Notes: generated from the sequence alone by a model not told the origin. Counted from the stretch's first letter, positions 1-64,000 are shown. The stretch is DNA of 64,000 nt from Octopus vulgaris (GCA_951406725.2 OX597834.1:9176001-9240000), one strand, 5' to 3'. A program made the numbers and translations.

Positions 1-72
1 CCTTCTGTAGTTTTTTCACTCTTTTATGCCTTTTATAAATCCAACAACGTGCTTTCAGATACCAACTCTCTC

Positions 73-115
<43 letters not shown>

Positions 116-117
116 TA

Positions 118-225
118 AAAGAGACCGATAATATAAGTACTAAGCTTACAAAGAATAAGTCCCGGGGTCGATTTGATCGATTAAGGCGGTGGCCACAGTC
201 ACATGACTGAAACAAGTAAAAAAGT
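118..225 (+). mobile_element. SINE-A 3' half
   Basis: Matches the 3' half of the full copies (GACCGATA...TGACTGAAACAAGTAAAA). Confidence 0.85.
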
Positions 226-238
226 ATACATATAGACA

Positions 239-402
239 CGACAGGCTTCTTTCAGTTTCCTTCTATCAAATCGACTCACAAGGCTTTGGGTGGCCCGAGA
301 CTACTGTAGAAGGCACTTGCCCAGCAGTCTATGTACTGGGACTGAACCCAGAACCATGTGGTTGAGAAGCAATCTTCTTACCACACACCCACGCCTGCAC
401 CG
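239..402 (-). mobile_element. SINE-A 5' half
   Basis: Reverse complement of the head of the copy at 1737. Confidence 0.85.
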
Positions 403-486
403 CTTCATATATTTATTTTCTCTACGCCCAGCTATCAATCATTTTGTCTTCCTTCTCTCTCCCGTTTTATCACTCTTTCTCTGTCG

Positions 487-598
487 TAATATATATATAT
501 ATATACACACACATGTACATACATATATATATACACATGTACATATATATATATATATACATGTACATACATATATATATATATATACATGTACATAC

Positions 599-648
<50 letters not shown>

Positions 649-655
649 TTATATG
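487..655. repeat. (TA)n/(TACA)n microsatellite
   Basis: Seen directly. Confidence 0.95.
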
Positions 656-659
656 TTTC

Positions 660-870
660 TCTTTCTCTCTTTTACTTGTTTCAGTCAGTTGACTGGGGCC
701 ATGCTGGAGCACCGCCTTTTGTCGAGCAACTCGACCCCGGGACTTATTCTTTGTAAGCCCAGTACTTATTCTATCGGTCGCTTGGCCGAACCGCTTAGTG
801 ACGGGGACATAAACACACCAGCATCGGTTGTCAAACAATGCTAGGGGGACAAACTCAGACACACAAACAT

Positions 871-909
<39 letters not shown>

Positions 910-1081
910 CATATATACGACGGGCTTCTTTCTGTTTCCGTCTACCAAATCCACTCACAAGGTTTTGGTCGGCCCGAGGCTATTGTAGAAAACACTTGCC
1001 CAAGGTGCCACGGAGTGGGATTGAACCCGGAACCATGTTGTTGGTAAGCAAGCTACTTACCACACAGCCACTCCTGCGCCT
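660..1081 (-). mobile_element. SINE-A, full length (tRNA-derived head, internal microsatellite, TAAAAGAG-type tail)
   Basis: A-box-like TGGCTGTGTGGT, B-box-like GGTTCAATCC, CCTTGGGCAAG core, internal (TA)n(TG)n. Confidence 0.93.
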
Positions 1082-1314
1082 ATATGTGTATTTCTTTGGT
1101 TTTGTGTTTGATTGTGAGTTTGTTTGTGTGTATATATGTAAATGCAGACACGTGTATACACATATATGTGTGTGTGTGTGTGAAAAATAAATACGTGAGT
1201 GGGAGAAAATGATGTATCGTTGATACTACGTACCAACATTTAATATAGAGTTCAATGTCTTTTTAATTTTTTTATTTTATTATTATTATTATTTTTTTTT
1301 TTTTTTTTTTGCAG

Positions 1315-1421
1315 TCAGTGCTTCAGTGATGTTTTGCAAACGAACTCCTATCTGAATCTTCGAGTCAAAGACATCTGTTTCTTAATTTGTATCCTGAAGC
1401 AAATCAGAGCATGATCTATTT
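1315..1421 (+). other. Candidate exon A of the PAC-like locus
   Basis: Poly-T-GCAG acceptor and GTAAGT donor. One frame starts SASVMFCKR (cf. PAC AQLLSCKH), but all three frames contain stops. Confidence 0.3.
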
Positions 1422-1736
1422 GTAAGTAGTTGATTTGTTATTCTTTAGTTGTTCTCTATGCTATTTTCCATAGAGATACGATCAATTTGTATTAACATTT
1501 TCATTATTTTTCATGGATGTAATTATAATTCCTCTATGCTTCTTGTTGCGTTTTTCTAATTACAAACAACAACACTACATCAATGATATTTCAGCGACCG
1601 AAGTATTTAATCGATATATTCAACCTTCACCACTTAAAATATGGATACATTTGTTACATAAGATGACGTGTTTGAATCTCCTTTCGCGTTTCATATAATA
1701 GGGTAGGATTTATAGTTTAAAAACAAATATGAATAT

Positions 1737-2148
1737 AGGCGTAGGAGTGGCTGTGTGGTAAATAGTTTCCTTACGAACCACAGTGATCCGGGTTCAGTCC
1801 CACTGCGTGGCACCTTCTGCAGGTGCCTTCTACTATAGCCTCGGGCCGACCAAAGCCTTGTGAGTGGATTTGGTAGATGGAAACTGAAAGAAGCCCGTCG
1901 TATATATATATATATATGTGTGTGTGTATATATATGTTTGCGCGTCTGTGTTTGTCCTCCCAACATCGCTTGACAACTGATGCTGATGTGTTTACGTACT
2001 CGTAACTTAGCGGTTCGGTAAAAAGGAGCCCGATAGCATAAGTACTAGGCTTACAATGAATAAGTCCTGGGGTCGATTTCCTCAACAAAATGTGGTGCCC
2101 CAGCACTGCCGCTGTCAAATGACTGAAACAAGTAAAAGAGTAAAAGTG
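1737..2148 (+). mobile_element. SINE-A, full length
   Basis: Same structure; ends GTAAAAGAGTAAAAG. Confidence 0.93.
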
Positions 2149-2287
2149 TATGGATCTAATGCGTTTCTTTAAATTCCTGATTGTAAACCATCGGATAAAT
2201 TAAAGGTTTCGGCTCTTTACATTCTTTGACTGTAATGTAATTGTAAAAGTAAAGAACCTTAAAGAAATCTCATTTCTTTCCGTTTAG

Positions 2288-2385
2288 TATATTGTTCAAT
2301 GCTCTCAAGCAGATATCACAACTTTTTCACCTGTCATCGAAAATAAAACCGGAAGAGAGCTCATATTTGCAGGTGAAGATGATCC
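2288..2385 (+). CDS. Candidate exon B of the PAC-like locus
   Basis: TTTCTTTCCGTTTAG acceptor, GTGAGT donor. YIVQCSQADITTFSPVIENKTGRELIFAGEDD aligns ungapped to PAC MNCTTQRINYTDPFSNQTVKSALIVQGPRE (C, I, P, LI, G identical; N-x-T sequon kept, shifted by one). Confidence 0.55.
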
Positions 2386-3606
2386 GTGAGTCATATGAAG
2401 CTGAAATACAAACGTTATTACATTTTCTCATATGAAGTACCCGCAGGTTTTATTTCGGAAACAAATGCATAACAACAGCAATTTCATCTCCACCAACAGC
2501 AACAACAACATCAATTGTGAAATAATGGTTGCGTTGGTGTCAGCAGACCAGTTTAATTTGAACACATTTTCGTCGAATATTTTATTCTTATTCTTGCGTC
2601 TTTTGTCCAAGTCGCATGTCCTTGACACATGCCTTTTATATTCTCGTCACTGCGATAGCCATTACATCCTAAGACAAATGTTAAGAATAATATTGGAAAT
2701 GATTGGATAAAAGAAAAGTAATTTGCAATCACCTCGAGCATTGTGGAGGATATAAAAACGTGCTTACGTACTCCGTTGGAAAAGTGGACTTTGTTATATG
2801 TATATATATATTTATATATATATTTCTTTTTTTGCTTTTCATGATAAAAAGATGAATGTAATAAACTGCATTCTCAACGATATAATGTTAGAAACCATAG
2901 ATGTTAAGAGAAAGTGCTGCGAGAAAATACCGATTCGCACAAAGGTTGTGACTTCGGTAAAGTTAAAATGGTATTTGCCACGGATGAAAAAGCCCGAGGA
3001 ATACAGCATATATTTCTGAGTATGACATTTAATAATTTGCAACCTACAGAGTCGGCTGCGTATCAAAATGTCTGCGATTAATAATCCTGTGTGTTATATT
3101 AGTATTAACATGTAGAAATATAGCAAAATCGATGTTGCTAAAAATTATTCTTACTAATATTACCACACATACAAAAAAAAAAAAGAGAATATTTGGCATA
3201 CGATAAAGTGATATTTTATTACAAACATGTACATTATAAACTCAGTTCTATGTTTTGAATGGGTATTTCCTCATTCCTTCTGATATAAGCACCAGTAAGG
3301 TACGGAGGCCTGGTTATTCAACTGTAAACTTCCAGAGGAATGGTGCACTTACTACAGGAAACTGAAAGTAATATTTTGCAAAAATTGTAAACTGTGAAAA
3401 ATGAAAGAACACCACACAGAAAACACATTGACTAATACAGTTAAATATCTCTACATTTTAAGTTTATATCCAGCAACCGTTGCCTGTGACATAAATCTTT
3501 AGAAATTATAAAATACATGTGGAAATAGTTAACAGTAGCAACAATGAAAGTGACACTGATACACATAGCAAACCGAACATACGCACGCACACACAAATAA
3601 CCTAAT

Positions 3607-4360
3607 GGGTGTTCGGGATAAATTTGACAGTCTGCATAAAAGTGAAAGAAAACTACTACCTTATCTAAAATAAAAAAGTGTTTTTTAGAAAGTAAAAAGT
3701 GTATCAAGTGCATTATGTCTAGGAGATAACAGCTTACTCAATGTAACCACGCTCAGCTTGCAGCACGGCTTCAAGACGGATCCGGAAGCTGGCGTGTATA
3801 TTATTCCTCCCTGTGTCACTGAGAAAATCTTCGAACATCCACTTGTTCTTAGCCACAAGCTTGGCTTTGGTGTTGTATGAAGATCGATTAGTATCTTTCT
3901 CAACTGCGCCCCACATCCATGAGGTTACATTTAGAGTAATTAGGCTGCCAAGAACTGAGCCTAGTGAAGTCGTATAAATTCTCCGACCACTATTGATAGG
4001 TTCCAAAGATGTAGCAAGGAGCCGAACTCTCCTTATCCACATATGTCCTTCCGATAGCAACTCTCTCTAGCCAGCCTTTGAACTCGACCTTTTGTAGCTT
4101 CACATAGCCGTCGTCATTGATCTTTTGTCACTATGCGGATAAATTCCGGCGTGCCGAAACATCCAGAAGGCGTGTTGTGTCTCTTCCTTCTAGTAGTGAC
4201 TTATAGTCTCTGTTGCAGCTGCCCATATCACGTCGTACAAACTTAAGTGTCCACATAGTAAGGAAGAGCATACATGATACCCAGCATGAATCATCAAGAT
4301 ACAGTTTATTTTTCCCATATTCAGATGGCTTACAACCGATCATGTTAAGTATATTTTTCT
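3607..4360 (-). mobile_element. Tc1/mariner-superfamily transposon relic
   Basis: Translation ...WMWGAVEKDTNRSSYNTKAKLVAK...SFRIRLEAVLQAERGYIE* is a typical Tc1/mariner transposase C-terminus; frameshifted. Confidence 0.8.
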
Positions 4361-5964
4361 CAACTTTAGCTTAATCTTTATGATCCTCGACGACATAGAC
4401 TGTTTTTCCAATACATCAAAAGGTTTTTCAACAAATGAGGCATAAAAAGATCAAATTTAGCCAGAAGATCCTTTTAAATCTCACAGTAAAATGCTACATG
4501 TTTCAAAGATATGGGATCGCTCAGAGGCCCACAAACAATCACTCTTCTTGTCCTGCTTTTGTCTCTCATCTACTTAGTGGTCTTTGCTCCTTGAAAATTA
4601 CTATTTTCTTGATATATATACCTAGTCACCATGATACAGTCATTCTATCCCACTGATCTTTCTTATTTGCAAGCTTTAGTCTCACTAGAGTAATCTTTAT
4701 TTACTCCGTAGAACTCTAACCGTTTTAAATTTATTCCTGCCTATATTTTTTGCGGAATCTTTGATTTGAATTTATTCGCAAAATAAATGAAGAATATTCA
4801 CCCCATTTGTGTTTGTGCGACTGCTAAAGCTACGGGAAAGTCCTGTACCTCCAGGAAAAATCTATTAGCAAAGCTTGTGCAGAGGAGGAAATCGTGGACC
4901 CTTTTTCCTCAAAGTATGTCTCATTTTAGATAGAGGTAAAAACCCTTTGTTGTCGAATTATCAAAAGCTTTTAAACCCAACTACATAAATTAGACTTTCT
5001 TACAATTATTGTACTGATAGTCTGTTTCTGCATTTTAATAACAAATCCTTCCAGTATTATTATTTGATTTATTTCATTCTCAGGTCGGTTTTATCAGTAA
5101 CACTCCTATTCCGTCTACTGTCGTTTGCTTTCGGACACATTAAATCATGATTAGCATAAGCTCATCCTTTCTGAATCAGACAAACAATGATTTTTTAAAG
5201 TCAGCTGGAGACATAAAGAGAAAAAATACATTGTAACGTTTACCAACTCAATTCTGTTTTCAGATAATTTAGTTATATCTGTCTGATACAGAGTATCTTT
5301 ATCCTTTTACTTGTCTCAGCCAATTGACTGCGGCCACGCTGAAGCACCACCTATATTTAATTTTTAGGTAGAGTAACATCTCACAGGCCTACCACATACT
5401 GCCAATGTCATTAATTCATCCTTTCCTTAATCATTATTTGAATCAAGTGGATTTATATGAAACGTTACATATTCGGATGAAGACATTACCTTCATTAGTG
5501 ACGTTTCAGTAATTAATGCTTTCAGATATTTGACAGCTATAACTTGATACGTACTTTCCTGATGTCAATACAATTTCCACAGATAATCAAGTCCTCCCAG
5601 TACAAATAATTGTCATTTGTCATTGAGTTTTACTGTAAGATATTAATACAAAGAGATAAACTGTCAAACAAGATGTGCTTCATTTGGAGTAAAATACCAA
5701 TCATAGGCTGAATGAATTACAAAAATGTCTCGTTGTATTAAACGGTTTGACGTCTCTAACATCTGAATTACAAAAGAATATAGAGAACACGTTTAAATGT
5801 CATAAACGCGAGTTCTGAACACGTCTTGAACATCTGGTTTTTATCACGTTTATAGTTGAAGACATATATATATATATGTAATAATAATTTTAGGGAGTAA
5901 ATCCAAACATACAGGGAAAAATTAGATTTAGGATTAAATCTAATTTTACAGTATAAATATAAAT

Positions 5965-6250
5965 ATAAATTAAATTAGAGATAAAACCACTATTAGGCAA
6001 ATCAAACAGTGAAAAACATAAACCAAAACATAGAAATAAAATTAATTAATAAAACGTACAAAATATATAAAAAATAAAATTCAAAATATAAATTATTTAG
6101 ATTTAAAGTTAAAAATTAAAAAAAATTAATTTTGAATTTTATTTTTTATATATTTTGTATATTACATTAATTAATTTTATTTCTATGTTTTGGTTTATGT
6201 TTTTCACTGTTTGATTTGCCTAATAGTGGTTTTATCTCTAATTTAATTTA
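5965..6250. repeat. Long inverted repeat (about 120 bp arms) between (TA)n tracts; probable Penelope-like terminus
   Basis: AAATTAAATTAGAGATAAAACCACTATTAGGCAAATC... pairs with ...GATTTGCCTAATAGTGGTTTTATCTCTAATTTAATTT. Confidence 0.8.
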
Positions 6251-6260
6251 TATATATATA

Positions 6261-6725
6261 TTGTCAATAATAATAAGGGTAAATAAATTAATTAATTAAT
6301 TAATTAGTAATTAATAATTTTACCAAGAAGTGTTCAGTATGTAAAAGGACCATTTACGGTAAATTTAAACATTATTTTATATAATTAGGGTTCAACCAAA
6401 AAATTGCTTCACCACACACCGAACTATTAGAAATAGCAGCCAAAGAATTTGGCTATTTCTTCTACTTTAAGAAGAGACTCCCACATAATGTATACTCAAA
6501 AACATTACACGTAGGTATAGAAGGAAAATAACGAATGTTCGCTCGAAAGATTGATTATTTGTGAACGAACGCGTTTCTGGGTTAGTTATACGTGTAATAT
6601 TTTTCAGTATACATTATCTTGGAGACTCTTCTTAAAGTAGAAGAAAAAGCTAAATTATTTGGCTGCTATTTCTAATAGTTCGCAGTGGGGTAAAGCAACT
6701 TTTTTGCTGAACCCTAATTATATAA
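6261..6725. repeat. Second inverted-repeat element between (TA)n tracts; probable Penelope-like terminus
   Basis: About 6376-6512 pairs with about 6589-6724 (TATATAATTAGGGTTCA...CGAACTATTAGAAATAGCAGCCAAA). Confidence 0.7.
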
Positions 6726-6843
6726 TATATATATATATATAATCCAAACAAGAAAACACACACAAAAAAGAGAAAAAAACACAGCAACGCAGGACGTGGA
6801 ACAATTAAAGTATTATTGACGCTCAGGAAAGAAGGGAAGGAGG

Positions 6844-6878
6844 GTTTAACGTTTCGAGCGGAGCTCTTCGTCGGAAAC
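6844..6878 (-). ncRNA. Minimal type I hammerhead-ribozyme motif in a Penelope-like terminus (about 6741-6950)
   Basis: GTTT-CCGACGA-AGAGC-TCC-GCTC-GAAAC-GTT-AAAC: stem I GTTT/AAAC, stem II GAGC/GCTC, loopless palindromic stem III AACGTT; U4 replaced by C. Confidence 0.65.
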
Positions 6879-7396
6879 AAGGAGAAGGAAAGATCCCAAG
6901 GAGGGAAGACAGAGGAGAAAATATTTGAGCTGGTGGTGCTTAAGAGATCACATATATATAATGTATTTATAAATTTATATATATTTAGATAACGTACAAT
7001 TATTTAAATGACATTTAATTGCTCTAATTTTACAAATATACTGAATAATTTTTCCCACGTTTCTAATCGTATATTTTGTTTCCTGTACGGTGCTAGTTAT
7101 AGTGTCCAAGGTTAATCAACGCAATTATTACTGATGCATTGATTCTAAATTAATGTATTTATCTTGCTATTTAACAATGTGCACATCCGCACATAATTTT
7201 CTAAGTCATAGGCAATGAATAATACGCAAGATCAGGAATTATCTTGCAATATCCACTCCATGGATTTTCTTTATAACTTATCAACAACGATGAAAACCTT
7301 CTAGCTGCTTAGGTTTGTAAAACGCTTAAAATCCTTCTTTAATTTTGGTGCTAGTACGAACTCACGTTTTTGTTAAATGTAATTATAATTATTTAC

Positions 7397-7433
7397 AGGC
7401 GTAGGAGTGGCTCTGTGGTAAGTAGGTTGCTTA
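7397..7433 (+). mobile_element. SINE-A head fragment
   Basis: AGGCGTAGGAGTGGCTCTGTGGTAAGTAGGTTGCTTAC, then an abrupt switch to other sequence. Confidence 0.8.
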
Positions 7434-8200
7434 CTTCCGGTTACCCAGATTGCAACACTAGTTTGTCTGGACTGTTACAGTGAGACGATGTGAATTTCGG
7501 CTCCGTGAATAGAAAAAAAGAAAACTGTCAATTATGGCTCCCTGTAGCGAGCAAAATATTGGGTTCTCATCACCGTAACGGTGAATTGAGAATTTTTGCT
7601 TGAAAATTAGTTTTGTAAATTCTAGTGGGCGTATCTCGCCAGAAAAATAAGAATAAGCCGTTTGGATTACCTTTTTTGGAGTATTATACAAAGGATTCCC
7701 TGTCTGTGCTATTTGTGAGGCTTTTCTTTTACTTTTCCCTTCTATTTTTTCTTTTTTTCTAAATTTTGGTTCATTCTTTTCATTACTTTAATTTCAGTTT
7801 CCCCCCTCCTCTTTTATTTTGTTTTATATTTTATTCGGTTTAATTTTTTGACAGACTGTATTTTAACTACTTTTGAAATGTTTTTTGACATGGCAGAGGA
7901 GGAACTTAAAAAAAAAACTCTGTCTTAGAGTGGGAAATTAATCCGCCTAAGCAGTGGTTAAAAGATATGGAGGAGAAGACGGTGGCACTTAGAACTTGTT
8001 CTAAAGTTCTTAATTCCATCACCGTCTTCCGAATAAAAGTTATTAAAAATGAACTTAAAGACTATTTGTCCTCTTTAAAATATATATTCCTTGGTGTCAA
8101 ACATGCAACCGTACGGTTGCATGTTTGACAACGGGGAAAAGGCTCGCCAGTTTGAGAGTCAGCCTATAGAAGGCAAGGAAATTGATTTGTACATGAATAT
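7432..8200 (+). mobile_element. Possible L1/Tx1-like LINE 5' end (5'UTR plus degenerate ORF1 start)
   Basis: Begins ACTTCCGG, as many L1-clade 5' ends do; T-rich UTR; broken ORF MEEKTVALRTCSK...ELKDYLSSLKYIFLG. Confidence 0.4.
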
Positions 8201-9008
8201 CGTTATTTATAAAATGGCGGCTGGTTGTACTTTTACAAGACTCTACTTTTGCCTATATCCGCACATTTAGTACTGTCATTCACGATTTGTCTCCCTTTCC
8301 CAGTTGCTATATTTCCTCATCTACTGATGTAATTTGTATACTATTTACGCGTCGTTACTTAATGAGTAAGCTTCTCTATACTACTATGTTGTATACTATG
8401 ATCTTAGCACTTCTCTTTTCTATAACAGTCCGTCATATTTTGCATGGTTGAACCATTCCTATCAACATGAACAAAACAGCTGTATTCAATTTCCACACGT
8501 ATCTGGACAGTGCTCTGATATTTCGATTATATTCATTTCTAAACTAGACATTGTGCTGGAGCAAACAACTTTTCGCTTTTAGCTGTCAATTTATCAAGCA
8601 GACTAGCATTTCTCCTTACGCGCTCACGCTACTCACTTGGGAAGCTATCTTTCTTTTATATATAATTGCTTTGCTTAAATATTCACTGTTAAGCATGAAG
8701 AACTCATTAGACCTAAAATTACATTCGGTTATCTGAATGCTATTCTTTTTCACTTCTAAATTTGTTTATTATGCTATGGTGAACATATTTTTTACAGTTA
8801 ACCCATGATGTGATATATTTGAACAATTTATCAAAAGTATAACTCTCTGAACATTAACTTTTGCTTGGGTCTCAGAAGTGGTTAATTACATTCAACTTTT
8901 AATTAGATTACTTTTCCTTTTAGTGATTTGAACGAGATAATTTTCTTTTTCCTAAATGGATGAACTTGCTGTTCCATATTGGGTCGCTTGTACGTATGCA
9001 TCTAAGCT

Positions 9009-10257
9009 AGGGGGACCCAAAAGAAATCGTAATTTTGCCATACTATTTTATTGGCATGGTTTTACATGTTTACACTTTTTTCGCCTTCAAAGTATCCGCT
9101 ATGTGAAGCAATGCATCGGTCCAGACGCATTGTCCACTGTTCGAAGCAGTCCTGGAACTCTTGCGAAGTGATGCCTTTTAACGCCTCTGTCGCTTTTTCT
9201 TGATCTCTTTCTCTGCAAAAGGTTTTCTCTTAAGGATTTTTTTCATTGGGCGGAACAGAAAAAAATTGCAGAGACGGTAGTTAGCAGGATCCTGTTGTCT
9301 TTGGCAAAACTGTCTCTCATTCAGGGCGCATTGACGTGATGAAACTACCGCTCTCCACGTCACCAGAGGTCGGAAAGATTTCGTCGCACCGCGTCTCACA
9401 AACGCTTTAGAACTGTCCAGGGAAATATCTGCTTAGAGGTTTTGACCAGAAGGAACAAATTCTCTGTGAACAATTGCTTTCGAATCGATGAAACATATCA
9501 GCATCGTCTTGATATTAGACTTCATTTGACGCGCTTTTGGCGTGGGAGGCTGGTAACATTGAATACTTCCACTGATTTAATTGGTGCTTTGTTTCCGGGC
9601 CGTAGGCGTAACACCAGCTTCCGTCACCAGTGATGACCTTCGAAAAGTGATTCGGATCAACTCCCAACTGACTGCCTTTGATCTCCAGTGAGCCAGCGAG
9701 GCACACGTTTTTCTGTAACACTTTTCATTCGCAATTCCTCGCTCAAATTTAGTCGGCAGAAGCTCCAAGATGTATCAACCAATTATATCAACAAGTTCGT
9801 CAACTGTTCGTCGACAACCCTCCATCAATTTTCGCGATGATTTTCATTCGTTTAGAATGTTGGTTTTCAAGTGACAAGTGACAATTCCTAAAGCGTGAAA
9901 ACTATTCGTGAACTTATGTTTTGCTGATGGCAGCGTACCTGTGAGATGTTTGAAGCATAAAAACTGTTTTGGCCGCCGTTTTCCCCAGCAGAAAATAGAA
10001 CTTCACGGAGGTGCGCTATTCCTTTGTTCCAGCCATCGCAAACATCGGCGAACAGAAGAGAAACACTGCAAAGCAAAGACGCGTGGCAGTACCACTTCAC
10101 TCGATGCGACGTGGCTGTACCGCTCCACTCGATGACGCTGGGAAGCAGACTAATGCCTGATTATTGCATCAAGTGGCATCGAGCGGCAGAAGCGCGAACT
10201 ACAATGGGCTTTTCTACAGATAACGTTTCTGGTTACTTTTGCGTAACGCTCCCGTAC
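9009..10257 (-). mobile_element. Mariner transposon relic (about 1.25 kb) with decayed transposase
   Basis: VKFYFLLGKTAA (HTH region), FSKVITGDGSWCYAYGPETKHQ (first catalytic D motif), CNFFLFRPMKKILK (SPDLAPxDFFLF motif); degenerate TIRs at both ends. Confidence 0.9.
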
Positions 10258-10544
10258 ATACATTCTGAAATTTATTGGTACGTACAACGTGAATGCCAAG
10301 CAGAAAAGCATGGACATGTAGTTTCCAAATTTCTGGTAGAGGGAATTGCGTCATGGTGTTGTTTTTCTCACTAACGGTGACCAACTAACATTACTATACT
10401 GTGTAGCAGACAAACTGAAACTAAAAAAAAAAAACGATGCGCATGCGACAAATTACCCATCGCCTCCTGTATACTATATATGAGGGTTATATGGTGGGTA
10501 TGTATTAGAGAAGTGAAGAAGAGAATTTTTGCTGAAATCATATT

Positions 10545-10760
10545 AAATGAACTGGCAGAATCGTTAGCAAGCCGGACAAAATGCTTAGTAAATAGCCCGC
10601 CTTTACGCTCTGAGTTCAATCTCTACCGAGGCTGACTTTAACTTTCATTCATTACGGGAGGTAGACAAAATAGTTACTAGCTGGACGCTAGGATCGCTGT
10701 AATCGACCTATTCTCTCCTTCAAAATATCAGGCCTAGCACCTTTAGTAGAAAGGATTATC
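10545..10760 (+). mobile_element. Old SINE-B-related copy (B')
   Basis: CTGGCAGAATCGTTAGC head, TGAGTTCAA B-box, tail ...GTAGAAAGGATTAT. Confidence 0.75.
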
Positions 10761-10770
10761 GTTATTATAT

Positions 10771-11338
10771 GAAGGTACATGACTCAGTGCTTAGAGTCAG
10801 ACTCATAATCATGATATAGTGTGCTTGTTTTTCGGACCGAGCAGCGTAGTCTGTTCTTGAGCGAGTCACTTTATTTCACGTTGCTGCAGTTCCCTCAACG
10901 GTAGTAAGGCGGCAAACTGGCAGAAACGTTAGCACGCCGGGCGAAATGCGTAGCCGTATTTCGTCTGCCGTTACGTTCTGAGTTCAAATTCCGCCGTGGT
11001 CGACTTTGCCTTTCATCCTTTCGGGGTCGATTAAATAAGTACCAGTTACTCACTGGGGTCGATATAATCGACTTAATCCGTTTGTCTGTCCTTGTTTGTC
11101 CCTTCTGTGTTTAGCCCCTTGTGGGTAGTAAATGAGTTGCGACGTCACTGGTACCCCGATGTATCTGCCTTTCTCTTGCCCTTGGAAAACATCGATGGCG
11201 TGGAGAGAGGAGGCTGGTATTCATGGCCGACTGCCGGTCTTCCATAAAGACATTTCCCTGGACTTCTACCTCGAAGGGGAAAACATTCTAAGTGCAATCC
11301 TACGGATATTCATCACCGAATGGTGTCTTTACCCTTTA
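10771..11338 (+). mobile_element. SINE-D, interrupted by SINE-B
   Basis: Flanks are colinear with the uninterrupted copy at 53402-53765. Confidence 0.8.
10908..11131 (+). mobile_element. SINE-B nested in SINE-D
   Basis: GGCGGC...GAGTTCAAATTCC...GCCTTTCATCCTTTCGGGGTCGAT...; GGTAGTAA on both sides. Confidence 0.92.
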
Positions 11339-11787
11339 CAAACGCATTCGTTCCACAATCAAATACAAACAGGTAAGTTGCTGTATAATACTCTTTGATT
11401 TTGCAGTAGGAAATAATTCGAATGATAGAATCCAATCCCATTATGGTAGAAGGTATTATTGAAACCGAAAGGAAATGTGTACAGAAACAAGTCATTACAC
11501 CCGAAATGTTACTGTATCCTATAAGCACCATTTTATAATTCACCCTTAAGTATTGTAACATCCATCTTAATTGGCCTTTGCTATAGCAGACAAAGCATAT
11601 ATTTATTTCACTCATTCACAGTAACATTTCTCCTCTTCACTTTACATTAATTCACGCATAAAGAATTTTATTTTAGGTTATCACGAATTGGAAATTTGTT
11701 GCAAGTATATAAACAGCAATAAAAACACTGGCAATAGAGTGTTTGCGTCTGGTTTTCTTCTGTTTAACTCTTTCTGTGCTGAACACA

Positions 11788-12185
11788 TCTTTATATATAA
11801 AAGTCAAGTTCTGTGTCTGTCTCCTACGATTTAGATTCCTAACTACTCCCATATTTTGCGGTGCAGTTTAACCAAAACCGGATATCTTATAGTCGTGATA
11901 CATATCGAGCCCTTCTGGGTATTAGCGTGCGTCTACGATGAGTCTACGATTTTTTTTTAAATCACCATAATTTTTTACCATTTTAATGCATTTTTTCGCT
12001 ATTATATAAGGGAAGTAACTCTCTAAAATGTCTACGATGAGTCAACGATTTAAAAAAAAAATTTACCATCATTTTTTTCCCCATTTTTAATGCATTTTTT
12101 GGCTATTTTTTGGCTATAACTCTCTAAAAATGCTTATATAGTTATTTCCCTTACAAACCCGAGCAACGCCGGGCGATACTGCTAG
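11788..12185 (+). mobile_element. Non-autonomous Helitron
   Basis: 5' TC, 3' CTAG, hairpin CCCGAGCAACGCCGGG near the 3' end, inserted at A|T with no TSD; near-identical copy at 62775-63175. Confidence 0.9.
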
Positions 12186-12362
12186 TAGTTATATAAGCTG
12201 AATAAGTTTATGCTAGACATACACAACCTTTACTAATTATCTTCACTTTTCTTTCTGATATATTTTTTATCATCATTCAACAAGGTCAAAAAGTATGCTA
12301 TGGAATAAATTAGTGTGTATGTGTGTTATTGTGCGTGTGTTTGCGTGTCTGCTCGTGTATTT

Positions 12363-12408
<46 letters not shown>

Positions 12409-12411
12409 AGC

Positions 12412-12700
12412 ACCGTGACCGACAAGGCTATCACATGTTGCTGCACATCGCTGTTCACAATGCGCTTCGCATTGTTTTAGCCTTCAAATGACGTCACCCC
12501 GCTGGCTAAGCGAGCAGGCAGACAGAAGAAAGAGTGAGAGAATGTTGTGGCGGAAGAGTACAGCAGGGATCGCCACCCACCCCTGTGGAGCCTCATGTGT
12601 TTTCGCTGAATAAATACTCACAACGCACGATCTGGGAATCGAAACGGTGATCCTACAACCGTGAGTCCACTGCCCTAACTACTAGGCCATTGCGCCTCCA
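12412..12700 (-). mobile_element. SINE-C2
   Basis: Head GGAGGCGCAATGGCCTAGTAGTTAGGGCAG; C2-type tail. Confidence 0.88.
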
Positions 12701-13136
12701 CACACACACACACATAGATGGCATTAATTAATACTCAACATTAAAACATCCTAATTTAATTCTACGTATTTCTCTAAATCTTCTATTATATATATATATA
12801 TATATATAAATATATTTATATATATATAGTTCATATATTCGAAAAACCACACACGATGAAGAATTAGAACAGTAGTATATGTTTTTAAGTTTCATTTTTC
12901 CGAAGTTAAATATTATCGGCGTCATAGAGCGACCATTGGTCTGGTACGTATAAAGCGCTTGGAAGTATAAATCACTGGAAACCTCATATGGCCAAATGCG
13001 CATAACCTCTCCTCTGATGGAAGAAATACTCCCGTTTGTTTAAGAAGCCTCCATTTAATTATGTATAGACCTGGAGTTATATAAACGTAAGGAAACGATT
13101 TAAGCTTTACCACTCACTTGTGTGTGTATATATATA

Positions 13137-13368
13137 TATTTCTTTATTGCCCACAAGGGGCTAAACATAGAGGGGACAAACACGGACAGACAAAGGTATT
13201 AAGTCGATTACATCGACCCCAGTGCGTAACTGGTACTTTATTTAGCGACCCCGAAGGGATGAAAGGCAAAGTCGACCTCGGCGGAATTTGAACTCACAAC
13301 GTAACGACTGACGAAATACGGCTACGCATTTCGCCCGGCGTGCTAACGTTTCTGCCAGCTCGCCGCCT
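13137..13368 (-). mobile_element. SINE-B in (TA)n
   Basis: Full-length reverse complement of B. Confidence 0.92.
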
Positions 13369-13847
13369 TATATATATATATGTATGTATGTGTGTGTGTT
13401 TGTGTGCACGCGTAGCGCAGACTCACGAAATATTAAATATATAAAATCCCTACATATTGAAAGGACCAGTAACTTGGAACAATATTGCCACTAGAATCAT
13501 ACATAACGAAGAATTTTATGGTAAATTTGGCATAAATATGTGAATATTTTCAGTTCCTGCAAGGGTAATAAATTCGAAAAATTTTCTCCTTAGCCAATAC
13601 CATTCTCAGAATAAGCGAAAGAAATAATATGAAGACGAATAAAGGCATGTTCAATAGATTGAACTAAATATCAACTTTTTTTCACTGAAACTGTCTTCGT
13701 TCATTTTTTTCCCTGTTTCTTGCCTTTCCATTTGTAATTCAATATTAACAGATCTGTAAACACCAAAATACTGAATTCCTTACCATTTTACATATTCTTT
13801 CTTTTTATTTTGAAGGAACGACAAAAAATGTCATTCATTGCATACAC

Positions 13848-14200
13848 CTATCTATCAATATTAGTGTGTCTATCTATCTATCTCTCCATCTATCTATCTC
13901 TCCATCTATCAATCTCTCCATCTATCTCTCCTTCTATCTATCTATCTCTTCATCTATATCTCCCTCCTTCCCTATATATATATAAATATATACACGTATA
14001 TATATATATATATATAAGCGTGTATTTATATGTATATATTTGATGAATATATACGTATGTATATACATACATGTATGTCTGTATATATATATATATATAT
14101 GTGTATATATGTGTGTGTGTGTATAAATATATACATGTATAGATATATGCATACATGTATGTATGTATACATATATATAAATAAATATATGTATATATAT
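13848..14200. repeat. Compound (TCTA)n/(TA)n/(TG)n microsatellite
   Basis: Seen directly. Confidence 0.9.
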
Positions 14201-14601
14201 TTACGAATGCCTACGTTAACTTATATTTGGTTTTGCTATAATAATGGTTGAAAGAATACCGGGAATTTTGGCGCCGATATAATATATTGGCTATCCTTCT
14301 GAAGATATCTCACTGGATCTTTAACCTTTAGCGCACTGCCGTTCAACTCGACCGCTGTATTTTTTTATTACGTGCTGCTACTGTAAAATCTTGGGTCACT
14401 AATAAAATGTAATTTTATGTAGGTTTATTCTGACTATCTTGTATTTTTTAGCAATCAGATTGAATTACACTCATTTGTTTTTATTACAACAAACTGTTTT
14501 ATGGAATGTCGATGATATATTGAGGCGTGACAAACATTGGGAGGTCGGAGAAATAAGTTCAGTGAATACGATTACAGTGGAGAGGGCGTAGTGCAGTTTA
14601 A

Positions 14602-14803
14602 AAGGCGGCGAGCTGGCAGAATCATTAGTACGTCGGGCGAAATGCTTCGTGGTATTTCGGCTGCCGTTACGTTGTGAGTTCAAATTCCGCCGAGATCGAC
14701 TTTGCCTTTCATCCTTTCGGGGTCGATATAATCGACTTAATACCTATGTATGTCCATGTTTGTCCCCTCTATGTTTAGCCCCTTGTGGGTAATAAAGAAA
14801 TAG
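14602..14803 (+). mobile_element. SINE-B with 13-bp TSD
   Basis: GTAGTGCAGTTTA at 14588-14600 and 14804-14816. Confidence 0.93.
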
Positions 14804-15644
14804 GTAGTGCAGTTTACAAGTACAGTATATAAAGTTAGCTGTACATGTAATTGTGCAAAGATCCTTGCTTTTCGTGGAACAGAGTGCTACTTGGAACTGT
14901 GGAGAAGAGACAGAAAGGATTTTCAATATTATTTATCCTTTTGTAGGTTTGATTTTAAAAGCTACACAGGTCAACTTTAGATTTAATCTATGAATATTCC
15001 AGTACATATATTTTTTATCGCTTAGTCAAGGATGAAAGTGTATTGTCTGCGCTTTCCTTCGGATTCAGATGTTCACAGGGTGGGAAAAAAGTTATCTATT
15101 GGTCCATCGTTCTGATGCTGCTATTTCATTACATTAAACATGGAGTTGTAGAGTTTCTCATGTTAAGAATAACGTAGTTTCTGCAATGCTATGTGTTGCA
15201 ACGTGAGATATCGTGGCTTGAGTTAGCCGATGAATCCTCTTAAACATTAAACCCTTTCTCCCATTGGTGCGTCGTTTGCGAGGATATGGGGGCGAACACA
15301 TTATTTACGTATTCTATCTCGAGTTGACGATATGTTATCATAAAGGAAATGAGTGCCAAATATGCCAAACACACGATGCAGCTAAAACCCATGCAACGCC
15401 GTTGCACTCTTCCTGACATTCTTCAAACATATTCAATCAAGTACTAATATATATATAAACGCCCCTTATATATATATATATTGTAATACGTCAATTTAGG
15501 AACGTTCCCTGCAGTATCTGATAAGTCAAATAGGTGGCGAATGGTTCGATAACTGGATTGCTTAGATGAAATTTTTCCACATATTTTTGTAATACATGTT
15601 TGTATTAGAGCGTATTTCATACTCTCTACCTGACAAAATATTAA

Positions 15645-15889
15645 CTTTTTCTACTATAGGAACAAGGCTTGAAATTCTTTTGGTGAGAAGGATAGTCGAT
15701 TATATCCACCCCAGTACTCAAGTGGTACTTCTTCCATCGACCCAGAAAGGATAAATGGCAATGTCGACCTCGCCAGAATTTGAACGGAACGATGATCATA
15801 ATATCGTAAAGCATTTCGTGTAGCGTGCAAACGATTCTGCCAGCTCGTCGCCTTTCACAACAATAATAATAATAATAATAATAATAATA

Positions 15890-15931
<42 letters not shown>

Positions 15932-16140
15932 CCTTTCTGCTAAAGGCACAATGTGTGAAATTTGTGGGGAGTGGACTAGTCGATTACATCGACCCCAGTG
16001 TTTCACTGGTACTTAATTTATCGACCCCGAAATGATAAAAGGCAAAGTCGACCTCGGTGGAATTTGAACTTAGAAGGTAGCGACAGGTGAAATGCCACTA
16101 AGCATACTGTCCAGTATGCCAACGATGCTGCCAGCTCGAA
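15645..16140 (-). mobile_element. Two tandem B' SINE copies separated by (AAT)n(TAT)n
   Basis: Each has CGACCCCAGT/ACCCCAGT...GGTACTT...GTCGACCTCG...GCCAGCTCG. Confidence 0.82.
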
Positions 16141-16198
16141 TAATAATAATAATAAGAAGAAGAATAATAGCTTATCGGGTAGGCCTGTGTCTAATTGT

Positions 16199-16578
16199 TA
16201 TCACCTCTGGATTAGCGAAGGCGGAGGTATTGCTTCCAATCGTGTTTGTTTGTTTTTCCGTGGAAAAATATGTCTCAAGGACCATTGGATGGATTCAAAT
16301 GAAAGTTTCAGGGACGGTTGGCCTCGTGACTAGTACGAATGAATTAGATTTTGGGATCGATCTGGTACCGGACAAGGATTCTAGATTATTTACCTTTTTC
16401 TTTTTTTTTTTTTACTCAATTTTATCGAGCAGTCGGGTTCGTTTTCCGTATTCTCGTTTGTGAGAGAAGTCGAGGTTATTTCAGATATTTTCATTTTAAA
16501 AATCATCTCTGGTTACTCGCTGAGAGGACGTTGGTGTTGCCTTGGCGGAGGTTTGCGCTTCTTGAGGGCTCTTGTTTT
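16199..16578 (+). mobile_element. Helentron/DINE-type non-autonomous element
   Basis: 5' ACCTCTG...GGCGGAGG followed by (TGTT)n, 3' sub-terminal CCTTGGCGGAGG and a short terminal hairpin ending in a T run. Confidence 0.65.
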
Positions 16579-17104
16579 GTATTTTAACTTCATGAGATAC
16601 CGAGATATCAGAATCGTTAGTAGGGACACAAAAGGCTCAAGCGATATTTCTCTCAGTTCCTGAAGCTTTGAGCTCTGTTTCCGTTGATATCAATTTTCCA
16701 CTTTCATCCGTTCGACGTCGTTTGGTTAATCGACCAATCCCGCTTCATCTATCTGCAATTTTTTCCTTGGACCTATAGCAGTAACGATTGTGCATAACGT
16801 AAAATGATTCATATTTGATACAATTTTGAGGATAACACTCACACAGGGAGCACTGAAGTACCATTTTATAGGCTGAATTAAAATCTAATTGAATATATTT
16901 ATCTTTCATATTTATGAGGCTGATAAACAGTGCTGTTCAAGGCTTAGTACAGACTAATGACCGTATCTTTGCCATGAGAACCGGTGGATGTACGCGTATA
17001 TCATAAACAATATGAGTAAATTATGGTCATGAATTTGTGTTGTAAGACTCCTGGTGTGAAACCGTATGTTAAAACAGATATTGTTGTATTCTAACTCGTC
17101 CTTT

Positions 17105-17147
17105 GTCCGTAAATATTTCGTCACCCATCTGTGACCTCTTCAGGGAC
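17105..17147 (-). ncRNA. Degenerate minimal hammerhead motif
   Basis: GTCC-CTGAAGA-GGTCAC-AGATGG-GTGAC-GAAA-TATTTAC-GGAC: core and stems I/II good, stem III and cleavage triplet non-canonical. Confidence 0.5.
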
Positions 17148-18344
17148 GCTTTCAATCTTCGTGTGTGCTGTTGCTCCTCTTATTCCTCTGAAAGCAGAAA
17201 ATGAAAGTGGAGAATTTATACTTGGTGAATTTGTTATTATTTAGCCCTCGGTTTCTCCTGAGTGAGAGAAACTATCATGAATCTTAGAAATATGAAAATT
17301 CTAGACTTCTATTAGGTATTGTGCATCTATACTTTAATGCAATGTTGAGTCATAATAAAATACTTATTGGATAATCACAACGAGGTGTCCATTAGTTATA
17401 ACTCAACATGATTTTGTTTGAAGGCATAGTCACAAACAGTAAATACTGCCCTACATTAAATAATAATTATCATAAGTTTCTAACAGAAAAAAACGACAGA
17501 AATTTTAGGATGCATGATTTGGTGAATAATTTCATCCTAGGTGCTTAATTGATATTCAAATTATCGATTCTGGATAGAGAAAATAAAAGTTTGAATTTGC
17601 CGGTGTCTGAATGAAGAACACAATGGAATGAAATAAAAATGCCTCCGTATTTGACTCTCGTTCTAAACTTTGTAGAAAAGTTAAACCTTCACATTTTGTT
17701 ATGTCGCACGTTCGGATGACCTCTACTCAACTATATTCTATTTCTCTACTCTGTGGTGCTCTCACCGCTACTTAACTGTTTTCTGACGACGTCTAGACTT
17801 CTCCCTCTACATCTACGTATTGGGCTAGTCTAATTCATCGTCTGGGGGCGTCCACACAACACATTTACAACTAACAAGTTCAAAAATAAGAAAGTTTCGC
17901 ACATTTTGTTCGATAAAATAATGGAGTGTACTTACCACCGCGCTTGACAACAAAGTGATGTTGTGAATAAGAAGTCAATGATCTCGATAGCATTGAAAAT
18001 CGGAACTTAATATGTAAAGAAATGTAGATTTTAGTGAAGATATTGCTATTATTTCTAACAAATGATTTGCGAAGAACATAAGCAGAGTAGAATGGAAATC
18101 TAAAGGAAGGTGCTCCTGCATGGAACTATCTTTTACATAATTCATTTTGGAAAGAAATCTTAAAATAGTATTGTTTGCAAAGCCATTGTCCTGGGTTACA
18201 GCACATTTAAATTTAGAATAGAATAAATATCTTCATTCAGAAAGTAAAATTCGGCTTATTAAATTAATTGAAGGAATACTTTTAAATATAGATTGCTTTG
18301 AATATTACATATGGTGCCATTCAGGAATAGAAAAACAAGATCAT

Positions 18345-18353
18345 GTACATATA

Positions 18354-18401
<48 letters not shown>

Positions 18402-18874
18402 TGTGAGGATATATACTCGTGTGTATGTGTGTCTATTTTGGGTGTGTATGTGTGTATGTATTTGTGCGCATGTGTGTGTGTGTGTATGCCTATATACATA
18501 GCTTATGTATAAGCATTACGCTCATTGATATACGTATATATTTTACCTATATAGATGTGCTCACACACAACCATATTAATATTAATATGGATGTATATTT
18601 TTCAGTATGTATTTGTCCTAGATGTATATATATATATATATATATATGCATTTATGTATATTCTATACACATATGTAATATTTATTGTGCAAGTATATAT
18701 AATGTAGACAAAGCCATATATTTCTTTCTCTCGCTCTCTCTCTCTCCCTGTATATATATATATATATATGTATGTCTGTGTGTATATATATACATATGTA
18801 TATATGTAAAAGTATATCTCTACATTTATTTGTATGTAAATGTGTAAGTATATATCCATAAACTTATAAGTATG

Positions 18875-18911
<37 letters not shown>

Positions 18912-18920
18912 GTGTGTATT
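18345..18920. repeat. (TA)n/(TG)n-rich low-complexity tract
   Basis: Seen directly. Confidence 0.9.
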
Positions 18921-19454
18921 TACATCTATGTGCAACAAAATTGTGTCCTTTAATTTATTCTCTCGCATACAGGAAACGATATTTCTACAATGATTGTAAA
19001 GAATTAATTAGACGTAATTAATAACGCTGAAGCAATCTCAATACGCAAAAAGCACTGCCTTACCCCAGCGAACGTCCACATCTACATATACATAGGTAGT
19101 AATTCCTCCGTGCACACAGACATTTATAGCCAAGATCAATCTGTTAGTCACATACACAACCTCGCTCGTGCAAACACACTCAGTAACTAATGTACATCTT
19201 GTAGAATATAGTAATACAAGATATTTTAAATAGCTCTTTACAATTTGATTGAGGTAATTTCGCTTAACAGTTTTTATTCATATGATATTTTTATTGAAAT
19301 ATTTACTCAATATTTAATTACTCGCTCTTTTGACCCAGTTTACTACAATAATGATTTAAACAATATAATTTTGTGAATAGCTTCGGACGAAATCTATTTC
19401 ACATATATTAACTCTTGAATGTTCTCATGGCGGCGTATTTCTTAGATGTCGGTA

Positions 19455-19842
19455 ATCGATATTTACACTTGCAATAGATATTGATGTGTCTCTAATAGCC
19501 ATTCATATCTGCAATATCCATCCACATCAGAAACAGCTATTGATATCTTCGATAGGTATTCACGTCTGAAATAGGGATTCATATCTACAACACGAATTCA
19601 CTAACCCAATATGCATTCACATTTGCAACGGATATTCACATCCGTAATAGGCATTCACATCTGTAATATCCCTTCACGTCTGTAATAGCCATTTAAGTCT
19701 TTACTAAGCATTCGCATCTTCTACACTAATTCAAATCTTCAGTTATGTTCATACGTATCTAAAATAAGCATTCGAATCTCAAATAAGCATTCAAGATAGA
19801 AACAAGCATTCACATCTGTAATTAGCATTCACATACGGAATG
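19455..19842. repeat. Degenerate 19-bp minisatellite (about 20 units, consensus near AATAGGCATTCACATCTGT)
   Basis: ATTCA recurs at about 19-bp spacing. Confidence 0.8.
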
Positions 19843-20725
19843 ATTATTTGAAACTGTCTATACGTACTCACACTCAGATAAGGAGCTATTTCGAAGGCCT
19901 GTATTCGATCACACACCCTAGTAGATATAGTAGCTAAAGGTTTCTCGAATCAGACCCTACCGTTTAATGTATGGATGGATTAAGTGTCGATCTTTATTGA
20001 GCTACGTTTGTGAAACAAGTAATAAGTTATGAGGTGAAATGTAAATAATAAGTTGTTAATTGTGAATATTGGTGTTTGTGATACAAGGTCCGTGACTATT
20101 CGAGCAAAGAGACAGTGTTACTTATTCCATCTACAACCAATCCGTCATTTAAGGGGAAAATAGGGCAACAAGATATCATGTTTTTCTGGTGATCAACAAC
20201 TGTACCTGGATATAATTGGCATCACCATCAACATCATCATCATCCTCGTAACAAACACCTCCCGCTGCCAATCCAATAATCAAAACCATTACCACTACAA
20301 GCAACATCAATATCGCCGTCACCACCACAACCACCATAATCATTACCATCATCATCATCGTCGTCATTATTATTTCCTTCATCGCCATCGTACCCGTTAA
20401 CACTACTTTCGTTGTCTGTATTATTGCGTGGATCTGCAAAAATTGTAGTTTGCCATATCTGGGCTGCTATTTACATTCCATTAATTACTTAACTTATTAT
20501 ATTCTTCCACTGAGTTCAGTTCCTTTTGAAGTCAAATTAAACTTTCACCCCTGTACGATCGATATAGTAACTCCTAATCAAGAACTACGTCCGTCAATTT
20601 ATCTTCCATACACTCTATCTCTTACAACTCCGGTTTCCATTTCTTTCTTAATTTGTTTTATGCATACATACACATATATATGTACACACACACACATACA
20701 TACATACATATATATATATGAGATG

Positions 20726-21267
20726 TGGAGGCGCAATGGCCCAGTGGTTAGGGCAGCGGATTCGCTGTCGAAGGATCGCGGTTTCAATTCCCAGACCGGG
20801 CGTTGTGTGTGTTTATTGAGCGAAAGCACCACGAGGCTCCGGCAGGGGGTGGTGGCGGTCCCTGATGTATTCTTTCGCCGCAACTTTCTCTCACTCTTTC
20901 TTCTGTTGGCCTGCTCGCTTAACCAGCAGAGTGGCGTCATTTGAAGGCTAAAACGATGCAAAGCACATCGTGACCAACGATGTATAGAAAGGCGGCAAGC
21001 TGGCAGAACCGTTAGCACGCCGGGCGAAATACTTAGCAGTATTTCGTCTGCTGCTACGTTCTGAGTTCAAATTCCGTCGAGGTCGACTTTGCTTATTTAA
21101 TCGGGGTCGATTAAATAAGTACCAGTTACGCACTGGGGTCGATATATAATCGACCAAATCCGTTTGTCTGTCCTTGTTTGTCCTCTCTGTGTTTAGCCCC
21201 TTGTGGGCAGTAAAGAAATAGATGTATAGCAACATCTGATAGTCTGGTCGGACACGGTGACGGTGAT
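20726..21267 (+). mobile_element. SINE-C2, interrupted by SINE-B
   Basis: C2 tail resumes at 21221 (GATGTATAGCAACATCTGATAGTCTGGTCGG). Confidence 0.9.
20989..21220 (+). mobile_element. SINE-B nested in SINE-C2
   Basis: TSD GATGTATAG at 20979-20987 and 21221-21229. Confidence 0.92.
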
Positions 21268-21779
21268 ATATAAGATATGACCAAAATCATACAAACCAGA
21301 ATAAACAGAGATCATTACAACCAATGGATTTATCATTCCATAAATTCGCCGCCTATTTACAATTCCCAATATTGCTTAGCAGACACTCTTAGATACATGG
21401 TGGTCCTCCGTTTAACTTTGTCATTTGATATCTTCTAACGTTCTTCATCCAAATTCCAAAAGTAAATCAACGATATTTTATTTGCGATTCATTATTAAAC
21501 TACCTACATTGTCTTTCGCTTATCTGTAAGAAAATGGTAGAGTTTCTGTATATTCAGTATTGAAATTCACTGAGGTTTAGAAGACACGCAATCATAGAGT
21601 ATTTACCTAATTAAAATAATCTCTAGCATTATTATTATTATTATTATTTGATAGCGTTTCATTATTATCTATACACTTTCGAAATTGATACCGTTATTAT
21701 CTTGTATTTTCATCCAGTGTCGTAGTCTTTTCCATTGCATGCTCTCAAAACCTCATATTTTATATCTATATACACCCAA

Positions 21780-22086
21780 TGGAGAAGTTCTTAAGCAGAT
21801 AAGGCCGAAAATGTCGCTAGAAGCTAGGATCACCAAGCATAGATTGGCATATTTCGGTCATATTATGCGGAGAAAATCCCTGGAGAAGGACATCATGCTC
21901 GGAATGGTCAGTGGCAAGAGAGGAAGAGGCCGGCTAAGAACCCGCTGGCTTGACGCCATCAAGAGTGATACCAAAATGGACATGGCCAATCTGAAAGAAG
22001 CGGCCCAGGATAGAACTGACTGGAGGACACTGATCCAACGAGTGACCGAGTGTCGACTTCGACTAAGCGGATAGAGAGATAGATAG
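21780..22086 (+). mobile_element. 5'-truncated RTE-clade LINE (ORF C-terminus, frame still open)
   Basis: RLAYFGHIMRR-SLEKDIMLGMVSGKRGRGRLRTRWLD...AAQDRTDWR; (AGAT)n tail; TSD ATACACCCAA at 21770-21779 and 22087-22096. Confidence 0.93.
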
Positions 22087-22143
22087 ATACACCCAAACAC
22101 ACACACACCCATCGGTTCACATATATTTTGGAGTGGTTCGGTA

Positions 22144-22306
22144 TAGGCTCATGAGTGGCTGTGTGTAAGAAGCACGTTTCTCAAGCACAGGCTTCCGGGA
22201 TCACTCCCATCGCGTGGCATCTTGCGCAAGTGTCTTCCACTATACCCTCGGACAGGCCAAAGCCTTGTGAAAGGATTTGGTAGACGGAAACTGAAAGAAT
22301 TCTGTG

Positions 22307-22362
<56 letters not shown>

Positions 22363-22640
22363 TGTAACAATTATTCGGTTACCTTCAGTCATCGAGGCAA
22401 TTAAAATATGCTATACGTGTGTGTGCGTATTAGTGTGCCTGTCTCACCGCCATCGCTTGACAAAGGATGTTGGTATGTTTACCTCCCAGTAACGTAGCGG
22501 TTCGGCAAAACAAACCGATAGAATAATTAATAGGCTTACAAAGAATAAGTCTTGGGGTGGTTTTCTTCGATTAAAGCGTGAGTCCCAGCATGGCCGCAGT
22601 CAAACAACTGAAACAAGCAAAATAATATGAGAATAAAAGA
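22144..22640 (+). mobile_element. SINE-A, diverged, with extra sequence in the internal (TA)n
   Basis: Both halves recognisable. Confidence 0.85.
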
Positions 22641-22711
22641 ATATATATATATATATATATCTGTGTGTGTGTCTATGTATGTGTGTGTATATATATATAT
22701 ATATATACATA

Positions 22712-22860
22712 TACAGGGATTCGACAGAGTAATGGAAACACTTTAAAATTTCAAAGAATTTTATCCTAATATGGCATAGCACCTACTTTGACAGCAATTA
22801 CAGCTTGGATTCTGCAAGATATGGACTCGTAGAAATTCTGCATTCTTTCCTAAGGAATAC
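22712..22860 (-). mobile_element. Tc1-like transposon end
   Basis: Minus strand reads IP*ERMQNFYESISCRIQAVIAVKVGAMPY*; TA-CAG terminus. Confidence 0.8.
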
Positions 22861-23085
22861 AAGGCAAAAATGCAGTCTCAAAGTCTGGGCCGTAAATCTA
22901 CGCTGACAACACCGATACAAAGTCGCATCCACGCAAAATTTCCACTGTCACACACACACACACACACACACACACTTACTCTCTCTCTCTCTCACTCACA
23001 CATACAAAACACTCTGTCTCTCTCTCTGTCACACACACATATAGAAATATGTACATACACACACACACACACACATATACATATA

Positions 23086-23831
23086 TGATGAAAGAAACCC
23101 CCTCTCTTAGCCGCGTGTCCCCCTCCACCTTCCTTCTTTCTCACTTCCAGCTTAAAAAACTTTCTCTCTTTCGCACGCTGCCTCTGCTACAGAAAAGTGT
23201 TGCTTCCCTACGCTGCCACACATCTTTCGTCTAGCCAAAAAAGGGCCTTTTTCGTCTGTTTGGTTTTTCTCATTTGTCCTCTTGTTTGTTTGATTTCCCG
23301 TATTGTATTCCCTTTTTATTTCTCGTCTTGTAATTTTTTGTACATGTATTTTTATCTTGTATTTTATTGTGCAGTTTTATTGTTACATCCTGTTTGTGTT
23401 CTTACCCGTTTTACCCCGCTGCTTGGAATTTTATTTTAATTCTCTCGCAGGAAGGCCTAGTTAACGAGTGTCCTATCTTGCCTTCGAAACACGCCTGAGT
23501 TAACTAGCGACAGCTGATGACGGTGGATTTTTCCTTGTGTAGCTTGTCCTGTACTTGTTTTCTTGTAAAAAATTTTTGGATTTTTCCTTGTGTAGCCTGT
23601 CCTGTACTTGTCGTTAAATTTTTGTTTTTTTCCGTTTCTACGTCTTGTTGTGGCGTCCTGTACTTACGTATATTTATTTATATATGCATGTATATATACA
23701 TGTAGATGTAGGTACGTACATATATGTTTGTATGTATGCATATATTTTTAATTATCACATTATTGTCTGACAGCGCCCCGCGTCAGGTTCGTTTCGATTT
23801 GTCGGTTCGTTCCACTTCTTGTCTCCATTCA

Positions 23832-23835
<4 letters not shown>
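23086..23835 (+). mobile_element. Unclassified element between microsatellites, possibly Penelope-like
   Basis: T-rich body, AAGGC...GCCTT-CGAAAC motif, internal duplication TTTTTCCTTGTGTAGC(T/C)TGTCCTGTACTTG. Confidence 0.35.
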
Positions 23836-23879
<44 letters not shown>

Positions 23880-25127
23880 CGGGGTTTCTTTCATTATTCG
23901 CCCATCAAATCAACTCACAAATGCTTCATTTGGCCCAATGATATAGTAGATGACATTTTCTGAAGGTCTTTTAAATGTATAAGGGCTAGTGTCAATTAAT
24001 CAAGGCATTGCTCCAGCATGTCCACATTCTATTCCTGAAATGCGTAAAAGGCAAAATATATATTATGCAAGTGAATGAGAAAATGGTGAAGGTAGAAAAT
24101 TGTGTAACATTAATATGAAATACACGTGTTTAATCTAACAACTGAAAATAATATATTTCGACATTTTGATTAGAAAATGTTCGTCAATAAAGAATGATTT
24201 AAATGGGAATCAGAAGAATGGTAATGTTAGCCAGCTTAAAATAAATTGAAGAATGATATTTCTATTAAATATCTACGTTAAAGATAAAGAATCAGATCTA
24301 TGTTCTGTTTCTTCTTTTCGAAAATATTGCATTTCAAATTACAATATAGAAGAATCACTTGGTGAACTTAGTTAAATTTATGGACTAAAGTCATAATGAA
24401 AATTTAAAATGGATTGATACTCGCAGTACGAATGTGAATACAAGAATCATATTATTGTTAATTTCACCAGGAAATGTACAGTCAAGATAAAATATTGCAG
24501 CGGAAGATATAATGCATTTAGTTTCCCCATGAAGAACATTTAATATAGAATGCCTAATATTTATTTCTTGTTAAATAAAATATGATGGGTCATAGGAACA
24601 GACAGAAACCCTATGATGTGAGAGAGATAGAGACTCTGTTTCGAAATTAAATATATTTGACCTGTGTAAAACCTATGCCATCCTAAATTTTGCGGAGGTG
24701 ATATTTATGCATACCGACATAAGTGCTCATTTAGGGAAGGGAAAAGTGATTCGGATGAAATTCATGTTACCCAGTAAAATCATATAAACACTAACTTCCA
24801 GTCATAAGAAAGAAGAGATAATGGCATATTGGTCTTACAGGGTCTACGTTCCTCGACTAAAACATGAAGATATATTCTCTAGGTTTTGTACCATTGTCTA
24901 TGAAGCTATTTATGTACGACACTTTTGGGATCTTTGCACCCGATAACAATCACACTCTTAACCTCATAACATTTATAAAGCTTTATAAAGAAGCAATTTT
25001 CGAAAGCTGCTAGACTTTCTCAAACACAGCATAAAACTTTCGGGTCGATTTCAATTGAGGATATAGATAATGGATTGCTCTGGAGGAAAGAAAATGATCG
25101 CTCGAAGTTCAACACATTACCAATATT

Positions 25128-25721
25128 GGACCTTTTCCTTTTGAACGGCAGACAATTTCTAGTTAACTAAAATTTTGTATATTGGTAGAATGTGTAAAAA
25201 TAAAACATTTTTTTCTCTTGGCTTTCTTCAGAAAATTGTAATTTTTTTGTTTAACGTAGTGTTAATTTTTCGAATTTTAACCAATCCTATGCTCTCTTTT
25301 GAGCTAAAATCATTTGCTGCGTATAAAACTGAGACAACACACTGTAACGAACCCTAAACTTCCCCCCTAACCCTAAATTTGATTTCTTAATTGTTAAATT
25401 AATTTAATTGTTACGCGTGTAAAAAAACTAAAGCAATGGAATTAAATTAATTTAACAATTAAGAAAAAAATTTAGGGTTACAGGATGATGTCTCAGTTTT
25501 AGACGCAGCAAATGATTTTAGTTGAATGGAGGTAATCGATTGCTTAAAATTGCCGAAAGCTCGGATTTTCAGATGAAATATCTTACAAACTATAGAATTT
25601 TCTCAATAAAACCAAGAAAAAAATGATGTTTTATAAACACATTCTACCAGCATACGAAGTTTAAATGTGTTTAGATAACTAGAATTTGTGTTGACATCTG
25701 CCGTTCAAAAGGAAAAGATCC
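25128..25721. mobile_element. Foldback MITE (GG...CC termini, about 8-bp TSD)
   Basis: GGACCTTTTCCTTTTGAACGGCAGA / TCTGCCGTTCAAAAGGAAAAGATCC; arms pair over about 270 bp; flanks CCAATATT / GCAATATT. Confidence 0.88.
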
Positions 25722-26182
25722 GCAATATTCTCTGGAAGATCAGCCTAGATTTACATTTATCTATCTCCTACAGTTTTCACTCACCATGCTCCCTCCAACA
25801 GCATATCATATAATTTCAAATTCCGACTTCAGCTGCAGCAAGTTTTACGCCTCTGCATCCTCTTGTACTCTACCAGATTCAATCAATTAAATATATGGCC
25901 AAATATACGCTTTCATTTCTCCTATTTCACACTTTTTACAGGGAGCATATTCTATAGATAAGAAATAATGGATATGGAGACAAACTCAAAAACATTAAAA
26001 CGGAAAACAGTATCATTTTCAAAAGGTTTAAACTGGAGTCATAAACTATATTTTAAATGTGATGTAAAGAAAATTTCTATAAAAATTCATTTGAAAATAG
26101 TTATCTTTTGAGCCTTAACTTACTCTGAAATTATGTTTGCACCTAAAGTGCTTATATTTTAGCACATAACGTTCACTCTCAG

Positions 26183-26361
26183 CGTGATAGATATTAAGTT
26201 CAGAGCCATTTACAATATTGAAAAAATCGGGAAAATATTCAGATTGTACTACACTCCAAAAATCCACACCACGCAAATACTGAAGAGGAACAAAATCTCG
26301 AAATGGTTCGAAACTGGTTCGAATTAGCTCCAGGGCAACGCTCATGGTTTTCTCTGCAATT
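26183..26361 (+). CDS. Candidate exon C of the PAC-like locus (needs +1 nt in the A6 run)
   Basis: TTCACTCTCAG acceptor, phase-compatible with exon B; GTAAGT donor. VIDIKFRAIYNIEK / NRENIQIVLHS...NWFELAPGQRSWFSLQL versus PAC LVFLQFR...SAIDYLLFS...SSWKFSGGFRTWVKMSL. Confidence 0.55.
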
Positions 26362-26403
26362 GTAAGTGACGTTGCTTTCAGTGTAGTTATGTATTACTCT
26401 CGC

Positions 26404-26781
26404 TTTACTCTCCTTTACTTGTTTCAGTCATTTGACTGCGGCCATGCTGGAGCACCACCTTTAATCGAGCAACTCAACCCCGAGATTGTTATTCTTTTGT
26501 AAGCCCAGTACTTATTCTATCAGTCCCTTATGTGAAACTGCTAAGTTACATGGACGTAAACACACCAGCATCGGTTGTCAAGCAATGCTAGGGGGACAAA
26601 CACAGACACACACACGCATATATATATATATACATATATACGACGGGCTTCTTTCAGCTTCCGTCTACCAAATCTACTCACAAGGCTTTGGTCGGCCCGA
26701 GGCTATAGTCGAAGACACTGGCCCAAGGTGCCACGCAGTGGTTGGTAAACAAGCTACTTACCACACAGCCACTCCTGCGCC
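26404..26781 (-). mobile_element. SINE-A
   Basis: Near full length, B-box region deleted. Confidence 0.92.
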
Positions 26782-27479
26782 ACTGTGACGAACATCAAAA
26801 CTGGTGACTTTTTACTGCATATATTTGCCACAGTTGCAATTTCGACACGGTTTCCAGTATTAAATCACTCATTTAGATATATTAACGATGCATTTATTTC
26901 TAGAATACCGTATATAATGGCATAACGACGCATTTAATTTCTAGTGCTCATACATATTTTCTACCACCCCAATTTTGGAAATGGCTAGTGAGTAAGAATT
27001 CTGACATTGAAAACGTATGTAAGAGCAATTGAAACGAACATTGTATTTAAAGAAACTATGCAATTTAGAGGATTCATTTTTATGCTAGTCACACATCTCT
27101 GAGTACCCATATTTTATCGTGAGTTTTAGTTTCCAATTTTAAGTTTTAAGTTAATGCTATGATATCTCAAATAATGGTTTAGTATGAAGTTCCGAGAATT
27201 TAATACGATTCAGGATTGAATTATTAAGACGGTGTAAAATTTGTAATATAGTAAATATTGATGATAGAAGTAACATTCGTCTAGTGCCACGAGAGGGTGA
27301 GGTTGATTTTCTTCATATATTCTTAAAATACATTTTGGGGCGAATGATTTAAAGGGAGATACTTAGTAAGAAGGAACTGTTATGTCCCTTGCTTTTGCAA
27401 AGGTTATCCTATATTTTGAGGTATCAGCACGAATTGTAAAATTTCAAATTTTGACAGGTCAGAAAATTCGGGGTAGGGG

Positions 27480-27825
27480 GTAAGTCGATGATATCGACCC
27501 CAGTCCTGAACTGGTACATATTTTACTAGCTCTGAATAAAAGGCACCATCGATCTCGGTGGAATATGAACTCAGAAAGTTTAGATAGACGAAATACCTAT
27601 TTCTTTACTACCCACATGGGGCTAAACACAGAGAGGATAAACAAGGACAGACAAACGGATTAAGTCGATTATATGGACTCCAGTGCGTAACTGGTACTTA
27701 TTTAATCGACACAGAAAGGATAAAAGGCAAAGTCAATCTCGGCGGAATTTGAACTCAGAACGTAGCGGCAGACGAAATACAGTTAAGCATTTTGCCCAAC
27801 GTATGCATTATGCCAGGTCGCCGAC
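27480..27825 (-). mobile_element. SINE-B joined to a B' body (dimer-like)
   Basis: Junction AAAGAAATAG|GTATTTCGTC on the minus strand at about 27598. Confidence 0.85.
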
Positions 27826-27869
27826 TTTGAATCTATCTAATATTGGTTTCAAATTTTTGCTCAATTTTC

Positions 27870-28015
27870 TAGGAGGGGGTAAGTTAATTAAATCCACCCC
27901 AGTGCTCACCTGGTATTTAATTTATCAATTCAGAAAAGATGAAACGCAAAGCCGACGGAATTTGATCTCAGAACTTAAAGACGGACAACAATGCGGTAAC
28001 TTTTCTGCCAGTTCA
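27870..28015 (-). mobile_element. Old B' SINE
   Basis: ACCCCAGTGCTCACCTGGTA...GGAATTTGATCTCAGAAC. Confidence 0.7.
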
Positions 28016-29069
28016 GTGTGATTCAATCGAAAAATATTTATACCGTTTAATAAATAGATAGAAAAAGAATGTTGCTAAAATGGAATGTTACTAAAATGGA
28101 AAATATCTTTACGTTCAAATAATTATAATAAAGTTAGAAAAAAAGGGAAACAGCATAAGACTCGAATACTGAGTTACATTAATCATATGGAAAATATTTT
28201 ACTTCGAATTTTTATGGCCATTACACTAATTCTGCATTACAATGAAGAAAAGTATACCCAAAGTTAAATAAATTAGCTTGTGATTTTGTATATGTGTTAG
28301 CGATAACACACAGCTTGGAAGTTCGAAGCGAAAACGATCGTTGTCTAGGGAACAGAAACATAACAAAAGCGGTCATACGCTAAGTTCTTGTAACAGAGAA
28401 GAGATTAAATGTTGAAAACTGAAGGAAAATATTACTGTTAAGTAAGAATGTTTACAAGAAAGAATTACACTTGATTACACGATCTTATACTATGAAGACG
28501 GTGATAAATATTCGTTAGCCTAACGAAATAAACTTGCTTAGAAATGTGTGAGTGTTCAAGACGGTCAATTGCTACACTTGTAAATTGTGCTAAGCTCCAG
28601 ATTTGCTTACAGAAAATAAGCAATGGGGAGGTAAAGATTATGTGAACATCATGCAATAATTGTAAGAAAATTAATTGAAATACTGAGTATTGCTTCACGG
28701 GGGGTTATCAGATGGGAAAATGTAAGTCGAAAATATATGCAGCAGAGTGAAATAAATGCAGCAGAGTGAAAATAAAGATAAGGATGTTTCAATGTAAGAT
28801 TATTCATGTAAATCACTAAATTGCAAAATTCTGTATTAGGAAAAATCTATATTAAAAGAAAAAGAAGGAAAACTTAAACGGTTTTGGTTGTAGGTGAAAT
28901 TTACCAGAGAAATGAAACAGTAGAGGAAATAGTATGAGCTAAAAATTAATATTCAATTGAAATACGTTTTCTGAAAATAGCAGGGAATTTAGTCACTGAT
29001 ATTACATAGTTGATTAAAATGGTTAAATCTACATTCGTAAATACATATATTACAATAACCGACTCTAAA

Positions 29070-29488
29070 AATGTCTCTCTCTCTCTCTATCTGTCTCTAT
29101 CTTTGTCTGTCTCTCTCCCCACCACACACACTCTCTCTCTCACTGTACCTCCCTATAAGTGTATATATACGTATGAATGTCAGTGTATACATATCTATGT
29201 ATATACATATATATGTACATACATACATACATACATACATACATACATACATACATACATACATACGTGTGTGTATGTATGTATGTATGCATTGTTTGTA
29301 TAACCGTTTGTGTACAAGCATTAGCATGTAACTATGCAAGTATAACAACAGCCATACACACATATCTATAGGTAGGCTGTAAGGTAGATACACAGATATA
29401 GAAATAGATAGATAACTAGATATATACATAAAATGTGTATTTATATATAAAAAATCGGCGGAGATACCTAATTAGAGACTAAGGATAT

Positions 29489-29545
<57 letters not shown>

Positions 29546-29550
29546 TATCC
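29070..29550. repeat. Compound (CT)n/(TACA)n/(CA)n/(TA)n microsatellites
   Basis: Seen directly. Confidence 0.9.
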
Positions 29551-29816
29551 GCACTGTTTAGCAAGCATGCTTAACCTAGGTGATTATCTACAGGTACAAG
29601 TATCAAGTTGCTAATCACAGGAAGGTTCTTAAGAATATGTTCTTTTATATTCAAAAGAAAACTTACGACACCAATTCTTTTTTTTTTTTTTTTCGTCTCC
29701 TCATTATTTCAACTGCAGTAACCACTCAAGATCTGTTTCTGATATCGCAACTATTTTGCCCTTCCTTGTTATTCAATCATCAGTCACATATCTGACACTT
29801 TGCTTTTCACCAACAG

Positions 29817-29919
29817 ATTTACGTTTATTCTTACTAGACGCGCATTTCATTGTTACGCAACCATCAATAAACAGTTTTGCAAGACCGTCTACCAATTAGA
29901 TGTAGATTATATTCTAAAC
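29817..29919 (+). CDS. Candidate exon D of the PAC-like locus
   Basis: TTTGCTTTTCACCAACAG acceptor, GTAAGT donor. Open and phase-compatible with exon C (FTFILTRRAFHCYATINKQFCKTVYQLDVDYILN). Another frame at the 3' end (TVLQDRLPIRCRLYSK) fits PAC TKEEDGREAVEFRQETS better, so the frame is uncertain. Confidence 0.4.
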
Positions 29920-30638
29920 GTAAGTCCTGCTTTATCGTTGCAAGAATATCTACCAGCCACCGAAGCAATCACGCCCAACTTGTAATTCGGATTATCAAAA
30001 TATAATCGAATTTTAACCGTTGAATACTAACCATTCGAGGACAGGTTTTAACACATATGGCTCTCTAAGACCCTCGAATAGCATATGATGGTTGCCCCCT
30101 CGTTATCGAGTATGGCCATTGCACGAAGCTTAACCGTTATTGGTGCTGTGATCGAATGTGACTTTTATTTGCTTTTTAAGGCTACAGCCAACCATTCAGC
30201 TGAGACTCACAGCACCATCACCAATCATAAACAGTGTTATCGTGCAATGCCTGAACAAGAAGATTTTTTAAAGTGAGGAAAGGCTGTGCACTGAGTCCAT
30301 CCCACTCACTAAGCAACATCAGCCATAATCCAAGATGATGTTGTTGACTCGAATAGAAAAACTGTAGGTAAATAGAGAGATTTCCTCATAATCTATAAAA
30401 ACATTTTGAATGCTAGCGATTGAACGCGTTACGTAAGTTAAGCTACTTGAAAGCATAAGGGTCACTATCACCCTATTTAATCCGCTGAAAAACATTAAAT
30501 AACTGTAGAACGTGATTTGTAAAGTTATAGGACGCTGAAATAAAATTAAGTGAAAACTCAATCCTAGAATCTATAGATGTTTGCTTTCTACCATTTAGTG
30601 AGGATGCACAAAACGTTAAACATATTATATGTAATATT

Positions 30639-31013
30639 AAGGCGGCGAGCTGGCAGAAACTTCAGCGCGCCGGGCGAAATGCGTAGCCATATTTCGTCTG
30701 CCGTTACGTTCTGGGTTCAAATTCTGCTGAGGTCGACTTTGCACTGGGGGCGATGTAATCGATTTAATCCGTTTGTCTGTCCTTGTTTGTCCCCTCTGTG
30801 TTTACACCCTTGTGGGTAGTAAAGAAATAGGCATTTCGTCTGCCGTTACGTTCTGGGTTAAATTTTCCGCCGAGGTCGACTTTGCCTTTCATCTTTTCGG
30901 CGTCGATAAATTAAGTACCAGTTAAGTACTGGGGTCTATGTAATCGACTTAATCTGTTTGTCTGTCCTTGTTTTTCCCCTCTATGTTTAGCCCCTTGCAG
31001 GTAGTAAAGAAAT
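30639..31013 (+). mobile_element. SINE-B dimer
   Basis: Second unit starts at the internal GCATTTCGTCTGCC (30831); flanks share TATGTAATATT. Confidence 0.9.
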
Positions 31014-31951
31014 ACATTTATGTAATATTTTGTATCTTTGCACTTATACCAAATGCTCAGACCTATAACACACTTCTCTTTAGATACGAATTATTTACAT
31101 ACAACATAACGACTTTTAAACAATTATACTTCATCTGCTACTATTAAAAGTTTCTTTATACCCGAACTAAGGTAATCGTGGCTTTCTAAGTACTAGATCT
31201 TATAATTTTGAAATACATCTAGAGGAGATATTGTCCATAAATAACTGAAGACGAATGAATTACAACTAACGATATTTATGTCCTTTAGAAACGATAGTAT
31301 TGTATGCGTTCAGGAGTCGATAAATTAAAATTTTGGCGACTTATTGTTTGAAGAGAGTTGGTATGGCTTCTTCTAAAGTGTTAAGCATGCGTTTAGTATT
31401 TTCAGTTGAATTGCAAATGTGAGTTGTGCGTCTCGAAACTATTCTAAATACTTTAAATTAACTCCATTCAATTATAAATGATTGCAGGAAATGTAAAGAA
31501 ATTTTTATAAGATATGAAGAGTAAACTTATCAAACTCTCCATAGAAATTCCCAGTTATGTATATAAACGATATTTCCATCGTAATTACTTCATTTTAATG
31601 AATTCAAATATTAATTTACTTCGTTTATATAATTAGATGTAATTTTATAAACATAAATTTCATGTTATGCATACTTTCTGGGGTCGATTGTACTGACGTA
31701 GCCCTTCTCGTGAAACCACTGCTGTTGTGCCTAATTAAGAATAATTATTATAATTATTATAAATTTCCTATTATACAAAACTTTGCCAATCGTATTTCCA
31801 ACTTTTGGTACTTCAAACTGTTTAATATCTTGATAGGGATCTAATTGGTGATATTCTCCTGCTATGAGCCTCTGTTTAGTAATTTCTACCCCACCTCAAA
31901 CTTCTGACCGTACGTCTGTTTAAATCATTGTTGTTCTCAAACATTTTCTAT

Positions 31952-32335
31952 ACTCTTTTACTCCTTTACTTGTTTCAGTCATTTCACTGTGGCCATACTG
32001 GAGCACCGCCTTTAGTCGAGCAAATCGACCCCAGGACTTATTCATTGTAAGCCTAGAACTTATTATATCAGTCTCTTTTACCGAACCGCTAAGTTACGGT
32101 GACGTAAACACACCCGCATCGGTTGTTGAGCGATGTTGGTAGGGCAAACACACATATATATACATATATACGACGGACTTCTTTCAGGTTCCGCTTTCCA
32201 AATCAACTAACAAGGCTTTGGTCGGCCCGAGACTATAGTTGAAGACACTTGCCCAAGGTGCCACGCAGTGGAACTGAACCCGGAACCATGTGTTTGGTAA
32301 ACAAGCTACTTATCACACAGCCACTCTTACGCCTA
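31952..32335 (-). mobile_element. SINE-A, full length
   Basis: As other copies. Confidence 0.93.
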
Positions 32336-32470
32336 TATTTAAAGTGTTAGTATAAGAACAATTTTAGAATTATATCAAATATTATTTTAAGAACGATTAT
32401 ATGAAACACTCCATTTTAATTCCTACATCTTAGACTTGAATTTAACATGTTCTGTTTAAATTTCAATGAG

Positions 32471-32799
32471 TCATCTAAAAGCATAAGGCCGGTTTCTCAG
32501 TTTGCATGGCAGATACATTCCTCGCCTAGACGAGAACTCCAGTCTCTCGCACGATGCCGGACCTGCCGGGTGACAGGTTGCGCGATCGCCGGCGAGGCGA
32601 CTTTCCGATGCCCGGTCGAATAGGGGGGCACTGCAGCGTGCATAGAAGCTGCGGGTGCGAGCACGGATGAAGCCGACCGCGGGTACAGATCTCGGTGGTA
32701 GCATTTTGCTCAAGAACACATCGCATCGCCCAGTCCTTGAATCGAAACCACAATCTTACGATCATGAGTCCAACACCCTAACCACTAAGCCACGCACCT
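32471..32799 (-). mobile_element. SINE-E (tRNA-derived, D-like head) with its centre replaced by foreign sequence
   Basis: Head GGTGCGTGGCTTAGTGGTTAGGGTGTTGGACTCATGATCGTAAGATTGTGGTTTCGATTC...TTCTTGAGCAA. Confidence 0.8.
32552..32703 (+). pseudogene. 28S rRNA fragment
   Basis: GC-rich island; GAAGCCGACCGCGGGTACAGATCTCGGTGGTAG matches the conserved LSU segment GGAGCCGCCGCAGGTGCAGATCTTGGTGGTAG, and upstream CGAATAGGGGGGCACTGC...GAAGC matches CGAGTAGGAGGGCCGCTGC...GAAGC. Confidence 0.82.
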
Positions 32800-32933
32800 G
32801 ACTTCCCTTATTAACCAGTCAATAATATCAGATAGTGGATTACAAAGATCGCAAACATTTCGAATGCTCACAATTTCTGCATTCAGTTACACGTAGTGAA
32901 TTTTAGTTTCTCTTAAGTCGCTATTTGATGTTA

Positions 32934-33319
32934 GGAGGCGCAATGGCCCAGTGGTTAGGGCAGCGGACTCGCGGTCATAGGATCGCGGTTTCGATTCCCA
33001 GACCGGGCGTTGTGAGTGTTTATTGAGCAAAAACACCTAAAAGCTCCACGAGGATCCGGCAGGGATGGTGGTGATCCCTGCTGTACTCTTTCACCACAAC
33101 TTTCTCTCACTCTTACTTCCTGTTTCTGTTGTACCTGTATTTCAAAGGGCCGGCCTTGTCACTCTCTGTGTCACGCTGAATATCCCCGAGAACTACGTTA
33201 AGGGTGCACGTGTCTGTGGAGTGCTCAGCCACTTACACGTTAATTTCACGAGCAGGCTGTTCCGTTGATTCGGATCAATCGGAACCCTCATCGTCGTAAC
33301 CGACGGAGTGCTTCCATCC
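32934..33319 (+). mobile_element. SINE-C1, full length
   Basis: TGGCCCAGTGG A-box, TTCGATTCC B-box; TSD ATTTGATGTTA. Confidence 0.94.
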
Positions 33320-33858
33320 ATTTGATGTTAACATAAGTCATTAAGAATCTCTTTTGACAATAGATTTAATTGAATTCTATCATGAATTATAAGTTGAAAT
33401 TCAGACAATCGCGATCTCTTAACCATTTCCATCAAAACAAGTTCAAATCAATCCCAAATATTCATAAGTGTGGTTTTTATTTTATCTCTTGTTTTTTTTT
33501 TTTTTTCGAAACTATTTAAAAAAAAAAACTATTTCTGTTTAAATTCTTTACATTTTTATTGTAAATATTTATCTCAGTAGCATATTTTAAAATATTACTT
33601 ATTGTTTGCGGTTCTCATACATTTAAGAACACTTATATTAACGTATATACTCTGTGAATATGTTTTCAATAATTTTCTTCAACTTTTCCTATTTCCATCG
33701 TTTTCCCTTTTCAACAGTTCTTGCTGTCAGTTTCTTAAATTATTTTCGGTTTCTTTTTCATAATCACAATATTTTTCTACTAATCTTAGTTTAGACTTCT
33801 CGATTCCACACTCTTTCTATATATTTAATCTATCTCTCACATCCCCTCTGTATGTATG

Positions 33859-33891
<33 letters not shown>

Positions 33892-35519
33892 GTATCTTTC
33901 TGTCCTTTATAACTCTTATCTCGCAGTAGTTCTCCTCTGTATATCGAGATATCTTGGTATTCTTTCACACAAACTCATTCTCTCACTACGCCCCTTTCTC
34001 GCTATTCTCTTATCTAGCTTTCTATTGATACAAAAAAAAAAAATAACAGATAAACACATACACGTACTTGTCCATCTGTGACTCTCTTTTCCTTTCTCAC
34101 TGTTGCACGCATGCGCTCACACTTCAACGTTCTTTGTCTAGTAACCACCTATCTCTCTGTTTCCATTTCATTAACTCTCTCTCCAAAACTCGCTAATATA
34201 CTCTATATATAAACATATTTTTGCCAGAGTATTTCACTAACTCATTTCTTCTGCTCTCTCTCTCTCTCATTTTCTCACTCTCTCCCTCCCTTCATCATTT
34301 CTCAGTATCGCATATATTTGCTATAAAAATTCTATTCCTCTCTTTCTGAAAACATACATAAATGCAATCCCACCTTCTACCTATGCTTCTGACTCTCTTT
34401 CTCTCACAGTTGGAATCAGCCTGTCCCTTTTCTTTTACTCTCTATATATTTAAACATACATCTTTCTCCCTCTCTCTCACTCTGGTGTTGCTTACCCCCC
34501 GTCCCTACTCTATATCTATTTATTTCTGAGAGCAGTTTTATAAATATAACTTGTTTTATCTCTATTGCTTCAAGAACATTTTGAACATTTGTACCGATTT
34601 GCTGAAATATTTTTCTCCTCCATAATCTCAGATAACATCACGCTGCTTCTATTTCTGAGAAAGTAACGGTGAATTTATGGAATAACGCCAGCAATATTGG
34701 TAACCTACCAGGGATTCAAAGGAGACTTGTCGCGTTTTGTTAGTAAAGTTAAAAGTAATAAAAGAAGAAAATAAAAAGAAAAACAATACAATTCTAGTAA
34801 AATTTGGTAAACAATATTTAATCTTAAAGGAGACTGTTTGATAAATAAATTTTTAGATAAACATTATATTATTGTAAGGTATTTCTAGTATTGGCACAAG
34901 GCCACACACTTTGTGAAAGTAGGATTGGATTATATCGACAATCAATATTAGACTGGTACTTTATATTATCGACCCCATGAGAATGGAAGTCTACGTCCAG
35001 CGATAATATATATTAACACACACAAGCATACTTGTGTATAATAACCTCTGTGGGTTTGAATTAGAAGTTTTGTGCTATTGTTATAATTTTAGAAACTGTT
35101 TGACTTCAGATTAAAAACGTGATGGCTTAGACTTGTTGTCAAAGCAATTCCGGAACTGACAATCCCCTCTCTTGCTTTTGCTCAGGGAACCAAGTCATAT
35201 ATTAAACAAAGTGCTTTATACTACTTTGAAGAAATTTAGGCGTGATTTGAGGGAGAGGTAGGTTATTTTTGTCACTTCGAGCGACAGCAGGAAGGTTCAT
35301 CCTACGATTAATTGTATTGCTCTCTGGATGCTATGAACAAAGATATAATCACATTCATTCCAGTTATGACAATCCTCTCGAATTCTGTATCCAGTTTTAT
35401 TTTTGCCAACGTGTTCCTTTCAAATTTTATGTATGTATCTATTTATCTAGAGTCCCAAAATATACAAAATGAACGCATACATACATACATACACAGGCAT
35501 ATATATATTCTTTTTTTTA

Positions 35520-35727
35520 TATTCCTTTACTTGTTTGAGTCATTAGACTGCGGTCATGCTGGGGCTCCGCCTTGAGGAATGTTTGGTGGAACTAATCGAT
35601 CCCGGTACATTTTTTGAAGCCGGATATTTATTGTACCAGTCTCTTTTGCTGAACCACTAGTTTATGGGGACGTAAGCACAAACTAGAAAACACACACATA
35701 CATATATACACACACACACACATATAT

Positions 35728-35775
<48 letters not shown>

Positions 35776-35945
35776 GTATATGCACACAGATATATAGATA
35801 TATAAATACAACGAGCTTCTTTCATTTTCCAATTACTAAAACCATTCACATGGCTTTGGTCATACCGAGGCTATAGTAGAAGACACTTGCCCAAGGTGCA
35901 ACGCTGTGGGTCTGAACCCGGAACCCTGCGGCTGCGAAGTAAGGC
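35520..35945 (-). mobile_element. SINE-A, diverged
   Basis: Both halves around an expanded (CA)n(TA)n. Confidence 0.85.
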
Positions 35946-36211
35946 CTTTGCATAGTTTACAATGCAATTTTACTCATAAAGCATTGGTTAACTCGTATGT
36001 GTTCTGCTTCAGTTTCCTCCATGTGGTTCTTACATGTCAATAATTATGCTTATGCATTTTAATATGCATCTGCGTAAGAGACGTTAAAGCGTAGGATACA
36101 ATACCATGCCATATATGTTACTGATCAACCTCAATTCAGGTTCTAGTGATATTAACATTACTGCAGATATGTTCACAAGTGATACAAAGTAGCAGGTGTC
36201 ACTGTTGGTCT

Positions 36212-36612
36212 GACAGAATTGTTAGCACGCCGGGCGAAATGCTGAGCGGTATTTCGTCTGGCGCTACGTTCTGAGTTCAAATCCCGCCGAGGTCGATTTT
36301 GCCTTTCATCCTTTCGAGGTCGATTAAATAAGTACCAGTTACGCACTGGGGTCGATGTAATCGACTTAATCCGTTTGTCTGTCCTTGTTTGTTCCCTCTG
36401 TGTTTAGCCGCTTGTGGGTAAAGAAATAGGTATTTCCTCTGCCGCTACGTTCTGAGTTCAAATCCCGCCGAGGTCGATTTTGCCTTTCATTCTTTCGAGG
36501 TCGATTAAGTAAGTACCAGTTACGCACTGGGGTCGATGTAATCGACTTAATCCGTTTGTCTGTCCTTGTTTGTTCCCTCTGTGTTTAGCCCCTTGTGGGT
36601 AGTAAAGAAATA
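36212..36612 (+). mobile_element. SINE-B dimer
   Basis: Two near-identical units of about 180 bp; junction AAGAAATAG|GTATTTCCTCTGCC at 36430. Confidence 0.92.
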
Positions 36613-37056
36613 AGAATCGTTAGTGTGTAGGAGGTGATGTTTTGTGGTGTGGTGACACTAATCCGTTATCGGCTTTTGAGTAAAAATGTTCTCCATCGAC
36701 ATCAACAACTTGAAGAACTGCAATGTTCTTCTCTTGAACAACTGCGTGTCTTCCACAAAATTTAAAAAGTACAAATATCCATTTGTAGGTACTCACATTT
36801 TTTATTAGAAAACGAAAATGACCATTGATGTTTCATTGCATGCGTGCTTTTCGTTTTAGCTCTGACAAATTATAGATATTAACAAAGACTTTCCAGCCGT
36901 AACCATCCACTTCATTATTTGTATATTACTTTCTTTTTTTAACATTCTCGGTCTTTGAATACCATCTTCAAGGATTTAGTTAATCATATTGATCTCCCTA
37001 CTTACTTTATCGAACCAGTAATTTTCATGAGATAAAAGTACAGAGCAAAAACAGGT

Positions 37057-37226
37057 ACACACACACAAACACACACACACACACATTCTCCCTCTCTCAC
37101 ACACACACACACACTCTCTCTCTCTCTCTCACACACACTCTCTCCCTCTCACACGCACACACACTCCCTCTCTCTCACGCACACTCTCTCCCTCTCACAC
37201 ACACTCTCTCTTTCTCTCTCACACAC

Positions 37227-37260
<34 letters not shown>

Positions 37261-37302
37261 TCACACACACACACACACACTCTCTCTCTCTCACACACAC
37301 TC

Positions 37303-37333
<31 letters not shown>

Positions 37334-37370
37334 CGCACGCACATACACACACACGCAAACTCCTACACAC
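37057..37370. repeat. Compound (CA)n/(CT)n microsatellite
   Basis: Seen directly. Confidence 0.95.
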
Positions 37371-37594
37371 AGACCCATATTCACTCAAACGTTGGTAAGT
37401 AAATCTACGACTTTATCTGCTTCATCAGGCTTCAATATGTGGCTCAAAGACTAGAGCAACAACAACAACAACTATGAACAAGCAGACCATCTAAAATCGA
37501 ATTCCGAAATGCCTTAATGGCATGCATAAATCAGTGCTGATTGTACATTCCTCTTGAAGGTTTCGCCGTCGCTATTTGGTCTTTCATAAACCAG

Positions 37595-37714
37595 TTGTGA
37601 ATTCAATAAATTAATTTCCCCGTCCTTTGATCCTTCTATTTGAAAATGTAACTTTGTTTATTAAACACTACGAGGACAGAATTTCATTACATTGCATAGT
37701 CTTTATTTGTCTCG
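37595..37714 (+). CDS. Candidate exon E of the PAC-like locus (in-frame TAA)
   Basis: CCAG acceptor, G|GTATGT donor. VNSIN*FPRPLILLFENVTLFIKHYEDRISLHCIVFICL versus PAC VNYIDQRP...LFFVVFEWKDPFIQKVQDIVTANPWNTIALLC (FE, FI, D in exact register). Confidence 0.45.
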
Positions 37715-38231
37715 GTATGTATGGCATTACCTAGGATATATATATATATATATATATATGTGTCTCTGTGTGTGTGAAATATATTTGGTATACTGTGGAG
37801 TTCGTAACATTTTTTTTTCTTGCGTGTGTATTAACACACTTAAGTGAAGTTAGCTGTACGCCGACTAAGAATTCAAAGCATAATACTAGTTTCCCAGTAT
37901 TTAAAGTAAATATACGGTATCATTAGTATCAATTCGCCAAAGATTTTCGCACTTCTTCTCCACCAAAGAAGCTTAGTAATTACTGGTGTGTATATTTACT
38001 AGATTTATGTATTTCTTGTGATTAGAGTGAAGGTGCAAAGGTATATAATACAGGGGAATTAATGTGGATGTTCATATCTCCGTAAAAATACAATATTTCC
38101 GGAAGATGAAATAGATGATTTTTTTTTCCATTATATAAGAACAGGATGAATATTGGAGGAAGGTCATTGAAATGTAACTCATTGATAGAATCTGAATATT
38201 TTTTTTCTATTTAATAATTTTTTTTTTACAG

Positions 38232-38290
38232 AATTGATGTCTGATCATTATAAATGGCGTGTACAAAGATCGCATAGACATAGATTATAA
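38232..38290 (+). CDS. Candidate terminal exon of the PAC-like locus
   Basis: Poly-T-ACAG acceptor, phase-compatible with the exon E donor. (E)LMSDHYKWRVQRSHRHRL* versus PAC EFAKLSIKWMIKIRKRYL. Confidence 0.45.
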
Positions 38291-38534
38291 GCCAACGTTA
38301 TATACATCATAGCACTAACGCTCGTAGTTTTTATTCCGTTGAGCCATACACCAACGCTCAAGATCATACGTATCATACATACAAAACTTATAGTTTCGTT
38401 ATCACATCGCATACATCAAACACTGACATCAAATCGTACCAAACACAAAGTCTAGTGGCGTTATGACTTCTTACACTATTTTTTAAAAACTTATGTTCCA
38501 TTGTAATACCTTTCTTAATTTGGATGCTACTATG

Positions 38535-38901
38535 CAGTGGTTAGGGCAGCGGACTCGCGGTCGTAGGATCGCGGTTTCGATTCCCAGACCGGGCGTTGTG
38601 AGTGTTTATTGAGCGAAAACTCCTAAAGCTCCACGAGGCTCCGGCAGGGATGGCGGTGATCCCTGCCGTACTCTTTCACCACAACTTTCTCTCATTCTTA
38701 CTTCCTGTTTCTGTTGTATCTGTATTTCAAAGGGCCGGCCTTGTCACTCTCTGTGTCACGCTGAATATCCCCGAGAACTACGTTAAGGGTGCACGTGTCT
38801 GTGGAGTGCTCAGCCACTTACACGTTAATTACACGAGCAGGCTGTTCCGTTGATCGGATCAACCGGAACCCTGGTCGTCGTAACCGACGGAGTGCTTCCA
38901 T
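38535..38901 (+). mobile_element. SINE-C1, slightly 5'-truncated
   Basis: Near-identical to 32934; TSD ACTATGCA. Confidence 0.93.
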
Positions 38902-38999
38902 CAACTATGCACATTATGTCACTCAAAATTTATATCACTGAATAAAACCGATAATGTTGATGCTTGAATAAGTGTTTCATTCTTATGAGCCTTTTATAA

Positions 39000-39165
39000 G
39001 AAGGTGAGATGGCGAAATATTTTGTTCGCCGAACGAAATGCTTTGCGGCATTTCTTTCAGCTTAACTGTCTTCAAACTCAGCAGAAGACGACTTTGCATT
39101 TTTTCGGTGTCGATGAAACAAATACCAGGTTCAATGTAATCGACTAACCCTTTCCCCATCAACAA
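39000..39165 (+). mobile_element. Very old B' SINE
   Basis: CGAAATGCTTTGCGGCATTTC...GACTTTGC...GTAATCGACT. Confidence 0.6.
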
Positions 39166-40597
39166 ATTGTGTTCCTTCTGTCTGCAACAGAAAGACTTAT
39201 AAGCTTGATCGATCAGCATTGGCCCAATGTGAAATAACAAACATAACCTTAGATTTTCGCAAACCAGGTAGAAAATACACAGAACTTTCCAGGCGTTATA
39301 TACAGAACTACATCAATGCAAACCATGAAAATATTGCTTCCATTGAACTCATGTTTTGAATAAACGAGAAAGAAGCCTGAGATCCTGGTTCAAATATTTT
39401 AGTTTCGAAACAGATAATTTAAAGATGTTGGCTACATGAGTTTTGGTGCTATATTAGTATGCAAATCCTATATTGGTTTACAAATTCTATATACAAACGT
39501 TACAACATAACAGTAAAATATTCGAGTCAAAGTTGGATCCTGATATAAATACTAGACAAATATTCCTCCCTCAACTATTGCTTCCTGGCATGAAATGTAA
39601 TGTAGTTAAATTAAGTATTAGAGTTCGAGATACGTTATATCCGAATAAAACATGGGGATCGTCAGGGTTGAAACGCCTGTAGTTATGTATCTGCCTATTT
39701 AATTTAGCTTGGAGCAAGTCGACACCAGTACAATTTTTGTAGTCGTAACTGATATCCCACACGGATTATTTCTACAGGAATTGTGTAAAAATTATATAAC
39801 TCCAAATTGATAAAACAGATGCCAATTAAAATCTGTTTACTGTATATTTTCAGTGACCTTAACTACTGCTCAAACAGGGAGCGTTTGATTGTTACTTCTG
39901 TTTGCTAGGAACGACAGCTGAATCTCTTTCATATCACACCTTGTGAAAAGACGAAGTTAAAGTCATGGCAGGAATATCTTTGATTACGGGACTCCATGAT
40001 CAATGATAACCTGGGGTGAAGCAGCGAAAATCAGATTTCTATACACGTGGGGGCCACCTATTTAGAGCGAACTGGCACAAAGCAATTAAAATTATGTAAT
40101 CTGTTTAGGTCACTGACATAACAATCTTTTGAATGGCTGGTCACTTTTCCGAAACTCTTCGTAAATTGACCAGATGTCGCTTAATATATTGATCTGATAG
40201 TATTATATTTGCTGTAGATTCTGTTATTGTTATTGGTCTTCTTTATGAACAAAGAATTTTGCTCTCTGCGAAGTTTTCCAAAGGATGTGTAAAAGGTTAA
40301 GATCCTGCTCTGACGACAATCGTATGTTGCAGCACATGTTGTTGACACGTGATAACTAATCGGCCAAGCAGGAAAGAATAAATAATAAAACATAGAAATA
40401 ACACTGAAAAAAAAAATATCTAATAATATAGTTTCTGGAGGTGTAAAATTTAGAAATTATTGTAGATAATTCCAGAACAAAAGACGTTAGTGCAACATCT
40501 CACAGCCAATATCTGCATTAAAGTGTCAGAGTGTTACAAACACGCAATCATGGTTTCGGTTAGGATAAAGTTATTCCTAGAAAAGATTTTGTCGCTG

Positions 40598-40762
40598 CTA
40601 TCATCATCATCGTCACCATCATCAACGTCGAAATCGTATTCATCATCGTCATCATCGTCATTATCATCATCATCGTCGACATCATCATCGACATCATCAG
40701 CATCATCGTCATCATCGTCGTTATCATCGTCGTTATCGTCGTCGTCGTCATCGTCGTCGTCA

Positions 40763-40800
<38 letters not shown>

Positions 40801-41400
40801 GTCGTCATCGTCATCATCATCATCGTCATCATCATCGTCGTCATCATCATCGTCGACATCATCGTCATCATCGTCATCATTGTCATCATCACCATCGTCA
40901 TCATCATCGCCATCATCGTCGTCATCATCATCGCCATCATCGTCGTCATCATCATCGCCATCATCGTCATCATCATCATTGTCATCATCACCATCGTCAT
41001 CATTATCGCCATCATCGTCGTCATCATCATCGCCATCATCGTCGTCATCATCATCGTCATCATCATTGTCATCATCATCATCGTCATCATCATCAACCTC
41101 ATTATAATCATCGTCGACATCATCGTCATCATCATCGTCATCATCGTCATCATCATCGTCGTCATCATCACCATCACCATTATCATCGTCATCAACATCA
41201 TCGTCATCATCATCATGATCATCATCATCGTAATCATAGTCAACATCACCATCATCTTCTTATCACCACCACATCGCGTTCGTCGTCATTCTCCCAATCA
41301 ACCTCATCATCAACGGCAGCAGCAGTAGCAGAAGAAGCAGCAGTGACAGCAGCAGCAGCAACAGTATCCGCAGAGATATCATCATCATCATCATCGTTAT
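40598..41400. repeat. Long (TCA/TCG)n trinucleotide array
   Basis: About 650 bp continuous, with 21-bp higher-order units (TCGCCATCATCGTCGTCATCA). Confidence 0.95.
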
Positions 41401-41540
41401 TCTCCATTACTATTATTGGCGTCGGTCTTATTCTTTTTACCATTATTATTTTCTTGCTATGCTATTGTTATAATTCTCGTTTAAAAAAATATTCTTATAA
41501 TTTTATTTAGATTATTACTACAGCCAGCAGCAACAGTGGT

Positions 41541-41793
41541 AGCTCAGGTTTGTAAGGGAAATAACTATAAAGCATTTTTAGAGAGTTATAGGCAAAAAAA
41601 TGGGGGAAAATGATGGTAAATTTTTTTGAGAGTTAAAAAGGTGGAGTTGCGTCCCCTAGACGGTCTGTGGTTTGGGTTTCTGATTCTCGACCCCATGTCG
41701 AATTTATCGATTTAAGCCGTGGTCAGGGTGAGGGTACGAGAAAACAGACACACAGAAAACGCACAGACAAACTGCCGTTTATATAGAGAGAGA
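41541..41793 (-). mobile_element. Helitron-like element, 3'-truncated, flanked by a 36-bp direct repeat
   Basis: 5' TCTCTCTCTATATAAA; 3' part matches the 11788 family (TAACTCTCTAAAAATGC...TTCCCTTACAAACC). Confidence 0.75.
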
Positions 41794-42366
41794 TTTAGAT
41801 TATTACTACAGCCAGCAGCAACAGTGGTGGTGATAGTAGTTGTAGTAGTAGTGGTGGTGGTGCTGTTGGGTGTATTATTAGTTGTGGTGGTTGAGTGATG
41901 GCGGTTGTTATGGACGTAGTGGGTGATGTTATTGTTACAGTTTTGTTGTTGGTGTTGTTGTGATGGTGGTGGTGGTGGAAATATTTTCCGGAATTATTAC
42001 ATTTCGACTGATATGTCCCCCCCTTGTCGAATATTTCGTGATAAGCACTTAACTTGTTGAAGATAGGAAAGAGAACAGTCGTAAATCAGATGAGAAATTA
42101 AGTCCGTCCAAATACGAAATAATGTCCAGAGTCATTTTATTTTTGTTTCTTTCAAAGTTTCTTTCCCGATAATTATATATATATGCACTCAAACGCACAT
42201 CTTGTCACACACACACACACAAACACACACATGCATATGCACACTTACATAAATATATATATCTACACGGAGAAACATGTGTAGACGAGAGTAACACAAA
42301 TATATAGTAACATTACTAATTCTAAACAAACTTGAAAACATATAGAAATACACAAACAAATATACA

Positions 42367-42575
42367 AGGCGCAGGAATGGCTGTTTGGTAAGTAGCTTGT
42401 TTACCAACCACATGGTTCCGGGTTCAATCCCACTGCGTGGCATCTTGGGCAAGATATATATAGCCTCGGGCCGACCAAAGACTTGTGAGTGGACTTTGTA
42501 GATGGAAACTGTAAGAACCCCGTCGTATATATGTATATATATATATATATATATGTGTGTTTGTGTCTGTGTATA
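42367..42575 (+). mobile_element. SINE-A 5' half
   Basis: Head through the internal (TA)n. Confidence 0.88.
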
Positions 42576-42669
42576 ACATCACAAATTTCCACAAACATTT
42601 TTTCTTGCCATAGACACGGGCCAGACATAGCTACGTAGTGAAGAAACTCAATTTAGACCCGCGTATATA

Positions 42670-42705
<36 letters not shown>

Positions 42706-42729
42706 ACAAATAAAAATATTAAAAGATCA

Positions 42730-42856
42730 AACCACATGGTTCCGGGTTCAGTCCCACTGCGTGGCACCTTGGGCAAGTGTCTTCTACTATAGCCTCGGGC
42801 CGACCAAAGCGTTCTGAGTGGATTTGGTAGACGAAAACTGAAAGAAGCCCATCGTA

Positions 42857-42904
<48 letters not shown>

Positions 42905-43029
42905 GTGTGTGTGTGTGTGCGTTTGTTTGTGTGTCTGTGTTTGTCCCCCTAGCATTGCTTGACAACCGATGCTGGTGTGTTTATGTCTCCGTCACTTAGC
43001 GGTTCCGCAAAAAGAGACCGATAGAATAG
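42730..43029 (+). mobile_element. SINE-A, truncated at both ends
   Basis: ACCACATGGTTCCGGG...GAGACCGATAGAATA. Confidence 0.9.
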
Positions 43030-43443
43030 AAAGCACACTTCCAGAAGTTGAACACCATTTAGAATATTCCACGAAGTAAAAATTTGCGCATGAACAGCAT
43101 AGATACTAAACAATAACAAGAAAATATATTGGAATACTTAGAAAGATCATAATGATGGAATGAAAGCAGATCGGTGAATACATTTATAGAAAAGAAAGTG
43201 GTATGAATATTCCAGGAATATATTCACTAAAATAGACGGAATAACATGCGCGTATGCAACAATCAAACTACATAGCATGAAAGTACGTAGCAATACGTAT
43301 GAAAATTCAGAAGCGCATAATAAAATGAAGGAAGTAACAGCTGATAGGGGCGAACATCTATAGAAAAGAATGTGGACACAATTTAAAATATTTCACGAAT
43401 GTATTCACCCAAATACAAAATATATGTTGTTTTTATACACAAC

Positions 43444-43845
43444 CAGGAGTGGCTGTGTGGTAAGTAGCTTGCTAACCAACCACATGGTTCCGGGTACAGT
43501 CCCACTGCGTGGCATCTTGGGCAAGTGTCTTCTGCTAAAGCCCCGGGCCGACCAATGCCTTGTGAGTGGATTTGGTAGACGGAAACTGAAAGAAGCCTGT
43601 CGTATATATGTATGTATATGTATGTGTGTGTTTGTGTGTCTGTGTTTGTCCCCCTAGCATTGCTTGACAACCGATGCTGGTGTGTTTACTTCCCCGTCAC
43701 TTAGCGGTTTGGCAAAAAGAAACCGATAGAATAAGTACTGGGCTTACAAAGAATAAGTCCCGGGGTCGATTTGCTCGACTAAAAGGCGGTGCTTCAGCAT
43801 GGCCACAGTCAAATGACTGAAACAAGTAAAAGAGTAAAAGAGTAA
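43444..43845 (+). mobile_element. SINE-A, full length
   Basis: Ends (TAAAAGAG)2. Confidence 0.93.
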
Positions 43846-44095
43846 GCAAAACACTAAGAATCCTGAAATGATACCTGGAAAAGTCACATTTAGGTGACGA
43901 ATTTGCAGAATTCTAAAACAAAAGCATGCCTTGTGGTATTTATGCTTTGGTGTTTGCTTTCTGAATTTAAATGAGACGTAGGGCAAATTTCTATTTCTTT
44001 TATCTGAGCTGGCAGATAGCTGCATTCTAGGTGATATTTCGTTGCATTTCATATCATGCATACATGCATTTGTGTGTGTGTGTGGGGGGGGATAT

Positions 44096-44467
44096 GTGGA
44101 AGCACTCCGTCGGTTACGACGACGAGGGTTCCGGTTGAACAGCCTGCTCGTGAAATTAACGTGTAAGTGGCTGAGCACTCCACAGACACGTTTACCCTTA
44201 ACGTAGTTCTCGGGGATATTCAGCGTGACACAGAGAGTGACAAGGCCGGCCATTTGAAATAAAGGTACAACAGAAACAGGAAGTAAGAGTGAGAGAAAGT
44301 TGTGGTGAAAGAGTACAGCAGGGATCACTACCATCCCCTGCCGGAGCCTCGTGGAGTTTTAGGTGTTTTCGCTCAATAAACACTCACAACGCCCGGTCTG
44401 GGAATCGAAACCGCGATCCTACGACCGCGAGTCTGCTGCCCTAACCACTTGGCCATTGCGCCTCCAT
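44096..44467 (-). mobile_element. SINE-C1, full length
   Basis: Reverse complement of 32934. Confidence 0.94.
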
Positions 44468-44804
44468 TGTGATATAGATGTATAGTTACATCTGAGGGTA
44501 AGGAACTGACATCGGTGGGACAGCATTGATTTACGAGAGGAGAATGGCAAATCATTTGAGTTCATTGAGGACGAACACAAAAGGTTCCAAAAAGGGCCTC
44601 AGCAAATTAATCTAGTCTTTCAAGAACAGTTAATTTGTTCCATACAGACCTGGAACACATAGATTTCTCTTATGTTTAGAAGAATTTTGCAGGATTATCA
44701 CATCATAGGGTAACGTAATAAATTCTAGACAGGAGCAAGCATGGAATTGGTTGCGCATGAAGACATTTATATTTGTCAAATATAACTCAGCAATTAACAT
44801 ATAT

Positions 44805-45271
<467 letters not shown>

Positions 45272-45590
45272 TATACTATACAAGGTTTTAAAATGATGGA
45301 CTGAAAATTATTACCCTTTAAGAACATTACATAGATATTGCTTACGTTTGACTTAAGGGAAAAATCTACATTATACAACGGCGAGTTTATAACAGAACAT
45401 CACTGGACAGCCATACCGAGGGATATCAACTTAAGACCCTGATTAGACTGCACCGTTTTATGATGGGGTTGCAATTGCAACGATTACTACTCGGTGTAAT
45501 TGAAAAATCTTGGCCTTAAAAGGCGGTATATATTTATAGAATTAAAGGTAATGATATGGTTACTTCAGAGTAATACTTATTTTTAATATT

Positions 45591-45649
<59 letters not shown>

Positions 45650-45650
<1 letters not shown>

Positions 45651-45842
45651 GGAGAGTTTACGAAAAAAGGCAAAAGACGAAGACAGGTGGTGTACAATAC
45701 AAACAGATGTATTAGTATAACGCTCAGGAATAGGAAAAGTCTTTTAGGTATCGAGCCTACGCTCTTCTACAGAAAGGGACACAGAAAAAAAAGGAGAGAA
45801 ACAAGGGGAGAAAAATGTGTGTAGCGGCTAATGATCTATCAT
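45650..45842 (-). mobile_element. Penelope-like terminus in (TA)n with decayed hammerhead motif (45741-45776)
   Basis: CTTT-CTGTAGA-AGAGC-GTAG-GCTC-GATAC-CTA-AAAG; shares ACGCTCAGGAA context with the 6741-6950 element. Confidence 0.55.
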
Positions 45843-45893
45843 ACATATACATATATAGGTAAATACATATATACGTTTTTTTGTATATAAGGA

Positions 45894-45960
<67 letters not shown>

Positions 45961-45964
45961 AAGT

Positions 45965-46400
45965 ATGTAATAAGATGAGAGAATAGAAAGATAAGGTAAT
46001 TAATATTAAATAAAATATTGTCAATCATCCCTTACAGCTGTTTCATGTTTCAGAAAATAAAGTAATTAAATTTGAATGTCGAATTTCTTCAGGGGTAGAT
46101 AAAAGTACACAAAATATGTGTTCCATTTTCTCACGTTGAGTAAACAGCAGCAAACCATTATCTTTTAACGGTTTGCAGACGTATATTCAACATGAGCAAA
46201 TTGGATACCTAATTTGTATACATTTATCTACTTCTGAAGAGATTCGACTTTGAAATAATTTTCAATTTAAATAAATTTTCTGAGACTCTTAAAACAAGCA
46301 GCTGTAAGAGATGTTTCTCAACTTATTAATAAATAATAATTTGTTAATTACTTTAATATTATAATCAATACAATATACACCACGGTTTATATAGTAACAT
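45965..46400. mobile_element. Penelope-like inverted terminus
   Basis: CCCTTACAGCTGTTTC (46029) is inverted relative to CAGCTGTAAGAG (46299); CTGAAGAG at 46234. Confidence 0.4.
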
Positions 46401-46526
46401 TGCTGTGGAGCATTAAATAGGATGTTCGATTCCCTCTGTATAAGTACTTAACCAGTACTTTCATAGGGTCTTCCTATCCCTGAATGAGGTGTATAACATT
46501 TAATTGTGCTTATATACATATATATA

Positions 46527-46843
46527 AGACCGGGCGTTGTGAGTGTTTATTGAGCGAAAACACCTAAAGCTCCACGAGGCTCCGGCAAGGGATGGTGGTG
46601 ATCCCTGCTGTACTCTTTCACCACAACTTTCTCTCACTCTTACTTCCTGTTTCTGTTGTACCTGTATTTCAAGGGGCCGGCCTTGTCACTCTCTGTGTCA
46701 CGCTGAATATCCCCGAGAACTACGTTAAGGGTGCACGTGTCTGTGGAGTGCTCAGCCACTTACACGTTAATTTCACGAGCAGGCTGTTCCGTTGATTCGG
46801 ATCAACCGGAACCCTCCTCGTCGTGACCGACGGAGGGCTTCCT
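46527..46843 (+). mobile_element. SINE-C1, 5'-truncated, in (TA)n
   Basis: Body near-identical to other C1 copies. Confidence 0.92.
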
Positions 46844-46845
46844 TC

Positions 46846-47200
46846 CTATATATATATGTGTGTGTATATGTATGTGTGTATATGTATGTGTATGTATATG
46901 TGTGTGTATATGTATGTGTATATGTATATATGTATGTGTGTGTGTACATGTATATATGTATGTGTGTGTACATGTATATATGTATGTGTGTACATGTATA
47001 TATGTATGCGTGTGTACATGTATATGTGTATGTGTGAATATATATATGTATATAAATATATATATGTAAGTGTGTGTATATATATACATATATGTATGTG
47101 TGTATATATGTATGTGTGTGTGTATATATATATATATGTATATATGCATGTATATATATATATATATATGTGTGTGTGTACAATATAATCTATGTATATA
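46846..47200. repeat. (TA)n/(TG)n microsatellite
   Basis: Seen directly. Confidence 0.95.
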
Positions 47201-47649
47201 TACCCTCCTAATTCCGTCCATTTGATCTCTAAACATATTTTTCTCATTTCTTTTTTCTTCCTTCTTCGTCTCATGTTTTCGGTAAACTTCAACTATAACA
47301 TAGGAATAATTCATCTTGTCCGCTGGAATGGCTAAACTGCTTCAACGTCGAAGGCGATGTTTTTGTTATTATTTCTTGTTCTGAATTCAAACGCTACCGC
47401 GTTTCGAGAATACGGATGTATTTTAAACTCTGCTGAATTTGCGAACACTAACAACACCAGAACTGCAGGGACTTTTGTGCATTTTTGCCGGTATCGTCCC
47501 AATTACAAGAATTTAGGTTAATTGTTCTGTTTCAATGTTAATTGTTCTGATCAAAGTACGGCTTCATCAACATTGACCCTTTTTCTTTAATTGACAAAAA
47601 TATTACACAAACTCAAATAATTACATTCTGAATGCTATATACATATACG

Positions 47650-47945
47650 TGGAGGCGCAATGGTCTAGTGGTTAGTGCAGCGGACTCGCGGTCGTAGGAT
47701 CGCGGTTTCGATTCCCAGACCGGGCGTTGTGAGTGTTTATTGAGCGAAAACACCTAAAAAGTTCCACGAGGCTCCGGCAGAGGGTGGTAATCCCTACTGT
47801 ACTCTTTCACCACACTTTCTCCCACATTTTCTTCTGTTGGCCTGTTCGCTTAGCCAGCGGAGTGGCGTCATTCGAAGGCTAAAACAATGCGAACGCATTG
47901 TGACCAGCGATGTGTAACAACATCTGACGGTCTGCTCGGTCACGT
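47650..47945 (+). mobile_element. SINE-C2
   Basis: C head plus C2 tail, uninterrupted. Confidence 0.92.
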
Positions 47946-48913
47946 GTATATACATATACAGTGTCATTCTACAAACACTTCGAATTAATTCAATAAGCCA
48001 ACAAATACAAACACTGACACACAAGCAGATATATTAAGCAATAAATAAATAAAGATATTCCTTTACACTTAAACACAGAAATACTTAGCAAGATGCCGCA
48101 AAGTTTACAACGCTTTCCTTGTGTTAACTTGCTTTGCTTCGTTGTGTTTCTTGGTACAAATATCGTCTACATGTAGAACGGAGACGATATAGGAGCAGCT
48201 GTCATCTTACAATAGCAATGGGAAATATATATTTATGAGTTGATATCCCTATAGCATTTTGCCAAACATTCCATACTGTAGTAACGCTAGGTCATTACTT
48301 CGTATCAGTATGTCAGATGGCAAACTTCCAGGTCGAAGCTCGTTGATTTCAAACCATATATATATATGTTGTTATATAGGTAGTTATATATAGTTATATT
48401 TTTCTGTGAAGCACATACAGCTCTTAGAAGTGCTCAGGTTGAACCTGGACATTGAACAGTTACAATAAATTAAATGGAAAACGTTCAAGTAAGGCAAACA
48501 ACAATGAACACGTGTGTATGAATTTAATTAAGATAAAAGCCATATATATATATATATATATATATGTATAAATATATATATATAGAGAGAGAGAGATTGG
48601 TAGATAGATGCAACATTATCATAGAAGCGTTACTCAGACTTCACGTGCACGTTAGTCGGATAATTGTGATGAATATTCAAAAGTATATATATCTGTATAT
48701 ACAAACTAAAATTAATGATAAAATCTATATGTAATTTTATCAAATAGCTACCATTTAACCTTACATCTATGTTCGTCTATACACTTTTAACTAGTAGCCA
48801 TGATAACTTTCCCAACATATCTTGATATATATTATGAAGCCATGAGATATGTCTTTATAACAATATGGTATATTTCGAGAAATCCTTTTATCATCGAGAT
48901 AAGTTGTTCTCAT

Positions 48914-48966
<53 letters not shown>

Positions 48967-49644
48967 AGAGGGGATGGAGAGACAATAGATGTACATAGAG
49001 GTATCAATACTTCTGATTTTCTCGTATCTATATGAAAATAGTATTCAATTAGATATGACGGGTTATCGATAAGGCATAGTGCCAGGATTCATTTTATAAT
49101 AAGAAGAAATATACTAAATTCTAAGGTTCGATATCAATACGACGTCGATAAGAAATCCATTTTGTTATAAATAGAACAGTTTGTACTTTTGCATAGCAGT
49201 AATCTTTCAGAATATTTCCTCATAGTCACATATTCTACATACAAAATTGGGAAATTATGCACTAGTTTGAGTGAGAGCAAGAAGTTAATTCATCTTAATT
49301 TTGACCTTTAATGAAGAGTTTGTTATTGGCAAAATTGAGAAGTGTTGGAGAAACAAATTGATTTAAAACTAAACGAGGACAAACTGCGTAGAAGACATTT
49401 GAGGTTATAGATATTTCATTGCTGATAAAATCCTCCCTCTGATAAATTCCGTCCTGGTTTATTGTAAAGCGAGATATATCAGTAGCTAACACTAGATGAT
49501 AGTTTTAGCTAATATGATGAACAGATATGAAATATGGAACGTTTCATAAATCAAACTCGACTTTCGCTTCAGTATAATTCTAATAATTCTTGAAATAGAC
49601 ATCTTCCGCTTTGATGTGAAAGAACATATTTCAAGAAATAACCT

Positions 49645-49719
49645 CGCTCTCTCTCCCTCATTCTCTTTCTCTGTGTGTGTGTGTATATATATATATATAC
49701 ATACATACACACACACACA

Positions 49720-49781
<62 letters not shown>

Positions 49782-49874
49782 CACATACATACACACACAC
49801 ACACACACACATATATGTATATATATATATATATACATACACACACACACACACATAAATATATATGTATATAT

Positions 49875-49915
<41 letters not shown>
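49645..49915. repeat. (CA)n/(TA)n microsatellite
   Basis: Seen directly. Confidence 0.95.
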
Positions 49916-49916
<1 letters not shown>

Positions 49917-50354
49917 CATATAAGTTGAAAACGCACTAGGATTCCTTTAGGTGTTTCATTAATATTTTTTTTTTTTTAATTTAACAAATTAACAAAGATT
50001 TCTCTGAAGTTGTGACAGAGAAGTTTTTTATATACAGAACATAGCTCAGTATCTGTTTTGGATATGAACTGATTGGCCGACGACGATCACATTATTTGCT
50101 TTTACAATATTTTGTTAGTTTCCCGCTATATCATGTAACTATAAATTCTGCACTGAAAATTAAGGTTGACAAGGATTTTTTTTTTTTCTATGCGCGCTCG
50201 ATATTTATATGATGCTAGCTTAAAATGTTATACGTCAGTTCTTGGCAATCAAATTTATTACTGGAAAACATGACTTCCACTTTTATAGATGTAAAACAGC
50301 AGCGACAACAAAACAAATTGTGATGTTTATTTGTAATATTGATGGAAGGAGCAA

Positions 50355-50939
50355 GTGAAAGTCATCGACCCTGTACTCAGAGGGGGCGTGCAAATTATAA
50401 ACGAAATAGCACTTGTGGCGCATCTTGTCGACCACCACTAGGTCCCGTCTGTTAGACTCTAGCACCTGATGTATTTGGACTGGGAAATCCCAGAAGATTT
50501 CGCTGGTATCCGACTTCGCCACCTTCTGCGGTTTGTGCTCATAACAAGTTTTGCGTTTCTCTAGCTTCTACTTTTTGCACAGTTTACAATGTAGGTCTTT
50601 CGCTACCTGATCGTGTCCCCACAACTTGTAGTGGTTTTGGGAAAGTTTAGGGGATTCGTTTGCAATATGAGCAATAGTTTCATTCACTGTATTACAGATG
50701 CGGCACAGAGGAGACACTAGTTCCAAAGTTTCACTCTCCAGTTCCAGGCCAGATCTTGGCCTTCCGCTGCTAGGATAGCGCTCTCAGTCACTTTATTAGT
50801 GTTCCTTTATTCAGCCAAACCCACGTACTTTTTTCCAGCAACTTCCATTATGGTTACATGGAATTGATTTGTGGTCCTTTGTTGCATACTCTTTTTCTCT
50901 TTAAACTCTTTTACTTGTTTCAGTCATTTGACACACACA

Positions 50940-50977
<38 letters not shown>

Positions 50978-51632
50978 TATACAGTATATACGACTGGGCT
51001 TCTTGGTCTTGTGCTGCTAGTACAGCGCTCTCACGTCACTTTATTAGGCTTTGGTCGGCCCGACCCTATAGTAGAAGACATTTGCCAAGGTGCCACGCAT
51101 TGTGATTAATGGAATTGATTTGTGGTCCTTTGTTGCATAATATTTCTTCGTGTCCTTTTTGTACTTCTTTCGTTTTTCTTTACCTTTTTCTTCTTTCAAT
51201 ATTCCCTTGTTCCTAACTGACAATCCCTAGGTTTTCTTACCTCCCGCTAGGTGTCTCATTAAGCTGTCAAGTTCGACTCGTACACAGCTCTTCCACCCTT
51301 ATCAGTCCTCTTCATGCAGTTGCTCTCTTAATGTATAGACGTCTGTGCATGCACGTGGATGACGGGCTTCATGCATCGTTAGGAGCTTTCTTTACTTCCT
51401 CTGCATCTCCTTTAGCTCCTCCTCTGTCAACCGCACTACTGAAACTGCACGCGAGTTTATTGCCGAAATTATATTTCTCACATCCAGCTTCGAACCCAGT
51501 ATTTGTCTCACACGCAGCAGGTACTCTCCTCTTCTCTCTAACTTCATATCGTTTTGTTTAATTCCATCTGCCTCAAGTTTTGTCGGGTATTTATAGCTGG
51601 ATTGAGCTTGAATTTGCCTCCATCCTCTCACC
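50355..51632 (-). mobile_element. R4/Dong-type (RLE) LINE relic
   Basis: YKY..LEADGIK...RVRQILGSKL..RNIISAINSRAVSVVR (RT C-terminal region), SPLCRIC...ETIAHI zinc knuckle, IFWDFPVQ...NRRDLVVVDK (restriction-like endonuclease). Confidence 0.85.
50889..51105 (-). mobile_element. Rearranged SINE-A nested in the LINE, 31-bp TSD
   Basis: ATGGAATTGATTTGTGGTCCTTTGTTGCATA at 50858-50888 and 51109-51139. Confidence 0.88.
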
Positions 51633-51681
51633 TATTATTACTATTATTATTATTATTGTTGTTATTATTATTATTATTATT

Positions 51682-51820
51682 CAGTAGTTTTATTTTTATT
51701 ACGTGATTTCACTTCACTACTGAGCACAGATCTGTGTGCCTTGGGCATGTGTTGTGATTTGTTGTGATGCTCTGATGGTTACTGTATTGAAAGTGTTTTG
51801 CGTAGGATGTGTGCAGTGCC
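51682..51820 (-). mobile_element. R4/Dong-type LINE extreme 3' end within (TAA)n
   Basis: GTAHILRKTLSIQ* plus 3'UTR; (TAT/TGT)n on both sides (51634-51681, 51821-51953). Confidence 0.85.
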
Positions 51821-51837
51821 TATTATTATGATTAGTA

Positions 51838-51869
<32 letters not shown>

Positions 51870-51967
51870 GTTATTGTTGTTGTTGTTATTATTATTATTG
51901 TTGTTATTATTAATATTATTGTTGTTGTTATTATTATTATTATCATTATTATTGAGTGAGAGAGAAG

Positions 51968-52183
51968 TGCAGGTGGTAGAATCGTTAGTACCTCGGGAAA
52001 AATGATTAGCGGTAGTTTGCCTGTCTTTAAGTCCTGAGTTCAACTTCGACCGCAGTCGATTTTTTCCTTTCATTCTTTCGAAGTAAATAACAGGAGTACC
52101 AGTTGAGCACCGGGGTCAATGCCATAGATTAGCCTCATCACGCATATTTTTTAGGCTTATCCCTATCGTAGAAGGGATTATCA
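51968..52183 (+). mobile_element. Old B' SINE
   Basis: GTAGAATCGTTAG...CCTTTCATTCTTTCG...GTAGAAGGGATTAT. Confidence 0.7.
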
Positions 52184-53117
52184 AATATAGTTGTAGTTTT
52201 AGTAGTAGTAGTTTTCTTCAGTTTTAGAATATTGTTTCAACTCTTAAAAAAAAAAACAAAAAAAAAAACAAGAAATATATGTTATTATTTGACATCAAAA
52301 ACGCGTCAAATTAACTAGACACTACATCTTTGTGGCAGGCGTCCAGAAATTATTTTAATATAGTAGCAAAAATATTAGATATAACACTACGACTTAATGG
52401 TGGAATTTCAAATCTCATTTATTATTTGACTTTGTGCCAGCGATTTTGTTATTATACTAATGTATTATCTTTATTCCCATAGAACCTACTCGTGCTGTGA
52501 TATCAGTCTGGCGTCAGTCCAGAAATTATATAGTACTATAGTAATATCTAATATATAGTATTTAGAAAATAACTCTACAAATAAAAAGCTATCATATTGA
52601 TTGATGAGAACTAATAAAAGTTTCACTAATATCACTATAATACGGGATGTTTGGAAGAGTGATATGTCTATATTGTGTCAGGGCAAAGAATTTTCTGGAA
52701 TCCGTCACTGATATAAGAGAATTTTGGAATTATGCCATGGTGTTACAATAATCATAAACATGTGTACTGATTCGGTATCAAAATAATGGTACGTCTCGAT
52801 TGTATTGTTATAATATAAAGACAATCAGTGAAATGGCAGAAGTGTTAGGATGACGGAATCGATAGGAAACGATGTTTACCTTCCTATGTTTTCCGTTTTG
52901 AATACACATTTCATTGAACTCAGCTTTCTATGTCAACCCTACAGTGTGAAAAAGGTAATAACGAGTCATCATATATATATCAAGATTAATCAGCGGAAGT
53001 TGCGAAGATGATCCGGTTCTTGACTGATGATTGAGGGCTTCGAATGTCCCGTCCGTGTTTTTTTTGTGTCGTCTTCTTAATGTTTCACGTTCTTGTCCCA
53101 GTTTGTATATTTTTTAC

Positions 53118-53148
<31 letters not shown>

Positions 53149-53150
53149 TA

Positions 53151-53353
53151 CTTTATTTAATAGCAGCAGAAATATAACAAAAGCTGTTACTCGGAGTTTT
53201 TTTAACAGAACTGTCCGACGAACTTGAATGTGAAACTCCGAGTAACACCTTTTGTTATATTTCTGCTGCTTTTAAATAAAGCATATTACTCTACCTCTGG
53301 TATTTGAGTACTCTTTTTTCCACCTTGTTTTACATTTATGTGCTTACTCCGGT
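53151..53353 (+). mobile_element. Penelope-like inverted terminus in (TA)n
   Basis: 49-bp arms at 53151-53199 and 53233-53281; (TA)n on both sides. Confidence 0.7.
53211..53248 (+). ncRNA. Minimal type I hammerhead motif
   Basis: CTGT-CCGACGA-AC-TTGAAT-GT-GAAAC-TCCGA-GTA-ACAC (the inverted arm preserves ACAG); stem III ACT/AGT, GUA triplet; U4 replaced by C. Confidence 0.6.
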
Positions 53354-53401
53354 AAATATATATATATATATATATATAGGGAGGGAGGGAGAGAGAGAGA
53401 G

Positions 53402-53765
53402 AAGGCTCATGGCCTCGTGGTTAGAGCGCCGAGCTTATGGTCGTGAGGTTGTGAATTCGATTCCGTGGCCGAGCTCTGTGTTCTGTTCTTGAGCAAGACA
53501 CTTTATTTCATGTTGCTCCAGTTCACTCAGCCGTAGAAATGTGTTGCGACGTCACGGGTGCCAAGCTGTATCGGACTGTGCCTTTCCCTTGGATAATACT
53601 GGTGGCCTGGAGAGGGGAGGCTGGTATGCATGGGCAACTGCTGGTCTTCCATAAAAAACAACTAAACAACTGTAGGTTGTGCGTTGGAAGGGTAGTCGAC
53701 TTTCCGCCCAGACTGGTACACTGGAGCGGAACCTCTTTGGTGCATCCATAGTCATTCGTGACCCA
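53402..53765 (+). mobile_element. SINE-D
   Basis: TGGCCTCGTGGTTAGAGCG A-box, TTCGATTCC B-box, CTTGAGCAAGACACTT core. Confidence 0.85.
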
Positions 53766-55863
53766 CGTTGTCGAGTATTTTTCTTGTTATATATACATAT
53801 AGATAGATAGATGGATACAGAGAGTGAGAGAGAGAGAGAGAGATAGTGAGAGAGAACACAGTAAAGGAATATAGTCCAGTGCTAAGTAGAAGCTTCTTTA
53901 TCAGTTAATATAAACGTGAAGCTGGAAAAAGCGTTAGCGCTCCGGATAAAATACATCTTTAGGTTCTGGGTTAAAATTCTGCAGACGTCGACCTTGCCTT
54001 TCATTAGTTCAAAGTCTGCATAGGTTGTTCTTGCCTTTCATCTTTTCACTCTGAATAAAATAAGTTCCCAATAAAAACAGGGGGAAAAAAACCTGCTGGT
54101 TCTGTACTAAAATTTGAAACCGATGCACTAGCATTGATGCCCACCGTGTCAGCGAGTTAGTTCATAGTCGGTGAAGACATTGTAACTCTGTGTACTATCA
54201 TTAATAATGCATTTTGATAGATAACCATGCTCAAATACTCTAATTCATCTAGCGGAAAATGTATAACTGATTTACTGCTAGAATATATATGTGATATAAG
54301 TAACAGAGGCACTCTAAATCTGAATGTGATTCATTACCGTGAAATGATAGATTCAAATTACGTGTCTTTGGAGGAAATAGTTTGCGAAATTTGGACTAAT
54401 CCATAACGATTCATCAAAAATTATGAGAGGAAACCCGAAAATATGATGATATAATTATTACACAGATTGGTGTTATTATGAATGGGTTGAGGGATTTGTT
54501 CTGTGCTATACTGCATTACGGATATCCCTATGAAAGATTAACATTGTGGAGCTTGACGGATTCTTGCTTACCAGTTTTTCGTTTATAGAGGAAGAAACGC
54601 TTTGTGTGGTCTACCTTGATATTTCTCGTTACACCGTTCGTTCATGTAAGGATTTAATCTGCTTGCTCATTTTCAACAGCATCTCATCACCATCAAATTC
54701 AGTCGTACACTAAACCAGAGATAGTGATAATAGAGCTGTGACTTATTATGTGAACCGCGTTTTAAAGGAACCGGATGTTATCTAGTTTGACACAGACAAC
54801 AGTGAACCTCCGAAAACACAACCATTGAACTCGATTAGAAAAATATTAATTGATGGTCAACTAGTTCGATATTCCAATTATCTTTTAGACTGCACCTTCA
54901 CGCCACTTTCGGACAGTCATGGAAACAAAAATTTGTGCCTTATTCTACAGAGTACCAAAATTTGTTCGTGGGAACCACATCTGTGACGTGGTCTGTCATA
55001 GTGGAGTTATCTGCACCTCGGGCTCTACGACTGTGAATCACGTGAATACTGTGCGATCTCTCATAGCGTTAGGGCGTGGGACGTTTATCGCACCACTCCC
55101 TATCAAGTGATGTCATGTAATGCCATTTTGACGTTGTAGATTTTTGTTTTGTGAAAATAGCAGCCTGTTGACAATGACCCTAGCGATGGAATTCAACTGA
55201 ATTCGATACAAGTGTGTTCCTCCAGGTAGACATTGTGATTATTGTCATTACTAACCATTAAAAAGTGGAGCAGATGAAAATTAAATCTACTAATTGTCAC
55301 CTGGGGACAAAGACATTACTCCTAAGGAGAAAGACATACGAGAGAGAGAGGGGAGAGCAATGTAGGTAATCGGAATAAAGGATTCTTCACAGTATTATCA
55401 GCGTTATCCAGTCTTTTGAGCAGAAGATAACCGAATTATTCAACTTGAAACGAAAAGACAAAAGTTATTTGATTATTTCAATAAATCGTGTATTATACAG
55501 TAAAGATAAGTATCTAAAGTATAAGATGATACAGCCCCAATGACGTCTTGCTTTATTCTCATTTTCTATGGAAGCAATAAACCTAAGAGTGCTTCTCAAA
55601 CGAATACTCAATTTAGAAAGCAGACATCGGTATATATTGATGAGTTGAACCACACTACTTGAAAAGGAGAATAGTTCGACATGACTTTAACCAATTAGAT
55701 CAGGACTGAATTGTGGCAACGCTAATAGGTTCTTATTTTTAATGGAACGACAAGAACACTGGCCTAACATTCCAGAGAAATTTAGTGTCATTAAACATTT
55801 CGTGCTCAAATTTACAAATGTAGGATTTTTGTGCCCATACATGTATACGCATATATATTTATA

Positions 55864-55900
55864 CTAGCAATATAACACGGCTTTGCTCGGATAAGTTGGG
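55864..55900 (-). mobile_element. Helitron 3' terminus
   Basis: Minus strand CCGAGCAAAGCCGTGTTATATTGCTAG|T, similar to the 3' end of the 11788 element. Confidence 0.6.
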
Positions 55901-55964
55901 ATTATTAAGCTAATCAAGTTCTTTATTTCAAACAAAACTAAGTAATATCGACGTCTAATTTGGG

Positions 55965-55997
<33 letters not shown>

Positions 55998-56469
55998 AAT
56001 AGGGTTCAGATTCATCGAAATGCTTATCGAAAATTTCAACTTCTCACACGTGCTGACTACGAACCCAAATAATATGTACACTCCACATGGCTATTTACCC
56101 TCTAAGAAATGCCAGCAAAATATTCTTTAAACGGTGCAATTAGATAAATTATAAGATAAGAAAGTTCGCATCTCCATGGCTGGAATGTATTTCACGTAAG
56201 GCGTGGGTTTGTTACTACTTTACACTCGAGAAACCTTTCGATTATCAAATATCATGATTTTGCATGCCATTACCTGAAAGAAACATTCGGTAAAATAGCT
56301 GTTTTAATTGCTCCAAATCCTTTACTCGCACACAAGGACACCGTTACATAGTGCCTCGAAAACAAGAGACGTTTATACTGATTTGTTGAAACGATTTCCA
56401 TCACACACTTCTACACCTCACACAAGCTCTTGTAAATATGCAATGAAGGTACGTATGTATATATTAAGA

Positions 56470-56600
56470 TACGAGTTAGTGCTGAAAAGATCTTGGCTTC
56501 GAGTGAAGGGAAATACATGAGAATCAGTTAATTATGATTTTATTCAACATATTCCCCTCTCAGATTCACACATTTATTGCAGCGGTCGTTCAGATTTCGG
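56470..56600 (-). mobile_element. Mariner right end
   Basis: LNDRCNKCVNLRGEYVE* followed by a TIR ending ...CTCGTA. Confidence 0.85.
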
Positions 56601-56666
56601 AAATTTAGGACTCTTGCCAGGGCATTTTCTTTGTCTTTAGAGCTAGGAACTTCCCAGTGTCCCTCG

Positions 56667-56815
56667 TAGATAGATATAGATGGACAGACAGACAGACAGA
56701 CGGATGGATGGATGGATGGATGGATGGATGGGTAGATGGGAAGATGGATGGGTAGATGGGTAGATGGGAAGATGGATAGGAAGACTGTCAGGCAGACAGA
56801 CAGATAGATAGATAT
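56667..56815. repeat. (GATA)n/(GACA)n/(GGAT)n microsatellite
   Basis: Seen directly. Confidence 0.9.
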
Positions 56816-57807
56816 GTTTCTTTATTAGCCACACAGGGCTGCACACAGAGGGGACAGATTACAAAGTAGAGCTTTTCTTTTTTTTTTGGTGGGGGGGAGA
56901 GAGAAAAAAGATAGATAGATAGCTAGGCAGATGTAAAGAAAGAGAGACAGACAGAAAGTATATGTTTGTGTTCGTAATTGTAAGAGTGATGTTTGAAAGT
57001 TTCAATATTGAAACATATTGAAGCGAATTTTCTCTTTTTACTTTTTGAACCAGTTCACTGTGCTCTGAATTAAAACATTTTATAGCATAAAACTAAATTG
57101 TTGACAATGATTATTAAATATATAATAACAGCTTCTTATTAATTAAATCTAATAAAATAACCACTTTAGTTCTGCAATGTCTGAAGACAGTGGACATTTG
57201 TAATGTCAAAAAATGTAATTGGCATTGATGTTGTTGGCAGTAATTTCTTGGTTCTTCAATTTGTCAGGGTATTCTAGTATGTTGGGACAAAAGTGGTACT
57301 TTCTTTAAAAACTTTGGCAGTGGGACAGGAATGGTTAAATGAAATTTCCTTGTCTTATTTTCATTTTCATTTACACCACACACTTCACACAATACACACA
57401 CGTACGTGCGTGCATACATATATATATATACGATGACTCACGAATACATTTATAAAATTATTCAAACATACACATACGTACGAATAATTTCTTTGTTGGC
57501 GATTTTAGTATTGAAATTGGAAATATCTACAATTTTGAGATGGTACTGGATTTAATAGCAACATTTTCAACTGATATGAGAATGGAATTTGGCCAAAACA
57601 ATGTTCATACTTGTTGGTTCAACGTGAGAAGCTCTCTTGCCAAACGAAACACATTAACATGAGTTTACGCCCAATACCCTATGTACTATAAAATAATGAT
57701 ACAAATACCCAGGTATTCATAGGAATATACACTGGATAGGCACGAACAATGAATATTTTACCTGAGTTTAAAATATATAGACTTTGTTTTATGCATCTTT
57801 CTCATAT

Positions 57808-57961
57808 TCTGTGGTTATATAGTAAGAAGCATTTTTTTCCAAACCTAATGGTTCTGGGTTCAAAGCACTGCGTGGCACCTTGTGCAAGTGTCTTCTATTA
57901 TGGTCCCTGTCCAAGCTAAGCATTGTCAGAAGTTCCTGTAGACGAAACTGAAAGGAGCGCG

Positions 57962-58006
<45 letters not shown>

Positions 58007-58107
58007 TTATTTTTCCACTTGAATTTTCAGATTTTTTTTTCTCTTATGAGGTTTTTCACGCTTACTACCTGATAATTTCTTGTTAAGATTTCTTATTAAG
58101 ATTTTAT

Positions 58108-58167
<60 letters not shown>

Positions 58168-58437
58168 AAATGTACATATATATATGTGTGTGTGTGTGTG
58201 TGAAAACAATAGGTTGAAAAAAGAACAATTTAAACTTTTTGAGAAGGGCAAAAAAAAGAATGAAAAAAGGTTTCATCATATTCACGCGCGTACGAATTGA
58301 ATCCTGTTTTGTACAAAATCTAAATTTGATTCAACATCTTTTTTCTCCATTTTTCTATAATTGTTTATAACTACATATATGTATGTATGCATGTAGACGT
58401 ATGTATGCATGTATATATATATATATGCGTGTGTATA

Positions 58438-58470
<33 letters not shown>

Positions 58471-58795
58471 GTAAGTATGTGTGTGTTTGTGTGTGTATGA
58501 TTATATGTATATATGTATGTGTGTGTTTGTGTGTGTATGATTATATGTATATATGTATGTGTGTGTTTGTGTGTGTATGATTATATGTATATATGTATGT
58601 GTGTGTTTGTGTGTGTATGATTATATGTATATATGTATGTGTGTGAGTGTGTTTATGACCCCGCAAATTGGTGGTTTGTAAAAGCGACCGTTAGGATAAG
58701 TACTAGACACAAAACAAAAGTCCTGGGGTCGTTTAAATGTGGTGCTCCAGCATGGCTGCACTCAAATGACTGAGAGCAGTAGAAGAATAAAAGGA
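57808..58795 (+). mobile_element. Old SINE-A split by an expanded internal microsatellite with inserts
   Basis: 5' half 57808-57963, 3' half about 58645-58795. Confidence 0.7.
58481..58640. repeat. Four perfect 40-bp tandem units
   Basis: GTGTGTTTGTGTGTGTATGATTATATGTATATATGTATGT x4. Confidence 0.95.
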
Positions 58796-59095
58796 AGACT
58801 ACTACAAATGTCTTTTCTAGAACGTATGAGCCTTACCATTGTTGAAGTGGAGATTTACCACAAAACAAATAAAGGTTTCTTCAGTGTTACCTCGAGTGAC
58901 GTGGTGAGTGAAGATCCGTAAACTGAATTTGGGAGTCTTTGAATACAACATCGTATTACTGAGATAGCCACGCTAAGAACCAGGAACAATAACTACATCA
59001 AACAAAGGCTTTTAAAATTGAAGAAAACAGTTATGCTTTGGAAAAGCCTCTTCAATTGACTCTCATTTCTCAATGATCTTTCGTAATACCCACTT

Positions 59096-59483
59096 TGAAG
59101 CACTCCGTCGGTTACGACGATCAGGGTTCCGGTTGATCCGAATCAACGGAACAGCCTACTCGTGAAATTAACGTGTAAGTGGCTGAGCACTCCACAGACA
59201 CGTGCACCCTCAACGTAGTTCTCGGGGATATTCAGCGTGAAACAGAGAGTTACAAGGCCGGTCCTTTGAAATACAGGTACAACAGAAACAGAAAGTAAGA
59301 GTGAGAGAAGTTGTGGTGAAAGAATACAGCAGGGATCAACACCACCATCCCCTGCCAGAGCCTCGTGGAGCTTTTAGGTGTTTTCGCTCAATAAACGCTC
59401 ACAACGCCCGGTCTGGGAATCAAAACCGCGATCCTACGACCGCGAGTCCACTGCCCTAACCACTGGGCCATCGCGCCTCCACA
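59096..59483 (-). mobile_element. SINE-C1 with 19-bp TSD
   Basis: ATCTTTCGTAATACCCACT at 59076-59094 and 59484-59502. Confidence 0.94.
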
Positions 59484-60794
59484 ATCTTTCGTAATACCCA
59501 CTAATCAATTACTGGACCTATTTTACTTCAAGAAATCTCGAGAGAGAAATTACTCAAATCATGACGAATTCCCCCATGGCTGGATGTCTTTACGAAAGCA
59601 TGATGTCTTTCTCAGGTACACTGCGTTCTTTTGCATGGACTGTTTGTCACTGTTTACCTGTCATAGCATGCGACCAGTTTATTCATTTTTTTGTCTAAGC
59701 ACGGTTATGTATTTTCGGATTGTTCAAAATAATAGCTAGAGCAGAATAATTCCCAGCGTAATCTCCCAAGAATTATTGGAATGTATCGTAACTTTATTAC
59801 TTGGTGGCCTTCAGCTCGGAGGAGAAGAACATTCCGCGGTTTTAATGAGAAAAGAGATAGCTCAATGAACGCGTATAAAGACATTTAGCGCAGTACTAAG
59901 ACGAAGGCTGCTATTAATGATAGCGAAAATTCTACAATCTTAAAAGAATAAAAGAAATACTTTATAAGCGCCCAAAGACCAACATGAACGCAATATATTT
60001 TGTAATTTAATGGTATTATCACTGTTTCCAAAGCTAATTGACTAGTAGAATCTCCACATATTCGCAGTATATTTGTAAATTCTATATCACTGTTACCTCT
60101 ACACATTATTTCTACTTTCACTTTCGTTTTATTCCTAGTCAGCTACTTCTTGGTTTTCCTCTTCTCTTTTGCTTCAGTTCTCTGTTCATCTTACTACTCC
60201 ATGCATTTCCAGAACTTTAGTTTGCATCTCGAGGCATATTCCCTTGTTATAGTTAACCACACTTTATAATTGCTTTCTATGCAGAAACTAAATTATAAAT
60301 CGACGCGTGTAATATTAAATTTATCATTTTATACATACAGAGAGAGAAATGGAGAGAGCAGTTTGAGTCCCTTCTCTGCACAGGTTTATAACAAATAATC
60401 GCCAGCTCAGTGCAAACCCATCGATAGGTACTTTAGATTTAAATAATCACCGGAAGCTCCACGGAGAACAGCCACACTCTAGGTGACCGTCGCACCCCGA
60501 GGGTGTCTCGATTAAACTAAGGGAGCTGTAAGTAAACTTGGAAGCAAGCGATTAGATTTAAATATTTGTTCCAAATTTTTGCTTTTCGTTTTTCAATGTT
60601 GACATTTTGTAGTCAAATTCAGCGCAATGTATGTTGCGTAATTTCACAAGTGTGTGTGTGTGGGGGGGGGGGGCGAGCAAATAGACATTTGTACCGTTTC
60701 TCTGAATTGAACTTTTATCCTTCTGTAAATCATCCCCATTTATGTTGAGTGCGGAAGTATGTAGTTTGGACGCATGTTTCTTACCACACTGCCA

Positions 60795-61030
60795 CATTAG
60801 TGGCTAGGCTGTTACAATTCTGAACGCTAGATCGTGGGTTCGATTTACTGACTGGGCAGTGTGTTGTGTTCTTAAGCAAAACATTTCATTAACGTCGCTC
60901 CTATTCCCTTTCGTTCAAAGAAATGTTGGCCTATTTGCCTGAACAGCGGGGTGGCGTCATATGAAAGCTAAAATAAAGCGTATTGTAACCAGCGATGTGC
61001 AACAACCCCCGATCACGTGATTACGTGATA
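60795..61030 (+). mobile_element. Old SINE with C2-type tail
   Basis: GGTTCGATT B-box, TTCTTAAGCAAAAC, GGGGTGGCGTCATATGAAAGCTAAAA. Confidence 0.7.
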
Positions 61031-61042
61031 CATGTATATATC

Positions 61043-61079
<37 letters not shown>

Positions 61080-61364
61080 TTGGTCACCTGTGCGCGTGCG
61101 CGTGTGTACGTATGAGTATGAGTGTCTTCACAAGAAATATGTTTCGTGCAAGTCTAATGTTTTATTGTTTTTTTTCTGATTTCCCTCCTCATACGCACAA
61201 ATCACACTCAACTTTTAACTTCTGAAAATACGTTTAATACTCTGAATGAATTTATTTATTCTCTTTCAGATGTTCTGATATGTTTGATTGGATAGATTTT
61301 TATGTATGATTTTATTAATAATATTTCTCTCCATACGCTTTTATATATGTATATATGAGAATTA

Positions 61365-61427
61365 TTTATATATATATATATATATATATACATTCATAAA
61401 TACATATATATATATATACACACATAC

Positions 61428-61461
<34 letters not shown>

Positions 61462-61532
61462 GTATATACATATATATATACATACATATATATATATATG
61501 TATAGATATATATGTATATACACGCATATATA

Positions 61533-61603
<71 letters not shown>

Positions 61604-61605
61604 AT
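61365..61605. repeat. (TA)n microsatellite
   Basis: Seen directly. Confidence 0.95.
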
Positions 61606-62774
61606 AATATAACAAAAATATCTGTAGTACTCTCCACGATATCTGAAACTTTTGATGAACACTTGATATATACATAATTAATTATGCTTTTTCATATTTT
61701 ATCAATCATTTAAAAGTCTTTGATTTGTCTTCCTTTCACAAGTAATTCTTATGTTAAGGGTGATGCTTATCTGTAATATTTTCCTAAACTTTCCATCTAT
61801 GTTTTTTCTAGCAGGCAAATACATATATTTTATGTACTTAATTTATCGTATGCTTAATCTTCATGTTAATGAAGTTTACCCTCTGTTTATTCGATACAGT
61901 TCTTTACTTATAGTCTACTTTTATATCTGTAGTCATCGTTAGGGTGTATAATTCCTAGATATGATTATACATCACACAAAATACTGGAATCGTCTGTTTG
62001 CTGATTGTAACACAAAAAAGAAGATAAATTTGAACACGGTTCTATTGAAGCTAACATATTAATCAGATATAAATCATTTGATTTTGTTTCTCTCTAGAAA
62101 AATTCTTATAAGTTAGCACCTGTCGATTAAATGTTGCAGAAGTACCTGGTTTGATGTTACAATATTTTCCATTTACATTTTAAATTTCTAGCTTTTACTT
62201 TTCTCTCATACGAAACTTATACATTCAAAGTAATTACGACTACACTATATTTCACTCGCTTCGATGTCTAGTTATTGTAAGGCTGTCGTACTCCTGCCTA
62301 TACATATGTATGAGAGGCTTAAAAGATATTGGCAGTGTCATTATTTTTTTTCAGAAATATAAACCCTGATTATAATCTTGTCTGCGATCGTGAATATATT
62401 TTTGAAAATTACAGATAATGATGACGGGAGAGCGGATAAAAAGAAACACGCTGGAAATATATTATTTTTAATATGCATTCTAAATATAAACTTAATCATC
62501 TGTAAAATCGTGAACGTAATAGTTACAACTAAGCTAAGTATTTAGTTTAAATAAAGTTTACTATGTTATTTTACATTGTCAGCATATCATATCGTTAAAG
62601 GTTTAATTTATGTATAAATAAATGCGCTGAAGGAAATAACTAAAATATAACATGTACATGTTAAGGTCTGATATACAGAATGTCATACGCAGAGAATTAT
62701 GAATTAATTGAAATTATTTGCTTAGTCGGAGAATGCAAACTAATACGCTGAGATAATCAGTATAATAATTGATA

Positions 62775-63175
62775 TCTTTATATATAAAAGTCAAGTTGTG
62801 TGTCTGTCTCCTAAGATTTAGATTCCTAACTACTCCCACATTTTGCGGTGCAGTTTAACCAAAACCGGGTATCTTATAGTCGTGATTCATATCGAGCCCT
62901 TCTGGGTATTAGCGCGCGTCTACGATGAGTCTACGACTTAAAAAATAATTTACCATCATTTTCTTCCATTTTAATGCATTTTTTCGCTATTATATAAGGG
63001 AAGTAACTCTCTAAAAATGTCTACGATGAGTCAACGATTAAAAAAAAAAAATTACCATCATTTTCTCCCCATTTTTAATGCATTTTTTTTGCTATTTTTT
63101 TGGCTATAACTCTCTAAAAATGCTTATATAGTTATTTCCCTTACAAACCCGAGCAATGCCGGGCGATACTGCTAG
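62775..63175 (+). mobile_element. Non-autonomous Helitron (second copy)
   Basis: A|TC...hairpin...CTAG|T; near-identical to 11788-12185. Confidence 0.9.
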
Positions 63176-63811
63176 TTATACGAAAAAAATTAGAAGAGAA
63201 CATTTAAAAAAAATATGTTGAAAATTAATCACATTCAGTCTTGTGATTGTTCCCTCTTTAACTAAAATATAAATTTCCATTATCGAAATTTTTTGCGTGC
63301 ATTGCGTGTGGTATTAATGTCACAAAATGTCTAACTTGAAAAAAAAAAGATTGACTTCGAATTTAACTGACCAATGGTTCAAAACGTGTTTTTAATATAA
63401 AGTTATTCACCTACCACAGATTGGCTCTATTTCCGTCGTTTCATGTGGGATTCTTGCGATGATACTTGCTTATACGTGTGTTTCTCTCTGTTGTGCCGTA
63501 CAACATCGGGTATGGTATTGGCATTGTCTAGGCAAATGTAGACCAGCTTATCATTACGAGCATTAAGGGTAATAATTCGAAATATTATGGGTGCATATCT
63601 ACTTCCATAATCTTCTCTTTGTCTTTGTAGTCTGGTTTTCTTCAGGCTACCACTGTATAGAAATAATGAACCGTTCATGCAGGTTGGCTTTATTAGTGAA
63701 ATCGTGTTCGATATGCTATTCAGAAAAACGTATTTCATTTAATTGAGCCTGTATCAAAAACAGCAAACGAAGATGAGATCTATTCATCTTCGTAAAAATT
63801 TCATTAATATA

Positions 63812-64000
63812 AGGCGCAAGAGTGGCTGTGTGGTATGTAGCTTGCTTACCAACCACATGGTTCCGAGTTCAGTCCCCACTGCGTGGCATCTTGGGCAAGT
63901 GTTTTCTACTATCGCCTCGGGCCGACCAAAACCTTGTGAGTGGATTTGGTACACGGAAACTGAAAGAAGCCCGTCGTATATATATGCGTATATATATATA
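63812..64000 (+). mobile_element. SINE-A 5' half, runs off the window
   Basis: Head through the internal (TA)n. Confidence 0.92.

Follow-up and report, generated by a model that had tools for sequence, protein, structure and literature searches.

A broken multi-exon locus in Octopus vulgaris, probably the relic of a PAC/ENaC-fold channel gene

A stretch of Octopus vulgaris DNA carries a series of exon-like segments whose motifs and order recall two families of channels, namely PAC (PACC1/ASOR/TMEM206, PF15122) and DEG/ENaC/ASIC (PF00858, with the molluscan FaNaC group). The window, meaning the whole stretch of 64,000 nucleotides that was analysed, corresponds to G000:C21:9176001-9240000 in a 2.8-Gb genome, and repeats occupy about one third of the region. 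The locus is not an intact gene. On balance, it is best explained as a single-copy pseudogene of a thumb-less channel with the PAC/ENaC fold, and ancestry within the PAC/ASIC fold has modest independent support. A more tentative proposal is that it represents the fossil of a protostome PAC/TMEM206 orthologue or a new intermediate between PAC and DEG/ENaC with a thumb made of one disulfide loop. Even within the pseudogene reading, a PAC orthologue in the strict sense is doubtful. The original prediction, a divergent PAC-family gene, thus survives only in its ancestry, for which an upstream segment and profiles favouring segment C and the exon order speak. A living gene is not supported: segments Z, A, C and E and the join of D to E are broken, and the break in C is also found in DNA contigs of the same species.

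Seven segments make up the proposed locus (positions without a prefix are those of the window):
Segment Z, L004:562-712 = G000:C21:9166562-9166712, plus strand: TM1-like, flanked by AG and GT, outside the window.
Segment A, 1315..1421, plus strand: flanked by AG and GT, with the strongest acceptor of the set (12.0) and the donor gtaagt.
Segment B, 2288..2385, plus strand: flanked by AG and GT, two frames open, with the C..I..P..LI..G motif.
Segment C, 26183..26361, plus strand: flanked by AG and GT, with palm-like IVLH and FELAPG..RSW motifs and a frameshift.
Segment D, 29817..29919, plus strand: flanked by AG and GT, with a single open frame.
Segment E, 37595..37714, plus strand: flanked by AG and GT, with a pre-TM2 strand (LLFE..FI..D) and the start of a TM2-like helix.
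Segment F, 38232..38290, plus strand: a terminal exon-like piece with an acceptor, KW and a basic tail, ending in TAA.

The splice dinucleotides are intact at all 13 sites of these segments, and B to F, which had been predicted as splice-flanked, are all present with the dinucleotides claimed for them. In its junction frame, segment A opens with a post-TM1-like SVxxCxxxP motif. Segment D continues the 3' frame of segment C without a phase break and carries two Cys spaced nine residues apart, followed by TVY, which is likely a vestigial thumb. Peptides from B, the 3' frame of C and E found only their own locus when searched against the genome, except for one further match to the peptide of E, which is due to chance. 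When E is read past its donor (window 37715-37870), it yields GMYGIT and a stop; a TA/TG microsatellite comes next, followed by a second hydrophobic stretch. By eye, GIT in this read-through lies at the same distance from an upstream YE as the GIS filter of FaNaC, and TM2 may once have continued past the E donor rather than splicing to F.

The reading frame is interrupted throughout. The 5' part of segment C, with the FR motif, is read in the frame from 26184, which is halted by a TAG near the end of the exon; the 3' part, with the IxxxLxS and GxRxW motifs, is read in the frame starting at 26222, and the switch falls at an A-run near 26220-26226. The joins of B to C and C to D had been described as phase-compatible, which is correct only if the frame changes inside C, where the frameshift had been overlooked. 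The join of D to E is out of phase, as had been noted from the beginning. From Z to F, the junction phases run 1, 0, 2, 2 and, after the D-E join with no defined phase, 1. Segment E has a TAA at 37612 within its motif frame, no frame of segment A is open (the junction-compatible one is stopped three times, at 1353, 1383 and 1395), and segment Z has an in-frame TAG after 29 hydrophobic codons. Altogether, the independent lesions number five or more. Joined end to end, the seven segments including Z span 817 nt and contain 14, 12 or 16 stops depending on the frame, and any subset kept in order opens 97 codons at most.

The exons for TM1 had been expected upstream of the window, and when 100 kb upstream were added to the search, a segment of the right kind was found. 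Segment Z is separated by 9.4 kb from the first base of the window and by 10.7 kb from segment A, and with a hydropathy of up to 2.98, it is clearly TM1-like. It ends in phase 1, both of its donors give the phase that is needed, and this phase carries through A into the motif frame of B. Only two exon-like segments of TM grade occur in 164 kb when both strands are counted, and Z is the better of them; by our estimate, chance would yield such an upstream, in-phase TM1 segment in about 2-3 of 100 cases. The distance from the register of Z to the Cys of segment B presumably equals that in human PAC, with no net gap, if the PAC residue is taken to be C149. A possible N-terminal exon before Z (L005:7627-7785) was unconvincing. 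Aligned without gaps to the TM1 of human PAC as given in part of the supplement to PMC6663466, Z shows 4 of 23 identities (F66, L69, L70, L77) and differs at the other 19 published positions; any two Leu-rich helices might show as much.

The most serious competing explanation, and a real if not the leading possibility, is chance: AT-rich, unique, non-coding DNA in which splice-like sites and channel-like motifs were picked post hoc. Segments flanked by splice sites of comparable quality are plentiful: the plus strand of the window contains 127 exon-like candidates at the weakest scores of the real segments. One source of false exons is a very abundant short repeat, which yields exon-like pieces of about 68 bases with AG and GTAAGC on both strands (copies at window 26414-26498, 31979-32046, 44842-44909 and elsewhere). 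The PAC-like motifs occur in the predicted order when the read-through model is used, but motif chains of this kind fall within the range of unrelated proteins. Chains of identities with unrelated proteins reached 140 versus 83 for the earlier motifs scored by hand (13 decoys), about 220 versus 48 in a second comparison (240 decoys), and 111, again above the hand-scored motifs, on a fixed path; these nulls are too lenient for so distant a relation, and the comparison values were hand-scored from motif letters and, in the second comparison, from published TM residues. The higher scores of unrelated chains mean that the motifs alone prove nothing. A coding signal is likewise absent. Codon-pattern scores are at the level of non-coding DNA, and the model frames contain 6 stops against a null mean of 6.9. 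An apparent codon periodicity (p 0.014-0.05) was lost when the frames were selected in the way used for the model. Against chance stands the position of segment Z, at the predicted place and in phase, and the codon test cannot tell a real gene with 15% decay (11 +/- 8.5) from noise (1 +/- 10.5).

Searches for homologues gave the same blank picture, and the match to the TMEM206 or ASC family that a PAC-like gene might have produced did not appear. The 11 single-exon peptides had no relevant match in Pfam, with none to PF15122 or PF00858; five queries against the PDB returned no PAC chain, only chance matches (E 0.15-1.6); and no homologue was found among 1.84 billion representative sequences, which favours chance. 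Two word searches and a search of the ESM Atlas found no homologue, and a metagenome scan gave 345 pattern matches, none of which was confirmed. These blank results are weak, because the queries were 29-59 residues of probably decayed sequence. Searching the genome with the PF15122 and PF00858 profiles gave no match inside the window. The two PF15122 matches elsewhere (E 0.5 and 2.8), considered as a possible paralogue, are, in one case, a broken frame that is probably retroelement-like and, in the other, noise. The DEG/ENaC family matches lie on other contigs of the genome. They include an intact, intronless FaNaC-like gene at L014:315-2357 (G000:C24:45924000-45926800), which is 97% identical to the FaNaC of Octopus bimaculoides, and at least five further loci on C3, C14, C20 and C26 of G000, with two in opposite orientation on C26. 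Among the open reading frames listed for 214 kb around the locus, the neighbours searched for synteny were repeats only. Retroelement remnants lie at L011:6497-7879 and in L001, one of them with an open frame of 357 codons; we assume that both are reverse-transcriptase-like. Elsewhere in G000, tandem arrays of single-exon 7tm_1 receptor genes were seen at C11:25.49-25.74 Mb, C18:46.08-46.46 Mb and C6:114.61-114.70 Mb.

Profiles were built from 75 DEG/ENaC proteins and compared with the X-read-through join of 273 residues, referred to as the model. The score of the model against the full profile was -3.1 bits, which many shuffles exceeded, and short core blocks gave p values of 0.04-0.12, with -17 bits for the TM2 block. 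Across 214 kb in six frames, exon C ranked first of 17 pairs above 7 bits for the palm VH..PG pair (12.0 bits; runner-up 11.4; true family members 33-73). The finger, thumb and knuckle were then cut from the alignment because PAC, according to a passage in PMC7904269, is without the extra extracellular elements of ASIC; this core cut was picked once likenesses had been noticed by eye, and it was one of several variants tested. In local mode, 339-373 and 109-117 of 3000 controls scored as high as the model (4-12%). Glocal scoring over the whole length was discarded, as it ranked the reversed model above the model itself. Extracellular glocal scoring with the Forward algorithm placed 1 of 1200 shuffles at or above the model, along with 3 of 1200 random non-coding sets and 12 of 600 shuffles in ten-residue blocks; none of the 719 other exon orders did as well. 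With Viterbi, the corresponding counts were 5-7 of 1200 shuffles, 22-23 of 1200 random sets, 3-4 of 719 exon orders, and 61 and 42 of 600 block shuffles. The reversed model scored -8.6 versus -3.3 for the model in Forward and slightly above the model in every Viterbi run.

In the alignment to the core profile, the 3' part of segment C, D and E fit with one inserted residue; the placement is poor for segment B and for the 5' part of C. SVxxC..P in A, F..APG in C, the Cys pair and TVY in D and LFE in E all fall on their family counterparts. The model shares 28 identities with the family consensus, and the reversed control shares 22. Taken together, the profile signal amounts to weak, order-dependent support that is suggestive, not decisive. 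The equality of model and reversed control in Viterbi favours chance, as does the finding that contig pieces containing segments C and F are as divergent from relatives as intron pieces are. On the other side, the exon order is the best of 720 in Forward, C is the top site in 214 kb, and the profile was independent of the earlier reader of the sequence.

A different and improbable explanation is that the exons are genuine but belong elsewhere, for instance to a spliced non-coding RNA or to a decayed gene for an unrelated membrane protein, and that they resemble a channel by accident. The strong acceptor of segment A and the consensus intronic donors would agree with this, and so would splice sites that stayed intact while the frames broke. 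However, no Rfam match was found in the window, and the order-dependent profile signal would be left unexplained.

Sequencing reads show how the locus varies. Exon C is contained in 8 of the 24 runs listed, and four were compared over positions 26000-38400; the differences given here are among those listed for them. The X1 contig (organism A, which may be the assembly's own sample) has one differing letter and no gaps relative to the window over 26000-26432, and X2 is also without an indel at 26220, so an assembly error does not account for the frameshift in C. In X3 and X5 (organisms B and C, two relatives), one base is missing at 26220, and the frame from the main acceptor still meets a stop. 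At 26334 and 26346, G>T changes, present in X3, X5 and part of the depth of X2, turn the Gly of the motif into Val and its Trp into Leu; segment D in the X2 contig is identical to the window. The sequence changes freely among close relatives, and the locus is most likely inert at present. Among the 24 runs listed, none was an RNA run containing exon C, a result that is neutral as to expression.

An intact, working PAC-family gene, with breaks that are assembly errors or are repaired through RNA editing or alternative splicing, is very improbable: the splice sites are unbroken, the lesions in Z, A and E are known from the assembly alone, and by hand, the deletion of organisms B and C together with a donor at 2372 (segment B) and an acceptor at 26204 (segment C) would open a path from B to C, but the frameshift in C is present in organism A contigs, segment D is unchanged in X2, the Gly and Trp of the motif vary among close relatives, A-to-I editing cannot mend frameshifts, and the independent lesions number at least five.

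If the locus is a pseudogene, as is preferred here, the segments would once have been exons of one gene. Its product would have been a subunit of about 270-300 residues with two helices and a reduced finger and thumb, belonging to a channel of the PAC/ENaC fold that was presumably a trimer, like PAC and ASIC. Segment Z would have encoded TM1, segments A to E the beta-sandwich extracellular core, with D replacing the thumb by a small loop closed by Cys, and segments E and F TM2 and the basic tail. Function would have been lost before organisms A, B and C split. In an old pseudogene with many lesions, 13 intact splice dinucleotides out of 13 are somewhat unexpected. If the relic is that of a true protostome PAC orthologue or of a PAC-DEG/ENaC intermediate, PAC-type channels would predate the split between protostomes and deuterostomes and would have been lost in this octopus lineage, and they should survive intact in other molluscs. 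Because the locus is broken and its kinship is unproven, its value is that of a pointer for a targeted search.

Comparison with known systems shows likeness to both families. The inferred size and two-helix layout, with a compact extracellular part, would be like those of PAC, whose extracellular domain has about 210 residues. By eye, human PAC E224, R237 and W239 as well as E286 and D297 are in register, as are L309, C311, F314 and L317 of TM2 on segment E. Ten positions of human PAC (S228, S229, W230, K231, K241, K288, D289, Q293, V295 and Q296) are unmatched in C and E. Relative to human PAC, segment D presumably adds about 11-15 residues with the Cys pair. Unlike PAC, the locus is without an open frame. 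In the pore region, the TM2 crossing glycine G312 and the filter lysine K319 are without a clear counterpart (in the best register, position 312 is Ile and position 319 is not Lys), and the TM2 of the model is about 12 residues short; its mean hydropathy never reaches 1.2, and a Gly at the TM2 crossing appears only when reading continues beyond the donor of E. The TM2 of PAC is itself less hydrophobic than its TM1, according to part of PMC6663466.

On the distribution of PAC, the available passages diverge. One in PMC6663466 gives orthologues in vertebrates and the hemichordate Saccoglossus only, and one in a preprint restricts PAC to deuterostomes (10.1101/2022.06.28.497943), a discussion that was removed in review from the journal version, as far as the excerpt of PMC10507113 goes. 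PMC10529583 calls PAC broadly found in animals, and the species named in its passages are vertebrates. Within the portion of the literature covered, no paper on a mollusc PAC was found, and PAC-like mollusc entries may already exist in databases.

As for DEG/ENaC channels, the model has less than half their length and is without room for their Cys-rich finger and thumb. Segment D has only two Cys, and the di-glycine motif of their TM2 is missing; a GIT at the distance of the GxS filter appears only in the read-through of the E donor, just before the stop. The post-TM1 SVxxC, the palm PG, C..C..Y and the pre-TM2 strand nevertheless align in order, and the palm VH motif lands on exon C in core-block, pair and cut-core scoring. 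A passage in PMC7904269 describes the likeness between PAC and ENaC as structural, without a link in sequence. A mollusc relic that resembled both families would suggest that protostome relatives are still alive and that the anion and cation channels are bridged in sequence.
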